In this document: one piece after another, positions 1 through 64,000 of the stretch | Position numbering within the stretch: the stretch's first letter is position 1 | How the letters are laid out: each line of letters begins with the position of its first letter | Origin: Nitrosopumilaceae archaeon | GTDB taxonomy: Archaea > Thermoproteota > Nitrososphaeria > Nitrososphaerales > Nitrosopumilaceae | DNA length: 64,000 nt | Assembly (NCBI GenBank): GCA_965208905.1 | Contig: OZ242365.1 | Coordinates: forward strand, 1,664,001 to 1,728,000 | Reading direction: 5' to 3' | Program-made: the position numbers and the translations under genes | The notes under the pieces: generated by a model | What the model saw: the letters and a program-made list of their open reading frames with translations, nothing else | Told to the model about the DNA's origin: nothing | The model's database searches: none

Positions 1-185
1 ATTATGGTCCGTAGCGAATTGGTTTGGTTGGACACGACCAGGTTCGTTTCTATCCACATAACTATCCAATAACATCGTTAGATAGATTTCAATTGGTAGG
101 GGTTTTTGTCAGCGAAAATACACGGTATCACACCTTCGTCTGCACTTTCCCAGGCACGTGAGGCCACAATTTCTCCCCCACCCCG

Positions 186-248
186 CAATTCTCCCCTTAA
201 AAGGGACCGATACGTATCATGGCATGCGACTCGATATGTGCCGCGCGG
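186..248 (+). repeat. 63-bp promoter plus short-ORF module, with an inverted copy at 28779-28841
   Basis: caattctccccttaaaagggaccgatacgtatcatggcatgcgactcgatatgtgccgcgcgg matches the reverse complement of 28779-28841 with ~6 mismatches. Confidence 0.85.
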
Positions 249-519
249 TGGGTGATTGGTGATGGGCCGGCATGGCACGTGTGATAAGGGATGTGAGTTT
301 GGTTTTTGGTGCGAGTTCTGCGATGGTGATATGCCAGAAGATGAAGATTGGGGGGATGAATGATGAGTAATGGTGGAAATATGCGTAAAATCGCTAAACA
401 GAATAAAAAGAAAGACAAGGTTAAGCAGAAATATAGTAGAGTTAACAATGTAGTGCCTGGTACGGGGAAACGGGGAAGGAAGCGTAAGCGAAAAGCCGTA
501 GTGGGGAAGAGGATCTAAT

Positions 520-720
520 ATGAGATTGGGTGTATGGTGTATGGAGCATAAGGCAGAGTACTATTCTGTCTGGTGTGGGTTCGATTCCCACTATATCCAC
601 TTGGGCGCATGGTGTACGGTTGCACGATCTGACTCGGCTGTGTTAGATATGTTTGGGTTCGATTCCCGATGCGCCCATCATGACTTACTTGATGATAAAG
701 GTTGGGGCGATGACGCATGA
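520..720 (+). CDS. Small hypothetical protein (Cys/His-containing)
   Basis: ATG ORF with ATGA overlap to the next ORF. Confidence 0.5.
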   Translation: MRLGVWCMEHKAEYYSVWCGFDSHYIHLGAWCTVARSDSAVLDMFGFDSRCAHHDLLDDKGWGDDA

Positions 721-944
721 TGTGCCCTCTCCGTGATGCAGAAATACAATGTGTGTGGTGTGAGGATACCACAAGCATAACTCTATTCGTACACAGGGCA
801 GATGACAACCGACAGTGGAGAGTAGGTAGTAAGTTTCATCGTACTGATGGAGAGGATGATGAGTGTGCTCCATGCCCACACTGCAAATGTTCGCAATTTC
901 GGATTGTACGGTGGTTGGGAAAGGTGTATGAGGGGGCATACTAA
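717..944 (+). CDS. Small Zn-ribbon protein
   Basis: CVWC and CPHC pairs; coupled to neighbours. Confidence 0.6.
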   Translation: MMCPLRDAEIQCVWCEDTTSITLFVHRADDNRQWRVGSKFHRTDGEDDECAPCPHCKCSQFRIVRWLGKVYEGAY

Positions 945-1224
945 TGTACAATCCCAAAAAATACAAGAAGTGCCCACTATGCGGTAAATTTGTGAAAAAG
1001 GATGGGCGATGCAAAGATGTCTTTTATGATGATGTAAGTGGGATGTGGGAGCATCTATGAAATGTGTACAAAAGTCTAGGCGGAGTATAAAAAATGAGAA
1101 ATGAACGACACTGCCAATGTACAAGTAACATGGACGAAACATGCAATTCGCCAAACTACCATAACCGTAAAAAGAAAGTACTGCCGCCCAGTCCAAGGCG
1201 GTGTGGTTATTTTAGGGGGGTTGA

Positions 1225-1560
1225 ATGATGGGACGTAACGGTAAATCAACACTGTCTAGGAAGGATTTACTCAATAAGTATGGGATAAGTTACAAAGATG
1301 TTACAAATCTGGCGGCTAAAATACGTCTTCATTGGAGTTTGTCTTACCAATTTTATAACCCAGTTGTTGGTGGCAGGAGAGTTGGTTCTAAATTACAGTT
1401 AGATATATTGGCTGACATACCAGATCATAATTCTTCATTCAGTTTCTTATTTTCGTTAAGAGGTAAAGAATCACCGAACGTGATGTCAACGTATCGCACT
1501 AGGTTATATGAGATGTTGAGTGATATGGATGATCGACTTATGGAGGTATTGTCAAGATGA
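1225..1560 (+). CDS. Hypothetical protein
   Basis: 111-aa ORF in a co-directional run of small genes. Confidence 0.55.
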   Translation: MMGRNGKSTLSRKDLLNKYGISYKDVTNLAAKIRLHWSLSYQFYNPVVGGRRVGSKLQLDILADIPDHNSSFSFLFSLRGKESPNVMSTYRTRLYEMLSDMDDRLMEVLSR

Positions 1561-1774
1561 TACCCGGTTTTGGGTGTGGCGCATGGATAAGGAAATGCTA
1601 GAGCGAAACAATATGCACCCAGAACCCTGGATAAGGTGTACAAAGTGCCAACAAAATGAGTATGTGGTGGCAGAGAAATATGAAAGTAGGATGGATTGTC
1701 ATGACCCAACATATGAAACCAAATACATAGTGCATTGTCTTTGGTGTGGTGAAGAGTTGGGAGGCCACACATAA
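1520..1774 (+). CDS. Small Zn-ribbon protein (start uncertain)
   Basis: CTKC and CLWC motifs; TAATG overlap with the next ORF. Confidence 0.55.
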   Translation: MIWMIDLWRYCQDDTRFWVWRMDKEMLERNNMHPEPWIRCTKCQQNEYVVAEKYESRMDCHDPTYETKYIVHCLWCGEELGGHT

Positions 1775-1998
1775 TGGCAGACCTGGACACAGTAATCAAT
1801 GATCTGTCAAAAGAGATGGCGCGTTATGCACTACATATTGTGGAGCGTGGTCCCTGTATTGTAATAAGACTGTCTGCGGAAGAGCGAAAGAAAGTAGATG
1901 ACATATGCGCAGAGAGTCATGTAACCATACAAGACCACCTAAATGAGTATATCCGAGTTATCTTTCTGGATAGGGAGATATCAGAGGATAAGAAATGA
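1774..1998 (+). CDS. Putative ribbon-helix-helix DNA-binding protein
   Basis: IVIRLSAEERKKVDDICAESHVTIQDHLNEYI has an RHH/CopG-like pattern. Confidence 0.55.
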   Translation: MADLDTVINDLSKEMARYALHIVERGPCIVIRLSAEERKKVDDICAESHVTIQDHLNEYIRVIFLDREISEDKK

Positions 1999-2015
1999 CA
2001 CATTATTGTTCATGC

Positions 2016-2130
2016 TGTGAGGGGCTGGGAAGAAATGCCGACCTAGGGAAAGTGTTGACCCGGACTGGAAACGCTGGTCTTGTACGATCAGGCGTGCGGC
2101 GTCGTACGAGGTCAAAATACTGGGCTGAAA
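2016..2130 (+). repeat. Degenerate copy of the dispersed GGGGCTGGGAAG / GAGTGGAAA repeat family
   Basis: Near-identical to 34519-34558 and similar to 31266-31340. Confidence 0.75.
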
Positions 2131-2190
2131 ATGGGCCAGACCGGCGTCAACCCACATCCACGCTTTTAAACCACCGTTCCGTTGCCCAGC

Positions 2191-3108
2191 ATGGAATGCA
2201 CCCATACAGAGACGGTAACCGACCTTGAGCGTGGTGAGGTCATCTGCAGTATGTGCGGTGAGGTAATTACACACTCGATACCGGATTTGACCCAGCCTGA
2301 TCAACACTATACGTCAGAGGAGTATGCGAAGCACGCACAGAACGGTCCCTCCACGTCATTGGCGATGTATGATAAGGGGCTTTCCACGATTATCGGCTCC
2401 AACCGGGACTCTGCGGGAAATACGCTCCCGGTAGAATCAAAGCACGACTTTACCCGGCTACGCAGGTGGGATTCGCGAAGCAAGTCCCGCTCGACCGCCT
2501 CACTGGGCAAGGCCTTCATACTATTATCTTCGATAAAAACCAAACTAACCATACCGGATCATGTGGTAGAGAGGGCCGCCATAATATACCGCAAGGCAGT
2601 AAGTGCAAAACTCACCCGGGGTAGAACCATATCTTCTCTATTAACAGCATCACTATACATCGCCTGCCGTGAGAGTGGCACGCCCCGCACACTTCTTGAT
2701 CTCTCTACTGCAGCAAACATAGACAAAAGGATACTCTACAGGGACTTGGCTACCATCACCAAGAAGTTCAATATACAGCTGGAACAATACGACACATCCT
2801 CCTTTGTCGTAAAGATATCCAACAACCTAAAACTCACCGAAAGGACCAAGCGTATCGCACTGGACACACTGCTGTATATGCAAGAGAATGCGCATACCTC
2901 CGGCAGGCGTCCGATGGCGTTGGCTGCCGGATTGGTATATGCAGCCGCACTGCTTACCGGAGAGAGTTTGACACAAAAGGCGCTCTCTTGGCATACTGGG
3001 ATCAGTGAGGTGACTTTACGAAAGACATGGAGTGTCATACGGGACCTGCACGGCATACCCGGCATGCCGGTGGCTGAGATGGCCGGCACATCTGCTGCCA
3101 AAAAATAG
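2191..3108 (+). CDS. tfb: Transcription initiation factor IIB paralog 1
   Basis: Zn ribbon (C-x-H...CSMC), DKGLSTIIG linker, two cyclin repeats (RGRTISSLLTASLYIACR); ATG 27 nt from TATA. Confidence 0.95.
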   Translation: MECTHTETVTDLERGEVICSMCGEVITHSIPDLTQPDQHYTSEEYAKHAQNGPSTSLAMYDKGLSTIIGSNRDSAGNTLPVESKHDFTRLRRWDSRSKSRSTASLGKAFILLSSIKTKLTIPDHVVERAAIIYRKAVSAKLTRGRTISSLLTASLYIACRESGTPRTLLDLSTAANIDKRILYRDLATITKKFNIQLEQYDTSSFVVKISNNLKLTERTKRIALDTLLYMQENAHTSGRRPMALAAGLVYAAALLTGESLTQKALSWHTGISEVTLRKTWSVIRDLHGIPGMPVAEMAGTSAAKK

Positions 3109-3228
3109 CACGCTCTTTGTCCTCCCACACTTCAATGGAATAGGACTTTCACCCTTTATCTTGCCTGTAAGCATTCAATGTGAATTCCCATATGGTGTGT
3201 TAAACGGCATGGATGCAAAAAAGACCGC

Positions 3229-4356
3229 ATGAAGGAGTATCATCCAACATGTGTGGAGCTGTGCGCCGGAGCAGGTGGTATGGCATTGGGATTGGAGATG
3301 GCAGGATGGCAGCATATTCTGCTGGTGGAGCGCAACATGGATGCGGCGCGTACCATAAAACAGAACAACCCCCAATGGCCGGTAGTATGCGCGGATCTGA
3401 CGGGCTTGGATGCGGGCCGCATACCACACTGCGACATGGTGTGCGGGGGCCCGCCCTGCCAGCCGTTCTCGACTGCGGGGATGCGCAGAGGCAAGCAAGA
3501 CAAGCGTGATGTGTTTATGCCTGCCCTGAAACTGGCAATATCATTGCGGCCATCAGTCATATTGTTTGAGAATGTGATGGGGCTTTTACACAGACAGCAC
3601 GCGCCATATCGGGCATCTCTGGAGCGTGTTGTGTGTAATGCGGGATATGCCGTGCGTTGGATACGAATAGATTGCTCGGATTACGGGGTACCACAGCGCC
3701 GACGGCGCGTGATATTTGTGGCCGCCCGCATACCCCCGTTGACCGAGTGGCCGCCGCTACCTTCCCGTGTAGACTACCCATCACTGCGCGACACATTGAT
3801 AGCTTCGGGGATGCCACCCTCTATGGTGCCGCGGCAGTTGTCATGTAGTGTGAGTCCTACCATAACAGGTGGGGGACGTAGCTTGAATAACGGCACAAAA
3901 AGCAGAAAGATGTGGGAATCACTAGGTATAGAATCCAATTCACTTGATGTATGCGCCCCAACAATAGTTGGTGGGGGGAACGGTCATGGTACATATAATT
4001 GCGGATCAGACCAGAGGCGCCAATGGGCCCGCCTGGGTGTGGATGCGCGGTCAGCCGAGCTGCTCACACCAACAATAATGGGAGGTCATAGCACATGCGC
4101 CAGATCCAATACGGCCGTTACCACATACCGTATGATGGGTCTGGACCCGCGGTGCGCCGAAGGTGGGGAGCCGCATGAGGGGCTGGTGCGCCTCTCCATG
4201 CGCAATGTGGCCGCCATCCAGGGGTTTCCCACACATTATGAGTTCTCTGGGAAAAAGGGGTCTCAATATCAGCAGATTGGCAATGCATTTCCGGCGCCGG
4301 CGGCCAAGCAGCTGGGTAAGTGGGCCCGGAACCTGCTGTCTTGTCCTAGCCCCTAG
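3229..4356 (+). CDS. C5-cytosine DNA methyltransferase (orphan)
   Basis: LCAGAGG, GGPPCQPFS, FENV, QRRRR, QGFP and YQQIGNA motifs. Confidence 0.95.
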   Translation: MKEYHPTCVELCAGAGGMALGLEMAGWQHILLVERNMDAARTIKQNNPQWPVVCADLTGLDAGRIPHCDMVCGGPPCQPFSTAGMRRGKQDKRDVFMPALKLAISLRPSVILFENVMGLLHRQHAPYRASLERVVCNAGYAVRWIRIDCSDYGVPQRRRRVIFVAARIPPLTEWPPLPSRVDYPSLRDTLIASGMPPSMVPRQLSCSVSPTITGGGRSLNNGTKSRKMWESLGIESNSLDVCAPTIVGGGNGHGTYNCGSDQRRQWARLGVDARSAELLTPTIMGGHSTCARSNTAVTTYRMMGLDPRCAEGGEPHEGLVRLSMRNVAAIQGFPTHYEFSGKKGSQYQQIGNAFPAPAAKQLGKWARNLLSCPSP

Positions 4357-5275
4357 GCTTCCTGTATTTAGTGGGATGTATTGCATTGCATCCCGGACAC
4401 AGGTGGTTCCGTTCCACCCACCGACATCCCGGCACCTTGTATTGTACAGCACGTATCTGTCGTACCTGGTATTTTGTTATCCGGGGATTAAAGTCGGGGG
4501 CGCCGGTGAACATGTCGTTTATTGTATCATCATCAAGGCCGGTATGTATCGCATATGTGGCTACCAACAGACGCCCCGAATGAGACAGATTCTCACCCCT
4601 GTTCATCGTTGCGCGGGCCTGTGCCACACACGGAGGCTCATCGCCAACATCTATCATGGGCGCCTGCTGCTCACACCATTGTTGTACGTCTGACGGCACC
4701 TGTACTGTATCCGGCATGTTCTGTATGTTCATTATGCGGTTTCTTATGTATGCGGCAGCCGAGTCCCGTATCAGACGCACGTAGTCGCGTTTGCCCAGAT
4801 GCACGAGTCCGCCGTACACGTCCTGGTTTACCAGCTTCCATGATACACCAAGTCCAACGGCCAGATGTATGTAGTCGGGAACGGGTATCGTGTATAGGGC
4901 GCCGTCCCTGCCCGGCTTTATGCCAGCCACCTCCCCGAATACCGCGCCGGTCAGCTGCGCATCATCATACATTAAATGCGAGGCATATACGGCCTCGTTA
5001 TGCGCAAACCTTCCCACCAGGCGCCTGTTTCCCGTCTTTTTGCACATCATGGCCGCCACCAAAAATGACAGGGTGCCCTCGGGTTCCATATACTTGTGAT
5101 TATACATTATGCTGCTTATCGGGAGGCCTTTACTCCATGCATCCCACCGTGCAGTGGCCGGGTGCATCCCGTCCAGAGCGGCGCGTATCCTGTCCGCCCC
5201 CGTCCTTAGGGACTCTTTGGGTATGTCCTGCATGTTGCGTACATGCTCGGCGGCCTCGGGCATCCAGTGTATCAT
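4346..5275 (-). CDS. priL: DNA primase large subunit-like protein
   Basis: WKLVNQDVYGGLV, PPCV, NLSHSGR, APDFNPRITKYQ and C-terminal Cys cluster typical of PriL. Confidence 0.85.
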   Translation of the reverse strand: MIHWMPEAAEHVRNMQDIPKESLRTGADRIRAALDGMHPATARWDAWSKGLPISSIMYNHKYMEPEGTLSFLVAAMMCKKTGNRRLVGRFAHNEAVYASHLMYDDAQLTGAVFGEVAGIKPGRDGALYTIPVPDYIHLAVGLGVSWKLVNQDVYGGLVHLGKRDYVRLIRDSAAAYIRNRIMNIQNMPDTVQVPSDVQQWCEQQAPMIDVGDEPPCVAQARATMNRGENLSHSGRLLVATYAIHTGLDDDTINDMFTGAPDFNPRITKYQVRQIRAVQYKVPGCRWVERNHLCPGCNAIHPTKYRKPRG

Positions 5276-5375
5276 GCTGTTTTACTCATCCATATCTTAA
5301 AAGGGGAAATGTTCAGTCCAGCCGTCATCTACAGAAACGCGGTAGTCAGGGATGCGCAGCAAAAGCACGGCAGCG

Positions 5376-6110
5376 CTAAAACTCTTGGACTATCTTTGGT
5401 TTGGGATACTCATCATATATGCGGCCATCAATCATGCGGCCACCACTATTTGGGCGTATCCCACCCCACTGCTTGAAGAATACGGGTACGTTCTGCTCCC
5501 TGCACTGACGTATTATGTTTAGAATCCATTCCTTCCGTACCGGCCTGTAGTGTGCACCACTCTCGCCGCCTATGATGCACCAATGTATGCCGCTCAGGTC
5601 TAACTCCCCCACGTCTCCCAGTAGTGGCTCGAAACTAATGAACCGTACATGGCAGTTTACATTGCGCAGCTCATCCAGGCGGTGCATGTTGTCTGCATTC
5701 TCTATACTCGTACCCATCCATATGTGGGGCGGTATTATGTGCGCATTTGACCATTCCGCCATTATGTGGGGTCGCTTTGTCAGTATCTGGTATGTGTGCC
5801 AGTCGGCCTCACACATCACGTCAAAGACCTTCTCCAAAAAGCCCGGCGTCGCCCTTCCGTAAAACAGATCAGACATCGAATTGACAAATATCATACGTGG
5901 CTTCCTCCAGCGCAGTGGTATGTCCAGCGCGTCCTCGTGCTCCGTGTATCTAAACTCATTACGATACTTCTTTAGTCCCTGCGCATGCAGACGTTTTGCC
6001 ATTGTTTCCGCATAGCAGTTCCTACAGCCCTCGGATACCTTTGCGCAACCGGTGGTCGGATTCCAGGTGGCCTCGGTCCACTCTATGCCTGTCATCGTCT
6101 CCTCCTGCAC
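5376..6110 (-). CDS. DUF5131 (phage Gp37/Gp68) three-Cys radical-SAM-like protein, copy 1
   Basis: IEWTEATWNPTTGCAKVSEGCRNCYA, FVNSMSDLF, GGESG, FFKQWGG. Confidence 0.93.
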   Translation of the reverse strand: MQEETMTGIEWTEATWNPTTGCAKVSEGCRNCYAETMAKRLHAQGLKKYRNEFRYTEHEDALDIPLRWRKPRMIFVNSMSDLFYGRATPGFLEKVFDVMCEADWHTYQILTKRPHIMAEWSNAHIIPPHIWMGTSIENADNMHRLDELRNVNCHVRFISFEPLLGDVGELDLSGIHWCIIGGESGAHYRPVRKEWILNIIRQCREQNVPVFFKQWGGIRPNSGGRMIDGRIYDEYPKPKIVQEF

Positions 6111-6916
6111 ATCAGGTGCTGAAGGTCGGGGAACATTTCCAGTATATCTCGGATCCTGCTGCGGACTGTTGCGGCGGTGACTCCGGCACTCTCGGCCAGT
6201 TCACCCTGTGTTATGTTGATGCCTGTCTCACATGCGGCCAGATATATTGAAGCGGCGGCCATTCCCACCTGGCTCCTGCCGGCCGTAATCCTACTGTCAT
6301 GCGCATGATACAGTATGTTTATCGCCCGGCGCTTGGTCTTTTCGGGTAGATTCATTGTGTTGCATATGCGCGTTACATACGGGGCCGGGTCACACTGTTG
6401 TATCCGTATATCCAGTCGTGCAACAATCTGTTTGTATGTCCTATACACCACCTTCTCCTTTGTATTTGATACAGTTATGATGTCTGATACGGTGCGGGTT
6501 ATGCCGCTCTCCCTGCACGCTATGTACAGCGCCGCGGATGCCACTGTTCGCCCGACTGTTATCTTTTTGTCTGCGGCCTGCCGGTATATTGTGGCGGCCC
6601 ACTCCACCACATGATCCGGAATCCCGAGTTTCCCCTTTACTGTGTGTAGTAGTGTGAGCGGTTTGAGCATCTTGGCATCCATTTTGCTCCGTGAATCCCA
6701 TTTGCGCATACGGTTAAAGTCGTGTTTTGATTTTGGTGAAAGTTCCCTACCTGCCGAGTCCCTGTTTATACCCATGGTCGCCGACAAGCCCCGGTCATAC
6801 GTTACAATGGGCGTAGATTGTGCAGGAAGAGAATCGGATATTACCTCGCCGCACGTACTGCAGATGACCTCACCACGCTCAAGGTCGGTTACCGTCTCTG
6901 TGTGGGTGCATTCCAT
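6092..6916 (-). CDS. tfb: Transcription initiation factor IIB paralog 2
   Basis: Zn ribbon plus two cyclin repeats; start moved to ATG 6916 (28 nt from TATA, N-terminus nearly identical to paralog 1). Confidence 0.93.
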   Translation of the reverse strand: MECTHTETVTDLERGEVICSTCGEVISDSLPAQSTPIVTYDRGLSATMGINRDSAGRELSPKSKHDFNRMRKWDSRSKMDAKMLKPLTLLHTVKGKLGIPDHVVEWAATIYRQAADKKITVGRTVASAALYIACRESGITRTVSDIITVSNTKEKVVYRTYKQIVARLDIRIQQCDPAPYVTRICNTMNLPEKTKRRAINILYHAHDSRITAGRSQVGMAAASIYLAACETGINITQGELAESAGVTAATVRSRIRDILEMFPDLQHLMCRRRR

Positions 6917-7014
6917 GCCGTGCAACGGAACGGTTGCATAAAAAGGCGGATATGGGTTGGGAATAAGTAGGGCGGGTCTATTTCCACCGCAGACGTACAA
7001 TTACACGATTCTTC

Positions 7015-7278
7015 CTAGACGATGATGGCATCTTTGAGATATGGGTATATGCGGGAATAATGTTTCTGGAGGGCTTCAACCTCTTTGCGTGAGGCATCTG
7101 TTCCCTCGGCGGCTATGATATCCACTAACTTGCGTACAGCCTCGCGGCGGAACTCTGTCGGGTCAGACAGGCCACGTTCTCTTATCCTCCACTCCATCCG
7201 ATTTATAATAAAGCGGGCACGTGAATCGTAGTCTGTATCATCACCCCAAAGTATATCCAAAATGCGGGACCACATCAT
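7015..7278 (-). CDS. Hypothetical protein
   Basis: ATGA-coupled to the upstream exonuclease gene. Confidence 0.6.
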   Translation of the reverse strand: MMWSRILDILWGDDTDYDSRARFIINRMEWRIRERGLSDPTEFRREAVRKLVDIIAAEGTDASRKEVEALQKHYSRIYPYLKDAIIV

Positions 7279-7805
7279 GATCTACTCATAATAAAATCCC
7301 GATGGGTTAGTGGTAGTCGCTCCAACAACCACATGTAAAAATCACAGAACGCCGCAGCCTCCCGTTCGACATATTCCACTATGGCATGGTACTGGCCAGT
7401 GCTGTACCACTTCGGTATTGGACTGCCGCTGTGTGGCTTTCCCGACATACGGTCCAGACCTGAACCACGAAACTCACCACGATTCATCAGTATGGCCGTA
7501 TGGTGGAGGTCTATATGTGGAAGATCTATTATGTTGATACCCAACCGATGGTATAGGAATTTGCTCTCAAATCCCAGGTTGTAGCCCACCGGTATAAACC
7601 GAAATGCCTCTTGTAGATCTATCCTGGTAGCGCGGACAAACTCCTCCAGTATGTCATATTCACTTGACTCCCATGATTTTAGTATGCGCAGGTCGCCTAT
7701 CGGCCTGCCGGTATATCTCTCCAACTCCTGATACTGTATAGTGATTATGGAGTGCACATCAGGCTCAAGACCGGTCGTCTCTATGTCAAAATAGTAACTC
7801 CCCAT
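7275..7805 (-). CDS. DnaQ/RNase H-like 3'-5' exonuclease domain protein
   Basis: YFDIETTGL, VGYNLGFE and HIDL motifs; own promoter 28 nt upstream. Confidence 0.8.
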   Translation of the reverse strand: MGSYYFDIETTGLEPDVHSIITIQYQELERYTGRPIGDLRILKSWESSEYDILEEFVRATRIDLQEAFRFIPVGYNLGFESKFLYHRLGINIIDLPHIDLHHTAILMNRGEFRGSGLDRMSGKPHSGSPIPKWYSTGQYHAIVEYVEREAAAFCDFYMWLLERLPLTHRDFIMSRS

Positions 7806-8005
7806 ACAGTATTTACAGATCCGTCGCTTTTAAGGGGGGAATCTATGCGCGGGCGCCAGGACACGGCAACTCACATAATTCCCGGTTACGGCGACCGGAC
7901 CCGCCGGTAGTATTGTTCGGGCTCCACACGGCATGTGGGCGAGTCCACGGTATATGCGGTAGCAGTACACCTAATCCTTATATACTATAACAGCATATAT
8001 AGTGT

Positions 8006-8776
8006 ATGAACACAAAAAATGCAAACCAGACACTGATAGCAGTGGCTGATGAATTTACCAACAGCGATCGCATACCAGAATACATGGCCGATGCACTGAT
8101 AAGATGTCCCGATGTACCATGCTCCAATTGGAGTCTGGGCAACCAGATACTGATGCAGATTGGCGGACCGACTGCGGACGCCCGCGGCTACAGGCAATGG
8201 CAGGCAGCAGGCCGCCATGTCAAGAAGGGCAGCAGAGCACGCTACATACTGACTCCGATAATAAAGAAGCGCAGGGACAAAAACGACGAGGAGAGGATGA
8301 TAACCGTCGGGTTTAAGACCGTGCCGGTGTTCGCCGTACAGGACACCGATGGCGCACCCGTACCGAAGTTTGAGCCAAAAGTCATACCACCACTTGCGCA
8401 GCTGGCCAAAATAACATACAGAAACAGCACCGATGGTGAAGCGGGAGCATACTATCCTACTACAGACGAGATAGCCCTGTGCAGCGAAGATCCATCCGTA
8501 TTCTTCCACGAGTTGACGCATATGTATGACAACAAGTCCCATGAGAAGACGGGAACCGGCCAGGAGCCCATCCGCGAGATGGTAGCAGAACTGGGCGCGA
8601 CCGTACTGTGCAGGATGTATGATGTCAAGACCCGCGACTCAAACCACATGGCATACATAGCACACTACGCGGGAGCAAAGACCCCCGCAGAGGTTGGCGC
8701 GGCGTGCATGAAGGTGGCCGAGCGCGTGATGAAGGCAATACAACTAATATTGGCTGATGCTGCAAAACTCGCATAA
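8006..8776 (+). CDS. ardC: ArdC-like antirestriction protein (ssDNA-binding plus zincin domain)
   Basis: NWSLGNQIL, RGYRQWQAAGRHVKKGS, VPVFAVQDTDG, HELTH, EMVAELGA. Confidence 0.8.
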   Translation: MNTKNANQTLIAVADEFTNSDRIPEYMADALIRCPDVPCSNWSLGNQILMQIGGPTADARGYRQWQAAGRHVKKGSRARYILTPIIKKRRDKNDEERMITVGFKTVPVFAVQDTDGAPVPKFEPKVIPPLAQLAKITYRNSTDGEAGAYYPTTDEIALCSEDPSVFFHELTHMYDNKSHEKTGTGQEPIREMVAELGATVLCRMYDVKTRDSNHMAYIAHYAGAKTPAEVGAACMKVAERVMKAIQLILADAAKLA

Positions 8777-8831
8777 ATTTTTCCCTCTTTTTCATTTTAT
8801 TCCTTTTACGGCGCCGATGCTATACCAACCC

Positions 8832-8903
8832 AGCAGGGTAGGGAAGCAGCATCCCGGCGGGCCCATAACCCGCAGACCGGTGGTTCAAATCCGCCCCCTG
8901 CTA
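8832..8903 (+). tRNA. tRNA-Met(CAT), initiator type, atypical (C33, short D-loop)
   Basis: Cloverleaf AGCAGGG/CCCTGCT with A1:U72, GGGA/TCCC, GCGGG-CCCATAA-CCCGC, GGTGG-TTCAAAT-CCGCC; TATA 28 nt upstream. Confidence 0.88.
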
Positions 8904-8996
8904 CTAACTTAAAAAATGCAGAATTTGGTCTGTAGAGTACATTTACGGGTTCTTATGCAGATACGGCTCTTGGACAAACATGGGTGCTATACGTAA

Positions 8997-9476
8997 TCAA
9001 ACATAATCTAGTAATGTTTTCGTGTATATTGCGCGGAGCCCCTCATCCCTCTTCTGTTGCGCAATCTTGCGCATATCACACCTTGTTTTTACTATATGGC
9101 AGTCTTTGCACAACACACGGTGGTTATTCGCATCCCACATGGACCCACCAAGTTTGAGCGCCTCAATATGATCCACCTCCAAATATTCCTTCGCGCCACA
9201 TATCACACATGACGCATTATGTGTTAGAACACTACGGTACCAACTCCAGTAGGGCGAGATACAGTCATACATGTAGGCGTGTTTGCCGCAGCAGTACTTG
9301 CGGTATCGCGGCTCGAACTCCTCGCGGGGCTTGCCGCACCAGCATAGGCCGTGCTGCATATTCAGCACCATCCAAAATGGTGGTGGTCGTCTGTCATCAC
9401 GTGTTGTGCCCGGCACATACTTGTTAGCACCATACCCAACCTGTGCATAATACCAACGGTAGTAGCCTGCCTGCAT
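8997..9476 (-). CDS. HNH endonuclease
   Basis: CVICG...EVDHIEALKLGG...NHRVLCKDCH; start ATG 9476 from promoter spacing. Confidence 0.88.
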   Translation of the reverse strand: MQAGYYRWYYAQVGYGANKYVPGTTRDDRRPPPFWMVLNMQHGLCWCGKPREEFEPRYRKYCCGKHAYMYDCISPYWSWYRSVLTHNASCVICGAKEYLEVDHIEALKLGGSMWDANNHRVLCKDCHIVKTRCDMRKIAQQKRDEGLRAIYTKTLLDYV

Positions 9477-9614
9477 GCGTATGACACATACCACTGACGT
9501 TAAAGGGAGGTTATAGGTTAGAACTGGCGCATCCAGGTGTCTGGGGCATGGTGGTGCTGGTGACTAAGTTTGGATACAACAGCCTATTGTACAGCAGATA
9601 TTGGCGGCGAACCA

Positions 9615-10358
9615 CTAGACGGGCTGCAATACACTAGACTGTAAAATTTTATCCGCAAACCCGCAAGCGCGTTCAGCCATACTTCTTGTCTCAGAAATGT
9701 TGATGTTGTGCCATCCCTCCCATGTACGGTCTTTGTCATACGCAGACAGAATGTCACCGGCCAGTTGCACATCAAGTGGTGGTCTCATATTAGATGGAAG
9801 CATATCGCATAATACACGTATATCACGCGTGAACGAAAAGTCTATCCTACATCTCATAAGAAGTGAACGTAACGCGTAACCTACGCCAATATACAAGCAG
9901 AGACACTCCTCACCACGCGTACTCGCCCAGTCGCCAAATATGTTTCCCCTCGCTTTTTGTAGCCACTGTTCGGCACTAAACTCATAGTCAATGTATGGTG
10001 TGATATCAACATGGAAGTCAGGTGACCTGAATAAAGTTCTGGCGCCCTCTTCGCGCAATACATGATATTCAACAGAGCCGTACAGGTTGGCGGTTCTAGA
10101 TATTGTGTTGACACCGTGTGGTATTATCGAAGATTTGTCAACCCCACCGGATACCTCTATTACGTCCCGTATTGTTTTAGGACATATCACCTTTGAAGAA
10201 CGTACAACGTATAAAACATCCAAGTCGCTGTCCGGTTTCGTATTACCCCTTACTTGACTACCAAATATTGATAAGAATAATAGATCATCACCGAATGGTA
10301 TTGCATCTTGTAGTGCTTTGATAGATACCGCGCCGCGTCTGTTCAATTCAATCATCAC
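9615..10358 (-). CDS. Minimal nucleotidyltransferase (MNT) fused to a HEPN-like domain
   Basis: IFGSQVRGNTKPDSDLD MNT motif; C-terminal WLQKA...FTRDIRVL resembles a degenerate HEPN. Confidence 0.8.
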   Translation of the reverse strand: MMIELNRRGAVSIKALQDAIPFGDDLLFLSIFGSQVRGNTKPDSDLDVLYVVRSSKVICPKTIRDVIEVSGGVDKSSIIPHGVNTISRTANLYGSVEYHVLREEGARTLFRSPDFHVDITPYIDYEFSAEQWLQKARGNIFGDWASTRGEECLCLYIGVGYALRSLLMRCRIDFSFTRDIRVLCDMLPSNMRPPLDVQLAGDILSAYDKDRTWEGWHNINISETRSMAERACGFADKILQSSVLQPV

Positions 10359-10527
10359 AACCCAGATCGAATTTACGCTGCTCCAAAATATCTCGTGCTT
10401 TTTTTAAGTCACTACCGTAGTCTATACCGTATTTCCCGGCTTCCGCGACGGCATCCAATGCTTTTTCTATACTATCACAATCATGCGCATCTTTGGTGAA
10501 AGTCTCTATCGCGTCAAATTCAACCAT
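10348..10527 (-). CDS. 59-aa acidic protein upstream of MNT-HEPN (not in the ORF track)
   Basis: MVEFDAIETFTKDAHDCDSIEKALD...EQRKFDLGCDD; TATA 29 nt upstream; paralog at 62667-62840. Confidence 0.75.
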   Translation of the reverse strand: MVEFDAIETFTKDAHDCDSIEKALDAVAEAGKYGIDYGSDLKKARDILEQRKFDLGCDD

Positions 10528-10794
10528 ACCTCTGTATGGGTTGGCAGACTATAAAAGGTAATTATTCGAGTAGTGCAGTGGAGCAAGCGCGCGCAGGGCG
10601 TTTATTCACTATACAATAACCGGAATGGTCTTGAGATACCTGGCACCTGCACCCCCTCCAAGTTATAGGCTGTTCAAAGGACGGGCGTCAAAGCCTGACC
10701 AACGAGGGACATCTAGATCTGAATGGTGGTTCGCTGCCAACATCTGCCGTACGGCAGACTGTCAATTGATAGACTCCGATAATTACACAGATCC

Positions 10795-11541
10795 TTAGTA
10801 TGTAGGCGCATGTTTGCATGTTGGCCAATGATATGATGCGGCACCCGGCGCCATGTCTATCAGATACCATGTGCCATTTCGGCCCAACGCCATATCGCAT
10901 GACCACCAACCATCCATTACGGCAGCTACCTTTAGCACCTCTGCGCGTATCATATCCATATTGCGCTCTATCTTGGCATCCTGGCGCTTCAGTGTGTTGA
11001 GCCAGTCATCAGGTACATGCATAAATCTGGCCGCGCGCACGGCCCACTCCTCTATGGCCTCGGGCGGCCAATACGGATGTATACACTCAACCTCGCCGTC
11101 CCGCAGGAATGTCCGCGCCTCGGTGGCTATTGGCATATTTCCGCCAAATGCCCGAAACGACCAGTCCAAGTCCAGAAACTCCCGTACGGCAAACCCGCTT
11201 GGCAGTGCTTCGCCGACCATGTCGGCCATGAAATTCTCCTCTACAACCGCCATAACATGCCTGTACATCACATCAGCGGACTCCACATAACATGTCCTAT
11301 CCCAGGAGTGTTTGCCAGACATCTGGTCGGTGCGCAGAAACACTGGATAACCTATATCATCGGCGGCTCTCAGAAGTGGCGTAATGTCCAACTCTTTCCC
11401 ATCGAGGGAGCGCATGAGAGCACGGCTTTCATACGGTACGTATACGGTCTTTGGTTGCGGTATGTCCAACACGCGGGTTTTATTCCACCAGTACGGCAGG
11501 GATGCTAATCCGCGTAGTGCTATTCTCTTCTCTAAATCCAT
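10795..11541 (-). CDS. ATP-grasp protein, R2K/Cdc123-like
   Basis: VFLRTDQMSGKH, AVREFL, EARTF, WSCD...WYLID pattern; family assignment from memory of motifs. Confidence 0.6.
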   Translation of the reverse strand: MDLEKRIALRGLASLPYWWNKTRVLDIPQPKTVYVPYESRALMRSLDGKELDITPLLRAADDIGYPVFLRTDQMSGKHSWDRTCYVESADVMYRHVMAVVEENFMADMVGEALPSGFAVREFLDLDWSFRAFGGNMPIATEARTFLRDGEVECIHPYWPPEAIEEWAVRAARFMHVPDDWLNTLKRQDAKIERNMDMIRAEVLKVAAVMDGWWSCDMALGRNGTWYLIDMAPGAASYHWPTCKHAPTY

Positions 11542-11599
11542 GCCATCATACAGCTCGGCGCCTTAAAAGGAGAGTTCAAAAACAGAAAAAAGGGAGATA

Positions 11600-13519
11600 T
11601 TACTGTGTACGCTCAGTCCAGATACATGCATTGGGCGATGTGGCCAGATATTCGATGCTGACAACGCCAGCATTGGTTATTTCAGTCTGTGAGGCGAGGA
11701 AGTTTTCATAACCAACTATGAAGTCGGATGTGGTCATCAGGTTGCCCGTCTTTGCCGGTGCGCCAAACTCTGTTGTTATTATCGTGCCTTCGGAGTTGTC
11801 ATGTATGCTGATCTTGTCGAAGGTGCTGATGAACGTATTGGATGTTGCGGCCTCAAACTTTGTTATCGTCACAGCCTCACTACACGTCACATCTATCGGT
11901 CGTACATCATACCCAACACTCCTTGCATCTACAGTTATGCCCAGCAACTCTGTCTGCAACCGAACATCACCACTTGGATGTGATCCACTCATGGTGAATG
12001 TACAGTCGTTATTTGTTGTGTCTGTAAGTATGGTAAAGTCCACGTCGAATACCTTCGCGGCCTTTTCTGCCGCAGTCGGCATCGACCGATCAGCAAGTGT
12101 TAATGTGTTGTTCCAGTCTGCAAGTTCCACACTGATGTTATAGTCTGCATTGTTTCCACTCAGTTTTACCAGTTCCGAGCCCGGTACAGGCTTGTCAAAT
12201 ACATGATATACTGGGGCGTTTGTAGGCTGGAACTTTTGGTTAACCATCTCTACGTTTATGGGTGATGTCAGGGCAATCAGTGTATCATGGTCCCTCTCAT
12301 CGTTTGCATAATCTGGACTGGTGTTTACATTGTAGATGCCGTTGTCCGCCTCGTTGAGTACTATATCAAGTTCGGTTGGCGTATGCTCAAACAAACATGA
12401 TATTGTAGCTGTTGCGTATGCATCATCGTTTGCGTCCATCGGCCATGCTAGTATATCACCTACAGTAACGGGGAAGCTAAACTCCCTATATCCCAAGGTG
12501 CCCTGTATGGGTGTTGGTTCCTCTGGTGTGGTGGGCGTGGTTGGTGTGGTAGGCGTAGTGGGTGTTGGTGTGGTAGGCGTGGTTGCTGGCGGTACTTGTA
12601 ATAGTTTGGCAGCTTCTGCTATACGACACTGATCATCATGCCATACGGCCTCACTGATGCCAACAAACACCCGTATATTGCAGTCTTCGGCATCAAAGGT
12701 GCCATGCCCTGCATTTATCATGGTCTGCGCAACATCATACGTATTGCATTGTACGAGCGCCTTTGGGGGCGAGGCCTTTGGCCGTGTGTCGGGTATGACG
12801 GTTATTGGCGCATCACCGCATATGTCAAGCAGATAACTGATTGCAGCCCGGCCGCCAGGCTCAGAAAGACCCGGCACGTCCACGAACGCAAGATCATATG
12901 TGTCTAATACACCATCACCGTCTGTGTCTATCTGTATGGTATCACCATCTATTATGTGCCTGTCAGTTACTACTGGTGCGCCTGGTTGTGTTTGTGTAGG
13001 TCCGGGTTTTGGTGTATGACCCGTGTCGGCCACACATACACCACCCTCAAAGATGGTGCCCTCACCGCAGTATGATATCGATATGTCTGCTATACATGTG
13101 TCCAGGTGCTGGATAGTACCCTCACCACATGAAATCTTCGCCTCGCATATGCCTGCCATATTTACCTCGGCATCACATCCGACTATCTCGGCCACGCATA
13201 TACCACCAATGGGGTATGTGCCCTCGCCGCAGACCTGTCCAAGCAATGCTGACTCAATGTTCTTCAAAGCTTGCGCATTCTCCTGTAGTGTTACCTTGTT
13301 CTCGTCCACTGATGCAACTATGCCGCTCATCCCGTCTAACGCGACGCGTACCTCGTCTATCAGATCATTCAGTGTCGGTACTATCTGGCTTATTGTGCTT
13401 GATATCCGCAACGTCGAATCATAGATGTCGCTAATCAATTCGGTGTTTGACTGTGCATAGGCCGGAGCCACTGATATGACCAGTAAGGCCAACAGTGCTC
13501 CGGATATTATTTTTCTCAT
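11600..13519 (-). CDS. Secreted protein with coiled coil, Cys repeats, thermonuclease-like domain and Pro/Thr linker
   Basis: Signal peptide ending AYA; CGEGT repeats; IIDGDTI...LAFVDVP SNase-like; (PTT)n linker. Confidence 0.75.
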   Translation of the reverse strand: MRKIISGALLALLVISVAPAYAQSNTELISDIYDSTLRISSTISQIVPTLNDLIDEVRVALDGMSGIVASVDENKVTLQENAQALKNIESALLGQVCGEGTYPIGGICVAEIVGCDAEVNMAGICEAKISCGEGTIQHLDTCIADISISYCGEGTIFEGGVCVADTGHTPKPGPTQTQPGAPVVTDRHIIDGDTIQIDTDGDGVLDTYDLAFVDVPGLSEPGGRAAISYLLDICGDAPITVIPDTRPKASPPKALVQCNTYDVAQTMINAGHGTFDAEDCNIRVFVGISEAVWHDDQCRIAEAAKLLQVPPATTPTTPTPTTPTTPTTPTTPEEPTPIQGTLGYREFSFPVTVGDILAWPMDANDDAYATATISCLFEHTPTELDIVLNEADNGIYNVNTSPDYANDERDHDTLIALTSPINVEMVNQKFQPTNAPVYHVFDKPVPGSELVKLSGNNADYNISVELADWNNTLTLADRSMPTAAEKAAKVFDVDFTILTDTTNNDCTFTMSGSHPSGDVRLQTELLGITVDARSVGYDVRPIDVTCSEAVTITKFEAATSNTFISTFDKISIHDNSEGTIITTEFGAPAKTGNLMTTSDFIVGYENFLASQTEITNAGVVSIEYLATSPNACIWTERTQ

Positions 13520-13541
13520 TGGTACGTGGTGTCTGCATCTA

Positions 13542-13556
13542 CGTTTTTGGGTTACA
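13542..13556 (-). promoter_or_regulatory. Class II promoter motif TGTAACCCAAAAACG
   Basis: One of six copies; 29 nt to ATG 13519. Confidence 0.75.
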
Positions 13557-13649
13557 CAGTATTAACGAGGTTTATCGTTAATTCTCTCGTCTTTATGGGA
13601 GGGCACGGGCCAATTCACCCCTTTTATATCATCAATACTGCACATTGGC

Positions 13650-13823
13650 GTGTTCATAAACTCCATACCATTCATGATGTTTGTGTTTGTCGAGACCGCA
13701 CTACTCGTGATGGTCTTGGTGTGGCCCGACCATACGATATTGTTGTCGGCGATTGCCCTGGGGCTGCTGGTGTGTTTCCTTGTAGGAGTGATACGACACA
13801 TGGGGGGTATGCATAATGGGTGA
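13650..13823 (+). CDS. 57-aa two-TM membrane protein (not in the ORF track)
   Basis: GTG exactly 28 nt after CCCC-TTTTATAT; MFINSIPFMMFVFVETALLVMVLVW...LLSAIALGLLVCFLVGVIRH. Confidence 0.65.
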   Translation: MFINSIPFMMFVFVETALLVMVLVWPDHTILLSAIALGLLVCFLVGVIRHMGGMHNG

Positions 13824-13955
13824 AAAAATGCAGACCGTGCGGATGCGGTCATGAGGAATTTGAGATATTGTTGCAGTCGGTTCCTCCCGCAAGGACGGGT
13901 GCCATATGTCACACCTCAACTATCTTTTTAAACATGTGGACCGTACTATACATTA

Positions 13956-15350
13956 ATGGCGCTGCGCACATACACATTCGGCGTTAGATTCCGTAAGGGG
14001 TTTAAGAAAGAGATGTTGGCCAGACAGGCCGGCATGGACAGGTACGTGTATAACAAACTATTGGAAACCTTCAAGGAAGAATATCATAAAACAGGTAGAG
14101 TAAATGCGACGCGTGGTAGGATAAATTCCTGGTATACGGACTTGCGCAATAATTCGGGTCCGCGTTGGATGCGTCAATCCATATCCGGGGTGACGCGCCA
14201 AATGTTACATGACTTGGGCAGGCATTATGACCAATATGTGGAAACGGAGAAGCTGAAGGCTGCTGCCATCAAACCTAAGGTGGAGTTTGGTGAGCCGCAC
14301 TTTAAGAAATATGGAGGTCACATCTCCATCCCGTTGACGATAACGCATGATGGCACCGTCGGCCAAGCGCGGTTCACCGATACACGTACAATCAAGATAG
14401 CCAAGATGGGGGAGATTAAACTGTCGCGGGAGTTTCCCGTCTTGAATTACCGATACAAGACCGCACAACTGTTTCAACTACCGGATGGCGGGTGGAGGAT
14501 TACCATATCTTGTGATGTACCAGACAAGAAGCCAATCGTGACGGAGCAAACTATTATTGGTATAGACCGGAATGTCGGTAACGTATCCACACCCGACTGT
14601 GTAATAATGGTGCCCGAAAAGGTGGCACGCCGCATGAACAACGCCGAAAAAACAGCCTCTAAGGCGCAAAAGATAGCCTCGCGCAGGCAGAAACCCAATT
14701 ATACGAATCGCAAGCCCGGCTCTCGACGGTGGGCCAAAGCCAGCAAACGTGCCGCCAAGAACAAACGCAAAGCTGCAAACATTCGAAAGACCACCGCGCA
14801 TAAAATATCACGCGTTATATCGGACAGCACCACACATGCAGCCATGGAGAAACTTCCCATACAAAACATGGTACAGTCCGCCAAAGGTACGGAAGAAAAA
14901 CCCGGCAAAAACGTTGCGCAGAAATCTGGTCTCAATAAGGCCATCCTGGAGCAGTGTTGGGGGCTGTTGGCATCGCTGTTGGAGTACAAGTTGGCTGGAG
15001 AGATAATTTGGGTTGCGGCGGCGTATACAAGCCAACGATGCTGCTCGTGCGGTTATACAGATAAGGATAACCGGGATGGTAGAAAGTTCTTGTGCAGGAA
15101 GTGTGGCTACACGTATCATGCCGACTGTAATGCGGGCTCAAACATAGAGGATGTGGGGCTGAAGAAACTCGGTCAGGGGGCCATGCATGGCCAACTAAAC
15201 TTACGAAACTTGCCGGACAATACCGGCAGCACCCATGTTAAGGGGTGTCTGGACGTGGAGGGTTCTTGCGTTAGCTCCCCTGAGAAACGTCAAGCACAGG
15301 CCGGGGAACGAGATGTATCATGCACCGTCGTCCTCTGGTATGATGTGTGA
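13956..15350 (+). CDS. tnpB: TnpB RNA-guided nuclease (IS200/IS605/IS607 type, no tnpA adjacent)
   Basis: RuvC GID, ME, AD residues intact; TSQRCCSC...CRKC Zn finger. Confidence 0.93.
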
Positions 15351-15451
15351 TGTATTGTAGGTGCGGGAACTCCCGTGCTTGCAGTAGGAACCTTGCAGTC
15401 TTGGGACTTTGAGCTGGCCGATACGAGCTGGCTTCTGGCATATATCGAAGA

Positions 15452-17347
15452 TTAAAGCAGTGCCTCGATTAGGATTGGTATCGTCATTATGGCCAGTATG
15501 TTGACCACTGCGACGATTACAACCGGCATGGTATCTACGGATGTAAATCGTGTAATCTTGGCTGCAACCAGCCCCATGGGGCATGTCAGCAGGGCCGCAA
15601 TCAATCCCAACCGTTCCCTGTATGCTGCATCGGGGTCAGGCGGCCCGAATCCCTCCATCATGCCCGGCGGGAGTACGGTGCTTAGCGTGTTTGTGGCTGT
15701 TCCGGAGTCCGCAAAGATGGCAAACATCGCATTCATTATGCCGACCAGCATCAGGGGCGAGGCATATATCATCATGGCCCCCATGCGCAGAGACTTGGTG
15801 ACGTCCATCTTTGTAATCAGTATGCTGGACATAAAGTGTGTCATCTGTCGGAGTATTGATGGTGTGTTTGCCGTGCCGCCTATCTCCTGCAGCCTGATTA
15901 TTATAAGCAGCACAAACGAGAGATACCTGCTGTGTTTGCGCGCCTCCATACATGCATCCTGCATCGTACTTCCCATCTCCAGTTTGGAGACAATGCCGTT
16001 CAGCAGCCGGCCGAACAGGCCGGTGTATAGTCTGCTGCGCGTCTGCTGGCGCAGTATTGTCGATATGTCCGAGCCTGCCAGTGTCTGCTCGTATACATCC
16101 TCCAGAAATTCCGGCAGTCCGCGGTCCACATTTGAGGCGCCGCCTATCTGCCGCCTGACCATCACATAGTTGGATATGGCGCCTGCCAGAAACCCTATGG
16201 ATATTGTTATGCCGGGTTCGGTATCCCATATGCCGCCACCCGGGATAATGTACGTAACCCAGAGTATGTGTACTGTGACGACGGCGGCCGCCCCTACACC
16301 AATACCGGGCAGCCACGGCTTTAGCTTGACGCCCGTGGACGGTTGGCTTGACTGCACCATGAACAGCATCATGACGCACAGTACGGGGCCCAATATGGGA
16401 CCCATAGTTAGTGTCATGTTGGTGGTGGCCGGCGTGCTGATGAATATCATCATGACCATCATGATTGGTATCATTACCGCGCATATTACCGCCATTGTAC
16501 ACAGCATGAGGGCGGCTTCCTTGTATCTTATCCAGGTCTGCTGATAGAGTTCAAAGAACTGCTCGGCCTTGGTCTCTGTATACGAGGGCACCGGCCCGAC
16601 GGTCTCATGCTTGGATATGTAGCCGTGCAGAAAGTCCTTGAACTGTTGTACGGGATGATTCTTGGCATACTCGCGCAGGGCGTCCATATGGGGTATGCCC
16701 AGTACTACCTTCTGCGTTACTATGGCCGCATCCTGCGCCAACTGTGCAAATACGTCTGGCGCATCGCGCACACTCTCAAGTGCCGTGTACAGCGTGTAGC
16801 CTACCCCCTGCATCGTAGTAAGGTACGCCAGGAAGAAGGACATCTCCTCTTCTATCTGTATCTTGCGCTGCTTGACGCGCGAACTCAACTGCATCAGCGG
16901 GTATATCATAACAATGGGACATAATGCCAGCATGAACAGCCGTACATCGGCTATGGGCGCCGCTACAAGCGGGGATAGCGTAAGCGCCAAGTGTACGGCC
17001 TTGCGCGCATGCGTATCATAGTCGTACGGTATTCCTCCCCCATACACGCGCAGATATGCGGCATATCGCTCCCGTACTCTGCGTATTGCGCGTATGTATT
17101 TTTCGACCCACATCCAGAATGCGGTAAAGTAGTCCTGACTTAGGTCTGCGACCACAAACCTGCCCTTTCGGCGCCCGCCCATATGGGGTCTTGGTATTAC
17201 ATTATGTAACATCACACCGGCCGCGGCGGCCCACAGGACAAATATCATAGTCATCCATTGGTATGAGCCATCACCAAGTATGGCTCCCGCCCAGCCCAAC
17301 GCGGCAAACGCCAGACATGCTGTCAGTCGTACCGGTATGCGAATCAA
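15452..17347 (-). CDS. Type II secretion F / TadBC / ArlJ-like pilus platform membrane protein
   Basis: Two T2SSF-like domains (EEEMSFFLAYL...; LPEFLEDVYE...) each followed by TM helices. Confidence 0.8.
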   Translation of the reverse strand: MIRIPVRLTACLAFAALGWAGAILGDGSYQWMTMIFVLWAAAAGVMLHNVIPRPHMGGRRKGRFVVADLSQDYFTAFWMWVEKYIRAIRRVRERYAAYLRVYGGGIPYDYDTHARKAVHLALTLSPLVAAPIADVRLFMLALCPIVMIYPLMQLSSRVKQRKIQIEEEMSFFLAYLTTMQGVGYTLYTALESVRDAPDVFAQLAQDAAIVTQKVVLGIPHMDALREYAKNHPVQQFKDFLHGYISKHETVGPVPSYTETKAEQFFELYQQTWIRYKEAALMLCTMAVICAVMIPIMMVMMIFISTPATTNMTLTMGPILGPVLCVMMLFMVQSSQPSTGVKLKPWLPGIGVGAAAVVTVHILWVTYIIPGGGIWDTEPGITISIGFLAGAISNYVMVRRQIGGASNVDRGLPEFLEDVYEQTLAGSDISTILRQQTRSRLYTGLFGRLLNGIVSKLEMGSTMQDACMEARKHSRYLSFVLLIIIRLQEIGGTANTPSILRQMTHFMSSILITKMDVTKSLRMGAMMIYASPLMLVGIMNAMFAIFADSGTATNTLSTVLPPGMMEGFGPPDPDAAYRERLGLIAALLTCPMGLVAAKITRFTSVDTMPVVIVAVVNILAIMTIPILIEALL

Positions 17348-17348
17348 T

Positions 17349-19001
17349 CTACAGCACCAGTATCTCTACCAGCCACTCGCCCACACCTCCAAATATCTGG
17401 TGTAGTGCATCGCCTATCCATCTAAAGAAGTTGCTTATGCCGTCCACGGCATCGTCCCGCATGCCCTCCACGTCCTGCACAGCCTCCTGTACATCAGGCG
17501 TACACCACCCATTCTCCCGCTTCCAGCCCTCGGGGCAGGGGCATGACTGGTCCGTGACGTGATCACAGTAATCTACGGGCACGGCCATGGTACCGGTATC
17601 GGGTATGGCGGGTACGTCCTGTATCGGTGGGACTTCGATAACTATGGTCGGACTCTCTACGGGTTCTGGTTCCACTATTTCGGGTTCCGGTTCCGGTTCG
17701 GGTTCTTTTATTTCGGGTTCTGGTTCCTGTTCCGGTTCGCTGAATGCCTGATAACAGTATGGTTCAAGCCATTCTGAGCGCGCCTGTACGCACTGCGCAG
17801 TATCGGTTATGGCCAGGCCGCTCTCCAGCAGATATACGCCCAGATTTACGCCCTCGCACCAGACTGTACCTTCCGTATAGCTGCGCGATGCCAGCCCCAA
17901 ATCTCCCCGAAATATGGCATCATCCCCTACAGTACAGATGCTTCGTGTTGCTTCCACTGCTGCATCCAGTGGTATTATGCCGGCGGGCCGCGCCAAACCG
18001 CCATCTATTAGTATTCCATCAGAACCCTCGTAGCCGGTGATTTTGCCGGATCTCTCAACAGCACCAGGTGGCGGACGCACGGATATTGTACCCGTCGTAT
18101 GTTTGTCGTGTATAGACACGGACACTATGACCTCGCCTACGCGCCAGTTGGTAGTATCTGTGACGTATGTGCCGCGTCCGTCGGTAAGCGGTATAGCGCC
18201 TGCAGACAGTATTTCGCCCGACTGTATTACTACGACATGCGCAACCGCGTCCCGCCCGGTGTATTCAACCTCTATGCGGACGCCCTCACCGGCATACTCT
18301 GGCATGTGCAATATGATGTCCTCCCGTATGGTTTGCGCGGGTGCCACACCCGTTGTATGTATCGCATATGAGAGCCATGGGTGGTATGCACACGTATACT
18401 GTACTACACCAGCATACCCAAAAGGCATGCGTACCGACTCGCCGGGGTCTAAATTACCCGTGGTATATACTGCATGTACAACATCCGTAGTGAACTGGTG
18501 GCGCTCCGTATCAGTATTGGATATCAATATGATGTTGCCCGCCTCTATATTCTGCGCATCATTATGTATGCAGTTTATGCAGTCCGGCTCGTGCGCCCCG
18601 GACAGTATGGTTATCGTGCCGTTGGTGGGCGTATCCTGCACATCATATGTGACGCTCAGAATGCCATCTATCAGGTGACCCGTAGTCTCCGTCTCGGTCC
18701 ATACAGAGCCTACCTGCTGGGTTGTGCGCCCATACCATATACCGGTTACACTGTACGTGCCGGCCGGCGGCGGCTGTACTGACGTGTAAAACTCACCATC
18801 ACGCACGGGTATAACATATGATACATCATGTATTGTGATGTTTACATGGTCTGCAGCCGGCGCCGTACCGAATACCGTAACGAATGCATTTCCCGCGGGC
18901 GTGACGTGTACGGGTGAGTTTGTCTGTATGTAATAGTCTTCGGCATATACTGCCAACGGTATTACACAAACCAATATTGCTGCCAGATATTGCACAATCA
19001 C
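17349..19001 (-). CDS. Secreted multidomain protein with cupredoxin domain and PE-rich linker
   Basis: Signal peptide; NTDTERH...YTCAYHPW; VNLGVYLLESGLA SNase-like remnant; (PE)n. Confidence 0.75.
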   Translation of the reverse strand: MIVQYLAAILVCVIPLAVYAEDYYIQTNSPVHVTPAGNAFVTVFGTAPAADHVNITIHDVSYVIPVRDGEFYTSVQPPPAGTYSVTGIWYGRTTQQVGSVWTETETTGHLIDGILSVTYDVQDTPTNGTITILSGAHEPDCINCIHNDAQNIEAGNIILISNTDTERHQFTTDVVHAVYTTGNLDPGESVRMPFGYAGVVQYTCAYHPWLSYAIHTTGVAPAQTIREDIILHMPEYAGEGVRIEVEYTGRDAVAHVVVIQSGEILSAGAIPLTDGRGTYVTDTTNWRVGEVIVSVSIHDKHTTGTISVRPPPGAVERSGKITGYEGSDGILIDGGLARPAGIIPLDAAVEATRSICTVGDDAIFRGDLGLASRSYTEGTVWCEGVNLGVYLLESGLAITDTAQCVQARSEWLEPYCYQAFSEPEQEPEPEIKEPEPEPEPEIVEPEPVESPTIVIEVPPIQDVPAIPDTGTMAVPVDYCDHVTDQSCPCPEGWKRENGWCTPDVQEAVQDVEGMRDDAVDGISNFFRWIGDALHQIFGGVGEWLVEILVL

Positions 19002-22000
19002 TTGAATCTCAGCCCCGGTATGCGCTTCCTGAACGTGAATACAATCGGTATGGCCAGGCCGCCAGCACCCAGCATTATCAGATACGTGTAGTCGCGCTCG
19101 TATGTTATCGTGCCGTATACGTCAGACTGCGCAGTCCACTGCATTATATGGTCTGCATATTGCGCATTGGCCGGCATGCCGATGAACTGCGCAGGCCTGT
19201 CCCATACCAGTCCCCACCACATGTATTCTGGTTCGACGGCAAATGAGACGCGGTCTCCGGGTCTGTATGTTGCATAATACAGTTCCCGGGACATGTCCGG
19301 TAGCTCACCCATCACCTCTACTGTTATCTCACCTACGTATGTAGCAACTATGCGCGTATCATCATCAAAGTGTACAGTCGTACCGCTCTGGATTATACCA
19401 TCATTGACAAGCAATTTACTTAATTTATGCCGCACGCCCTTCACAACCATATCTTCGGGTACGGATACAGCACACAGGCCGGGTTCTATTTGCGCAAATG
19501 ATGCAGGCAGTACTTCCCGGCCGCATATCGTAAGCATGGCGTCTGCACGCACGCCCTGCTCGGTTACGGCATCATAGTCCAATTCGAGCAAATGCGAGAC
19601 GCGGAATTCAACTACTTCGTTGTATGGCTCCCAGCCTGGCTGCGTCACGCTAATCTCCACCGTATGTGTGCCGGCAGTACTTGCCGCCGCCTCCCAGCGT
19701 TCATACTCGCCGTCAAACGTCAACGCGCCCCCGGATATTGACACTGCCGGCGATACCATCGCACCCGTATCCACATGCAGTACAATCGTATCATCCAGTT
19801 CAACCAAACCGCTTGACTGCCGTATGAATATATCCGCGGTATTCAGAAAGCCGTCTATTATGCCCGACTTGAATATCGACCCGTATTGTATTATGATTGG
19901 CACCTCGCCGGACGCGGTAAGCTCTATGCTGTTTCCCACAACGGCCACATCTCCGGCCAGTTGCACGTCCACCTTCTGTATGGGCATCCCGCCGGTATCC
20001 AGTGTGTGAGCAATGAGCGGAAACTCCTCCGCTACATGTACTATATCAGGATACCAAACATCCAAGTCCGTCTCGTATCGTATGGGGGTAGTCAACGCCG
20101 TACCTGCCCCGACATTTGGTGCGTGTATTATTATCTCGCCCACGCTCTCAACGCTGCCCCGTATTATGCCAGCACCACCACGCCAGTCTTCCAGCTCAAC
20201 GTCCGAGGCTCCCTGACCCGGAGCTATATGTATGGGACCGTTATGCTGCACCACCACTCCATCCTCCAGTACGGACAATATGGCGATTATGTCCCGCTCG
20301 CCGCTGCCCGGCAGTGGTGATACATGCAGCTCCCGGCTCAACTCTGGATATATGTCGTTTATGTCTGCCGAGGCGCTTCCCACCCCGCCCAGTGAGGCGG
20401 TGAGCTCGCCCCCGCCCCGTATATGCACGGGTACGACCGCCGCCGACGGCCTTGTGCCGGGAGCCTCCTGCCGTGCGGTCGAGCCAAAGGTAGGTATCTC
20501 GGCAGGATGGGAGAGTCCCGCGCCGCTGGAGAGGGTGATGGTGCCATCCACCATGTATGCTGGTATGCGTATTGCCCCATCACTATACATTGCAGAGATT
20601 ACTACATTTGACACTCCCGGCCTTCCAGGAAACGCCTCCACAATGAGTTCGTTGGGGGCTGGTTCCCCCGGCATGCGTTTAAGCATCTCGGCGACCACCG
20701 TGTACGAGTCCGCGGTTGTGGATGCATCCACATCCACGTCTATCTCACTGGTATCCAGATAACGACCCAGCAAGTCCACCAACGTATCCGACATGGCGGC
20801 GGCAGGAGCATCCGATATACTATAATCATTGAGTGTAGAGACCAACTCAAATAATGCGTTCCCGCTCTCCGTGTTGTCACCACCAAAGGCGGCGTTCAGA
20901 AAGTCAATGGTATCCTGTGCGGTGTCCAGAGAGCGCCCGTCGTCTGCGGCGCGTACATCAAAGAAGTGGCTGGCAACAAGCAGTCTCTGCCATGTCTCCG
21001 TACACTGCTGCGAGTATGAGCCTGAGGGGAACATGTCGCGCTCCTCAAGACACTGTTGCAGATGCGCCAACTCAAGCACAAACTCACTATCTGTTGCTAT
21101 CGGCATGCCCACGACAAAGTCATCCGTAGCAGAACCTATACCGGGTATGTGGGCCGTAACCGTAATCTCCCTGTCGCCGGCCAGCAGCCGTATGTCGCCG
21201 ATTGTCGCCGGCGTGCCCGTGTGTATCACGCCTGTTGCCACGCCATCCTGCAGAAACACATGATGCGGCCGTATCGCATGAAATGCGGGGCCTGTTGAGT
21301 CTACAAGCGTCTGATCAAAACTGGCAAGTACGGGGTTGTCCGTAACAAGATATACCGACATGGGTTTGTCCGGTACGTACTGCTCGCCGCCCTGCTCAAG
21401 CCACACGTTATATGTGACATATGATGACTCCATGGCGATAGACGGGCCAATACCAAGTCTGACGTTTATACTGTCTGGTTCATTTACCACCTGTATTGCA
21501 TCCGATATAACGCCCACACCCGAACCATACAAGGTGCCCTCGGCGCCATCCTGCATATACACATCCAGTACCGCTGAATTGAACCCCTGGGGTATTATGC
21601 CGGTTATGTGGGTACGCCCGGAGCCGAACGTCACGTCCGGTGAGTCCGATGTTATTGTTATGGCCACGCCACCCGCCGGGGCGACAGACGGAGTACAATA
21701 CCTGTCCGTCAGAAACACGTGGATTGTTGTCATGTGCAGCCTTGTGCGGATTGTATTTTCAGGTTCGGGTACATCAAATACACCCTCGGCCGCGCGGCCC
21801 ACTATTGACTCGGCGGTCGTCGTGTCCGGTGTGGAGCAGTCGGCGCCATCAGCGCCGGGCCCCACCATCCACAAACGCGATACAACGCCAACGCCGGGGT
21901 GCGTCTCGACCTCTATGTGCTGTATGTTGCCGTCGGGTGGAATTACGGTGATTGTAGTTTGGACGATTCCGGCCAGTATTGTCGACTCGGCGGGATATAT

Positions 22001-22255
22001 GTCGAACATCGCATGGTTGGCCCCGGCACGCAATACAACAGAGTCCGGTATTATTATATCGCCACTGGTAGATGCCAGGCGGAATACCCTGTCTGCGTGT
22101 GCCGGCTCCGCATGTATTACTACACCACCATACGATTCGCCACGAATCATCATATCGGGTATGTGTATTGTGTATTCGGGTACGTCAGTCTGCGCATATG
22201 CGGTACCGTGTGCTATACCAACACAAATGCATAACACAAGAATGTATCTCAACAT
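18998..22255 (-). CDS. Large surface protein with C-terminal membrane anchor
   Basis: 1085 aa; signal peptide; beta-rich acidic body; C-terminal TM plus basic tail. Confidence 0.8.
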   Translation of the reverse strand: MLRYILVLCICVGIAHGTAYAQTDVPEYTIHIPDMMIRGESYGGVVIHAEPAHADRVFRLASTSGDIIIPDSVVLRAGANHAMFDIYPAESTILAGIVQTTITVIPPDGNIQHIEVETHPGVGVVSRLWMVGPGADGADCSTPDTTTAESIVGRAAEGVFDVPEPENTIRTRLHMTTIHVFLTDRYCTPSVAPAGGVAITITSDSPDVTFGSGRTHITGIIPQGFNSAVLDVYMQDGAEGTLYGSGVGVISDAIQVVNEPDSINVRLGIGPSIAMESSYVTYNVWLEQGGEQYVPDKPMSVYLVTDNPVLASFDQTLVDSTGPAFHAIRPHHVFLQDGVATGVIHTGTPATIGDIRLLAGDREITVTAHIPGIGSATDDFVVGMPIATDSEFVLELAHLQQCLEERDMFPSGSYSQQCTETWQRLLVASHFFDVRAADDGRSLDTAQDTIDFLNAAFGGDNTESGNALFELVSTLNDYSISDAPAAAMSDTLVDLLGRYLDTSEIDVDVDASTTADSYTVVAEMLKRMPGEPAPNELIVEAFPGRPGVSNVVISAMYSDGAIRIPAYMVDGTITLSSGAGLSHPAEIPTFGSTARQEAPGTRPSAAVVPVHIRGGGELTASLGGVGSASADINDIYPELSRELHVSPLPGSGERDIIAILSVLEDGVVVQHNGPIHIAPGQGASDVELEDWRGGAGIIRGSVESVGEIIIHAPNVGAGTALTTPIRYETDLDVWYPDIVHVAEEFPLIAHTLDTGGMPIQKVDVQLAGDVAVVGNSIELTASGEVPIIIQYGSIFKSGIIDGFLNTADIFIRQSSGLVELDDTIVLHVDTGAMVSPAVSISGGALTFDGEYERWEAAASTAGTHTVEISVTQPGWEPYNEVVEFRVSHLLELDYDAVTEQGVRADAMLTICGREVLPASFAQIEPGLCAVSVPEDMVVKGVRHKLSKLLVNDGIIQSGTTVHFDDDTRIVATYVGEITVEVMGELPDMSRELYYATYRPGDRVSFAVEPEYMWWGLVWDRPAQFIGMPANAQYADHIMQWTAQSDVYGTITYERDYTYLIMLGAGGLAIPIVFTFRKRIPGLRFK

Positions 22256-22605
22256 CTCCCCGCAGCAACCTCCATCCTCTGTGTGAGGGTTCCACTTAAT
22301 TGCGTGGTCTCGCCCCCGCGTATACTCTCATCCACATCGATTGTGTAGATATCACCGGATGGACACTTGACCAGTATGCCTACGATGGTAGTGGTGTCGG
22401 TCCACTCGGAGAGTATTGTGGCCTGTTGTATGTTTGTCGCGCTGCCCTCATATTCACCGCGCAGCCTCTCTTGTAGCCGTTCCTGCGTGTTCGTTGCAGC
22501 CTCCTCGCGTAGGTCCTGCAGTTCCAACAATGATGTACCGGCATACATGAGAATTGCAAAGGTGAATGCACCTGCTATGGCAATCGCCGGGATTAGTGGT
22601 ATCAT
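22249..22605 (-). CDS. Pilin-like protein with N-terminal hydrophobic helix
   Basis: Start moved to ATG 22605 by class II spacing; TM then QERLQERL helix as in archaeal pilins. Confidence 0.65.
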   Translation of the reverse strand: MIPLIPAIAIAGAFTFAILMYAGTSLLELQDLREEAATNTQERLQERLRGEYEGSATNIQQATILSEWTDTTTIVGILVKCPSGDIYTIDVDESIRGGETTQLSGTLTQRMEVAAGRC

Positions 22606-22626
22606 ACTGAAGAGTATGAACAGGTA

Positions 22627-22641
22627 CGTTAATGGGTTACA
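22627..22641 (-). promoter_or_regulatory. Class II promoter motif TGTAACCCATTAACG
   Basis: 28 nt to ATG 22605, heading the surface-protein/TadC operon. Confidence 0.75.
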
Positions 22642-22657
22642 GAAAAAAACAAAAGAA

Positions 22658-23239
22658 TTATTGCGCAATGGAGAGAAGCTGAATCCTCTTCACCTTTGGC
22701 ACGGGGCGTCCGCATGTATCACACATGTATTCGTTGCCTTTCCGTACAGGCTCCTTCATCGCCTCAAGTTCACACTCACATGTCGGACCTGATGGTTGTG
22801 GTGCGGGTGTTGGCGGCGCGGATGCAGTAGCAGGTGCTACGCGCTCTGTTGGACCGGTGTCTGTTGCCAGCCTGTCCAGTACCTTTGCGGCGCGTCGTAT
22901 GCCGCGCTGCCACGCTCGCGTCCTGGCCAGGGCACGTATGTTGTGCATCGACCAGTCTAGTTTTTCGGCAGTATCGCATGACCCTACATCGTCGGCTATG
23001 CGGCGGCCTTCCTTATCCAGTATCTCTACGGTGAACTCATACCGCACATATTTGTCGTGCTCCACACACTTCTCCTCTCTTGTCGCATCGGTTAGGCCTA
23101 GTTCGGCGGCAATCTTCAGACAGCCGTTGTTCCCTATACCTCTGGCAGTGGCGCCGGTTGTCTCGTCGGTGATTCTGTAAAAGTCGGACTCATCAAGTAC
23201 GCGTTCTTGTATGTCGCGCAGTTCTTCGTATTTGTTCAT
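22658..23239 (-). CDS. Possible single-strand annealing protein (Rad52/Sak-like) with C-terminal Zn finger
   Basis: VGSCD...ALARTRAWQRGIR resembles the A-x-TRA-xx-RA motif; CEC...CDTC; start ATG 23239. Confidence 0.5.
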   Translation of the reverse strand: MNKYEELRDIQERVLDESDFYRITDETTGATARGIGNNGCLKIAAELGLTDATREEKCVEHDKYVRYEFTVEILDKEGRRIADDVGSCDTAEKLDWSMHNIRALARTRAWQRGIRRAAKVLDRLATDTGPTERVAPATASAPPTPAPQPSGPTCECELEAMKEPVRKGNEYMCDTCGRPVPKVKRIQLLSIAQ

Positions 23240-23269
23240 GCAATGTAACGTATCCATCGTATATAAGGG
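23237..23269 (-). repeat. 33-bp promoter/leader identical to 49874-49906
   Basis: catgcaatgtaacgtatccatcgtatataaggg at both sites. Confidence 0.92.
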
Positions 23270-23300
23270 CTGAAAGACTCAATCTAGCAGCCCCGACGGC

Positions 23301-23954
23301 CTAATCGTGAAACCCGCCCCTATACTCGTATATTGTACCGCCGTACGGCCAGTCTTGGTCTACGGGGGCTATTGTGTCACAGAACCGGGGGTGCAGTCGC
23401 GCATACACACCACCGTCCATCATCACCGGCCTGTGAAGCCCCAATAACTTTGCCGCCGTGTTGACAGGCGCGCCCAATATGTCCAGACTGTTATCATGTT
23501 GTATGGGCACTACACTTCCATGTGTGATGCTGATGTGCGCCTCCACCTTGCGGTTTGCTGCCGGTCCTAGCGCATTGTACATCATCCTCTGTATGGATAT
23601 AGCGCTGGACAGTGCCGAGTCGGCGGCGTATAATGAGTATCCCCTGAATAAAGACATGACTGCATCACCCACATACTTGATGGGATACCCGCCAAACTGA
23701 CGTATTATGTCTGCGGTCTCTACACAGAATGCCATCACCAGTGAGGCGTACAATACGGGTTCGGTCTCCAACGCCAGCCGTGTAGAGCCATGCATATCAA
23801 CATACTGTACTATACACTCGGTCGGGCCGCGCATCTCCGGTACGGGTAGGTCGGGCCGCCTGTACGGGGGAGGCTCGTTTATCATCCTCCTAACACGTTC
23901 GTATGTTTGGCGTATGGAATGCTGTACCGGGTATACGCCCTGCACCAGACTCAT
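23301..23954 (-). CDS. Class III adenylate/guanylate cyclase
   Basis: YVDMHGST, IKYVGDAVM, DILGAPVNTAAKL; ATGA-coupled start at 23954. Confidence 0.88.
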   Translation of the reverse strand: MSLVQGVYPVQHSIRQTYERVRRMINEPPPYRRPDLPVPEMRGPTECIVQYVDMHGSTRLALETEPVLYASLVMAFCVETADIIRQFGGYPIKYVGDAVMSLFRGYSLYAADSALSSAISIQRMMYNALGPAANRKVEAHISITHGSVVPIQHDNSLDILGAPVNTAAKLLGLHRPVMMDGGVYARLHPRFCDTIAPVDQDWPYGGTIYEYRGGFHD

Positions 23955-24664
23955 CGTGTTAGGCGCAGTCTGGACTGCGCCATCATACCGGCGGCCATCG
24001 CGCCAACACCAAATATCCACATTGCCGCCCCAAACTCCGGTATGGCGACAGCATTAGCAGTCAGCACAAGCGTATCAGAGTCGACCGAGTACGCATACTG
24101 CCCGCCATCGATATGTGTTATGGAGCCGCCATCTACAGCCAGCAACTCGCCCTGAACGAGTCCCGGCGGTAGAAACATCACACCGCTCCCAGGACCCTCA
24201 AATCCGATATACAGCAGGCCGGCCTCCGCATCCGTGTAGGCATCATGTATAGCATCGCCGGTATACTGTATTATGTGTTCGGTCCCATTCACCAATACCT
24301 CGCCCTGCTGATATACGGTATAACTGAACACATCGGTTGCATAGTGTATTGTATGCTTGGTAAGCGAGTATTCCGCCTGTATTGTGTATGTGCCGGGCGT
24401 GTCGAACTCTGCAGGTATGCTCCACTGCCAGTCGCGCTCGGTCGGCATTATCTGTCCGACGGCTATTATGTTGCCGTTGGGCGCCAACAACTGTATGGTT
24501 ACCGCCCCGCCGTGCATCTTGTGCAGCACGCCATGTACCTGCACGGTATCACCCGGACTGTATACGTCCTGCGCAACCTCCACGCTTATGCCGGATATGC
24601 TCTGCGCATGGGCCAGCCCAATGCCTAGCAGTAACGGTATTGCACACAGCAGCATGTATCTCAT
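23951..24664 (-). CDS. PEFG-CTERM surface protein
   Basis: Signal peptide; C-terminal IPEFG plus TM plus Arg tail. Confidence 0.85.
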   Translation of the reverse strand: MRYMLLCAIPLLLGIGLAHAQSISGISVEVAQDVYSPGDTVQVHGVLHKMHGGAVTIQLLAPNGNIIAVGQIMPTERDWQWSIPAEFDTPGTYTIQAEYSLTKHTIHYATDVFSYTVYQQGEVLVNGTEHIIQYTGDAIHDAYTDAEAGLLYIGFEGPGSGVMFLPPGLVQGELLAVDGGSITHIDGGQYAYSVDSDTLVLTANAVAIPEFGAAMWIFGVGAMAAGMMAQSRLRLTR

Positions 24665-25191
24665 AGCATATCCACCTTTAGCGTACCATCGGTCTTTACG
24701 TAGTTCCGCAGTGTTCCGACATTCACCCCGACGGCATCGGCCACACCCTGTATCGTTACAGTCTTGTGTGCTGTCATGTATAGCATGATTGCTGCGCGTA
24801 TGGGCGCGCCCAAATCACACCTGAAATCATCAATTCCCATACTGTCCTGTATGTTACTGGGTAGGTTTAAGCGTTTGATTCCCCTCTCTATGAAGCTGCG
24901 CACATCCTGCGGCGGCATCCCATCATCAATCATACGCGCGGCCCGCCCGATTGATGCTCCCTTCTCGTTTGTGTTTTGTATTATTTCCTGGATGGTATTC
25001 GGTTCGCCGCTACGCCGTATTGACACATAAACAGATGCTGCGACGACAAGTCCCACATGGCACTGCCGGAGCAATCCCCTGGCAACGGCCTCCCTGTATA
25101 CGGCGGCCGCACCCCCGGCATCCACGTTTAGTGCATTGCATAGTTGCTGTATGTTGGATATGTCGCGTTTGATGAACCGCTCCTGTCGCAT
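24661..25191 (-). CDS. Truncated TFB paralog 4 (cyclin core only, no Zn ribbon)
   Basis: IQQLCNALNV...VVAASVYVSIRRSGEPNTIQEI; C-terminal HTH TIQGVADAVGVNVGTLRNY; own promoter 27 nt upstream. Confidence 0.75.
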   Translation of the reverse strand: MRQERFIKRDISNIQQLCNALNVDAGGAAAVYREAVARGLLRQCHVGLVVAASVYVSIRRSGEPNTIQEIIQNTNEKGASIGRAARMIDDGMPPQDVRSFIERGIKRLNLPSNIQDSMGIDDFRCDLGAPIRAAIMLYMTAHKTVTIQGVADAVGVNVGTLRNYVKTDGTLKVDML

Positions 25192-25230
25192 ACCAAATAC
25201 TGTATCGGCGATATATAAGGGAGAATATAG

Positions 25231-25854
25231 CTACGGCACCTTGTGGTATATGGAGACGCCCGAATCACCGGTAAACTTTGTCTGCTCGCCCAGGCCATAC
25301 TGCACGACCATGGCGCCCTGTCTGCCGTCTGGCTGACCCACACCAACCATAACAAACTCCAGAACGGCCACACTCCCATCAGAGAGTGAAAGTACGTCCT
25401 GCCTGGCATCCCCATCATCAATCCTCTGATACAGGTCGATTGTACATGCCGGAGGAGTGGGGAAAGTTCCACTCGTTGGCCAGGCCCTCTCTTCCACCGC
25501 CCAACTAGTACATGGACTACCCATATGCGGCCTCCACCCCTCGGCTGTATATACAAGTCTAGTATGGTCTGGTTCAATATCCGATACCAGTTCCATGCGC
25601 GCACCTCCCACCAGAAACTCGGATACGGCTATACGGTCCATGCTTGTACCAAGTATGTGCTTGAAGTTGGCGCGCACCCACAATGTATCATCACGGTGTA
25701 TGGCATTGATGGTCAGCAGTTCCCCCTCAATCACTCCCATGTATTGTACTACACGCTCATACAACCCCGTGCCGAATATCAGCCCCAGGGAAGTGGTGAA
25801 TGCAAGTAGTATGAGGGTGACGACCAGTGTTTGTATGCCGTATCTTTGCTGCAT
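25231..25854 (-). CDS. Archaeal type IV pilin-like protein
   Basis: Class III signal-like MQQRYG/IQTLVVTLILLAFTTSLG. Confidence 0.7.
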   Translation of the reverse strand: MQQRYGIQTLVVTLILLAFTTSLGLIFGTGLYERVVQYMGVIEGELLTINAIHRDDTLWVRANFKHILGTSMDRIAVSEFLVGGARMELVSDIEPDHTRLVYTAEGWRPHMGSPCTSWAVEERAWPTSGTFPTPPACTIDLYQRIDDGDARQDVLSLSDGSVAVLEFVMVGVGQPDGRQGAMVVQYGLGEQTKFTGDSGVSIYHKVP

Positions 25855-25875
25855 GACACGTAATTACATCTGCAT

Positions 25876-25890
25876 CGTTTTTGGGTTACA
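25876..25890 (-). promoter_or_regulatory. Class II promoter motif TGTAACCCAAAAACG
   Basis: 28 nt to ATG 25854. Confidence 0.75.
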
Positions 25891-25954
25891 GTTGGGTATG
25901 TGGGTGACAAGCCTCAACAGTATCAAAAAATTAAAAAATCAGGCGAGTTAGGAG

Positions 25955-26770
25955 TTAGGCGCTGCGGACTATCTTGGCAAGGGCAGTATATCTATTGGCC
26001 AGTGTCGTATCGGCGATGCCGGCAGCCTTGGCGATATTGTGCCGTATTATGGGCTCGCCGCGTTCGACGCACGCCATGTAGAGCGCACTCGCGGCCAGAC
26101 TGATCGGACTCTTACCGGCGACATCGGTATTGTTGAGGTTTGAGAGTATTCGTATGGCATCGCGCCGTACAGCCTCACCAATACCTGCCTCGCTTCCTAT
26201 GCGGGCTATGAGTGAGACGGGGTCGGGTATGGGTAGGACTATGTCAAACCTCTCAAATATCTGGCGATATACTCGGCGTATGATGTGCTTCGATAGGCCC
26301 GTCACCGCCACTATATCATCCAGTGAGCGTGGGAGGTTGTGTTTCCGACATGCCAGCAGGGCTATTGCAGCAATAAAGTGTGTGAGTGTGCGGCCGGCCA
26401 TGAATTTTGATGCCACAATCCGCCGGAACATATACACTGCATACTCGCCTGCTGCGTCGGTCATAGACAGTTCGGTGCGTATTTTGGAGAGTTGCACCAG
26501 TCCGACAGGCAGCGAGCGCTGCTCGTACGTCTGGCACCAACCATTGACGCGCTGTAATCGCTTTGTGTTGATAATTTTTGTATCGATTACACGGCCTATG
26601 TAGTCTTTTGTGTGCTGGCCCATTGTCGTGGCAAAGTTGTAGGAGCGTGCATCACCTGCATATCCTGTCTGTTTTGGTTGTTCCATACTGTATCCGTGGA
26701 CCGTGCCGCATATGCGGCAGACGAACTCTCCATCGGCGTCCACAATCGTACCTTCACAGTTACATTTCAT
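25955..26770 (-). CDS. tfb: Transcription initiation factor IIB paralog 3
   Basis: CNC...CRICG Zn ribbon; GRTL...ACRKHNLPRSL; GKSPISLAASALY. Confidence 0.92.
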   Translation of the reverse strand: MKCNCEGTIVDADGEFVCRICGTVHGYSMEQPKQTGYAGDARSYNFATTMGQHTKDYIGRVIDTKIINTKRLQRVNGWCQTYEQRSLPVGLVQLSKIRTELSMTDAAGEYAVYMFRRIVASKFMAGRTLTHFIAAIALLACRKHNLPRSLDDIVAVTGLSKHIIRRVYRQIFERFDIVLPIPDPVSLIARIGSEAGIGEAVRRDAIRILSNLNNTDVAGKSPISLAASALYMACVERGEPIIRHNIAKAAGIADTTLANRYTALAKIVRSA

Positions 26771-26834
26771 ATACTATATACGTTGTTGCAGTATATAAGG
26801 GTTAGGTGTTGTGATGGTTAAATACTGTATGCTA

Positions 26835-27050
26835 CTGTAAAAAGTTATTACAGATAAAAATTATTACAGATTCAGGTGTTTGGCGCGGTGGTGTGGATTT
26901 TGGGGGGATGTGGTGTCCAAAATCGGGTGAAAGCAGCCAGGCCTTATATACACCGGGTGTTTTTTCCGCGAAAAGCAGGGACCCCCTTAGGGAAGTTTTT
27001 GTTGGAAATAACTGTAATAAATTATTACAGGCTGTAATAAATTATTACAG
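26835..27050. repeat. Four copies of the palindrome CTGTAATAA-A-TTATTACAG (two perfect, two partial)
   Basis: 26835-26853, ~26855-26869, 27012-27030, 27032-27050. Confidence 0.85.
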
Positions 27051-27070
27051 AAAGCTCCTGATCACAGTAG

Positions 27071-27375
27071 TAGTGTAGTGTAGTGTAGTGTAGTGTAGTG
27101 TAGTGTAGTGTAGTGTAGTGTAGTGTAGTGTAGTGTAGTGTAGTGTAGTGTAGTGTAGTGTAGTGTAGTGTAGTGTAGTGTAGTGTAGTGTAGTGTAGTG
27201 TAGTGTAGTGTAGTGTAGTGTAGTGTAGTGTAGTGTAGTGTAGTGTAGTGTAGTGTAGTGTAGTGTAGTGTAGTGTAGTGTAGTGTAGTGTAGTGTAGTG
27301 TAGTGTAGTGTAGTGTAGTGTAGTGTAGTGTAGTGTAGTGTAGTGTAGTGTAGTGTAGTGTAGTGTAGTGTAGTG
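27071..27375. repeat. Perfect pentanucleotide microsatellite (TAGTG)61
   Basis: 305 bp uninterrupted. Confidence 0.97.
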
Positions 27376-27404
27376 TAGTAGCATACTACGATCTACTGAT
27401 CTAG

Positions 27405-28917
27405 GAACTGTCCCATGTACGGCGCTTGTCTACAGACATGCGCGTAGGTTGACAGCCTGCCGTACGGCAGATGTTGGCGAGTTGCCATTCAGAGGAGCTC
27501 CATTGAGATGTCCTTTGTTGGCTGGACTTTGATGTACAACCTTTGGACAGCCTGTGCCGGCCACCACGTCGCCAACGACACTGGGTATTGTGAGTGTCGC
27601 GAGATGTATCTTTCCTCTCAAGACCATTCCAGCCTTGTCTTGCAGACTATATGCGGTCTGCGCGCGCTTGTTCCAGGATATTGCATCCGGAATGTATAGT
27701 ATATTGTACGCGGCATTGATGTCCGCGTGCATCAGAACACCGCATGTATGGCACCAAAACCTACTGCTCTTGCGCGTTGTGTTCCTACTACCGCACATAC
27801 AGCATAGCTGAGATGTACCACGCTGATTGATTTCCACATATTCTATACTGTGTTGCAGGGAACTCTGCGCGATGTGGCTTCGCGCCTCACCACATTTGGA
27901 CTGCCGCATTAGACGGTTCTTGTTTCTCTGACCCTTCCCTTTTGTGGTTATGGTGCGGAGGTTCATGCCCTCCATGATTATTTTGTCGCACTGCGCGAAC
28001 AGTTTTTTGGCAAACTTGCGCAGTTTGTCCGTCTGCCTATTTCCCATCTTCTTGTAGACGCTTTGCAGCTGCGCATGCAGTGTACACCACTTGTGGGAGT
28101 GAAGTTTGCAGCGCGCCATCTTCTTTTGAATCCGGGCTATGTTTCGTATGGTGTCCTTCTCGCGCAATGTAAGCATGGCGATTGTACCGTCGGACTTGCC
28201 GACTATAAGCGTGTGCTTGCCGCCCATGTCAACCCCCGCGTGTACACCTGTCGCTATACGGCCCGGGACATGCTCTCTAACCGTCATATGTAGTTCAAAT
28301 TGCCTCTCCTTATCATCATGGTTTGTGACATCCACAAGCTTGTATGACTGTGATGTGTCCGGGAGTGTACCTTTCTGCAGTTTGAAAGGAGCGCCGCACT
28401 TTGGAAAATACACTATATTGCCCTTGGACTTTTTGCCGAGTGGCACGTTGCTGAATAGTGGGTAAACCTTCTTACCATACTTTACGTGAGAGCAGCCCTC
28501 CATCGCGTGGCCTTCTTGTATGGCTCCACGAACCCACACTTGTGGGATTGTCTGGCACATGGTGGCTATTTTATTGGTGTCAAATACAGACAATCCGGCC
28601 CGCCGCGCCTTTATCCCCACATTCAACCATATGTGAGATTCGGAGTACATGGAGTCAAAGTATTTGGTCAGTCTCGCGCCAGTCTTGAGGCGGTATCGCA
28701 GGGTTTTGACAACATGCTTGCCGCCCTTGTACTTGGCCAACTATGCCTCCGACCCTACATTCGCCGACGCGCTGGTGTCCGCGCGGCACATATCGAGTTG
28801 CATACCCCAATACGTATCGGTCCCTTTTAAGGGGGGAATTGTGGGTGGGAAGTTGTAGAGGCTAGAAGTTTGTGGCTGCTACTGTTTCCAGTCTAGGCGC
28901 TGTTTTGGGACAGTTCA
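27405..28917 (-). mobile_element. TnpB element bounded by imperfect inverted repeats
   Basis: GAACTGTCCCA...GGCGC at 27405 and GCGC...TGGGACAGTTC ending 28916. Confidence 0.55.
27430..28740 (-). CDS. tnpB: TnpB RNA-guided nuclease, second copy
   Basis: GVDMG, IMEGM, TSQLCCMC...CHTC, HADINAA. Confidence 0.92.
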   Translation of the reverse strand: MAKYKGGKHVVKTLRYRLKTGARLTKYFDSMYSESHIWLNVGIKARRAGLSVFDTNKIATMCQTIPQVWVRGAIQEGHAMEGCSHVKYGKKVYPLFSNVPLGKKSKGNIVYFPKCGAPFKLQKGTLPDTSQSYKLVDVTNHDDKERQFELHMTVREHVPGRIATGVHAGVDMGGKHTLIVGKSDGTIAMLTLREKDTIRNIARIQKKMARCKLHSHKWCTLHAQLQSVYKKMGNRQTDKLRKFAKKLFAQCDKIIMEGMNLRTITTKGKGQRNKNRLMRQSKCGEARSHIAQSSLQHSIEYVEINQRGTSQLCCMCGSRNTTRKSSRFWCHTCGVLMHADINAAYNILYIPDAISWNKRAQTAYSLQDKAGMVLRGKIHLATLTIPSVVGDVVAGTGCPKVVHQSPANKGHLNGAPLNGNSPTSAVRQAVNLRACL

Positions 28918-28926
28918 CTTGGAGGC

Positions 28927-29319
28927 CTATGGTGAAGCACCATGTTGACTTGCCAAGTTAGTTAATTCAGAGATCAGATCTCGTAGTGTGGCCATCAGCA
29001 CCGGATCCGCGGGTACTCCATGTTGGGCAGCCCCCTGCATCTTCAAGAGATCCCGCTGTGCGGCCTCCTGTGCCTTGACGAGTTCCCGACGGGTTTTACT
29101 TGCCCCCTTAACAACCTCCCGTAGATTCTTCTGACGGACCAACTCTGCATCTTTGGCGGCATTGCTCTGTTTCACTTGCACCTTAAGTTCCGCATCAATG
29201 TTCATTTTGGCTAAATGTGCAGCGGTAGGATCCAAACCGGGTGAAAACACATTACGGCAGTTTGGGCATTGCACTTCCAATATTTTACACTCTCGCGTAA
29301 TCATATTAACCGTTCCCAT
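28927..29319 (-). CDS. Hypothetical protein (Zn finger plus coiled coil)
   Basis: CPNC motif; helical C-terminus. Confidence 0.5.
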   Translation of the reverse strand: MGTVNMITRECKILEVQCPNCRNVFSPGLDPTAAHLAKMNIDAELKVQVKQSNAAKDAELVRQKNLREVVKGASKTRRELVKAQEAAQRDLLKMQGAAQHGVPADPVLMATLRDLISELTNLASQHGASP

Positions 29320-29480
29320 CCATCACTAACTTTCCAATAGTCATGGACTGGAAAGTTAACGATACATGAGCGCGGCTGGATGATGCGCAGAGGAATGACA
29401 AGAAATTTACCACGGGATGGTACATGCTCCTCCACAAGCAATAATATGAGGAGACAGATAAAGCCGATTCTGAGAATCAG

Positions 29481-30308
29481 ATGGCGAACAAGTCGGTGGA
29501 CGATGAGCTTGAACAAAGATGTAAGCGCTATCGGATAAAAAAAGAACGCGTGCTTGAAGTATACGGAACAATAAAGCCGATACTGGACGATGCCGCCTCC
29601 AACGTAGATTTAGACGCAGTCATAGAGTCACGTGAAATTATGGATGTGGCCAGAAAGCTTCGATGCAATACGGCAGTTCTCAAATTCGAGGGCGCAGAGG
29701 TAGACTACCAAAACTCCAACACATGGGTGGACATCTTGTACAAGGCCGAGGCAATGAAACTCACAAACAAGGAATGGCTGGTTTTCAGGGCAATCACATA
29801 CGTGGTTTTGGCAGAAAACATATACAATAGGATCGTAAGCGTGTTGTGTTATGCCTTGGTTCACCGAACTGCGCAGCCGCTCTTGGACAAGAAACTAAAC
29901 TGCATGACAGATTTCGAAGACATATTGTCCAAAGTTGACCTATCAGACAAGCTAAGATTTTTGCCCGACAGCTGTTCCGAACTTGCCGGTGCATGCAACC
30001 TAAACCTGCGAAATTCAGCCGCGCATATGCGATTCTGCCTCGTTCCGGATATAGACCTATGCCAAGAAACACATGGGACTTCCACGAGCTATAGCATAAC
30101 GTCTAAGATACGTGTTAAAAAACACGATTTTTACCTGTTAAAAAAAGAGCATGGTAGCTGGAAACGTCTTGACGACAAGCCAACCGACCCGAAAGAGGAG
30201 CTAACCAAGTTAATGAGCGTGACACATATGTGGCATACCGCCCTCCTGCATTATCAGGCCGTCAAATGGTTTGATGAATTTACACCACTATTCAAAAATG
30301 CCGACTAA
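29481..30308 (+). CDS. Hypothetical HEPN-like protein
   Basis: LRNSAAH fits the R-x4-H HEPN motif. Confidence 0.6.
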   Translation: MANKSVDDELEQRCKRYRIKKERVLEVYGTIKPILDDAASNVDLDAVIESREIMDVARKLRCNTAVLKFEGAEVDYQNSNTWVDILYKAEAMKLTNKEWLVFRAITYVVLAENIYNRIVSVLCYALVHRTAQPLLDKKLNCMTDFEDILSKVDLSDKLRFLPDSCSELAGACNLNLRNSAAHMRFCLVPDIDLCQETHGTSTSYSITSKIRVKKHDFYLLKKEHGSWKRLDDKPTDPKEELTKLMSVTHMWHTALLHYQAVKWFDEFTPLFKNAD

Positions 30309-30590
30309 TCTGCACGCAGTCCTGCCCGGACGCGCCGTAGAGTCCCGGAGCGCTCCCGAATCCACATTCATCTCCAAGGGGAATCATACAGAAAAGTACA
30401 CAGCCTCGGCTGTACACTTATCCCTTTTCTGACGGCCTCGTTGTATGGTGTACAGCATGGAGGGTGTTGGCTTGTAGCCCTCCTTATGCCCTGGCCGTCT
30501 TAGGACGACGTTCCCCACCACCCGATACAGGATATTCCAGGCTCCTCTCCCGGAGTCCTGTCCTCAGGATTCATGTACCGACCTTGCGGT

Positions 30591-31224
30591 TTAGACGAGG
30601 TCGTTAAACGCCTTGGTCATACCCGTAAGCAACTTACGGACAAACTCCTTTCTGTCGGTCATACCAAGGCCATACTTGTCAATGTTTCTTTCATATTTGC
30701 TTCCTTTCCTGTGGGCATCCGCACTAGACCTCAAATTCTGGACCTGTCGCAGGAGTGAAATGATATCTGTCGGTAACGATTCATGTTTGAGGAATGCATC
30801 AAGCACTGTTATGCTGCCCTCCTTCTTCAATTTCTCACACTCAGTATCCACATGCTTGAGTAATTGCTCCTTGTTTATGGAATCGGGAAGCAGTACCGCC
30901 AAGTAGTTGAACTGCCTCTCAAACTCGTCAGGGTCATCGTTCAGCGGAATCCTGATGCCCTTCTCCTTGTGAGCATCCTCTTCATGGAGTTGCAGAAATA
31001 GTCTGAAGCCGAACCGACTCTCGAACCTTTCTTGAAAGTTGCACCAAGACTCTTTGAACTTATCTACCACATCATCTGAATCTACAAACACTCCATCAAA
31101 ATCCCTGGCATAACGACTCTCAGTGATACCACCCTCTGGTGGTACATTATATATTTTCCAGTGTTGTTGTTCATTTTCCGGTAGACGCTCTTTAATATCC
31201 CCCAAATAAACCTGCACCAATTCT
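30591..31224 (-). pseudogene. C-terminal half of a gene split by the 31225-45895 element
   Basis: ORF begins at the inverted repeat; VYLGD...LPENEQQHWK; LRSSADAH HEPN-like motif. Confidence 0.7.
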
Positions 31225-31416
31225 TGAACTGTTCAGTTAACAGCGCCTGTTCAGTTATAGCGCCCAGAGTGGAAACATGGGTCGTGCACGATCAGGCGTG
31301 TGGAGTGGAAATGAGGTCAAAATTCTAGAGTGGAAACGGTGGTCGTATACCTAGATTTCTAGTCCAAGTCACAAATTTCCCACCTTTGTATATGTTACAG
31401 TTTCTTACCAGAAGCT

Positions 31417-31577
31417 ATGTGTCGTTGTTATATCGGCGACACATGTACTCTTCCTGTTGGACCTGAGAGTCGACAGGAACTGGCCCCTCCGAGGGCGCTT
31501 ACCAGAATGGCTCAAGGTACGTGAAAAGCTTCAGCCCCTCCGAGGGCGGATGGAAGTTTACCATGGTCAGGTCCGAC
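31417..31577 (+). ncRNA. Predicted IS110 bridge RNA
   Basis: 5' hairpin, closing stem GGACCTGA/TCAGGTCC, two arms with large internal loops capped by identical GCCC-CTCCGA-GGGC hairpins. Confidence 0.75.
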
Positions 31578-31599
31578 TATCCACTAAAAAGGAGGTGAA

Positions 31600-32687
31600 A
31601 TGAAAAAAAGAATTGCATTACATCGGAATTGACGTACACATGAGAAGATGTGTGGCCACCACCAAGGGAAGATCCAAAAAGGTGTTAGACCAGTTTGAGT
31701 TCAACAACGACCTGCACGGGATACGTGCGTTCGCCAGCAGAATGCTGCGCCGCGAGTACACGCCGGCGGTAGCCGTCTTTGAGTCCACCGGTAACTATTG
31801 GAAGGTACTCCACAACGAGCTAGAGGAGACAGACATCAAGCCGGTCCTGGTCAACCCGTACGACCTCAAGATCATCACTCAGGCAAAGTTTAAGGACGAC
31901 CGGGTTGACTCTGAGAGGTTGTCCGACCTAGCCAGGGGAGACCTGTATAGACCATCCTACGTTCCCACCCAGAAAGAGATGGACCTGCGCGAGCTTACCC
32001 GCACCCGCCTGGATTTGCGGTACGACGCCACCGAACACAAGAACCACGTGCACGCTATCCTGACCAAATATCCGCTCAAGAGGCCCCCGAATATCTACAC
32101 GGCCAAGGGTATGGAATGGCTGCAGACCGCACCCGTCCGGAACTACGACCGAATGGCGCTTGACTCCCACCTGTATATCCTTAATGCTACCGAGAGACGC
32201 ATATCCCTGCTGGAAAAGGAGATCTGCAGGATAGCCATCTTTGACCCGCGGGCCCGTCTTATGATGACCATGCCCGGGGTGGGACCGGTCACCGCGGTGA
32301 CCGTCCTGGCGGAGATAGGGGACACAGGCCGGTTCGCCAGGCCTGAGCAGCTGACCGCCTACGCGGGTCTGGTGCCGTCCCACAGGAACAGCGCAGACAC
32401 AGTCCGGACCGGCGGCATCACCAAAGTCCGGATCCCGCTGGCTCAGGAACGCGGCCGTAGAGGCGGCGTTCGTGGCTGTCCGGCACGACCCATACCGCAA
32501 GGGTAGATACGAGCGACTGGCCGCCAGGAGAGGCCCGCAGAAGGCTCGGGTCGCCGCGGCTCGGGAGATGCTAGAGGACATGTGGTACATGCTGACCAGG
32601 AACGAACCATATAACCATCCCAACTAAACCATGACCAACCGCAAGATGACCAACGCCAGGCGCGTGGCCAACCGGGATATTGCCTAG
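31600..32687 (+). pseudogene. IS110 recombinase, frameshifted
   Basis: YIGIDVH, FESTG, KDDRVD, PGVG, YAGLVPSHRNS; frame change near 32425; ATG 31600 after GGAGGTGA is out of frame at an A7 run; TAA at 32625 may be premature. Confidence 0.85.
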
Positions 32688-33123
32688 GGTATACCGGTTC
32701 GGGGGCGTTTCGCCGCCCCCTGCCCAGCGAGGGGCGGCTCAACGCCCTTTGTACCTCCCCGCCGTCTGGTTGCTCAAAAATAATGCAGTAGAAAGCCAAC
32801 CATCTGCAACTTCACGGGGTTAACACCTGCCCTTTTCCCCGGGGACGCGTGGGGGATTCTGCGCACCATAATTTCCTATACGCCCGCAATCCACTTGGAA
32901 CATACACTCAAACCACTTTGGATGGGGTTTACATACTGTATAATGCCGTATTGGTGCCCCCATCTTGCAAAAAGATACTCTAATACTTAAAAATCAGACA
33001 GACCCATACCATTTGGACCGGATCAAATGTATTACCAACACATAACATCAATGGGTTTTAGCAACCCAAACACATGGAAGTTCCCAATGTTTTTAACTAT
33101 CTTCATCTTGACGCCGTCTGGGT

Positions 33124-34482
33124 TTACACATCCTTGACTTTCACCATGCCTGACATCCATGGGTGAACTAGATCAAAGTACGGATACTCGCCCACTTTCT
33201 CAAAGATATGGGAGAACTTGGCTCCGGGTGCGAACAGGCCGCTGTCGAACATGCCGTTCGGCCCTCCCTCCGTTAGCACACCACTGATAACCGTATGTGC
33301 GGCCACATCGTCATTTGTCCAAACTACCTCTACGCCAACATCCACGGTAATCGTATGTGGAACATAACACCCCTTCGTCTCCTCGCAGCCGGGCACCGAA
33401 GATCCTTCGGTGATGGTTACGTGCGCTGGCGACATGTGAGGTATAACTGGCCGTGCGGAATCGCCAAAGAATAACACAAAGTCATACGGGTTGAGTCCTG
33501 CACGATTTATCAAACTGATAGATTTTTGTATTCGGGCTTTGGTAGAGCCTAGATCCGTGTTAAGAAAGAGTTTGCCCGCCCCTCTTTTGGCAGTGAAAAC
33601 TCTTCCGTTCTGGTGTATTGGTTGAGTGTTAAGTATTGCGTTGTTTGGACCTATCGGCACAGGACAATGCGATTCATTAAGGTAATCTTTGCTGACCAGC
33701 CAGTTGGCCACACCAGACAACATGTCCACCCATGATTTCAGTTCTACTCTGCTACCATCCGGACATATCAACTCCTTAGGGTATCTCATACCTTTCGTGT
33801 ATTCTATGTCGGGTAGCTTGACATCACCATCTGGACGGATCAGCCTTGGTGCCGTAGCCGGCCTGTCGGTATCGGGGGTGGGTTTTTTGCGCTTTGCCGC
33901 GGGCACTGACCGCGCAGTGGTAGGGGCTAGAACATGGCCGCCGCCCACACGCTCCATCAGTACTACGCGTTTATCATACATCTGTATCTTGTATAGCTCC
34001 ACCGTGGAGTCATTCTCCGCTCCGAATATCTGGTATTTGTCGAACTCCGGCGCCATTATAATCGCGTACATTTTTTCCCAATCAAACGAATTCTTTTGGC
34101 GCGAATTGTCCTTCTTTTTCTTATACAGCAACACGAGATCAGCATTGTGCACCCTCATGGAGTTCAGGTAAGTCCTAGCCTGGTCTACCGCCCCTGCGCT
34201 ACGTTTGTTTTTGTACTCCAAGGCAACAAACGTGTTCAGGCCTGTGTCGAACGCGACGGTGTCGGGGCGAAGCTCGCCTCCGGCCATCTCTTGGAACTCT
34301 CTTGTTAGGAATACCAGGCCGGGAAACAGTTTCTCAATGTTGGCTTCGATCAACCTGTGCATCTGGTCTTCGTTATCAAATGCATAAGCCCTCAACTCAC
34401 CCAGGGTGGATTTGTCCGACAGCTCGAACATTCGAGTGTTGTGTGTATCACCGAAACGGTATCCTCTTGCCATTGGCACCAT
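33124..34482 (-). CDS. PD-(D/E)xK nuclease (NucS-like) fused to a C-terminal cupredoxin domain
   Basis: NEDQMH...RPDTVAFD...ALEYK...QARTY; C-terminal GSSVPGCE...WTNDDVAAHTV...YFDLVHPWM. Confidence 0.8.
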   Translation of the reverse strand: MVPMARGYRFGDTHNTRMFELSDKSTLGELRAYAFDNEDQMHRLIEANIEKLFPGLVFLTREFQEMAGGELRPDTVAFDTGLNTFVALEYKNKRSAGAVDQARTYLNSMRVHNADLVLLYKKKKDNSRQKNSFDWEKMYAIIMAPEFDKYQIFGAENDSTVELYKIQMYDKRVVLMERVGGGHVLAPTTARSVPAAKRKKPTPDTDRPATAPRLIRPDGDVKLPDIEYTKGMRYPKELICPDGSRVELKSWVDMLSGVANWLVSKDYLNESHCPVPIGPNNAILNTQPIHQNGRVFTAKRGAGKLFLNTDLGSTKARIQKSISLINRAGLNPYDFVLFFGDSARPVIPHMSPAHVTITEGSSVPGCEETKGCYVPHTITVDVGVEVVWTNDDVAAHTVISGVLTEGGPNGMFDSGLFAPGAKFSHIFEKVGEYPYFDLVHPWMSGMVKVKDV

Positions 34483-34518
34483 TTATGGCATCCGGGTTTT
34501 TATTGATTGTGTTGTTGG

Positions 34519-34704
34519 GGGGCTGGGAAGAAATGCTGACCTAGGGAAAGTGCTGACCTGAAGTGGGAAGAAGTGCTAACCTGACCTAGATTTCCACTCC
34601 GACCCCAATTTCCACTCCGCACACCTAATCACACCAGACCACCATTTCCACTCTGGGTCACATATTTCCCAACTTCTTCTAGGTCACCATATCTTCCCAG
34701 CCCC
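34519..34704. mobile_element. MITE-like 186-bp element
   Basis: 26-bp inverted ends GGGGCTGGGAAGAAATGCTGACCTAG (24/26 match); internal TTTCCACTC repeats. Confidence 0.75.
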
Positions 34705-34736
34705 TTACAAAGACTTAACAGGTCCGCCTGTGATGT

Positions 34737-35396
34737 GTGATCATGGAGATTGTAAAATTCACCATACCAGACAATAAGGGCAGGCCTGTTCCGTTTACGA
34801 TAAAGGTGGATGTACCACGCGATACCATACGCGCTGCCATGGATGAGGTCATCCACATCTTTAAGGCCAAGGGCTACATGGCTGGTGAGTTCGCTTGGAG
34901 GCGTAAATTAGCCGCCCTCGTGATTGTGGAGCCTGAGGAATATTGTGGCCAAGAGGATAAGGTTGGTCGTTTACCGTTCGGGATAAGCAGTAGTCTGTAC
35001 GACAAGATCGACCAATGGTATCCATTCTGGGACATTGTGCCGTCGAATAGTCGTGGAGTATTACTCAAGTTGAAAGATGAGTGGCACAAGTCAATGAGGG
35101 ATTGGCTCAATGAACGGAATGAGAGATCCGTCCGGGAGGAAGAGGATATTATGCTCCGGGAAACGGACACATGGGAGGATCTGGACGAGATAGACAGGTT
35201 ATTGTCCAGTATACTAGAACATGCGTCAAAAATGAGCTCTGAGTTTGTTATAATATCGCGGTCACCAGATCGTGACATGTCTAAAGTGGTCAAGACATTG
35301 GACCACATGGCCACCCTTAAGTTGGAGGTGGAGCGGGCACAGATGATACTGCGCCGACTTGGTCGGTACAGAAAGGACGTGAACGCGTCCGCGTAA
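34737..35396 (+). CDS. Hypothetical protein
   Basis: 219-aa ORF between repeats. Confidence 0.65.
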   Translation: MIMEIVKFTIPDNKGRPVPFTIKVDVPRDTIRAAMDEVIHIFKAKGYMAGEFAWRRKLAALVIVEPEEYCGQEDKVGRLPFGISSSLYDKIDQWYPFWDIVPSNSRGVLLKLKDEWHKSMRDWLNERNERSVREEEDIMLRETDTWEDLDEIDRLLSSILEHASKMSSEFVIISRSPDRDMSKVVKTLDHMATLKLEVERAQMILRRLGRYRKDVNASA

Positions 35397-35454
35397 GGCC
35401 AACTTCGCACTTCCATGGAAGTACCTAATTCCAGACTACCGCATGTGGAAGGTG

Positions 35455-36498
35455 TGTATTATGTCGAAATTATTTCGCCTAGTCATCGGTGTCCCTCTCC
35501 ATCCATTCTAAGTCACTCTTCCTGACATCATCTGGTACTTTTTTGTTGTGAAATGCCTGTAGCGGGGTCTCGCCATTGTTTATGTCTAAAGACCAGTGCA
35601 GTCGCACCTCGTTGTAGTACGCGACAAACTCCGCTAGGCTGCCAAAATGACATAGTTCTTCTTCCAAGGTGCGGTGGAACCGTTCAAGCTTGCCGTTTGT
35701 TTGTGGGTGGTAGGGGCGGGTGTTGATCAACTCAATACCCCGGTCAAGCAGCTCTGCCTCAAATATAGTGGGGGTCCATGATTTTGCAGGAATCTTTCTT
35801 CTCACACCCACAAAGCACGATCCGTTGTCGGAGAGTATGGTGGCCGGGGTTCCAAACTCAACAATGCTATTTTGCAGGACTGTTACCGCGTTCTCGGATG
35901 TGGCCCCCTTGAATATCATGGCTCCAACCACACATCTTGACGCATCATCAAGATATGTGATTAATTGGTAGCCTTGAAAACGTGGATCTTTCATCGCATG
36001 CCAGTCCGTATGCCACATCGCATTGGAGTATCTGCGCTCATAGCGTATCCATTTACGCCTGCGCGATTTTGCTGCAGATAGAGTGACCATATTGTTTTCT
36101 TTCATGATTGTGTATACCGTTTTTTCACTTATTTGTATGCCCTTGTGATTTAAGTACTTGGTGATCCTTGTGACGCCTGCTGGCATTATACGATGTGCTG
36201 CTAGTACGACGTTGGTTTGCTCCTCGGTGGGAGGAATCTTGGGTCTGCCTGGCATTTGTAGTGTGGGAATCTTGCCCGTTGCACGATACATTGCCCAGAG
36301 TTGTTGTACGCGTCTCTGGCTAATCTTCATCTCTGTAGCAATGTGTGATGTACTACTACCTTTCCTGCATTGTCGAATGATATAATCTATCTGCTTCTGT
36401 GTCAGATTGACTCTCATGGGTTTGCGTGATCTATATAGACTAAAATATTCTTTGGTTGGCAGTCTAAAGTTAGGGCGAACTAATTTCCGCACAATAGA
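35455..36498 (-). mobile_element. IS481-family element with a 16-bp target duplication
   Basis: IRs TGTATTATGTCGAAATTATTTCGC / TCTATTGTGCGGAAATTAGTTCGC; CCGCATGTGGAAGGTG at 35439-35454 and 36499-36514. Confidence 0.9.
35479..36417 (-). CDS. IS481-family DDE transposase
   Basis: WHTDW, LDDASR, LSDNGS, PQTNGKLER; start ATG 36417 lies inside the IR boundary. Confidence 0.93.
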   Translation of the reverse strand: MRVNLTQKQIDYIIRQCRKGSSTSHIATEMKISQRRVQQLWAMYRATGKIPTLQMPGRPKIPPTEEQTNVVLAAHRIMPAGVTRITKYLNHKGIQISEKTVYTIMKENNMVTLSAAKSRRRKWIRYERRYSNAMWHTDWHAMKDPRFQGYQLITYLDDASRCVVGAMIFKGATSENAVTVLQNSIVEFGTPATILSDNGSCFVGVRRKIPAKSWTPTIFEAELLDRGIELINTRPYHPQTNGKLERFHRTLEEELCHFGSLAEFVAYYNEVRLHWSLDINNGETPLQAFHNKKVPDDVRKSDLEWMERDTDD

Positions 36499-36509
36499 CC
36501 GCATGTGGA

Positions 36510-36557
36510 AGGTGCCAAGAACTTATGACCTGTACAAGACTGTCAAAAAAGTGACCT
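36510..36557 (+). repeat. ~48-bp inverted repeat paired with 39874-39919
   Basis: aggtgccaagaacttatgacctgtacaagactgtcaaaaaagtgacc versus reverse complement aggtgtcaagaactatgacttgcacaaaactgtcaaaaaagtgacc. Confidence 0.8.
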
Positions 36558-36684
36558 GAAATGGGAATGGTGGTCAACGCTTCTATTTCAACCCCTCTTC
36601 AATTATCAATGCCAACTCCCTAGTTTAACATGAAAATGTGATAGAACATACATGACGCACTTGCAATCCAGCCGGCGCAGTTCT

Positions 36685-37792
36685 CTAGCGGTTGTTCACT
36701 ATATCATCCCACGCGATCTTGTGCTCATATCGTATCGTGGGATCCTTCTCGACTAACGTCACATAGTTGGCCACAAATATCGCTGGCGTCCTGACGAGTC
36801 GTAGATAATACTTTAGCGTGTCAAGTACACCGTTCACTATGACTTGGCAACCATGCTCCCTCTTTATCCGTATCACCTCAGTGGTGATTTGTTCTACAGA
36901 TTCTCCCTCCACGGTAGTCAGCATGTAATATCGATCAATCTGTTGACTGCGGAACTTTTCGTATGCATTACGGATCATACTGACCGTAATTACTTGGCCG
37001 TGTTTGATCTCCACTGCCTCAAACACCGTATTACGTTCCGGATCTGTCACCTCAATGTCTCCTGTCGCGCCTGACTTGGAATCGGCGGAAGTATGTGATT
37101 CCAAAGGCAAAAGGAGTTTGTGTTTGTAACGTGACACTTCGCCACCCCCCCCCCCCGCCAACCATTTGCTGATATACTGCATATATTGCTAGGACGGGTA
37201 GTCGGGCTTTCCCTGATCCACCACGCTCAAAATGTTCGGTCAAATAGGATACGATTTCTCTTATGGTTAGATTCGTTGGCTTTGATAGCGCCACATTCTC
37301 CTTGTCCCTACGCTGTTTTAGCAACCAGAACATATACACAATCAGTGGTTCTGGACTAACTGTCCCCCGTTCAACACTATCTATAATTCTCAAGAACGCA
37401 TCTTTAATGCCCTTTCCTGATATTTTGCCCGGATAGTCCAAGGTGTATGGATGCGCTTGTTCAAACGATCTAGTGAGCCAGCCCGAACCACTTTTCATGT
37501 ATGGAAATCCATTCTTTGCAAGAAACGGGGTTACCTTGCTTGTATCTAGTCCCCTGCCAGAATAGCCGCCGGGCATCTCTGATCTGTGCAGTCGAATATC
37601 TTGTTTAATGTCTACGGATTTTTTGACCAATGATGTGAGTAATACAGTCATGGGGGAGGTGTTCCGCCACTGTACCAACACGCCAATATCCTCCATCACA
37701 CTTTCAGGAATGCCCAACTTTGGCACCCTATTCAACTTTATTCCGTCCCGCAGGCTACGCTCTAGTACCGCCTGATGTTTATCCAGACTCAT
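36685..37792 (-). pseudogene. Type II restriction endonuclease, frameshifted at a G12 tract
   Basis: Two overlapping ORFs meet at C12 (37145-37156); GDIEV...EAVEIK nuclease motif in the downstream part; overlaps the methylase gene. Confidence 0.78.
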
Positions 37793-38774
37793 CTCCTATC
37801 CGTTCTTTTGCAGCGGCGCAGTATTCTGGGTTGATATCCATACCAATATAATGCCGTCCCATTGCCTTGGCCGCCACACCTGTACTACCGCTCCCAATAT
37901 ATGGATCAAGTACTACGGCTCCTGGTGGTGTCAACAATGCTATCAGCTCCTTAATGAGTTGTACAGGGTATATTGCAGGATGGCTATTCCATTTGAGGTT
38001 CTCGACATGGCATGTGATTGCATCTTTCTTCAGTGATGCACCATGCATGTGTATGATTGTGAAGCCCTGTTTTTGTATCTGAGAAAGGCGTCCTCCAGCA
38101 TTGCCACCGAACGGCAACGAGTGAATACCACGTACCTTCATCCTGAAGTCTGTAATCTTCCCACTCCGTACATCAGCAATGGCATTGTCTAGTGCCGCCA
38201 GCGCATTGGTCTTCTGTTCTCGGGTAAGGTCTGAGTCCTGTATAATCATCCTGTACCTATTGCCGAGTGAAGGGGACACGTTCGGGCGTGTTTTTGGTGG
38301 AGTACGCATGAATGAGTCCAAGTCATAATAATAATCTGGGCTTTTCACAAAGTGAAAAAATGGTTCCGTACTGCTGACTAATCGGCGCTTGTATTGCCTT
38401 GGTGTAGGATTGGTCTTGAACCATGTTATATCATTGACAAGGTAGACATTCCTAGTATCCATAATACGGATGGCGAACCGATATGGCACCAACAGTAGTC
38501 CTCCACCCGAATATTTGTCCCCCATGTTGAACACAATACTACCCCGGGGGTTGACCACCCTCACACACTCATCAAACACATCCAACATTGCATCAATGTA
38601 ATTATCCACACCATACTCATCACCGGCAGCACCCCCGGCTCCGGCCCGTTGATTGAAGTATGGTGGAGATGTGACAACCAAGTGTATGGTGTTATCGGGG
38701 ATCTGCCGTAGTAACCTGCAACTATTCCCACACTGTACCGTGTCAAGAAATGGTATGACTTGTGTCTCCTGCAT
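37779..38774 (-). CDS. N4-cytosine/N6-adenine DNA methyltransferase (beta class)
   Basis: VTSPPY, HPAIYP, VLDPYIGSGST. Confidence 0.95.
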   Translation of the reverse strand: MQETQVIPFLDTVQCGNSCRLLRQIPDNTIHLVVTSPPYFNQRAGAGGAAGDEYGVDNYIDAMLDVFDECVRVVNPRGSIVFNMGDKYSGGGLLLVPYRFAIRIMDTRNVYLVNDITWFKTNPTPRQYKRRLVSSTEPFFHFVKSPDYYYDLDSFMRTPPKTRPNVSPSLGNRYRMIIQDSDLTREQKTNALAALDNAIADVRSGKITDFRMKVRGIHSLPFGGNAGGRLSQIQKQGFTIIHMHGASLKKDAITCHVENLKWNSHPAIYPVQLIKELIALLTPPGAVVLDPYIGSGSTGVAAKAMGRHYIGMDINPEYCAAAKERIGDESG

Positions 38775-38851
38775 GATTTGTAATTTACAACCACTGTTTT
38801 TACGTGTATCGTAGACTCAACATATATCTGACAACGTACAGTTGATGTAAC

Positions 38852-39664
38852 ATGAAAATGGAAATGCTGAGCGATACCACTCTTGAAGAGGTGGCCAGAC
38901 TGCTAGCAGACTGTTGTACTGGATCATATATTACTGGCGTGTTCCACAACCAAAACATTCCGGATGAGTTGGGATACAACCAAACCAAGTGGAGGCGCCT
39001 ATACCATGCGTTCGTATCATCTCAAAACAAATATCAGTGCTCAAACCACACTTTTGCCGTGATCAAGGCCATTCTTGATCCGGTCCGGTTTAGAAATAAC
39101 CCTGATGGGTTTGAGAACATTCGCCGGGATCTAAACACCGTGCTAGCTTTCTCTGGTTTTGAGTACGGTGACGATAGGAATTTCAGAAGATGTACTACCG
39201 CTCAGACACTTACCGAGGCACAACGGCATGACACAATGCTGGTAAAACTGCAGGGGAGGAACATACACCAACGGGTGCTCGCCTATTGTAAAGCCGAACT
39301 CTTGCAGGACAACTACTTTCATGCTGTCTTTGAAGCATCCAAAGGATTGGCCGAGCATATCCGTGAAAAATCCGGAAGCGCCAAGGACGGCGCCGCTCTG
39401 GTCGACGAGGTTTTTACGGTGAAGAGTCCAATATTGGCATTTAACGATCTAAAGACTGAAACGGAGATAAGCGAGCACACCGGGTTTGCCGCCCTGCTGA
39501 AGGGGTGCTTTGCCGCCATCCGAAACCCGCGCGCCCACACACCGAGGATACATTGGGAGGGAGACGACAACGCGGCTGACTACCTTACACTGATCTCGTT
39601 GCTTCACCGTAAGATAGACAGCTGCCACAGGGTGAATGAGTCTGTCTTTAAGAATATGTTCTGA
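38852..39664 (+). CDS. TIGR02391/Ymh-family protein (HEPN-like)
   Basis: TKWRRLY, NYFHAVFEASK, DGAALVD, IRNPRAH. Confidence 0.85.
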   Translation: MKMEMLSDTTLEEVARLLADCCTGSYITGVFHNQNIPDELGYNQTKWRRLYHAFVSSQNKYQCSNHTFAVIKAILDPVRFRNNPDGFENIRRDLNTVLAFSGFEYGDDRNFRRCTTAQTLTEAQRHDTMLVKLQGRNIHQRVLAYCKAELLQDNYFHAVFEASKGLAEHIREKSGSAKDGAALVDEVFTVKSPILAFNDLKTETEISEHTGFAALLKGCFAAIRNPRAHTPRIHWEGDDNAADYLTLISLLHRKIDSCHRVNESVFKNMF

Positions 39665-39665
39665 G

Positions 39666-39919
39666 TTGAACTGGCAAGTTGACAGCGCCTAGAGTGAAAG
39701 TAAGTAAATTCGGGTTCACCGTGTGGAGAGCAGTAAGCGGACCCCTTTGTTTCCATGGGCTTCGAGCTTTCCAGAGTGGAAACAGGGGTAAAGTATTTCT
39801 ATTTCCGCTCCGCTAAAATAACCTCATTTCCACTCCGCACGCCTAATCACATCGAACCCCTATTTCCACTCTGGGTCACTTTTTTGACAGTTTTGTGCAA
39901 GTCATAGTTCTTGACACCT
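39666..39919. repeat. Composite repeat: TGAACTG-type end, GAGTGGAAA repeats and GGTGTCAAG-type end
   Basis: TGAACTGGCAAGTTGACAGCGCCTAGAGTG; TTTCCAGAGTGGAAACAGGGGT; several TTTCCACTC copies. Confidence 0.75.
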
Positions 39920-39931
39920 CCTTTTCCAGTC

Positions 39932-40432
39932 TTATGGGTCGCTCCTGGCTGGCTTGCCTAGCATCCCTTCCAACTTGTCGCACATCTCTTTGACCTCGTC
40001 CTGAAGGGATGTGTAGTTTGCGGGAATAGGTTTAGGGTCATGATCCTGCCATGAGACTATTCCTAATCTGTCCCTGTTGAACGATTCCAGATAAAGTGAG
40101 TACGTCTTTTTCGACAGCAAGTGCTGGGTTGAGCTGAAGTGGTTGCGTAGCCACTCGTAGTCGGTAGGACTATTCAAAACGTGCGTGCAGTTATTTATTT
40201 TCTTAAAGGCAGGATGGTTCACTGCTCTGTTGTTAGACTCCTTCAGGAACCGCCACAGTGAGGTGTATGCTCCAAGTCGGTCTTGGATGTGGGACTGCTC
40301 CTTTTCCTTTTCCTGTCTTTTCACGGAGCCGTTCGCAATCCACTCGCTACCCAGCACTCCTATAATGCTGCCCATTATGCCACTGATCAGGCTCATTATG
40401 ATCGTTATTAAATTGCCGTCCACTGTCAACAC
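39932..40432 (-). CDS. Hypothetical protein with N-terminal TM helix
   Basis: LITIIMSLISGIMGSIIGVLG. Confidence 0.65.
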   Translation of the reverse strand: MLTVDGNLITIIMSLISGIMGSIIGVLGSEWIANGSVKRQEKEKEQSHIQDRLGAYTSLWRFLKESNNRAVNHPAFKKINNCTHVLNSPTDYEWLRNHFSSTQHLLSKKTYSLYLESFNRDRLGIVSWQDHDPKPIPANYTSLQDEVKEMCDKLEGMLGKPARSDP

Positions 40433-40534
40433 TCTTGGCTGTTCCAGCCGTCCTATGCATGTTGCGGTGTGAATGTTGGTGTATGCCCAGATTCCAGCCG
40501 TGCCGTTGCAATGTACCCGTAAGTTGTCTTAATA

Positions 40535-40993
40535 TTGAACAGGAAACAAATGTACGCCATGAGCAAAGACGATGGAGGCGGGCGAAATAGCCTGACCGAT
40601 GATGAGCAGCGCGTCATGGGTTACTTTGCCAAGGCGGGCGGCGATCGTACGATGGAGGAGATCGTGAGTGGTGTGGATAGGAATGTGTTCAATGCTGACG
40701 CTTTATTTGATGCGAATGTAGATCTTTACTATGACAGGGAAGACGTAGAGACCGCGGTGCATAGTTTGATTGAGAAGGGGTTGCTAAAAGAGGCAGAAGA
40801 TGAGAATGAAACTCGCTACCGCGCAAAGATAACCCGGACGCATGTGCACAACCGTGTTAGCGTAGCCGGAACCAAAACACGCCGGTTTTTGCCGAAGTTT
40901 GGTCGCGTCTGGAAGCCACTAGCGATGGTTCTTGGAATGGTGGCTGCGGTCGTTACGATAACGACTAGTCTATATTTCTTACTGAGTCCGTGA
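40535..40993 (+). CDS. Winged-helix-like protein with C-terminal TM helix
   Basis: LTDDEQRVM...VETAVHSLIEKGLL; hydrophobic C-terminus. Confidence 0.6.
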   Translation: MNRKQMYAMSKDDGGGRNSLTDDEQRVMGYFAKAGGDRTMEEIVSGVDRNVFNADALFDANVDLYYDREDVETAVHSLIEKGLLKEAEDENETRYRAKITRTHVHNRVSVAGTKTRRFLPKFGRVWKPLAMVLGMVAAVVTITTSLYFLLSP

Positions 40994-41292
40994 GCGGTGC
41001 CAAGCGTCGCCCGCGCCGGTACCTGTAGGCGAACAAGTTACGTGTGCTTCTGGCAATTCTTATCATCAGAGTCTATATCCGAGTCAGACTCTTTATCCTC
41101 AATAACCCTATCAGGGCGCGGTGGTCGGATTGTTCTCTTGCATGGATTATAGCGCCTGTATGTGTATGTGTTGATGATCTGCCTGCTAGTTCATGACTGA
41201 TCCTTGTCGGGACCATCACATTCGCCGGCAACGTATACATTGATGATAGCCTGCCAGTTCATGCCCACCTCATGCTGTCCCGTCACCCCGAG

Positions 41293-42105
41293 CTATAGGC
41301 CGTCCGCTGCCTGTCCTGACCATGGTACGCCTCGCTGCAATGCCTTAGCTATTTCGGCGTAAGATGCCAGATCTGGCTTCGTATCCGGAAACTGGTTGTA
41401 CGTTCGCCCGCCTATCTGCCGGCCACCGGATTTTGGCCTAGGTCCGCCCCACTGCTTGAAGAACACCCGTACGTTCTGGCGGATACACTGCTCAATAAGA
41501 TTCCGCACCCATTCTTCTTTGACCGCCCTGTATCTACGGCCGCTCTCCCCACCTATTATGGCCCAATCTATACTTTGCAGATCGACACCTTTTATGTCCT
41601 CAAGCAGTGGCTCAAAGCTGACAAAGCGCATGGAGCACTTTACCCTTCTCAGCTCGCGGATTCTCCAAGTAGTATCGTTGTCTTCAACACTCACTCCCAT
41701 CCATATGTGTTCTGGTATCTGTGACTTGAAGTAACCTTGGAACATCTTGGAGAACTCGTACATCTTCTGCGGGCGCTTGGTTAGTACTTGGTATATGTGC
41801 CAGTCCGCCTTTACCATCGTTAGAAAGCATCTTCCGATAAACTCCATCTCTACATCTTCGTGGAACAGGTCTGACATACTGTTGACGAAGACCTTGCGCG
41901 GCTTTTTCCAATGCATTGGTAGGTCTACCTCATCCTCGTGTTGGGTGAATACGAAATCATTCTTGTATTTTTTAAGTCCCATTGCCTTCAGTCGTTTGGA
42001 AAGTGTTGCAGCGTAGCAGTTTTGGCAACCTTGGGATATTTTGGTGCAACCTGTGGTGGGATTCCAAGTAGCTTCCGTCCATTCTATGCCAGAACTGTTA
42101 GCCAT
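41293..42105 (-). CDS. DUF5131 (Gp37/Gp68) protein, copy 2
   Basis: Same motifs as copy 1; start moved to MANSSGIEW. Confidence 0.93.
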   Translation of the reverse strand: MANSSGIEWTEATWNPTTGCTKISQGCQNCYAATLSKRLKAMGLKKYKNDFVFTQHEDEVDLPMHWKKPRKVFVNSMSDLFHEDVEMEFIGRCFLTMVKADWHIYQVLTKRPQKMYEFSKMFQGYFKSQIPEHIWMGVSVEDNDTTWRIRELRRVKCSMRFVSFEPLLEDIKGVDLQSIDWAIIGGESGRRYRAVKEEWVRNLIEQCIRQNVRVFFKQWGGPRPKSGGRQIGGRTYNQFPDTKPDLASYAEIAKALQRGVPWSGQAADGL

Positions 42106-42323
42106 ACATGAATATTTGGTACCGATGTGGTTATTTAAGGTAGTGAATGCGGCAGTCATATGCAGTATTACTTTGTTCATACAATCCAGGATCACCTGTC
42201 TTGTGATATCAAGACATCATTACCAACATCCAAAGAACGGATCATCTTCAAAACAATTCATCAGGTGATAAGTCGACCAAGGTTTTTGAATGGTTATTAA
42301 CATGGATGAATAAATGAGTCGGT

Positions 42324-43295
42324 ATGGCAGTAAGCAATTTTGATTGGTTAGTAGATAAGTTGCAGGAGATTTCCAGATTTGGTCAGGAAATTAAAGACGA
42401 TGGGATCACAACAGACTATAATTACCATACTGCACTCAAGCTTATTACACTATATTACGTGTCAGATGTTTTTGCCCGCGTTGCAGGGAATAAGAAACGG
42501 GGAATTGAGGGATTTGATGGTGCGGTGTATGTTGATCTGTTTGCTGGTACGGGCCTTGTAAGAGTAGGAAGGGACAAAGACATCGTTGCTGGTTCTGCCG
42601 TATGCGTAGTCAAAAATGAAAGCTTGTTTTCCTATAGCATATTGGTGGAGAAAGACAAACAGCGACATAGTATTCTAAATAGTAGAATGGAAGGAGTCCT
42701 TCCTAAAGACAAGTTCCGTGTTATTAGAGGTGATTCTAATGAGGTAATTGGAGAAGTGATAAAAATCATAGAGGGGCAATTCAAGAACCCCATCGTACTG
42801 GTGTTCGTAGATCCGGAGGGCATGGAAATCCAATTTAGGACGCTGAAAGCACTAAGTGACAAATTCCGAAGTTGTGATTTCCTGATTAATGTTAACGCTC
42901 AGGGTGTACAACGTGTTGCTGGTCAAACCAAGCGAGGAATTCCGAACAGAGAAAGCGCCATAAAGGAATACCTAGAGGAAAATGTACAGACAGTCCTACA
43001 GGAATTGGCAGAGGGAAAACGCGTAGAGGAGAAGTACTCCGATCAGGTAAAGAATGTCCTAGGCAGGAGTGTTGGTGAGGTTATTAAGATTCAAGGTGAC
43101 GGTAGCAGGGCCGCATACTATCTCCTATGCTACACTAGGCAGACACACGGAGGTTCAACATACAGAAATGCATGGACGACACTCAAAAAAAGAATAGAAA
43201 GTCTTGACGGAAATAGTGTACGAAAAGCACTCGATCAGTTGAGTGGGAGGTCGACAACATTGGACCAATACTACGATAGTAAGATAGGGTCATAG
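42324..43295 (+). CDS. tcmP: Three-Cys-motif partner protein (methyltransferase fold)
   Basis: HTALKL, YVDLFAGTG, AGS, GDSN, VFVDPEG; divergent from DUF5131. Confidence 0.85.
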   Translation: MAVSNFDWLVDKLQEISRFGQEIKDDGITTDYNYHTALKLITLYYVSDVFARVAGNKKRGIEGFDGAVYVDLFAGTGLVRVGRDKDIVAGSAVCVVKNESLFSYSILVEKDKQRHSILNSRMEGVLPKDKFRVIRGDSNEVIGEVIKIIEGQFKNPIVLVFVDPEGMEIQFRTLKALSDKFRSCDFLINVNAQGVQRVAGQTKRGIPNRESAIKEYLEENVQTVLQELAEGKRVEEKYSDQVKNVLGRSVGEVIKIQGDGSRAAYYLLCYTRQTHGGSTYRNAWTTLKKRIESLDGNSVRKALDQLSGRSTTLDQYYDSKIGS

Positions 43296-43438
43296 CAGTT
43301 GCACGCCATGTGCTCATAACATCTCCCCCACACTGATGAAGTCTCTACACAAGGAGATTTTTGATTTTGAGTAAACGATTAATGCGGTCTTTGCGGGAGT
43401 AACACAAAATATACATAACCAATCTTCCAATAAAAAAC

Positions 43439-43921
43439 ATGGGTAATCGTAGTTCACTTCTAATCTCGGATCATATACTAAGACGTGCTCCTGACAAACG
43501 GTTAACACCATTTCACTTAATCAAAATGGTTGTCATAGCACATGGTCGTCACCTTGCCACTACAAATGAACCTCTGATAGCAGACCGAATAGAAGCATGG
43601 AAACATGGTCCTGTCATACCTGTACTGTACCATGAACTAAAAATCTATGGCGATGGCCTAGTGCCGACCCTCAGGTATTGTGGTACGCAGGTCAACGAAC
43701 CCATTCGCGATGAGTTCTTTGACACCCTACTGAGTGAGGAGGAACGGCGCATAATAGATGGGGTGGTTTATGATTATGGGGATTGGACGATGGGACAGTT
43801 ATACGAGTTATGCCACGCACCTGGCTCTCCATGGGACATCTGCTATACGGGTGAACTTGGAGTTGAGATACCCGACTATGTGCTTAAACAATACTATATG
43901 GAGGAATTACTCTCCAGCTAA
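43439..43921 (+). CDS. SocA/Panacea (DUF4065) antitoxin
   Basis: LTPFHLIKMV, EAWKHGPVIP, ELCHAPGSPW. Confidence 0.9.
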   Translation: MGNRSSLLISDHILRRAPDKRLTPFHLIKMVVIAHGRHLATTNEPLIADRIEAWKHGPVIPVLYHELKIYGDGLVPTLRYCGTQVNEPIRDEFFDTLLSEEERRIIDGVVYDYGDWTMGQLYELCHAPGSPWDICYTGELGVEIPDYVLKQYYMEELLSS

Positions 43922-44232
43922 TGTCAAAGGCGCCAATTCGGGATGACCGTTTCCGGACACCTAGTCCCCCACCCCGAAGTGAGTTACCATCCAAGACTGA
44001 TAACCCCGGCACAGCCAAAGACGATATCCCAAAATGGATGAAGGTATTAGTAATCGTACATGTGGTTGCCACATATGGCATAATCATTGCACATGGGTTG
44101 GACTTTGTACCGTTTCATTTGGAAGAGGCACCCCTGACAGCCTTGGCTGCCACAGGAATAGGGTCGTCATTGGGGTTGGTAGCCAAGCAGATTACCAAGA
44201 TTGTTGGATTACATATGTTGAAGAAGAACTGA
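43921..44232 (+). CDS. Two-TM protein, putative Panacea-paired toxin
   Basis: TAATG overlap with the antitoxin; two hydrophobic segments. Confidence 0.55.
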   Translation: MSKAPIRDDRFRTPSPPPRSELPSKTDNPGTAKDDIPKWMKVLVIVHVVATYGIIIAHGLDFVPFHLEEAPLTALAATGIGSSLGLVAKQITKIVGLHMLKKN

Positions 44233-44420
44233 TCTGGCATCTAGGTTTGACAACGCCTTTTCTTGGAAACTGGGAAATTATAGGTACAGATTGTATAGTG
44301 GGAAATGGGATACATAACTAAAGGTGTCAAGACATGGTGACCGTAGCGTTCACACATATGCTCCCATGCCTCAAGATTGACTTTTACCGCCTTAAATACT
44401 GCCGATACGTTACCACACAA

Positions 44421-45722
44421 ATGAATTATAGAAAACAGAGAGGCATATTGATAACCAAAAAGAAAAACCAGATACACCGTGTAGATGATATGACATATGA
44501 GGTGTGTTCACAGACTGAACCCGGTGGCAAGTATACGTTGATACGTACATCCAGCAGCTGGGATTGTACATGCCCAGATGATGTCACATACTGCAAGCAC
44601 GCATATGCGCTGGAGGAATACCTTGGTGCAAAGGCGCGGGCCGACCGCGGCATGATGATACACCAGGCTAATAATCAGGTAGAACGTATATCACACGACC
44701 ACTATCTAGTCAAATCACAAAGTACTGATGAATCATACGAAGTACGAGACTTTGGCAGTGGTTGGATGTGTTCATGTCCGGACCACATTCATACAGGCAG
44801 TATGTGCAAACACATTCAAGCCGTACAATGGCATAATGGAGAACGTCAAATCATCGAAAGGCCGGACCAGACAGTCTGCAAGTATTGTGACTCACCGAAC
44901 ATAATCCGAAAGGGAGAACAGTGTGGCAAACGTCGGTTCAAATGCAAGGCGTGTGGTAAATACTTCACCAACAATCTTGGATTCGATGGAATGCGCAACT
45001 CACCAGAACACATTGTTGCCGCCGTAGATATGGTGTTCAGTGTATTGTCGTCACGTAAGGCAGCCAAATCCATACAACGTAAAGGTTGCACTGTCAACCA
45101 TGTCACGGTATACAACTGGTCAGTCAAATATGGTAGGTTGATGGAGACATTCTTTGATACAATTCGGCCACTGGTTGGTGAGTTGTGGCGCACTGATGAG
45201 GTGTACACAAGGATTCGGGGAAATAAACAGTACCTGTTTGCCATGCTGGATGCAGAGACTAGATACTGGATTGCAAAACAGGTCGCTACACACAAGGGTA
45301 CGGATGATGTTAGACCGATGTTCAAGAAAGCCAGACAGATTACCGGTAAAGTTCCGGCCAAACTCATATCTGATGGCGCATCCAACTTTGCCGAAGCACA
45401 CCATGACATGTATGCGCCTAAAAACTTCCTTTGGAAGGACTCTGTACATGAGTCCCACATTAGAATATCTGGCGATGTACACAACAACCAGATGGAGTCG
45501 TTCAACGGCAATACCATAAGAATGCGGGAGAAGGTGATACGTGGGCTGAAAAAAGAGGATTCTGCGATACTGTCCGGCCTACAGATATATCACAACCATG
45601 TGAGACCACATCTGGCGTTGAATGGCGATACGCCTGGTGAGGCTGCTGGGATATACATACAAGGTGAGGACAAGTGGCTTACAATCATTCAGGCCGCCGC
45701 CAAAGCGAAACATTTGGAGTAA
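44421..45722 (+). CDS. IS6-family DDE transposase with two N-terminal SWIM fingers and a Zn ribbon
   Basis: CTCPD...CKH twice; CKYC...CKAC; WRTDE, LISDG, NNQMESFN; start probably MNYRK. Confidence 0.88.
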   Translation: MNYRKQRGILITKKKNQIHRVDDMTYEVCSQTEPGGKYTLIRTSSSWDCTCPDDVTYCKHAYALEEYLGAKARADRGMMIHQANNQVERISHDHYLVKSQSTDESYEVRDFGSGWMCSCPDHIHTGSMCKHIQAVQWHNGERQIIERPDQTVCKYCDSPNIIRKGEQCGKRRFKCKACGKYFTNNLGFDGMRNSPEHIVAAVDMVFSVLSSRKAAKSIQRKGCTVNHVTVYNWSVKYGRLMETFFDTIRPLVGELWRTDEVYTRIRGNKQYLFAMLDAETRYWIAKQVATHKGTDDVRPMFKKARQITGKVPAKLISDGASNFAEAHHDMYAPKNFLWKDSVHESHIRISGDVHNNQMESFNGNTIRMREKVIRGLKKEDSAILSGLQIYHNHVRPHLALNGDTPGEAAGIYIQGEDKWLTIIQAAAKAKHLE

Positions 45723-45892
45723 TTTTTGACTTTTTTTGTTGGGATATCACCGATCATGTGTTGCTGACTTGCTATGTGAGCGGAGTGGAAACGGTGGTCC
45801 AGACTGTACAGTGGAAATAGAGGTCGGAGTGGAAACGTCGGTCGAGTTTCGCGCAGGCGCTATAACTGAACAGGCGCTGTTAACTGAACAGT

Positions 45893-46798
45893 TCACGATT
45901 CCACTTTATACTTTTCAGAGTCGTAATATTTCTTCAGAACTTCTCGTTTAAAGTACACAGGAATAAGGAAATGTGTAGGTCCATCACCTTCATTATATGA
46001 TGCTGTTATGTTATTTCCCTCTTCATCAACACCAACAATGAATTCATAATTTCCTGTACGGAAATCAAGAAGATGTTTGCACTTAGGATATGGGCGTACC
46101 AGATCTTTTCCCAACAACCGACTGAATGTTGGTCTTTTACCTATGTCATAGTCATCTACTGTGAGATCAAATACATAGTTAGAATCAACCAACTTGCGTA
46201 TCAAAGGTTCAATGCCGAGATCTACCAGCGATCGGTCACTGCGTACTCGGTTGTCATGCTGCCTGATCAGAACACGTTTTCTACATGCCAGATAGTTTCG
46301 TAGAAAAGTAGCGCGAATTTCAATTTTTTCGCGGTTTTCTTCATTTATAACTTTGGCTACATCTGTGGTTTCGCCTGCTCCGTCAACCGCCACGTATTTG
46401 CCTTCCTTTACGTCAAAATGTAGGTTGTAGAACAATATGAAGTTCTGGATGAGTTCAAATCTACTTGGCCACGTATCGTTCCAGTGCCTCATGAACGTAA
46501 AGGGCTCAATTCTTACATCACCATTCTTGCCAACATATTCCTCCGTCTGCTCCTCAACACGTATCTTTCCATCATCTTCCCAAACCTCGGTCTTTCCAAA
46601 GTCATTGTAAGCTAACCACTCACTGTTGGCCAGTAGGGCTTCAGGCGAGTCGGTTTCTGCCAAGACACTGGTCATGGAGAGGGATGTCTTCCAACCGTCA
46701 CGTTTAGCCACATCGTACTGCGCTACAGCAATCCAAGGTTCATTCATTGATCTATGCCTTAACCAATCACTAAATTCCAGTATATGTTTGGCGCTCAT
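45893..46798 (-). pseudogene. N-terminal part of the gene split by the 31225-45895 element
   Basis: Its stop codon is the terminal TGA of the inverted repeat; same strand as the 30591 fragment. Confidence 0.7.
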
Positions 46799-47207
46799 AC
46801 CTACGTGATGCCCTTACATTGAATATAACTCCTGTTAGAAATGTGAACTTCCATGTGTCAAGGATGGTTAACCAATCCTGACAGTGTCTAGGTAATGCTT
46901 TTTGGTCTGGGTCAATTATAGTATACTGTCTTATTTACAACGCGTGTCCGCAAACATGCGCGTGAGGTGGGAATATGGGCAACCACAAACCCCTCCAGAC
47001 CGCCACAACTTTCCCACCCAGCCCAGATTAACGACACATACCGTTAATCACATTGAAAAAAATTATTCGGGTGGTTGGTTGTTTACCCAGCCGGTCTTGC
47101 CAGACATGCTCTTACAGCTCGCGCAATCAACAGTCTGCGCCGCCAACATCTGTTGTACAACAGGCTGGCATCTCACGTTAACTTACCGGTTACTACACCA
47201 CCCCCAC

Positions 47208-47222
47208 TGTAACCCATTAACG
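47208..47222 (+). promoter_or_regulatory. Class II promoter motif TGTAACCCATTAACG
   Basis: 30 nt to ATG 47246. Confidence 0.72.
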
Positions 47223-47245
47223 TATCCCATCACCAAGACAATACC

Positions 47246-47428
47246 ATGGAGAAGCCTCACTTTATCTGGTGGTTCGCGCACATAGTGCTGGGTGTGATTA
47301 CCGGACTTGTAGTCTACCTGCTATACAAGGAGAAGAACCCAGTAGCCGCGCGCAGACACCTAATCGGATCTGTAGTCATCATGATTGTGTTTAGCATATT
47401 CTTTCTGTCTCTCACATTTTTAGTCTAG
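47246..47428 (+). CDS. Small two-TM membrane protein
   Basis: Two hydrophobic helices; class II promoter. Confidence 0.7.
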   Translation: MEKPHFIWWFAHIVLGVITGLVVYLLYKEKNPVAARRHLIGSVVIMIVFSIFFLSLTFLV

Positions 47429-48408
47429 TATTTTGATATGCTGGATCCGTTAAGCACGGAGTGCCAGCGCGTGATACATTTTGGAAAGTCAGACCCGTCC
47501 TGCATGGCCAGTATGTCCCGTGTAGCAGGCCGCATAATCTTACCGCCGGGCAGCTCCAGCCTCATGCTTTCACCCATGCACCATCGGCAGAACACGGGTG
47601 CCATCGCGACGGCCTGCCCACCATGTATGCGGCGCAGCATGATTATCGCATCGGACGCATGCTTTTCGTCAAGTCCCCAGCGCTCGGTCAGCTCGTATAT
47701 CGGCTCAAAGCCGATTGCGCGGCTCAGTGTGCATTTGCATGCCTTCATTACCGCGCGTCCGCGCACGCTGCCAAATGTACCTGCAGCATATATGGTCACA
47801 CCCGTCTGGTGTACCGGACAAATATCAACGGGTACGGTCACGAGCACCACTATTCTGTCAACACTCACCTCAAATGCCGCATACTGTATGGTGTCATCAG
47901 GGAACGTATAGTCAATGCCTATGACCTCGCCGAGCAGGGCTCCCGCATACTCCCCGTTTATCGTGTGCAGTGGGTCGAACTGTGGATCCACGCTCATTGG
48001 ACGGCCCAGTATGGTACAGTATAGCCTCTGGACCTCCCCATTGTACAACTCCCACACGTGCCTAGAGTGCACATCAAGACCGGCCGCGCGAGCATCCTCC
48101 GGTACAAGCGGCAGCACGCCGGCCAGTACGCGTTCGGCGCGATGCTCGGCCAGTATGCGGGCGATGCACAGGCCATCCCCACTCATGGGCGGATGGTGTT
48201 CTGGCATTTGAACTCCCAACAGTCGTGTTATGTCGCGCACCCCGTATTCCACGAGTGCGTTGTTTAGTCCTGTCTGTGTATCCTCACTATTCAGTATTAG
48301 TCCACGGAACAGTTCACTGCGGTTTCTTATGCCGCGCTTGGCCATCAACTGGTGCATCATCTCAATCTCCGCATCATTCAGACTGAACGAGATTGGTATT
48401 CTACCCAT
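47425..48408 (-). CDS. Hypothetical protein with N-terminal RHH domain
   Basis: ISFSLNDAEIEMMHQLMAKRGIRNRSELFR. Confidence 0.7.
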   Translation of the reverse strand: MGRIPISFSLNDAEIEMMHQLMAKRGIRNRSELFRGLILNSEDTQTGLNNALVEYGVRDITRLLGVQMPEHHPPMSGDGLCIARILAEHRAERVLAGVLPLVPEDARAAGLDVHSRHVWELYNGEVQRLYCTILGRPMSVDPQFDPLHTINGEYAGALLGEVIGIDYTFPDDTIQYAAFEVSVDRIVVLVTVPVDICPVHQTGVTIYAAGTFGSVRGRAVMKACKCTLSRAIGFEPIYELTERWGLDEKHASDAIIMLRRIHGGQAVAMAPVFCRWCMGESMRLELPGGKIMRPATRDILAMQDGSDFPKCITRWHSVLNGSSISKY

Positions 48409-48625
48409 TCGCCAACATCCCTCCTACCGGCTTGTCCGGCATCATCGCAGTGGGCGGTCCACCGCGCGAAGCGGCCAGCGCCTTGATAACAGCCTCCTGC
48501 AGCAGAATACGGATTAACTCATTCTGGTCTTTGATACCGCGTTTGTCCCTCAACAGGTCCATTCTCTCCAGATCTACTTCGGTGAGATACAGTGGTGTGG
48601 GACGCCGGAGGCTCTCAGGCATCAT
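48401..48625 (-). CDS. RHH-like small protein
   Basis: LYLTEVDLERMDLLRDKRGIKDQNELIRILL. Confidence 0.68.
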   Translation of the reverse strand: MMPESLRRPTPLYLTEVDLERMDLLRDKRGIKDQNELIRILLQEAVIKALAASRGGPPTAMMPDKPVGGMLANG

Positions 48626-48974
48626 TTGCCGCCTCTCGCAGTATGACGCTGATTAACTGGCTATCGTTTTTGATCCCGCTCATCTCCTTCAACCATTCAA
48701 CCCTGCCCTCCGACATGCCGTCCAGACTGGCCAGCACATAACACGGCTTTTCGTCTGGCGGCCATCGTTTCCCGGGAGCATGCCGCATGCGCTCCATCTC
48801 ATCAGCCCCACCACTACAATAATACCACAGCAGGAAGCCCACACCCCAAGCGTTGGGCGTACCATCCCATGTGGTGCCCCGACGCGCGATGTTCCGGGCC
48901 AGCTCCTCATCTGATAACGACATGTCCAAGTCGCGCGGGTCAAACTCCATGCTTTGTATTGCTACGCATTCCAT
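48615..48974 (-). CDS. Hypothetical protein with C-terminal RHH-like segment
   Basis: RVEWLKEMSGIKNDSQLISVIL. Confidence 0.6.
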   Translation of the reverse strand: MECVAIQSMEFDPRDLDMSLSDEELARNIARRGTTWDGTPNAWGVGFLLWYYCSGGADEMERMRHAPGKRWPPDEKPCYVLASLDGMSEGRVEWLKEMSGIKNDSQLISVILREAANDA

Positions 48975-49026
48975 TTAAGGCGCTATATGGGTGTCCCCTT
49001 TTATACCGCCAATACGATACAATCAC

Positions 49027-49377
49027 ATGTTCGGGTGGGGCCGCAAGAAAAAACCAGAGAAAAAGCAGGAGAGCGGCCTGATGTACGCAGGCTCGCCGGC
49101 CACACAGCACAAGGAGGTCGACTTGGGTGAGACACACCATACATACAAGACAGAGGACGGCACGCTATACATGAGGGATACCGCCCTGCACCTGGTGACC
49201 GAGCAGGGCACCATCACTGCGCCATACCATACGATAGATGCATGGGAATATACCGGCAAGTCGTTCCGTGTGTGGTGGACTACATCCACACACAACTATA
49301 CGTTTGCATGCAGGCCTGAGATGTCGCCTGCAGAGGACCTGCAGAACATCATACACAAAAAAACATTTGGGATGTAA
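49027..49377 (+). CDS. Hypothetical protein (PH-like beta fold)
   Basis: ATG 28 nt after CCCC-TTTTATA; GTLYMRDTALHLV...APYHTI. Confidence 0.65.
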   Translation: MFGWGRKKKPEKKQESGLMYAGSPATQHKEVDLGETHHTYKTEDGTLYMRDTALHLVTEQGTITAPYHTIDAWEYTGKSFRVWWTTSTHNYTFACRPEMSPAEDLQNIIHKKTFGM

Positions 49378-49381
49378 AAAA

Positions 49382-49876
49382 TTATACTTTCTTTGTAGTC
49401 CATACACCTGGTGCTACCTGACTCACCAGTTGCTGCCGCTGCGTAGTATTGTCCTTCTTTAATACCTCGACTATATCACCAGGTTTTACCGGCTCCTCGT
49501 ATACGCGTACACACCACTTTGGCTTACTGCCTGTGGGATTCTGCAAAAAGTGGTTGCGCTTCTGCGGCCTGAAGAGGTTCTCACCGACCGCCTCACCCAG
49601 TACGTGTTGTTGCTCGCCGTTCTTGCTGTTTACCGTTACGCGGTCTCCCTGCACATGCGGGGCCGTGGTCTGTATCAGCCATTCATCACCGGGTTTCGTA
49701 AAGTGGGCCTCCGCAGTCTCGGCAACCCACTCAAAGGCGAAATCATCACCCATGGGTACGGAGAGCTTTGCGCGCCGCGCCACGTTGCTTGTGTCCAGTA
49801 TCTCAATTATGTCGCCAGACTTTTTGTCGGGGGCATGTATGGTGAATATGTCATCATAGGACGTAATCGTTGCCAT
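49382..49876 (-). CDS. Hypothetical protein with three ~45-aa repeats
   Basis: Start ATG 49876 from promoter spacing; repeats KSGDIIEI / VQGDRVTV / KPGDIVEV. Confidence 0.7.
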   Translation of the reverse strand: MATITSYDDIFTIHAPDKKSGDIIEILDTSNVARRAKLSVPMGDDFAFEWVAETAEAHFTKPGDEWLIQTTAPHVQGDRVTVNSKNGEQQHVLGEAVGENLFRPQKRNHFLQNPTGSKPKWCVRVYEEPVKPGDIVEVLKKDNTTQRQQLVSQVAPGVWTTKKV

Positions 49877-49917
49877 GCAATGTAACGTATCCATCGTATA
49901 TAAGGGGTAAAAACCAC

Positions 49918-49932
49918 TGTAACCCTTTAACG
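49918..49932 (+). promoter_or_regulatory. Class II promoter motif TGTAACCCTTTAACG
   Basis: 30 nt to ATG 49956. Confidence 0.72.
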
Positions 49933-49955
49933 CCCCCCGAAAATGGTTGTTAAGC

Positions 49956-50354
49956 ATGATTAAACGAGCGATGGGTGGCAAGGCTGAGGGCGCCGAGGAC
50001 CCACTTGTGGCGGCAAAGAACGTCATATTTACCCTGATTGTGCTGGCCGCATTGCTGTGGATGGCTGATTTGCTGCTCGGTGTAGACACAAGTGCCCCTA
50101 CTGGCCGTCAATACCAATGTACAGCTAGTGATGGTAGTACGTCGATTGTGACGGATGCCAACGACTGTAATGGGGTAACGAGACCAATCACACCTGATGA
50201 CAACCCAGACGCGCCCAGCGACCTACTCGGTGGAATTAAGGAGGCAGAAACACTGGCCGCCCAAGCCGTGGGGTCGATACTGTTCATCCTCAAAATCATT
50301 GTCACCGTGGCCGCAATCGCAGTCATCGGCGTGCTGCGAGTACGAACATACTAA
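49956..50354 (+). CDS. Two-TM pilin-like protein
   Basis: Charged leader MIKRAMGGKAEG/AED, TM, Cys pair, C-terminal TM. Confidence 0.65.
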   Translation: MIKRAMGGKAEGAEDPLVAAKNVIFTLIVLAALLWMADLLLGVDTSAPTGRQYQCTASDGSTSIVTDANDCNGVTRPITPDDNPDAPSDLLGGIKEAETLAAQAVGSILFILKIIVTVAAIAVIGVLRVRTY

Positions 50355-50417
50355 GAATTTTTCCCTGTTTTTTGAAACCCATATAGCGCCTTATATCGTA
50401 TGGTACAGTATGATGGC

Positions 50418-50639
50418 ATGAAACACACAGATGTAATAGACACTGCCCTGCAGATTGTCAATACGGGACGCACTGCGCACATATACTATGATGGTTCCCT
50501 GCAGTGTGGTGAGGAACCTGCAGGCAAGACGATACTGGTCCTCAGGCCTACAAGGCGCGTTAGCCGGCAAACACTCCTGGTTATGTTGACACACCGCCTG
50601 CGCATGAAGGGTATTAGCAATGGAAAGCCATGCGCTTGA
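50418..50639 (+). CDS. Hypothetical protein
   Basis: ATG 27 nt after CC-TTATAT. Confidence 0.55.
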   Translation: MKHTDVIDTALQIVNTGRTAHIYYDGSLQCGEEPAGKTILVLRPTRRVSRQTLLVMLTHRLRMKGISNGKPCA

Positions 50640-50982
50640 TACGGTAGCCGGCTTGGTTGCCGGGCGGAATGCGTATGTGGCATCACCATATGGGGATGCA
50701 GATGCGCGGCGGTATGACAGATATGATGCAGTATTGCGCATGTGCGGCTATCTTATATCCGCCGGCGTGCGCGCATACTCACCCATAGTATACACACACC
50801 ACATACATGAGGCGGGCTACACGCCGCCGGATGGCTGGTATGAGTATGATCTGGGTATGTTGGGCATGTTTGATGTGCTGCTTGTATGCATGCTGCCAGG
50901 CTGGGAGGAGTCGCTTGGCGTACAGAAGGAGATTGCGCGCGCAAAGTCACTGCGCAAGCCAATACTATACGTGCGCGTCTAA
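50620..50982 (+). CDS. DUF1937 / nucleoside deoxyribosyltransferase-like protein
   Basis: YVASPY, YSPIVYTH, LPGWEESLGVQKEI. Confidence 0.8.
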   Translation: MESHALDTVAGLVAGRNAYVASPYGDADARRYDRYDAVLRMCGYLISAGVRAYSPIVYTHHIHEAGYTPPDGWYEYDLGMLGMFDVLLVCMLPGWEESLGVQKEIARAKSLRKPILYVRV

Positions 50983-53900
50983 TCATCCCCAATACCCAGC
51001 GTGCGCTTGTATTTTGTAATCACCAAAAACAGTACGGCTCCAACCACAATCGCCGGCATATACAGCCACAATACGCCACCAACCTCGTCTGTATCATATA
51101 CGGATATCTCCAGAGGTTCGGCGGCGGTAATCTCCGAGGACATCTCACCCCCATACACATTCCGTATGGTAACAACACCACCCTCCTCGTATGGTATAAT
51201 GCACGTGCTGCACGGCGTATCCACATCCTGCTTGATGCCGTCAATCAATACCTCGCGTACCGCACCAAATGTCTCAGGCGGTCGCACGTATATTGTGTCG
51301 GAGCGCTTGTTGTCCCGGCCCATATCCATATTGCCGACACCGTAATAGTCCACATATATCACGGTATTGTCTACACCCTCGCTTATCACATGCGTATCAT
51401 ATATCGGAATACCATTACAGCCGGGAGCCCCACCACCACTACATACTGCCTTGATGTGCAGTTTCTGCGGACCTACACTGGACATAACCGCCTCGTATGG
51501 CATGTCCAGTATGGAGAACGACTCTTCGGGCTCCTCACAGATAACATGTGGTACTAATTCACCCCCTATGCACTTGTAGTTTGTTGTGGTCTGTTTGCAT
51601 GCCTGCACACTCTGGCACGCGTAACTCCCCCCATCATTATAGTCCACATCCTGTACACTCACCCTCTTTATCTCATTATTCTCTACATTCTCGCAGCGTA
51701 GTATCCTGTTTGAACCTGCCTCCCACTGCAACTCATCCAAGGGTATGGGCTGCATCCCGTTGTCTGTCATGCGGCCATACATACCATCATATACATAAAC
51801 GACGCTCGGCTTCAGACCGGTTATATCATACGCTGCCGGAAACTCCCACTGCTTGTGTATGCCGTCCTGCGTAAACACATTCACGCACCTCTCATCCTGA
51901 TGTGCAATGCAGTCCTGTATGGAGTTGTCCCGCATACAATCCGACATGCGTTGTACTGTTTCAGGACATGATGTGTGGCCCGGTGTTACGTGCGGGGCCC
52001 ACAACCATTCAGTGCACTGCCCCCTGTGCTCCAGTATGCCCAATGTATCCAGCCACAGGCCGTTTCGGAACACCTCAACGGTAACATCGTCAACCCCACT
52101 CGCTACGGTCCATGGCTGGCCTGCCTCGCGCTTGGCCGCCGGTCCGTGCTTGGCGCCCTCGTAATCCTGTATAGTCATTGAGACGCCGGGCCTGTCCCTG
52201 CAGGACAGCCCATGCCAAAAGTCCCATATGGCCTCACCCCAGTCAAGGCTGAATATATTCAGTATGCTTCTGCCCTCGTCCCCGTCCACCATGCACTCGT
52301 GCATAATCATCTCGTGCGGTTCGGTTACGGGCCACATCTGTTCGGGGTATGCGGTTATGCGCAGTTCCACACCACCGCCGACCTCCCAGGGCACATCGCA
52401 CTGTACGCACGGTTGTATAGCCAGTACGCGCGCCACCGCATCATATTGTATGGTGCTTGGCGGAGTCTCCATTCCGGTTGCATGTGTTGTACCCCAGGAT
52501 TGTATTGTGCTGTTCCAGTATATGGTATCGGTGGGCCGTACATCACACGTACCACATACATCAAAGCGTATAACGCCCGTACCCGCGTGCAGCATCATCG
52601 TCGTATTACCAATACCGACATGTGATGGGGAGGATACGGGCCACTGCGGCGTGTACAACTCCAAGTCTCTTGATGTCTGGTGTGTATCCCGGGTAAACGA
52701 TATAGTCCCATATGGCGGCAGGCATGCGGGCGGCCAGTATTCATCAAATACCGGCTGGTACAGGGGCGGCATTGTCGCAGCGGAGGGTATTCGCTTTATG
52801 CTATCAAAGCTCTCAGGATCCTGGCATGTCTGATACTGTGTATGTGTATCGTATGTATCGCCAGCTGAGAGACACCATGGCTCCTGCACATCACAGTATC
52901 TATGCTCGCCATCCACAACATACGGTATTGCTATGTAATCACCAACCTTCTCAAAAGGCAGTATTGTATCATCCCTGATGCTATCAAACGATATGCCGTC
53001 TGCATCCACACTGCCATCAGGCGTAATGGTGCCGATAATAACAGCAGGATCGCAGTGTCCGTCGGGCCCGTCCTGTATGGTGTATGCATCGCTTAGACAC
53101 GCATCCAAATCATCACCACCATCCCGACCAAACTTTGCCCAGCAGTCCCCCACTGCATTAAACATCACGCCGGTACGATCCAGACACTTCCGTATGCCGT
53201 CCGATGTAAGCATATCCCAGTTGTCGGATATGTTGTTCCCGTCCAAGTCCGTACCCGATTCGACCACATCACAGATGTTGTTGTTGTCCGTATCCGTACA
53301 CGAGCAGTACAGACTGCCGTCCGATGTAAGCATGTTGCCCGGCCGCTCCACAACACCACCGAATGCCCCGGTTGTGGGCGTGTACGGCACATATACCAGC
53401 CGGTTGCTCCCGTCCCAGAACGGCTCCGGTGGGGTCGGCGAGAATTTTACCCCGCAGTCAGATTCCATGCATTCGCGCCAGTCATGTATGATATCACCGT
53501 TTATGGCCGGCTCATACATCCCTATGCTGAATCGCGCATGACACAGATAAGGGGTCGTAGTACCGCTCCCAATCTCGCTTGTATCGATAATTGGCGTCTG
53601 CACATCATATATGACACCCAAGTCAGTGCAGAGTGATACCATCACCTCATCTATCGTACGATATGACTCGCGCACGCACTGCGCGGTCGGTGATGCGCCG
53701 CACCACTGTATGACCATCTGCTCAAGGCGCTCATGCCCTCGTATGATATAATCATCCGGATATAAGAATGGCTGAAATACATCCTCGCATCTGCGATCAT
53801 GCTCCGGCTTGCACTCCCCGCCCCGATATACGCCACAATCCCTGTCCAGTATGCGTGAGAGTCCAATCGAGTGCTCGCACTGCACCGAATCCAACACATA

Positions 53901-55601
53901 GTGCTGTGGCATGTTGTCTGGCGAGCCTGAAAATATGCCCCTGTACGAGTAAGGAGTGACATCATCGCCGTATTGCGCAGCAAAGCCCGTCATGCCCCAG
54001 TCCTCGGGCTTTGGCTGGTTGACCTGCGCCCCTCCTTGGCTGGCTATCTGGTCCATCACACAATACGGTACAAAGTCCCTGTCCGTGCCGGGCGCATAGT
54101 CCCAGTTCAGGTATGGCGTGTCATGTGTTGTACATTCGCCATCAAGGCCGCACACGATATACTGGCCGGCAAGGCCGTCAAGCTTGGCACGCGTCTCCGG
54201 GTTGAGCGCCGACCACCTGCCCCACTCAAATGCTGCCGGCTCTGGTGGATATACCGTATATGATGATGGCGATACTCCGACAACGCCGTACGGCGCATCC
54301 TTGTCGGGGCACAACTCCCCCACTGTACGTCCCCACACATCGGTCGAGCCGGTCTGCCCGAATGGTACCGGCGCGCCATCCACATCATGTATGGTGCCAA
54401 CCGTACAGTAGTGCAACGTGTCGGATATTGTGCCATTAAAATCGACGATGACCGAGACCGGCCTGTCCATGGCTGTATCCCCACCCCAGGCAGTATTTGT
54501 GATGGCTGTTGTGTTTATCGCTGGGTTATACGTCGGGACAAACTGATAGGTGGTGTTGTATCCCTTTGTGATGTACTGGCCGTTATTCGTCATTGTGGCA
54601 GTAATCTGTACCGGGCCGCTCTGTCTGGCAGATATTACAAATAATGATTCGCCCTCGTCCAGTTTGCCTGGTACACCAGCCTCCGGTTCCTCCCACGGTA
54701 GGTTTTTTGCGTCTAGTTGTTGCGCACGATGCCCTATGTAGTCTGATGTACTATCAACCCCCGACAAGTCTATCCTGCATGTCTTCTCATTACAGTGAAA
54801 CTCCTCCACACTGCTTGTAGTGTCGTGTGTTATCTTTATTGTCTCATGCCTGTACGCGCCATACATCAGATTTGAGCCAACCTCCAGTGGTATGGCATCT
54901 TTGGGATAATTCGAGTAGTCTAAATTTGAGGCAGGATATCCCTCCATATCCAATATGTGATGCTCGTATATTGACGTCTCCCAGAAGGGGTTGCGGTATT
55001 GGAATCGCGGGTGTATTGTTGCGGTAGCCACCTGACAACCGTAAAGTGGATCATCAATCCCGCCGGTTACCGTGAATGCAGCACCGCCGGTAAGACCGCC
55101 CCCCTCCTGTATGCCGTTCTGGTGGGTGCGCGCACGTCCGTCTGAATCGTATTCGACAGTGTGAATGAAGCCATCATGTATGACACTGCCCGGCACCGGC
55201 TCGCTTGTTATTATCCTCATTTTCTGCGCGTATTGTATTGTCCCACTACCAGTACCGGCTACACCCCCAGAATCTCTGATGGAGTCCACCTCCGACCACC
55301 GGCCATCTGCCTTAGGTCCGTCTATCCCCATACCGCAGTTGCAATACTCGCCGATACTGTATCGTATACTCCCACCCACAGAGTCGCCGGGATACAGCGA
55401 TGGGTCATGCGGCGAGTTGTTTGTCGGAACAAACTCCCTACCGACATCATCCCCATACCATGAATACCACTGTGTTGCTCCCACCGTACAGGTAACCCCC
55501 CGAACCGTGACCGAGTCAGTCGCACTGTCGGATCCATCACCATACGCAATACCAACGACACAAAGTAGTGGTATTACACATGCTAGTCTGAGGCAACCCA
55601 G
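50979..55601 (-). CDS. Very large Cys-rich surface protein/adhesin with C-terminal TM (start uncertain)
   Basis: Over 1500 aa; frame is open upstream of 55484 and encodes a signal peptide; DTDNNNICD Ca-binding-like motifs. Confidence 0.8.
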   Translation of the reverse strand: MGCLRLACVIPLLCVVGIAYGDGSDSATDSVTVRGVTCTVGATQWYSWYGDDVGREFVPTNNSPHDPSLYPGDSVGGSIRYSIGEYCNCGMGIDGPKADGRWSEVDSIRDSGGVAGTGSGTIQYAQKMRIITSEPVPGSVIHDGFIHTVEYDSDGRARTHQNGIQEGGGLTGGAAFTVTGGIDDPLYGCQVATATIHPRFQYRNPFWETSIYEHHILDMEGYPASNLDYSNYPKDAIPLEVGSNLMYGAYRHETIKITHDTTSSVEEFHCNEKTCRIDLSGVDSTSDYIGHRAQQLDAKNLPWEEPEAGVPGKLDEGESLFVISARQSGPVQITATMTNNGQYITKGYNTTYQFVPTYNPAINTTAITNTAWGGDTAMDRPVSVIVDFNGTISDTLHYCTVGTIHDVDGAPVPFGQTGSTDVWGRTVGELCPDKDAPYGVVGVSPSSYTVYPPEPAAFEWGRWSALNPETRAKLDGLAGQYIVCGLDGECTTHDTPYLNWDYAPGTDRDFVPYCVMDQIASQGGAQVNQPKPEDWGMTGFAAQYGDDVTPYSYRGIFSGSPDNMPQHYVLDSVQCEHSIGLSRILDRDCGVYRGGECKPEHDRRCEDVFQPFLYPDDYIIRGHERLEQMVIQWCGASPTAQCVRESYRTIDEVMVSLCTDLGVIYDVQTPIIDTSEIGSGTTTPYLCHARFSIGMYEPAINGDIIHDWRECMESDCGVKFSPTPPEPFWDGSNRLVYVPYTPTTGAFGGVVERPGNMLTSDGSLYCSCTDTDNNNICDVVESGTDLDGNNISDNWDMLTSDGIRKCLDRTGVMFNAVGDCWAKFGRDGGDDLDACLSDAYTIQDGPDGHCDPAVIIGTITPDGSVDADGISFDSIRDDTILPFEKVGDYIAIPYVVDGEHRYCDVQEPWCLSAGDTYDTHTQYQTCQDPESFDSIKRIPSAATMPPLYQPVFDEYWPPACLPPYGTISFTRDTHQTSRDLELYTPQWPVSSPSHVGIGNTTMMLHAGTGVIRFDVCGTCDVRPTDTIYWNSTIQSWGTTHATGMETPPSTIQYDAVARVLAIQPCVQCDVPWEVGGGVELRITAYPEQMWPVTEPHEMIMHECMVDGDEGRSILNIFSLDWGEAIWDFWHGLSCRDRPGVSMTIQDYEGAKHGPAAKREAGQPWTVASGVDDVTVEVFRNGLWLDTLGILEHRGQCTEWLWAPHVTPGHTSCPETVQRMSDCMRDNSIQDCIAHQDERCVNVFTQDGIHKQWEFPAAYDITGLKPSVVYVYDGMYGRMTDNGMQPIPLDELQWEAGSNRILRCENVENNEIKRVSVQDVDYNDGGSYACQSVQACKQTTTNYKCIGGELVPHVICEEPEESFSILDMPYEAVMSSVGPQKLHIKAVCSGGGAPGCNGIPIYDTHVISEGVDNTVIYVDYYGVGNMDMGRDNKRSDTIYVRPPETFGAVREVLIDGIKQDVDTPCSTCIIPYEEGGVVTIRNVYGGEMSSEITAAEPLEISVYDTDEVGGVLWLYMPAIVVGAVLFLVITKYKRTLGIGDD

Positions 55602-56086
55602 AGTACATCACCTGTATCCGTAACGAGTATGAGCGGGTCCGAACACGGCCAGGGGTCAACCCGCACCAGAACAGAATACTTGGAATCCAGCGTCTGGTTA
55701 TACAGGTTTATGCTGTTGCCGCCCCCATCCGTACATGACCATGAGGGACTGCACGACGCCACCCTTGTGTTGCCCAAATCAACATATGTGATGTTTGCAT
55801 GTATTGCACCGCCGTTCTGATCATACGCCTTGAACGGTATGTTGGTAGAAAAGTCCCCGTAATTCACCACCAAAAATGTCAGAGGCGTGCCAGCCTGACA
55901 TTCCCGGCTTGTTACGTCAAGCTGCTCTACCGCCTCTGCGCGCAGCCTGTCCATCCTGGAACGCGTATCATCGGTCATCACCAGGGCGCTCTCACTAAAC
56001 GCGCCAAGCATAATGGTGGCAACAACCGCAGTGGCGCCCAGTATTATGGTAGCCGAGACTATCTCGCCTACGCCATATAGCCTCAT
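55583..56086 (-). CDS. Archaeal type IV pilin-like protein
   Basis: MRLYG/VGEIVSATIILGATAVVA class III signal; FLVVNYG. Confidence 0.8.
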   Translation of the reverse strand: MRLYGVGEIVSATIILGATAVVATIMLGAFSESALVMTDDTRSRMDRLRAEAVEQLDVTSRECQAGTPLTFLVVNYGDFSTNIPFKAYDQNGGAIHANITYVDLGNTRVASCSPSWSCTDGGGNSINLYNQTLDSKYSVLVRVDPWPCSDPLILVTDTGDVLWVASD

Positions 56087-56559
56087 CGAACCTCAACTAC
56101 CCCCGAGACCGAGTGCAGGGGGCCGCGTATTATATAGCCCAGCGTATCACCCCTCTCGGCATCAAAGCCCACATGTACCACACCCTCATATTGTACTTGT
56201 AATGCAGAGCCGGCCTGCTGTATAGTCTGACAGTCATGTATTGTATTGTTTCCCATTGCGCTTGCGCAGTCCGTGACAACCACCATGCCGGAATAGTCGC
56301 ATGTACTCCTGCCGTCTTTGGTCTCCAAACACAGATTGATGTCGCCCTCAAACTCAAGGGGCCCGCCAGGATACGTCATGGTAACATATATCCAAACCAA
56401 ATGCGAGGTGCCAAACCTGTCCCATGCCTCAACCCCCACATTCGATATCGCATATTCGCCGTATGTGTTGGCCGCATCTATCATTACCCCGGCCGCCACT
56501 ATGCCTGCCGCGCCCGCGCTAAGCATAATCAGCATCGAACCGGTAAGCTCTACTACCAT
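56083..56559 (-). CDS. Pilin-like protein
   Basis: N-terminal hydrophobic helix; first gene of the operon. Confidence 0.6.
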   Translation of the reverse strand: MVVELTGSMLIMLSAGAAGIVAAGVMIDAANTYGEYAISNVGVEAWDRFGTSHLVWIYVTMTYPGGPLEFEGDINLCLETKDGRSTCDYSGMVVVTDCASAMGNNTIHDCQTIQQAGSALQVQYEGVVHVGFDAERGDTLGYIIRGPLHSVSGVVEVR

Positions 56560-56581
56560 GATGTATAATGTGCGCGGGATA

Positions 56582-56596
56582 CGTTTTTGGATTACA
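56582..56596 (-). promoter_or_regulatory. Class II promoter motif TGTAATCCAAAAACG
   Basis: 29 nt to ATG 56559. Confidence 0.75.
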
Positions 56597-56633
56597 CGTT
56601 TTGGTGTGGCCTGGTGTGGTTACTCCGAAATTA

Positions 56634-58061
56634 CTACTGGCTTTCTCTGCGCAGCTTTGCTATCTCTGCATCATACTTGCGCTGCATGTTCTCCAGGGCA
56701 TTGTCCTGCGCTGCGGCCAGCTGCTGTATCATGCCAGTCAGTGATTGTAATACATCCTGTGACATGCCGTCCGAGCTGGACTGCTTTTTTAATATATTCA
56801 GCAGGTCGGTGGCCGGCAACTCCCTCTGCTTCTTTAGCTCAAATATCTCCTGCCGCATTGAATCCCTCTCCTGTCTCATGTCGCTGATCTCGCGGGTTAG
56901 GCGCTCCAGTTTTCCATCTTTTTCGCTTTCAAGTTTCTGTATGTTGGACGACATTGTACGGTTGGATCGACGGAGCCGGTCAGCATCATCTATGGTCAAA
57001 TCCGGCACGACCTTGAGATATTCGGCGGCCATCTCCAACATCGATGTCTTGAAGTAGTTCTTGTCCAACGATACCAGTCCCGTATGCCCCATCATGTACT
57101 CTGTCCGTATAAGCGATGCAAGCGAGTCGCCCGACAGGGCTTCCTTGCATGTCTTGTTGAAGAACTTGCGAAAGCCGTGGACCAGCTGCGTCTCGAACCG
57201 GGCCCCCTTCTTGCTGCCCGGCTCACGCAACCCTGCCTTGGTGGCCATCTCACGCACCCGTTTGGCAATGGACGGTTCTGAGGCCTTCCGCGGCAGTAGT
57301 TTGGTGGCTAAAAACAGGTGGTCGTCGGGGCGGGGCTGCCGGCACATCATGTTGGCCCACGTGCGACCATACTCCAACATGGCGTTGTACGCCTCCGGGG
57401 TCGCAAAGGCAGTGTACTTTTCCGGAGAGCCTGCATAAACATCAAGCGCCACACATACTACATCCCCCCCATCAGACGGGTCGGCCGTCAGGCGCCCATC
57501 CTCCAAGTATATTGGCGTGAGGTTGCCCCATGTCATGTTGAGGCCACCCAGCCGTACACCGGAGCTGGCCAGCAGCAGTACAATGGCCCTGTCCATAGGG
57601 TCACGGGCATGTACCAGCATTGCCACTATCTCTTCCCTGGTCCACCCCTTGGTGTCCAGCACATTGTCCTTTTCGGGCAGCGTCGAATATACGCGCCTCC
57701 AGTTTATCGTAATATCGTTCATCTCCAACAGTTTGCGTATGGGCTTGAAGTATGTCTTGAAGGATGTGGGGTTGAGATAGTCTGTGTGGTCCTTGGGCAG
57801 CTCAGACCTGGCACGCAGTTTCCAAGACAGGCTAATCAAGAGATCCAGCATCCAGTCGGGGTTGTCCCTTCCGTATTGGACGAACTGCGCCACGCGCTCC
57901 TCAAAGTCGCCCTCCAGTATATCCTCAAGTATGTCGCAGGTTATGCGTCGCAGTGTCGCAGTATACTTGCGGCGCGTGGCCTCGGCCCTTATGCCGTGGC
58001 TGAACAGCTGCAGGGGCGTCATGCCTCCAGACTTGCCTATCTCCTCCCGAGTCAACTTCAT
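56634..58061 (-). CDS. Tyrosine integrase with C-terminal coiled coil
   Basis: ASSGVR, HGFRK, MGH, Y (DKNY); ATG 58061 is 28 nt from TATA. Confidence 0.93.
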   Translation of the reverse strand: MKLTREEIGKSGGMTPLQLFSHGIRAEATRRKYTATLRRITCDILEDILEGDFEERVAQFVQYGRDNPDWMLDLLISLSWKLRARSELPKDHTDYLNPTSFKTYFKPIRKLLEMNDITINWRRVYSTLPEKDNVLDTKGWTREEIVAMLVHARDPMDRAIVLLLASSGVRLGGLNMTWGNLTPIYLEDGRLTADPSDGGDVVCVALDVYAGSPEKYTAFATPEAYNAMLEYGRTWANMMCRQPRPDDHLFLATKLLPRKASEPSIAKRVREMATKAGLREPGSKKGARFETQLVHGFRKFFNKTCKEALSGDSLASLIRTEYMMGHTGLVSLDKNYFKTSMLEMAAEYLKVVPDLTIDDADRLRRSNRTMSSNIQKLESEKDGKLERLTREISDMRQERDSMRQEIFELKKQRELPATDLLNILKKQSSSDGMSQDVLQSLTGMIQQLAAAQDNALENMQRKYDAEIAKLRRESQ

Positions 58062-58104
58062 GTCTTGTGTACAATGGAATCCTATTAAAGTTACCAAAAA
58101 GTAA

Positions 58105-58179
58105 TGGGCCCGGTGAGATTCGAACTCACGACCTTTCGATTATCAGTCGAACGCTCCAGCCAAGCTGAGCTACGAGCCC
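58105..58179 (-). tRNA. tRNA-Ile(GAT)
   Basis: GGGCTCGTAGCTCAGCTTGGCTGGAGCGTTCGA-CTGATAA-TCGAAAGGTCGTGAGTTCGAATCTCACCGGGCCCA. Confidence 0.97.
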
Positions 58180-58207
58180 TCTAATAAACCACCGTACAGT
58201 GACATTT

Positions 58208-58762
58208 TTAGGTTTCTTTCCACTTTATGGAACATCCGATGGATGGTTCAAAGTCTTTTTCGATGACATCGCCATACAACATGGTCTCGATATTGTTCGA
58301 CATCGTATCTGTGGTTACTTTGCCATCCGGACCATGACCATCATCCAATCTACCATGAAACACTAGTTTCTGATCTTCATTAAATAGAAAAGAGTCAGGA
58401 GTGCACATGGCGCCATACTTTTTGGCAACTTTTTGTGTGTCATCTACTAGATAATCAAATCCAAACTTTTTTTCTTTAGCAATCTTCTTCATGTTTTCAT
58501 AACTGTCTTCGGGATAATCTGTTGAGTCGTTACTGTTTATTCCAACCATGTGTATATGATCAGAGTATTTTCTGTATATCTCATTTAATGTGTCAATCTT
58601 TGCCTTTACGTATGGACAGTGATTGCACATAAAGACTACCAACAGTCCTTTTTTGAAGGTATATTCTATGTTGGAATGGGTTATACCATCTGTACCAAGT
58701 AACTCAAATTCAGGAGCCAACTCGCCGGTCTTTAGTGTGTTTTGAGATTCTAAAAGCACCAT
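58208..58762 (-). CDS. Thioredoxin-family (AhpC/TSA) protein
   Basis: CNHCPYV, GINSND, CTPD, SIGCSIKW. Confidence 0.92.
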   Translation of the reverse strand: MVLLESQNTLKTGELAPEFELLGTDGITHSNIEYTFKKGLLVVFMCNHCPYVKAKIDTLNEIYRKYSDHIHMVGINSNDSTDYPEDSYENMKKIAKEKKFGFDYLVDDTQKVAKKYGAMCTPDSFLFNEDQKLVFHGRLDDGHGPDGKVTTDTMSNNIETMLYGDVIEKDFEPSIGCSIKWKET

Positions 58763-59181
58763 TGTACAATATATGGAATGACAATTATAAAAATCCTTCA
58801 AGACTGTGGGTGGGAATTACACACATGGGTAGATGGCCACCAGATCTGCAGATGCAGCAACATATTATACGCCAGATTTGTCATTTACATCTGCATTGGA
58901 GAAGAATTTGGTATGTACAAGGTCGACTAGATGAACTGCCAACGAACGATATACGGGGGGTGGAGATGGTGGTTCGGTTAGACTAAGCGTGCAGAGTAAA
59001 GATGCAGGTCAGAGTTGTGGAATGGAAATGCAGGTGGTGAACTGCCGTTTCCACTCCGAGAACCGCGGCAATGTCCGGATGGCTAAGGTCAACAGGGAAC
59101 ACAACACGTGTTAGATTCAGATACGGTGGATAGACTACACGCCCTCATCACAAAGTTAACGGCTCCTCATCGGATCCGTCT

Positions 59182-60066
59182 TTAAATATTCTGATGTATC
59201 GTATTACACCACTGAATCAATTTAGAGACATCGGTGGTGGCCATCTCTGAGCCCAACAACTTTTTACCAGTATCACCACAGAATGCCAACCGTATATTTT
59301 TTGGCGTCTTTTTATGTATGGTACTTACGGCACTAGAGATAAAACGAAAGGCACTTAAATTTCCACCAAACACTATCAGTATCATAACTCCCGGCGTGCC
59401 CCGCCAAACCCGCCCTAGAAGTTTCTGCAGTTCCAGATCAAAGAATACGTCCATCACGCCGGAGACATCTCCCATATTATTAACATTCCACGCATCCGAA
59501 CGTAGAGATGCCGCAACAGACTGGCTTAAAATATCGTCTGTTGGCTCTGTATTCATCAGTATGCAGTTCTTTGTTTTATCCACATCTGATGAATCTCCTA
59601 GCGTATGCAAGGAACGTTTCAGTGTATCTTGAAGCAGCATCAACTCCAAACCGCCAATCTTTTGAGTCTCATACATGTGATTTATTGACTCAAATGCCGG
59701 CATTATGGTCTCTAAAATTAGTCTAGTTGGTGTCGCTCCTGAATAGACACAGTTTTCTAGCAGTCTTATGGCATCTTCAGCCCGGCCAGCTGTTATCATG
59801 TCCAGATATGCAGACTCCACTTTAAAGTAGTCCTGGGGGAATAGATAATCATCAAACCCCCTCTTCATATTCCATACAGTGACATTGCCCATTCTTTTGC
59901 CATACACTACGCCATGTTGCTCAAAGGATGTCAGATATCTACTTAATGTAATACGACTCATGCCCATCTTAGAGGCAAGCTCCACCCCCGACATACCAGC
60001 CTCAGACTCACTCAATATACGAATTAGTCTGCGGCGAACCTCATCTGTATCATAGCCACGTCCCAT
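59182..60066 (-). CDS. HTH transcriptional regulator with B12-binding-like domain
   Basis: GMSGVELASKMGMSRITLSRYL HTH; start probably MGRGY. Confidence 0.8.
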   Translation of the reverse strand: MGRGYDTDEVRRRLIRILSESEAGMSGVELASKMGMSRITLSRYLTSFEQHGVVYGKRMGNVTVWNMKRGFDDYLFPQDYFKVESAYLDMITAGRAEDAIRLLENCVYSGATPTRLILETIMPAFESINHMYETQKIGGLELMLLQDTLKRSLHTLGDSSDVDKTKNCILMNTEPTDDILSQSVAASLRSDAWNVNNMGDVSGVMDVFFDLELQKLLGRVWRGTPGVMILIVFGGNLSAFRFISSAVSTIHKKTPKNIRLAFCGDTGKKLLGSEMATTDVSKLIQWCNTIHQNI

Positions 60067-60349
60067 GCAATACATCACATTTACCACTTAAAAAAAGCAA
60101 TGTTGTGTGTTTGTCAACACTCCCATGTGTAAAGGATGAATAACACATCCTGACGGTACTGAGGTAATGCATAGTACTCGCCAAAAAAATGGAAAAACTC
60201 AGAATAAATTGATAGATATTACCGCCTCATCGCCTGTAGAGAGATGGTTGTGGAAGACGAACAAGCCTAAAGACATTATTGTTTGTAAAGAATAGTAATA
60301 CGGGCAGGCCGCTTCCGTCCCTGTGATAGTTCGGAGATACGTCAGGCCG

Positions 60350-61105
60350 CTATGGTACCAGCAGCCAGTCAAATATTTTGACTATTGGTATCTCACCGTT
60401 GCGTGTAATCTGCCTTATAGTATCCCGCATACTGTCCAGACCATCAAAGATGTCGGCGATGGCCACCCTTATTTCCCTCCACTCTATTAGATGGGGTTGA
60501 GCTGCGGGGTGTGGGGCGGCAGGTGCAGTATCTCTATGTCGCCACCCGAGTCGTCCAGACACTTTCGCATGGTTACGCCGGTGAGGGCGCTGGCGTTGTC
60601 CGCTATCATTTCCACCTTCCCATAACGTCGGTGCAGGTGTTTGATTAGCTCGACATAACTGGCGGCTGTCAGATTGTCATGAAACTGCAAATCCAGAGTA
60701 TCATCCCCAGGGCACCGATCATATGGATGGACCGCTTGATTGGGACCGTCTCCTTTCCTCCCCGGCGCTTTATTCCCCTGCGGGATACAGGCGAGTCGCG
60801 CAGGGTGGCTGCGTCAACTACCACTACCACGCGACCCTACGCCCCCCACCTGGATGTAGTTGCCCGTCCTTTCTTGATGAACTCCCTCTGCTCTTCTGGT
60901 GTGGCGCTGTTATACGGGGCAGGTCGTAGCTTTCTGACCGAGAATCCCAGTCGGTGCGCCAGCCGGATGGCCGACCTACTGCTGTACTGTACGCCGAACC
61001 GTTCCAGTATGTGTCTGGCAAGTATCTTGGCATTCCAACTGCCACGCACAAAGCCGCACTCGCGTGGCATCCCGTCTATGCCCCCTCCACTCGCGAAGGC
61101 GTGAG
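60350..61105 (-). pseudogene. Degraded IS630-family transposase
   Basis: Fragments WNAKILARHILERFGVQYS, IADNAS and LPPHTPQLNPI in different frames. Confidence 0.85.
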
Positions 61106-61110
61106 ATCGT

Positions 61111-61836
61111 CTAGCGGGGAGCACCGGAATTGACTAACGCATTAATTGTATCATATGTGTGCCTAGCCAGGGATACAGCAACATCTGCATCATCTTTGGT
61201 ATATTGACTGTCCGTATGGTACACATAGTCCCGCCAATAATTTACAGCATCAAAGTCAAGTGATATTGTACGATTTGGCAGCATACCATACAGTATACGT
61301 ACATCACGTGTACGCGGAAACCTCACGCCATTATACAGCAGATAGGATCTCAATGAATAATCTATCACAAGACTGTTATGAAAACACACCAGTCCGTAGT
61401 TTTTGCCTGTAGGTGTGATGTGCATCCTCGCCATATCTAGCCATTGCAGGGCACACCAGCCCAAGTCTGGCTCCTTTATCATGTAATCCAGTGGTTCAAC
61501 CTGATATAGTACTTGAACCCCATCAATACCCCGCAATACATCATGGATGGGCGAGCCATAGAGATTCGCATGCTTCCTTATACCTTCAATAGAGTAAGCG
61601 AATTTATTGATATCCTGTATGCCATCGGGGGCTTTTCGCGCCACATCCTTGACCATCATAATAATGTCAAGGGACCACTTGTCTGTGATGAAGAAGATGT
61701 CCAAGTCACTATCGGGCCGCTCGGTACCCCTCACCTGGGAGCCGAATATGGCAAGATATAGGAGTGTTGTGTTGGGATTTTCAAACGGTAGTGCATTGCG
61801 TATTGCTTCGACGGATGCGGTGGTTTGCCGGTTCAT
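61111..61836 (-). CDS. MNT-HEPN-like fusion, paralog 2
   Basis: IFGSQVRGTERPDSDLD; FPRTRDVRILY. Confidence 0.82.
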   Translation of the reverse strand: MNRQTTASVEAIRNALPFENPNTTLLYLAIFGSQVRGTERPDSDLDIFFITDKWSLDIIMMVKDVARKAPDGIQDINKFAYSIEGIRKHANLYGSPIHDVLRGIDGVQVLYQVEPLDYMIKEPDLGWCALQWLDMARMHITPTGKNYGLVCFHNSLVIDYSLRSYLLYNGVRFPRTRDVRILYGMLPNRTISLDFDAVNYWRDYVYHTDSQYTKDDADVAVSLARHTYDTINALVNSGAPR

Positions 61837-61930
61837 TCATTTTTTGGTGTATTGGTGCAATAAAAGAAGTACTTTAACTCCCCTCTAAATTCGGTCAGTG
61901 TCGTGATTTTGGAATCACACCGGTTTGTCG

Positions 61931-62665
61931 TCAAACATTTTTGGAATTTATCATTTTTTCGGTAGACTTGTATGCCTGCTTGGCCATGACTGCAACCATA
62001 CATGCCTCATCCTGCGACCAGTCACTTTCATTATCAAAATATTTGTCAGGTATGGTTGCGATAACATCAATGTCCAAAGGTGGGCGCCGCCCTGCCGGAA
62101 GTAAATTATACAGCACATGGAGGTCGCGCGCGAAGGGGAACTTTATCTTTTGCATACATAGGTTGGCGCGCAGTATATGGTCTATGACCTTCCACGCATA
62201 GAAACACACCATTCTTGGTTGCGACTCAGAATCAATTGTCTTTGAGAACATGTATACTTCTGCTGCCTTTAACCAACCCCTGGCGCTATTTGCGTAGTCG
62301 ATAGCATCGTGTAGTGGTATGTTAAACTCTGCTGACCGGTATAATGTTCTTGAACCATACCCACGCAATACACTATATTCAATCGTACCGTATACATTGA
62401 CATCCTTTAACAATTCTTCATCACATGTGTGTTGTATAATGGTGGCCATCTTTACACCACCTGGTATGCGCACTGTATTACGAATCACATTATGAGGTAA
62501 AGACTCTGGCGTTTTTACTACGTACAATATGTCCAAGTCACTATCGGGCCGCTCGGTACCCCTCACCTGGGAGCCGAATATCGCAAAGTATAACAGGCCT
62601 TCGGGAGGCTCGGCCAGTATATTCTGTTTGATGGATTGTACGGATACGGCGGCGCGTTTATTCAC
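61931..62665 (-). CDS. MNT-HEPN-like fusion, paralog 3
   Basis: IFGSQVRGTERPDSDLD; FPFARDLHVLY. Confidence 0.82.
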   Translation of the reverse strand: MNKRAAVSVQSIKQNILAEPPEGLLYFAIFGSQVRGTERPDSDLDILYVVKTPESLPHNVIRNTVRIPGGVKMATIIQHTCDEELLKDVNVYGTIEYSVLRGYGSRTLYRSAEFNIPLHDAIDYANSARGWLKAAEVYMFSKTIDSESQPRMVCFYAWKVIDHILRANLCMQKIKFPFARDLHVLYNLLPAGRRPPLDIDVIATIPDKYFDNESDWSQDEACMVAVMAKQAYKSTEKMINSKNV

Positions 62666-62666
62666 T

Positions 62667-62840
62667 TCAATTACATCCTAGATCGAGTTTACGCTGCTCC
62701 AAAATATCCCGTGCCTCCTCTAAGTCACAACCGTAGTCTACACCATACTTTCCGGCTTCTCTGATTTCATCTAATGTCTTTTCTATACTAGCACAGTCAT
62801 CCACACCTTCGGTGAAATTCTTTATCACGTCAAATTCAAC
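62667..62840 (-). pseudogene. 5'-truncated paralog of the 59-aa ORF at 10348-10527
   Basis: VEFDVIKNFTEGVDDCASIEKTLD...EQRKLDLGCN; no in-frame start after an upstream TGA. Confidence 0.6.
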
Positions 62841-63047
62841 GGTTCTGGGAAATCAACGGGACATGACATGTAGTGGGAAATTAGGGACATGGTTGCGTAA
62901 TAGTTATTTGTACATTACACATGATATAATTTGCCGTATAGACTAGTAGTTAGTTTAATCATTACGTTACCTGCATTACGGCCTCTACAGGTAACATCTA
63001 AGTTTATAGCCTAACTTTCACACCTCCCATCATTGAACCCAGTCGAT

Positions 63048-63490
63048 ATGGAGCATATTGAACTAAAGTATCTGAATGAAATCTCATGGTATCTTTCAAA
63101 TGAAAAGGACAAAATCATTAATCTTCTTCAGACAAAGGAGAGAATAAGAAATGACTGGAAAGACAAATTTGACAGAATAGAAAAAAAGAAACAGACTGGA
63201 GAAATGGCAAGGGGTTCTGAAAGGGTGTTTGGAATGTTATTCCCTAACACATGGCGGCCTAACAGCTCACCAATAGGCTCTGATTTTATGTTTGAGACGG
63301 TAGATGCAATCATTCACGTTGATATGAAAACTACACGTTATAGCAACAAAGCAGACCATAGAGGAAAGGTTCCGATAGGTAACAATCAAACGAGTTATAG
63401 TATAAACAACCCAAAGTGTGAATTTAAGGCAAACCTACCTACATTTTATACCATACATGATGAGAGAGAAATCAAAAAGATGTGTGTTAC
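63048..63490 (+). pseudogene. Type II restriction endonuclease-like gene interrupted by an IS3 element
   Basis: GSER...GSDFMFE...HVDMKT PD-(D/E)xK pattern; reads into the IS end. Confidence 0.6.
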
Positions 63491-64000
63491 TGGTGGGGAC
63501 CCCGCTAGAATGAGAACACTCACGTTCATACAGCTTAAAGTCGTAATGGGAGGGATGATGCCATGGTAAGAACAAAGTTTACTCCAGACCAAAAGATCCA
63601 GATCGTTTTGGAATCAATCAAGACCAATATTGGCACGGCCGAGCTGTGCCGCAAGCACAACGTTCATCCCCAAACGTTTCAAGCCTGGCGGCAAAAGTTC
63701 ATGGACGCAGGCAAGTCCGGACTGACCCATCACGGAAAGAAGGATCCGATAAAGGCCATCAAAAAGGAGAACGGCGACCTAAAGCGAATCATAGGGGATC
63801 TGACAATCGCAAACGACGCTTTAAAAAAAACCTTGGAGGCAAGCAACGATTGAACGCGGTAAAAATCATGCAGGAACAACATTTGAGCCTGCGCAAGTCG
63901 CTAGGGTATGCGGGCGTATCCAGGCGCCAATGGTACTACAAACCCAAGCCCAGAGACATGGGATTGAATCCGGATATATTGAGCACTGTGCTAGATACGA
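63491..64000 (+). mobile_element. IS3-family element (partial)
   Basis: TG-starting end; OrfA; slippery TTTAAAAAAAAC at ~63820; start of OrfB. Confidence 0.85.
63563..63853 (+). CDS. IS3-family transposase OrfA
   Basis: KFTPDQKIQIV, ELCRKHNV...WRQKF, ENGDLKRIIG...ALKK. Confidence 0.92.
   Translation: MVRTKFTPDQKIQIVLESIKTNIGTAELCRKHNVHPQTFQAWRQKFMDAGKSGLTHHGKKDPIKAIKKENGDLKRIIGDLTIANDALKKTLEASND

Follow-up and report, generated by a model that had tools for sequence, protein, structure and literature searches.

Thaumarchaeal integrative-conjugative elements (ICEs) have all been reported to encode TFIIB homologues (Krupovic 2019, PMC6563490), and it has been suggested that these homologues could alter promoter specificity (Abby 2018, PMC5797428). 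In most of these elements the TFIIB gene is described as lying immediately upstream of a ParB-like gene (PMC6563490). The novelty that the original prediction attached to element-encoded TFBs with altered promoter specificity was therefore overstated, as both reports precede it; the word "promoter" appears 0 times in the main text of PMC6563490, supplements aside. Related arrangements have been reported in other archaea. Combinations of TBP and TFB paralogs give some promoter specificity in haloarchaea (PMC7289017, PMC2396416), ammonia-oxidising archaea (AOA) have been described as having several TFBs and only one TBP (PMC12448741), and Sulfolobus TFB3 is reported to switch on the Ups/Ced pilus and DNA-transfer genes (PMC6101591, PMC6101594), its dependent promoters sharing a conserved short motif (PMC5817253). 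Sulfolobus TFB3 acts in trans with the canonical TFB, which it cannot replace; within TFB, BRE recognition is the role of the second cyclin fold and RNAP is recruited by the Zn ribbon (PMC7289017).

We analysed a 64-kb stretch of DNA (the window) from the 2.2 Mb genome of an ammonia-oxidising Nitrosopumilaceae archaeon. The window is the middle part of a mobile island of the integrative-conjugative type, which is ~190 kb long (about 1.59-1.78 Mb of the genome) and has a G+C content of about 50%, compared to 45.6% for the genome. Like the thaumarchaeal ICEs in the reports cited, the island encodes VirB4/VirD4-like ATPases, TadC, a FlaI-like ATPase, a prepilin peptidase, pilin-like proteins and TFIIB. 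The genes for the VirB4/TrbE-like ATPase (AAA_10, TraG P-loop; L003:2452-4287) and the VirD4/TraG-like ATPase (TrwB_AAD_bind; L006:3597-5855) are located within the island and outside the window, and Pfam matches also identified the genes for the FlaI-like ATPase (T2SSE with an intein; L006:5800-7875), the prepilin peptidase (Peptidase_A24; L002:9205-9735) and the TadC-like protein (T2SSF; window positions 15452-17347). Each is present in one copy, and they are scattered across 1.62-1.76 Mb. Second copies of RadA, Mre11/Rad50, TopoVI and RNR are encoded as well. The integrase-type genes recognized by Pfam in the window and the island segments are of the transposase-type rve, IS110 and TnpB families only. 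A 487-aa gene adjoining tRNA-Ile gave no Pfam match, the tRNA-Ile flank has a 34-nt copy 378 kb away, and synteny with the related genome G083 is scrambled. Genes for wHTH proteins, e.g. 40535-40993, are also present in the window.

The island differs from the described ICEs in its size (their stated median is 64 kb, PMC6563490) and in that it also has promoter classes, two TBPs and more than one TFB, among them a core-only form. Unlike most of these ICEs, it has no ParB-like gene next to any TFB in the window (Pfam, E ≤ 0.01): the next genes encode a C5 methylase (after TFB1), a DUF5131 protein (after TFB2) and a 207-aa TM protein (after TFB3). Two extra TBPs and a fifth TFB are encoded in the island beyond the window, and the genome has four TBP genes in contrast to the single TBP described for AOA (PMC12448741). 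Haloarchaea likewise have several paralogs of both factors; theirs are reported to serve host stress and global regulation, whereas those of the island sit on mobile DNA with island-restricted promoters. As in Sulfolobus, a TFB paralog is linked to pilus/transfer genes, but Sulfolobus TFB3 is chromosomal and the island TFB3 is a full-length protein with an HTH on a mobile element. The island may further be likened to phage and plasmid sigma cascades, in which an element-encoded initiation factor and private promoters split gene sets. TFB, however, works with TBP, which is also island-encoded, and factor-promoter pairing and order would here be drawn from the analogy only.

Four TFB genes with ATG starts at 2191, 6916, 26770 and 25191 had been predicted in the window, and these coordinates were borne out: three paralogs are full-length and one is short and core-only. 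TFB1 (2191-3108, plus strand; 305 aa counted from the ATG) shares 59% identity with a TFB encoded at 348 kb of the chromosome, and its ORF (2182-3108) matches PF00382 with two repeats (93.5 bits). TFB2 (6092-6916, minus strand; 274 aa; ORF 6092-7000, two PF00382 repeats, 116.9 bits) is identical to TFB1 in the first 20 aa and is followed on the same strand by the DUF5131 and PriL-like genes. TFB3 (25955-26770, minus strand; 271 aa; two PF00382 repeats, 93.6 bits) is divergent and shares 24-30% identity with the remaining TFBs encoded in this genome. The Zn ribbon (PF08271) scored 26.6 bits in TFB1 and 27.9 bits in TFB2, both below the cut-off of 29, with C-x-H...C-x-x-C present; the N-terminus of TFB3 gave no Pfam Zn-ribbon match, yet C-x-C...C-x-x-C is visible. 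All four window TFBs have an HTH, and the helices EVTLRKTW (TFB1), AATVRSRI (TFB2), DTTLANRY (TFB3) and VGTLRNYV (TFB4) read as claimed. None has the host helix sequence, which is EVTIRNRY or EVTIRNRC in the two best-scoring host TFBs, and the fifth island TFB has yet another helix. The four window proteins are members of the TFB family with non-canonical recognition helices.

TFB4 (24661-25191, minus strand; 176 aa) consists of two cyclin repeats and the HTH; it starts at the first cyclin repeat and has no Zn ribbon or B-reader. Its PF00382 score (21.6 bits) is below the cut-off of 23.6, and tblastn aligned it to a host TFB with 28% identity over 162 aa (E 4.6e-5). An AlphaFold model (pLDDT 82.9) matches the TFIIB/TFB cores 1vol_A, 1d3u_B and 1ais_B (about 177-188 aligned columns, E about 1e-5), and seven homologues of 182-206 aa all contain PF00382. 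These short homologues and the core-wide structure match rule out a decayed fragment, and TFB4 is a conserved short form of the TFB core. Its shortening is opposite to that of Sulfolobus TFB3, which keeps the N-terminal part without the BRE-reading core. Without the RNAP-recruiting N-terminus, TFB4 would act at the same promoters as a modulator or competitor.

Host TATA k-mers peak at -30 to -27 from the ATG (TAAAT, 148 observed versus 25 expected) and the host BRE is A-rich at -35 to -33. These statistics suggest that host genes are leaderless with a TATA box at -30 to -24. Two motif classes had been predicted at fixed positions upstream of island genes. In class I, TTWWA comes after C-rich sequence and an A-Y-C-R element lies further downstream; this class was indeed found position-fixed, where BRE and TATA lie in the leaderless host. 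A class I-like core (CGC plus TTTTAA; 2161-2169, plus strand) precedes TFB1, and minus-strand cores precede TFB2 (6939-6946), TFB4 (25214-25220), TFB3 (26794-26800) and the PriL-like gene (5297-5306). Further cores are located at 7829-7835, 9500-9506, 11563-11570, 23262-23268, 48974-48980 and 49899-49905 on the minus strand and at 7976-7982, 44388-44396, 48995-49003 and 50387-50395 on the plus strand. With a crude custom gene caller (ORFs of at least 90 aa only), CCTTWWA at -36 to -20 was found for 42 of 218 called genes in 1.52-1.79 Mb and for 60 of 1694 elsewhere; at least 17 of the latter 60, judged from the list, are repeated IS-type genes. IS/TnpB copies genome-wide have one or two C immediately ahead of a T-rich TATA box, similar to class I, and so do the IS copies of G083. 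Since class I-like promoters head these copies, class I can probably be read by host TBP/TFB.

Class II is the 15-mer TGTAAYCCWWWAACG in this genome, located at about -37 to -23, with the invariant core AAYCC-WWWAA-CG. Six exact copies are present in the window, where 1.32 are expected even with two mismatches and 0 of 100 shuffles reach six; of 13 exact copies genome-wide, 12 lie within 250 kb (1,531,287-1,778,423). Both motifs are thus concentrated in the island when compared with host promoters. For 13 of 13 exact sites versus 21 of 416 three-mismatch sites, an ORF of 45 aa or longer starts with an ATG 19-26 nt further on. Allowing one mismatch and requiring the ATG-ORF gave a set of 18 sites, at 21 nt (n = 8), 22 nt (n = 6) or 23 nt (n = 4) from the ATG, all 18 in a single orientation relative to the gene. 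Immediately before the ATG (-1), 14 of the 18 have a pyrimidine and none has G. Class II therefore is real and position-fixed as predicted, spanning the BRE and TATA position of the leaderless host. A reversed-pattern control gave 0-2 matches compared to 13-18 for class II. The flanks are not conserved except for C at -1 and C at +18, which argues against a copied repeat.

Four of the six window sites are on the minus strand. The site at 13542-13556 lies 22 nt before the ATG of a 639-aa secreted protein (11600-13519), and the site at 22627-22641 lies 21 nt before the ATG at 22605 and heads a gene run (15452-22605) encoding a 118-aa TM protein, a 1085-aa, a 550-aa and the 631-aa TadC-like (T2SSF) protein. 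The site at 25876-25890, the next promoter downstream of TFB3, lies 21 nt before the ATG at 25854 of the 207-aa TM protein, with TFB4 and three more genes following on the same strand, to 22658. The site at 56582-56596 lies 22 nt before the ATG at 56559 and heads a run (50979-56559) for hydrophobic proteins of 158 and 167 aa and a 1501-aa protein. On the plus strand, sites at 47208-47222 and 49918-49932 each lie 23 nt before an ATG (47246, 60-aa TM protein; 49956, 132-aa TM protein). A paralog of the 132-aa protein at genome 559,9xx stands behind the sole class II site outside the island.

The proposed split of the two classes by function was upheld. Class II precedes membrane, secreted and type-IV-secretion genes, and class I stands before genes for replication, repair, TFB and TBP. 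An N-terminal hydrophobic segment is encoded by 14 of 18 first genes behind class II versus 0 of 38 behind class I (CC plus TTWWA; Fisher p = 5e-10, with paralogs that are not independent). The other four class II first genes encode the VirB4-like ATPase, the FlaI-like ATPase and two coiled-coil proteins; class II sites head the VirB4-like gene, the pair of FlaI-like and VirD4-like genes and the run whose last member is the TadC-like gene, and none was seen before the prepilin peptidase gene. Class II heads none of the TFB and TBP genes of the island, all of which have class I-type promoters. This last observation would fit a strict sigma-like cascade, in which every island TFB reads a private promoter class and the classes are used in a fixed order over time, as would the four different helices in the window with a fifth in the island and the sub-types of class I (one with CC-R-CC-R-ATAC downstream, one bidirectional with CATATAGCGCCTTAAATGG). 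We consider such a cascade quite unlikely: there are only two clear classes for five TFBs, the chromosomal TFB that resembles TFB1 is also present in G083, and the class I-like IS promoters of G083 occur without the four window TFBs.

On a host PWM, class II has a median score of 0.9 bits compared to 5.7 at the host 75th percentile, and 9% of random positions score at least 0.9 bits. It retains the host AA at -34/-33 and the A/T core WWWAA, and thus represents a variant BRE/TATA rather than a wholly foreign element. Class II may then be a deliberately weak host-type BRE/TATA, at which host TBP/TFB need an island-encoded, sequence-specific regulator on the conserved flanks, either a TFB-recruiting activator or an occluding repressor, with other roles for the island TFBs. 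The retained host features, which place class II in the top ~10% of random DNA, agree with this, and TFB-RF1 is reported to activate promoters with weak BREs (PMC5937170). The wHTH genes of the window and palindromes with two kinds of half-site agree with it as well. TTAACG-type palindromes lie upstream of 3 of the 18 class II sites. The DNA upstream of the TFB3 promoter holds four palindromes of 19 nt, with the sequence CTGTAATAAATTATTACAG or a variant of it (26835-26869 and 27012-27050, spanning 26835-27050), in which TGTAAT half-sites are present. TFB3 alone among the TFBs has such an array, and no further copy was found in the genome at up to two mismatches. The two palindrome types hint at separate dimeric regulators. 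Against a weak host promoter, class II is asymmetric, points the same way as its gene in every case, keeps a constant distance from it, and covers the BRE/TATA position itself instead of lying upstream of it; 15 of the 18 sites have no upstream palindrome and no candidate regulator emerged. We regard this explanation as possible but rather doubtful.

Among 201 genomes of the family, more than one class II copy was found only in the genome under study (G000; 13), G083 (6) and G018 (4), all of one genus. In G125, island DNA (196 kb, 59-67% GC) contains the 12-nt class II core 10 times, eight with an ATG-ORF at 21-24 nt, of which seven start with a hydrophobic segment; its transfer genes share 65-68% nucleotide identity with those studied here. 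The TGT of the 15-mer is not kept in G125 or G145. TFB3 orthologues were found only in these two genomes (G125, three copies, 48-51%; G145, 39%), and the helix of this clade keeps T-L and has lost the Arg of TIRNRY. A class II-type site lies no more than about 5 kb from each of the five TFB3-clade genes (G000, three in G125, G145), and in G000 and G145 this site is the first promoter downstream. The TFB3 and TFB4 clades each keep their own conserved helices. TFB3, TFB4, the extra TBPs and class II co-occur across the genus; linkage on one element would, however, suffice to explain this. In addition, G083 has six exact class II sites before orthologous genes without a TFB3 or TFB4 gene. Neither the four window TFBs nor the transfer core of the window is present in G083, and its TFB matches score as the non-island TFBs of G000. 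As G083 and G000 are 90-97% identical in matched segments outside the transfer core, these sites are weak evidence either way. It could also be supposed that the motifs are inherited promoter copies or a by-product of high G+C and the extra TFBs and TBPs passenger duplicates, in line with the raised G+C of the island and with class II genes that are paralogs (e.g. 1730118/1778423 and 1592243/1677542). This is very improbable and already disfavoured by the unrelated flanks, the core kept in the diverged, 65%-GC island of G125, the reversed-pattern control, the functional split (its paralogs not being independent) and the clade-specific helices.

We regard the finding as real and partly new. Genes, motifs, position, distribution and functional split were observed, whereas the factor that reads each promoter and any temporal order are inferred. 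The explanation we prefer is that the island carries its own promoter kit, with two leaderless architectures of which class II is read by an island factor; as a whole, it has in our view about an even chance of being correct. The kit would comprise the five TFB paralogs (one core-only) and two divergent TBPs. Class I would drive the replication/repair paralogs of the island and all its TFB and TBP genes, and class II the dispersed pilus/type-IV-secretion genes as one regulon. The class II reader would most likely be an island-encoded general factor, with TFB3 as the best candidate, possibly together with an island TBP; class II matches the host consensus poorly and has conserved G/C positions on both sides of its short A/T core. 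TFB3 itself may be controlled via the unique array as a putative operator. Several observations run against this island kit: class II keeps AA and WWWAA, so that host TBP/TFB plus an activator could suffice; the co-occurrence across the genus could come from linkage; the palindromes hint at separate regulators; the TGT varies in G125 and G145; and five TFBs and two TBPs are available for two promoter classes. Of the orthogonal programme originally predicted, the concentration of both motifs in the island stands, but class I is probably host-readable and class II is a variant BRE/TATA.

More tentatively, and with less than even chances, the island could hold a complete orthogonal system on an archaeal mobile element, in which the TFB3 clade and a divergent TBP would read a private core promoter (AACCC / WWWAA / CG..YCC) with its specificity in the G/C positions flanking the A/T core, the core-only TFB would be a competitor and the palindromic array a master switch. 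If true, it would be the first equivalent in archaea of a phage/plasmid sigma-factor programme, and it would control conjugation genes. With its own TFBs and TBPs and two promoter types, the island offers a case in which a private transcription programme of the phage kind can be tested in archaea.

The studied genome (G000) is a single contig of 2.21 Mb with 45.6% G+C, and the window (contig C1, 1,664,001-1,728,000), at ~50% G+C, carries a gene set of the mobile-element type, as indicated by an ORF listing and a Pfam scan. Among its genes are three full-length and one short TFB gene, one C5 and one N6/N4 DNA methylase, PriL-like, ArdC-like, HNH, RNase-H-like and ATP-grasp genes, two DUF5131 genes and transposases of the TnpB, IS110 and rve types. 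A 631-aa T2SSF (TadC-like) membrane protein closes a run of large genes without Pfam match. Pfam searches of the flanks and tblastn showed that one dispersed transfer set spans genome positions 1.59-1.78 Mb, made up of single-copy genes for VirB4-like and intein-bearing FlaI-like ATPases, a VirD4-like protein, the TadC-like protein and a prepilin peptidase. The FlaI-like secretion ATPase that contains the intein (Pfam Intein_splicing) is encoded downstream of a class II promoter site (L006:5800-7875 in a flanking island stretch; genome ~1,753,300-1,755,375). The same searches identified second copies of RadA, Rad50, Mre11, RNR, TopoVI A and B, Hjc and PriL on the island, the other copies being located elsewhere in the genome. 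The island RadA shares 90% identity with the one encoded at 2.19 Mb, Rad50/Mre11 are accompanied by HerA, and the island also contains many restriction-modification genes (MmeI-like, NotI-like, Vsr, Mrr).

The borders of the island were analyzed using tRNA-flank repeats and synteny with the related genome G083, and a clean empty site was not found. The junction between a tRNA-Ile and a 487-aa gene (window 58085-58118) has an exact 34-nt inverted copy at genome 2,100,156-2,100,189, 378 kb away and within another high-G+C stretch; paralogs of the 487-aa protein are encoded at genome 557,768 and 2,173,994. ARAGORN detected two neighbouring tRNA-like genes with odd anticodons (Ser ACT and Arg TCG) at window 528-679. 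A tRNA-Met gene is present inside the element (window 8832-8904), in a stretch that is 98% identical in G018, another related genome.

To describe host promoters, genes were called with a crude method of our own (ORFs of at least 90 aa), which yielded 1912 genes. In a motif-free count over these genes, TATA-like 5-mers peak at -30 to -27 from the ATG. An iterated PWM picked 629 of 1694 host genes, with TTTAAAW at -30 to -24 and an A-rich BRE at -35 to -33 (A at -34 in 62%); the TATA part of this logo is partly circular, as TATA was used in the selection, and the BRE part is not. Judged by these positions, the host is largely leaderless, and the distance to the ATG can therefore stand in for the distance from the transcription start.

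The class II promoter, a 15-mer, occurs in six exact copies in the window and in 13 in the genome, twelve of which are located at 1.531-1.778 Mb. The thirteenth (559,922) precedes a paralog of a window gene, beside a paralog of the 487-aa gene. Allowing one mismatch at most and requiring an ATG-ORF at 19-26 nt gave 18 sites, 17 of them on the island, and all at a distance of 21, 22 or 23 nt. Aligned to the host logo, class II reads T(-37)GTA(-34)A(-33)CCC(-30)WWWAA(-25)CG(-23). It retains the BRE AA and an A/T core, adds invariant G/C positions on both sides, with an extra C at +18 past the motif, and has a median score of 0.9 bits on the host PWM. The flanks of the sites are unrelated to each other, and an origin as copies of a repeat or MITE was therefore rejected. 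An element of the 5' UTR or RNA was rejected as well: a second TATA at a fixed distance upstream was not found, and the motif is exactly as far from the ATG as the host BRE/TATA is.

Class I (CCTTWWA, 27-30 nt before the start) precedes 42 of 218 island genes versus 60 of 1694 genes elsewhere, and repeated IS-type genes make up at least 17 of the latter 60. In the logo built from the 38 unique island cases, class I gains a C at -2 and, further downstream, an A-Y-C-R element that is absent from host promoters aligned likewise. The window contains fifteen class I cores, and each of its four TFB genes has one. A TnpB-type gene of 451/452 aa is present in ~13 copies genome-wide (e.g., at 33,607, 102,962 and 339,752) with the near-identical promoter CCCCTTAAATACC...ATACCGTATTA. 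In G083, which is without the four window TFBs, the T-rich TATA box is immediately preceded by C or CC in three of four TnpB copies examined, resembling class I.

The two classes also differ in the genes they precede. The first gene starts with a hydrophobic stretch at 14 of 18 class II sites and at none of 38 class I sites, and 33 of all 156 island ORFs start in this way; the remaining four class II first genes encode the VirB4-like ATPase, the FlaI-like ATPase and two small coiled-coil proteins. The split between the classes has a Fisher p of 5e-10, a value which overstates independence because some class II genes are paralogs. The original prediction of two promoter classes, commoner on the element than in host upstream regions and located before different gene sets, is confirmed and extended: both classes exist, are mostly confined to the island and are divided by function.

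The four TFB genes of the window and their recognition helices agree with the original reading: TFB1 (2191-3108, + strand; EVTLRKTW), TFB2 (6092-6916, - strand; AATVRSRI), TFB3 (25955-26770, - strand; DTTLANRY) and TFB4 (24661-25191, - strand; VGTLRNYV). A PF00382 search identified ten TFB-like frames genome-wide, five of them at 1.61-1.69 Mb, and the two best-scoring TFBs, which carry EVTIRNRY/C, are both outside the island. A further island TFB is encoded at ~1,612 kb. Over the first 20 aa TFB1 and TFB2 are identical, and a chromosomal TFB at 348 kb is 59% identical to TFB1. TFB3 is only 24-30% identical to every other TFB of the genome. TFB4 could be taken for a broken gene; this was ruled out, as it is a member of a protein family (182-206 aa) in which the LRNYV helix is conserved, and its predicted model is a TFIIB/TFB core from which the N-terminal ribbon is absent. 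Among 201 genomes of the taxonomic family, strong matches to TFB4 (at least 146 bits) were obtained only in G000, G125 and G018 (two copies). Matches of 74-80 bits in 25 other genomes are read as ordinary TFBs because all but one lie in frames of at least 300 aa. A search for TFB3-clade loci in other genome contigs recovered records of G125 and G145 only. Metagenome contigs gave no match to the TFB3 alignment or the TadC-like protein, and viral contigs none to the TFB3 and TFB4 alignments. A protein homologue search with TFB3 at E <= 1e-20 returned one match (94% identical), with a cut-off too strict to gauge rarity. Sponge and marine sequencing runs (X5-X23) contain part of the stretch, and no RNA run was found for window 20000-27000.

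The 12-nt core of class II was counted in 301 genomes of the order. G000 has 18 copies versus 2 in its reversed control, G209 has 8 versus 0 and most others are near their own controls, in a count which lacks specificity in AT-rich genomes. This tally and the 201-genome TFB4 tally take in genomes flagged unpublished (G077, G343, G404 and G093), on which no claim rests. One and the same 15-mer, TGTAATCCATAAACG, is found once per genome in nine genomes of five other genera (G040, G042, G054, G064, G098, G142, G162, G181 and G187), and is probably part of some conserved host sequence.

Within the genus (10 genomes), the TBP set of the motif-free genomes G043, G065, G100 and G113 is limited to the usual two, and TFB3- or TFB4-type genes are absent from them. 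The motif or a variant of it is present in G000, G083, G018, G125 and G145, together with one or more extra TBPs, and all but one of these five carry TFB3 or TFB4. In G135, an extra TBP is present and the exact 15-mer is absent. This co-occurrence is not evidence that the motif depends on the factors, because linkage on one element family gives the same pattern. The class II sites retained in G083 say little either way, because its matched segments outside the island's transfer core are 90-97% identical and the core itself is absent. The strongest comparative evidence is that from G125, where 196 kb of island DNA with 59-67% G+C contains the A/T-rich 12-nt class II core 10 times; an ATG-ORF follows at 21-24 nt in eight cases, and in seven of these the encoded protein has a hydrophobic start. 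In G125, nnA mostly takes the place of the 5' TGT, and in G145 ATG does; the invariant part of class II is therefore AAYCC-WWWAA-C(G). The comparable giant island of G125 (contig C1, ~2.32-2.45 Mb, ~65% G+C) has TFB matches at six places (PF00382) and TBP matches at four (PF00352).

TFB3 is a candidate reader of class II. Class II-type sites surround all five TFB3-clade genes, and the helix of the clade is altered: T-L is invariant, but the Arg of TIRNRY is missing. The trinucleotide 5' of AACCC and the residues after T-L pair as TGT/ANRY, TGT, TGA or TCC/YNRY, TCT/SMRY, CCA/STHF and ATG/SKKY, five cases being too few to judge co-variation. Four copies of a 19-nt palindrome (e.g., at window 27012-27050) precede TFB3 in G000 and occur nowhere else in the genome, and of the other four TFB3-clade genes three also have TGTAAY words close to their promoters, suggesting that TFB3 is the regulated node. 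A perfect (GTAGT) x 62 array (window 27070-27379), ~300 nt upstream of TFB3, adjoins these putative operators; it might be length-variable, and a 119-aa ORF over it is a repeat artefact. A class I-type core, CCTTATATAC (window 26942-26951, + strand), faces away from TFB3 toward the palindromes and the array. No ORF was found at the usual distance from this core, which may give a non-coding transcript.

Two of the four TBP genes of the genome are located on the island; the pair is divergent, and class I promoters precede both genes. Host TBP genes lie at 678 kb and 2,045 kb, and host TFB genes at 1,382 kb and 1,010 kb. In one island TBP (L003:858-1376; genome 1,630,858-1,631,376) the F residues that the other three TBPs have in the second repeat are changed to Y and H (QFPG to MYAG and LLF to RIH), replacing what are presumably the DNA-kinking phenylalanines. 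The class II site of the VirB4-like gene follows this TBP gene at 1 kb. AOA are described as having only one TBP (PMC12448741).

The original prediction that element TFBs read the two classes in a staged, sigma-like cascade is now sharply testable: the pairing of factors with promoters and any staging stand as hypotheses drawn from sequence. TFIIB homologues are reported in all thaumarchaeal ICEs (PMC6563490) and suggested to alter promoter specificity (PMC5797428), and TFIIB ranks first among the regulators predicted for archaeal type IV pilus loci (PMC4858521). From titles and abstracts in the open-access literature searched, we recognised no paper describing elements of this kind with cognate promoter motifs, core-only TFBs or TBPs. 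To our knowledge, good evidence for sigma-like promoter selection by archaeal TFB/TBP paralogs comes from haloarchaea only, and mobile elements are unexplored. With short, defined and position-fixed promoters and few candidate factors, the pairing is directly testable biochemically, and a factor-promoter pair, if orthogonal, would be a ready-made tool for archaeal gene expression. With its own copies of RadA, Mre11/Rad50, TopoVI, RNR, PriL, TBP and TFB, the island shows that the size and autonomy of conjugative islands in AOA can go far beyond what has been described.

Follow-up and report, generated by a model that had tools for sequence, protein, structure and literature searches.

Bridge and seek RNAs became known in 2024, and nearly all of the elements concerned were bacterial. 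The locus considered here raises the question whether a damaged insertion sequence in an archaeal genome carries such an RNA, where exactly the element begins and ends, and whether the loops of the RNA read the junctions of the element itself. Positions refer to the window, the whole stretch of 64,000 nucleotides that was analysed, and all features are given on its plus strand. The archaeal origin claimed in a first-pass annotation was borne out by the rRNA, and the host genome, judged by its relatives, is probably of the Nitrosopumilaceae type. The region 31412–33080 was identified as an IS110-family element of 1669 bp, with one copy of the core counted. It is very probably an insertion sequence with a two-loop bridge RNA and with sites inverted relative to its gene; this RNA would be transcribed, bound by the recombinase and used to direct strand exchange.

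The empty site and the ends of the element

Three copies of the element (A, B and C) are present in the genome, each with different flanks, which supports the ends; copies A and B are themselves identical. An empty site was found in the same-genus genome G008, which holds no match to the element family at E ≤ 1e-40. It reads ...GTTTCTTACCAG|TTCCTAATG, with a single AG between CTTACC and TTCC. A second empty form is given by a metagenome contig of run X5, in which 31410 is joined to 33081 through a single intervening letter. The G008 site and the X5 contig together define the target as CTTACC-AG-TTCC and the donor as ATGGA-AG-AAGCT. The occupied site has AG at both junctions, the core copies being 31410–31411 and 33079–33080 and not 31413–31414; with one AG in the empty site and two in the occupied one, nothing is duplicated beyond the shared core. 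Both empty forms belong to the copy A locus; in five same-genus genomes none was found for the loci of copies B and C, the last 50 nt of the copy B flank matching only a dispersed repeat. Abutted ends, as in a circle junction, were not seen among the assembled contigs.

The left target arm CTTACC (31404–31409) lies in the flank, outside the element; it is found as (C/G)TTACC before all three copies and is present in the G008 empty site. It is followed by the left core dinucleotide AG (31410–31411, CT on the minus strand), the counterpart of the single AG of the empty site, and AG stands at the left junction in 31 of 32 tabulated relatives, the exception being L043 with AT. The left end (31412–31446) begins with AAGCT and then carries the subterminal repeat ATGTGT (31417–31422), which complements ACACAT (33070–33075) and sits inside a predicted hairpin (31416–31445). 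The AT-rich TTATAT at 31430–31435, which keeps its position in relatives, may be a TATA box. At the other side, the right end (33070–33080), delimited by the sequence, the copies and the relatives, is composed of ACACAT (33070–33075), GGA and the right core AG (33079–33080); the right target arm TTCC (33081–33084) follows in the flank, common to copies A, B and C and present in the empty site. The subterminal inverted repeats measure 6 bp in the window copy, and 8 of 8 compared positions match in 12 relatives. The 3′ non-coding tail (32688–33069) is the least conserved part and accounts for 30 of the 65 positions at which copies A and C differ.

These ends differ from those first assigned. The first-pass annotation had rebuilt the target as CTTACCAGA-AG-TTCC and the donor as ATGGA-AG-CT, with the element starting at the CT of 31415, and had named the comparison with an empty site beforehand as the test that could refute its ends; that comparison puts the left end 3 nt further out, and both rebuilt sequences are wrong by AAG. 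In favour of the older register, CTTACCAGAAG stands before CTATGTG in all three copies, the 10-nt loop string fits the flank in full, and some transposon ends elsewhere are CTTACCAGAAGC without an IS110 element. In the orthologous empty site, however, CTTACCAG is followed directly by TTCC, and AAG is absent from the X5 contig too. The two bases before YTAT moreover vary among relatives (CG, TA, CA, TG), whereas AG is invariant at the right junction, and a single shared core therefore results only in the shifted register. The older register is barely credible. Its strings still pair in the corrected register, CTTACCAGAA being the left arm, the core and two nucleotides of the left end, and AGCTTC the reverse complement of G-AAGCT.

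A predicted two-loop RNA in the left end

The bridge RNA body (31447–31585, predicted boundaries) has an outer stem around two internal loops, and each loop in turn contains an inner hairpin. The two loops share one 14-nt hairpin, GCCCCTCCGAGGGC, as the first-pass annotation had noticed, and the RNA region has a minimum free energy z-score of −3.27. The consensus fold comprises 20 pairs, with 96.6% of cells paired and a change on both sides in 9 of the 20; none of 500 shuffles reached the observed value, and slid controls gave 1–4 such pairs. Compensatory changes across relatives were seen in four helices.

All four loop strings reported earlier are present at the positions given here. In loop 1, the target loop, the 5′ guide GGAACT (31476–31481) is the reverse complement of the core AG plus the right arm TTCC, and the 3′ guide CTTACCAGAA (31498–31507) is made up of CTTACC, the AG core and AA, the last being the handshake that matches nucleotides 1–2 of the left end. 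In loop 2, the donor loop, the 5′ guide AGCTTC (31527–31532) complements the core G and the left-end AAGCT, and the 3′ guide (31550–31558) is ATGGA of the right end, the core AG and a TT handshake that matches nucleotides 1–2 of the right arm, the string ATGGAAG occupying 31550–31556. When the 175-nt left end was shuffled 200,000 times, the four corrected guide words were found singly in 0.2%, 4.7%, 1.3% and 3.5% of shuffles and all four together in none. The matches between guides and junctions are far beyond chance.

Covariation of guides with flanks and ends

A profile search returned 51 hits; seven that did not span the RNA were left out, and removal of duplicates reduced the other 44 to 33 unique instances, with the guide RNA upstream of the gene in all 33. 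The 32 that were analysed came from archaeal genomes and metagenomes, L170 being omitted for its rearranged left end. L196 (an unpublished genome) and L018 (no right end in the table) were left out of the counts, and for L019, whose right-end region apparently has two candidate ends, the nearer end was used.

All four predicted guide segments covary with the flanks or with the element ends. The 3′ side of loop 1 matches the left flank at 126 of 162 variable positions across 27 distinct guides, with a cognate mean of 4.8 of 6 versus 1.9 for non-cognate pairs, and the observed value was reached in 0 of 20,000 permutations. The 5′ side of loop 1, compared with the right flank in a register allowed to move by ±1, gives at least 4 contiguous pairs in 16 of 22 instances versus 1.8% of non-cognate comparisons (0 of 20,000 permutations); the remaining six have 0–3 pairs, namely 0 in L046, L019, L016 and L015, 1 in L186 and 3 in L187. 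These permutation figures overstate independence, the sequences being related. The 5′ side of loop 2 complements nucleotides 2–5 of the left end in 19 distinct combinations, 14–18 of the 19 being Watson–Crick at each position; in most relatives only 3–4 nt are paired and the core is not reached. On the 3′ side of loop 2, relatives carry ATGGGAG in the loop and in the right end alike. The loop 1 handshake dinucleotide matches in 22 of 27 combinations, and the loop 2 handshake matches the flank at 12 of 18 and 11 of 18 for its two positions, versus non-cognate fractions of 0.34 and 0.39. The earlier proposal of a two-loop bridge RNA with guides matching the junctions is supported by this covariation.

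The left end could instead be a leader or promoter only, with the site found by protein–DNA contacts and the matches arising as by-products of the terminal repeats. Subterminal inverted repeats are indeed present, and a permissive Rfam search of 31000–33500 returned no match to the element, its one match being at chance level and unrelated. Such a reading would also suit the RNA-library data, as two contigs of metatranscriptome X23 cover 32072–32470 and 32694–33069 of a relative about 92% identical and neither covers the bridge RNA region; these contigs could be DNA carry-over. Against it, the loop bases vary in step with the flanks where insertion sites are independent, the helices stay paired through compensatory changes, and the matches, handshakes included, fall in the loop positions predicted by the IS621 rules, as set out in the parts of PMC11208160 and PMC11208158 used for the comparison. 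A leader or promoter without guide function is very improbable, and the bridge RNA is the reading adopted here.

Copies A and C, 96% identical overall, have no difference over 31405–31666 and 65 in the rest of the element. Their divergence is mosaic, with 3 differences in 32326–32689 versus 32 in 31667–32325, so the identity in the RNA region may come from gene conversion rather than from selection.

A broken recombinase gene

The assignment to the IS110 family was confirmed by matches to Pfam PF01548 and PF02371, whose E values of 1.6e-23 and 2.7e-17 clear the curated cut-offs. GIDVH, ESTGNYW and KxDxxD are found in the window reading frame and are invariant or nearly so in 17 relatives, and the Ser of NSA/NSG aligns with that of ESGS in IS621. 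In IS621, such acidic residues and the Ser are the catalytic ones according to the portion of PMC11208158 consulted. The protein is related to the transposases of IS621 (E 1.9e-14) and ISCro4 (E 2.1e-13). Among named plasmid copies, IS4321/IS5075 is about 25% identical to it (73 bits) and ISEc45 and IS1000A about 26% (87–100 bits), and the best match among the plasmid copies, on a haloarchaeal plasmid, is 36%. A bacterial relative was also seen in Kordiimonas, with 7 copies at 28% identity; its gene strand apparently carries AG as well, and its subterminal repeats apparently measure 12 bp.

The gene (31613–32687), delimited by Pfam, the reading frames and aligned relatives, ends at an ancestral stop, TAG, at 32685–32687. 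The start region (31590–31615), recognised from the sequence and the relatives, holds the RBS-like AGGAGGTGA (31590–31598), ATG at 31600, an A-run (31603–31609) and an in-frame TTG at 31613. Up to three lesions had been proposed, and all three are present. The first is one extra A in the A-run between the ATG and the reading frame, an interval that is one base shorter, from start codon to TTG, in the closest intact relative; it may be harmless, since TTG 31613 stands where most relatives start. The second is an extra A at 32423–32425, a frameshift present in all three genomic copies and in X1 and absent from contigs of X5, X6 and X23. The third is TAA at 32625–32627, where relatives have Glu.

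With a 1-nt frameshift in all three copies, the element is most likely non-autonomous or dead in this genome. Ribosomal or transcriptional slippage past the extra A at 32423–32425 and the A-run at 31603–31609 would, on the other hand, leave the recombinase made and the element autonomous. The same frameshift is kept in all three copies, including one that has diverged by 4%; copies A and B, which lie in different flanks, show no difference; and the gene differences between A and C comprise 16 synonymous and 19 non-synonymous changes, more synonymous than random change would give. To our knowledge, however, the frameshift site ACCAAAGTCC contains no recognised slippery motif. The extra base is missing from relatives in three other runs, A and C are nearly identical around the lesion, differing at 3 of 364 nt, as if gene conversion had spread it, and six perfect target sites stand unoccupied. 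Slippage is accordingly regarded as unlikely, and loss of autonomy in this genome is preferred. Intact natural relatives exist (P0001, 95% identical, and the contigs without the extra A), so the repair of the enzyme suggested earlier is unneeded.

Target choice and distribution

Other transposons in the genome supply the natural target, which is the 12 bp at the outer edge of their inverted repeats, GGAACTGGTAAG. A transposon aimed at the inverted-repeat tips of other transposons matters for genome plasticity in these archaea. The target-like TTACCAGTTCC occurs unoccupied six times in the genome, once within the window (12166–12176), where it is preceded by T and not by C or G. As genome words, the target and donor rebuilt in the first-pass annotation have 0 occurrences each.

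The clade was found in 71 of 401 genomes sampled from its class, a count that includes this genome and one unpublished one. Intact relatives circulate in related populations and are a possible source of compact recombinases. The clade is widespread in ammonia-oxidiser-type archaea.

Proposed mechanism

The left end would encode a bridge RNA of about 140–190 nt, its transcription running the same way as that of the recombinase gene. The 5′ side of loop 1, GGAACU, would pair with AGTTCC of the gene strand, and its 3′ side, CUUACCAG, with the left arm on the other strand; the AA that comes next would serve as the handshake for the left end. Loop 2 would read the ends as they meet in the excised circle, ...ACACATGGA-AG-AAGCTATG...: its 5′ side, AGCUUC, would pair with G-AAGCT and its 3′ side, AUGGAAG, with the right end on the other strand, and the following UU would act as the handshake for the right target arm. 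A tetramer of the DEDD/Ser recombinase with the RNA would then exchange strands at the core AG/CT, by analogy with IS621, and the circle would be inserted without target duplication beyond the shared core.

Read from its sequence, the predicted RNA obeys the IS621 rules, handshakes included, only with the minus strand read as top, which indicates that target and donor sites have the opposite orientation to the genes and that the short and long arms have changed places.

Comparison with known systems

The class of mechanism is already known. What this locus contributes is an archaeal clade documented by exact ends, by an empty site and by guide/target pairs from nature, about 27 in number, in which conserved handshake guides provide natural evidence from beyond bacteria.

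As IS621 is described in the parts of PMC11208160 and PMC11208158 drawn on here, the present element resembles it in that the left end encodes the RNA, upstream of the gene for a DEDD/Ser recombinase, and that the RNA has two internal loops, both containing an inner stem-loop; the 3′ side of the loop ends in AG and is followed by a 2-nt handshake for the non-cognate DNA, and a 2-nt core CT is common to target and donor with no further duplication on insertion. In those same parts, the flank at the left end of IS621 falls to the 5′ side of the loop, whereas here the 3′ side reads it, and the 3′ side of IS621 is complementary to the gene strand, the reverse of the present arrangement. The arm lengths are swapped, 4+2 for the 'left' and 6+2 for the 'right' arm here versus 7+2 and 2–5+2 in IS621, and the subterminal inverted repeats are 6–8 bp or longer versus the 2–3 bp given for IS621 there. 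The promoter, if it is the TATA-like stretch, would lie wholly inside the left end, whereas in the IS621 material consulted it spans the circle junction. The IS621 protein is distant, its match being confined to the C-terminal half.

The first-pass annotation had read the core as CT on the minus strand and the site orientation as opposite to that of IS621. Both observations stand, but the orientation is not without precedent, as the IS1111-type seekRNAs of Siddiquee et al. 2024 share the reversed order of strand matches in the part of that report used here (PMC11187229). There, the IS1111 group (ISEc11, ISKpn4, ISPa11 and ISPst6, and also IS4321/IS5075) has the guide complementary to the gene strand first and the guide for the other strand second, as in the present element (PMC11187229). 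Subterminal inverted repeats are a further likeness; those of the group measure about 7–17 bp, and the window copy, with 6 bp, is at the lower edge. Partridge & Hall reportedly found in 2003 that IS4321 and IS5075 target the inverted repeats at the ends of other transposons, as the present element does. The IS4321/IS5075 protein is nevertheless no closer to that of the present element than are IS110-group names. The guide RNA of the IS1111 group is downstream of the gene, in a long right end, in the sections of PMC11187229 concerned, whereas here it is upstream; every member of the present clade that was examined has a long left end, and only the 1.6–1.7 kb members have a long right end as well. 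ISEc21, an IS110-type seekRNA element in the same source (PMC11187229), resembles the present element in its upstream guide region and in a similar protein size class (345–385 aa). It differs in the order of its strand matches, described there as bottom then top, which is reversed here (PMC11187229).

The layout is thus mixed, with the upstream RNA of the IS110 group and the strand order and subterminal inverted repeats of the IS1111 group. The present element departs from each published subgroup in one defining feature, which bears on how the subgroups are related. It is conceivable, although we put this forward only tentatively, that the clade represents a third architectural class of IS110-family elements, combining an IS110-like upstream RNA with IS1111-like strand order, subterminal repeats and transposon-end targeting. 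A 'translocation' of the guide RNA between element ends was proposed by Durrant et al. in the part of PMC11208160 cited here. If the third class is real, the clade could be a surviving intermediate of that 'translocation', and the bridge system it offers in nature, whose left guide is short and whose right guide is long, would be open to testing as a new programmable recombinase.

Identification of an archaeal IS110 element with a two-loop RNA

Both IS110 Pfam domains were identified by Pfam search in the ORF at 31613–32506, and the recombinase ORF was related to the transposases of IS621 and ISCro4, both with solved structures. The genome, assembled as one 2.21-Mb contig (G000:C1), carries archaeal 16S and 23S rRNA, and the named protein relatives, at 40–52% identity, came mostly from Nitrosopumilaceae and Thaumarchaeota MAGs. 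Among the sampled genomes of the class, the protein family of the element (E ≤ 1e-40) was found in 71 of 401 genomes and 22 of 81 genera, counts that include this genome and the unpublished genome G291, which enters no other result. Close relatives at three loci (L010, L011, and L042) were found on contigs assigned to Dehalococcoidia and Poribacteria MAGs; either misbinning in host-associated metagenomes or transfer from one organism to another may account for this placement. The genome also contains two other, distantly related IS110-family genes (G000:C1:1780349–1781392 and 572450–573524, the latter split by a frameshift), with 26–29% identity to the relatives used.

The single-sequence fold of the bridge RNA (31447–31585) had higher stability than its shuffled versions (z = −3.27). 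The alignment of 15 relatives showed four helices framing two internal loops, with an inner hairpin in each; 96.6% of cells were paired and 9 of 20 pairs changed on both sides, a level reached by none of 500 shuffles, and slid controls had 1–4 such pairs. The first-pass annotation, which had proposed an archaeal IS110 element with a bridge RNA, was right in kind, as seen from the Pfam domains, the archaeal rRNA, this fold, and the guide covariation described below. Its four guide strings were found exactly where it had read them, and the hairpin it had seen in both arms corresponds to a 14-nt hairpin common to the two loops. A search of the bridge RNA and IS110 literature on archaea or ammonia oxidisers found no description of the RNA of this clade; elements of this kind may be listed in the Durrant et al. 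supplements. The preprint of Vaysset et al. counts 662 archaeal IS110 recombinases, the RNAs of which are left untreated in the passages concerned.

Empty sites define the ends and the core

The same-genus genome G008, in which no match to the protein family of the element was found at E ≤ 1e-40, carries an empty site where the two flanks of the window's copy are directly joined (...GTTTCTTACCAG/TTCCTAATG...). In a contig from sequencing run X5, positions 31410 and 33081 are separated by a single, different letter; the 12-nt arrangement is the same, with one core base altered. These empty sites fix the target as CTTACC-AG-TTCC, the element as 31412–33080, and the donor junction as ATGGA-AG-AAGCT. 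The left end had been annotated 3 nt too far inside, and the target rebuilt in that register occurs nowhere in the genome; the empty-site comparison moved the end outward by 3 nt. The relatives read LT-AG-A-N-N-YTAT... at the left junction and ...ATGGG-AG-RT at the right junction, and one shared core was obtained across them only in the corrected register.

Guides covary with flanks and ends

An RNA profile search over the collected loci except L196 gave 51 hits, 44 of them spanning the RNA and 33 of these unique; L170 was excluded afterwards as its left end is rearranged. The six variable bases on the 3′ side of loop 1, the target-binding loop, matched the left flank at 126 of 162 positions over 27 distinct guides, a value as high in none of 20,000 permutations. 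Its 5′ side formed at least 4 contiguous pairs with the right flank in 16 of 22 instances (0–3 pairs in the other 6), when a register of ±1 was allowed; such pairing was seen in 1.8% of non-cognate pairs, and 0 of 20,000 permutations reached the observed count. In loop 2, the donor-binding loop, the 5′ side was complementary to nucleotides 2–5 of the left end in 19 distinct combinations, and the 3′ side shared its sequence with the right end, ATGGGAG in the relatives and ATGGAAG in the window being present in both loop and end. The handshake bases, the two after the core-pairing AG, matched the first two bases of the left end for loop 1 (22/27) and those of the right flank for loop 2 (12/18 and 11/18; non-cognate 0.34 and 0.39). 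The loop 1 guides thus covary with their targets beyond 20,000 permutations, as the annotation had required. All these figures overstate independence because the sequences are related.

Copies and recombinase lesions

Three full copies are present in the genome: copy A in the window, copy B (100% identical to A), and copy C (96%). Their flanks are unrelated except for a shared (C/G)TTACCAGAAG at the left junction and TTCC at the right. The region G000:C1:137526–140326 (L004, L006, and L007) contains a decayed solo left end with a mutated loop 1 guide (TTTAACAGAA), truncated just past its ATG by unrelated DNA that contains an ORF on the reverse strand. It adjoins a divergent pseudogene relative (68% identical) whose loop guide TTGAACAGAT matches its own left flank.

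The divergence between A (31405–33084) and C (L003) was mosaic, with 0 differences (0%) in 31405–31666, 32 (4.9%) in 31667–32325, 3 (0.8%) in 32326–32689, and 30 (9%) in the tail; those in the gene comprised 16 synonymous and 19 non-synonymous changes. The pattern suggests gene conversion between copies, which weakens any argument from RNA conservation inside this genome alone and may have spread the frameshift.

The annotation had counted up to three recombinase lesions, and three were found, all common to A and C. Compared with the closest intact relative, an extra A in the run 31603–31609 parts the ATG at 31600 from the reading frame; it may be harmless because TTG 31613 is at the start position of most relatives. 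A second extra A, at 32423–32425, shifts the frame ahead of the conserved GSxWLRxAxVEAA stretch; it is absent in contigs from runs X5, X6, and X23 and present in those from X1, which contains 96% of the sampled words of the window. The third, TAA at 32625–32627 in place of Glu, may matter little because one relative ends naturally nearby. The element is probably inactive in this genome.

Target sites at the tips of other transposons

Unoccupied TTACCAGTTCC occurs 6 times in the genome, once in the window (12166), with about 1 occurrence expected (scaled from 0.03 per 64 kb). Two of the six sites form the outermost ends of the ~55-bp inverted repeats in a MITE-like element of ~210 bp (G000:C1:959931–960140, outside the window), both being the unoccupied 12-nt target GGAACTGGTAAG. 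At G000:C1:1368398–1376530 (L002), outside the window, copy B is located in a ~6.4-kb element, 4 bp within its right inverted repeat. This element has ~46-nt inverted repeats and an 8-bp flanking duplication (CTGTGCAT), and its tips have different final 4 nt (GCTT vs GGAA), only the GGAA tip matching the IS110 target. The left flank of copy A and the flank of an X6 contig resemble this repeat. Together, the ~210-bp element tips, copy B, and these flanks indicate that the element naturally targets the inverted-repeat tips of other transposons. IS4321 and IS5075 reportedly target transposon inverted-repeat tips in a comparable manner.

Another unoccupied target, G000:C1:497526–497536, lies in what looks like coding sequence, with GGAACTGGTAAG to be translated as G-T-G-K; judged by eye, this resembles a Walker A motif (GPPGTGKT) from an ATPase gene. 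Two dispersed repeats lie left of the element, one at 30400–30542 with at least 10 further genome copies (87–90% identity) and one at 31222–31369, containing repeated GTGGAAA words, with one further copy at 89% and weaker partial ones.

Comparison with IS621 and IS1111

Passages of two IS621 papers (PMC11208160 and PMC11208158) describe a rule by which the two handshake bases after the 3′ side pair with the other DNA post strand exchange. The window RNA fits the IS621 rules exactly if the minus strand is taken as top, with target GGAA-CT-GGTAAG and donor ...AGCTT-CT-TCCAT.... Therefore, the recombination sites are inverted relative to the genes and the guide lengths swapped compared with IS621, in agreement with the opposite orientation noted at first pass; only this choice of strand satisfied the rules. 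A Kordiimonas MAG (L035–L041) contains seven near-identical copies of a bacterial relative (28% identity), whose subterminal repeats are 12 bp long and whose left flanks end in AAAGAT. In these copies, too, the gene strand appears to carry AG, so bacteria may share the inverted site orientation.

Protein similarity to named plasmid copies singled out neither the IS110 nor the IS1111 subgroup. For IS1111-type elements, passages of Siddiquee et al. (PMC11187229) already report seekRNAs with reversed strand order, together with subterminal inverted repeats and an RNA downstream of the gene. The clade resembles these elements, as described there, in its order of strand matches and in its subterminal inverted repeats (6 bp in the window; 8 of 8 compared positions in 12 relatives), but differs from them in carrying its RNA upstream of the gene.
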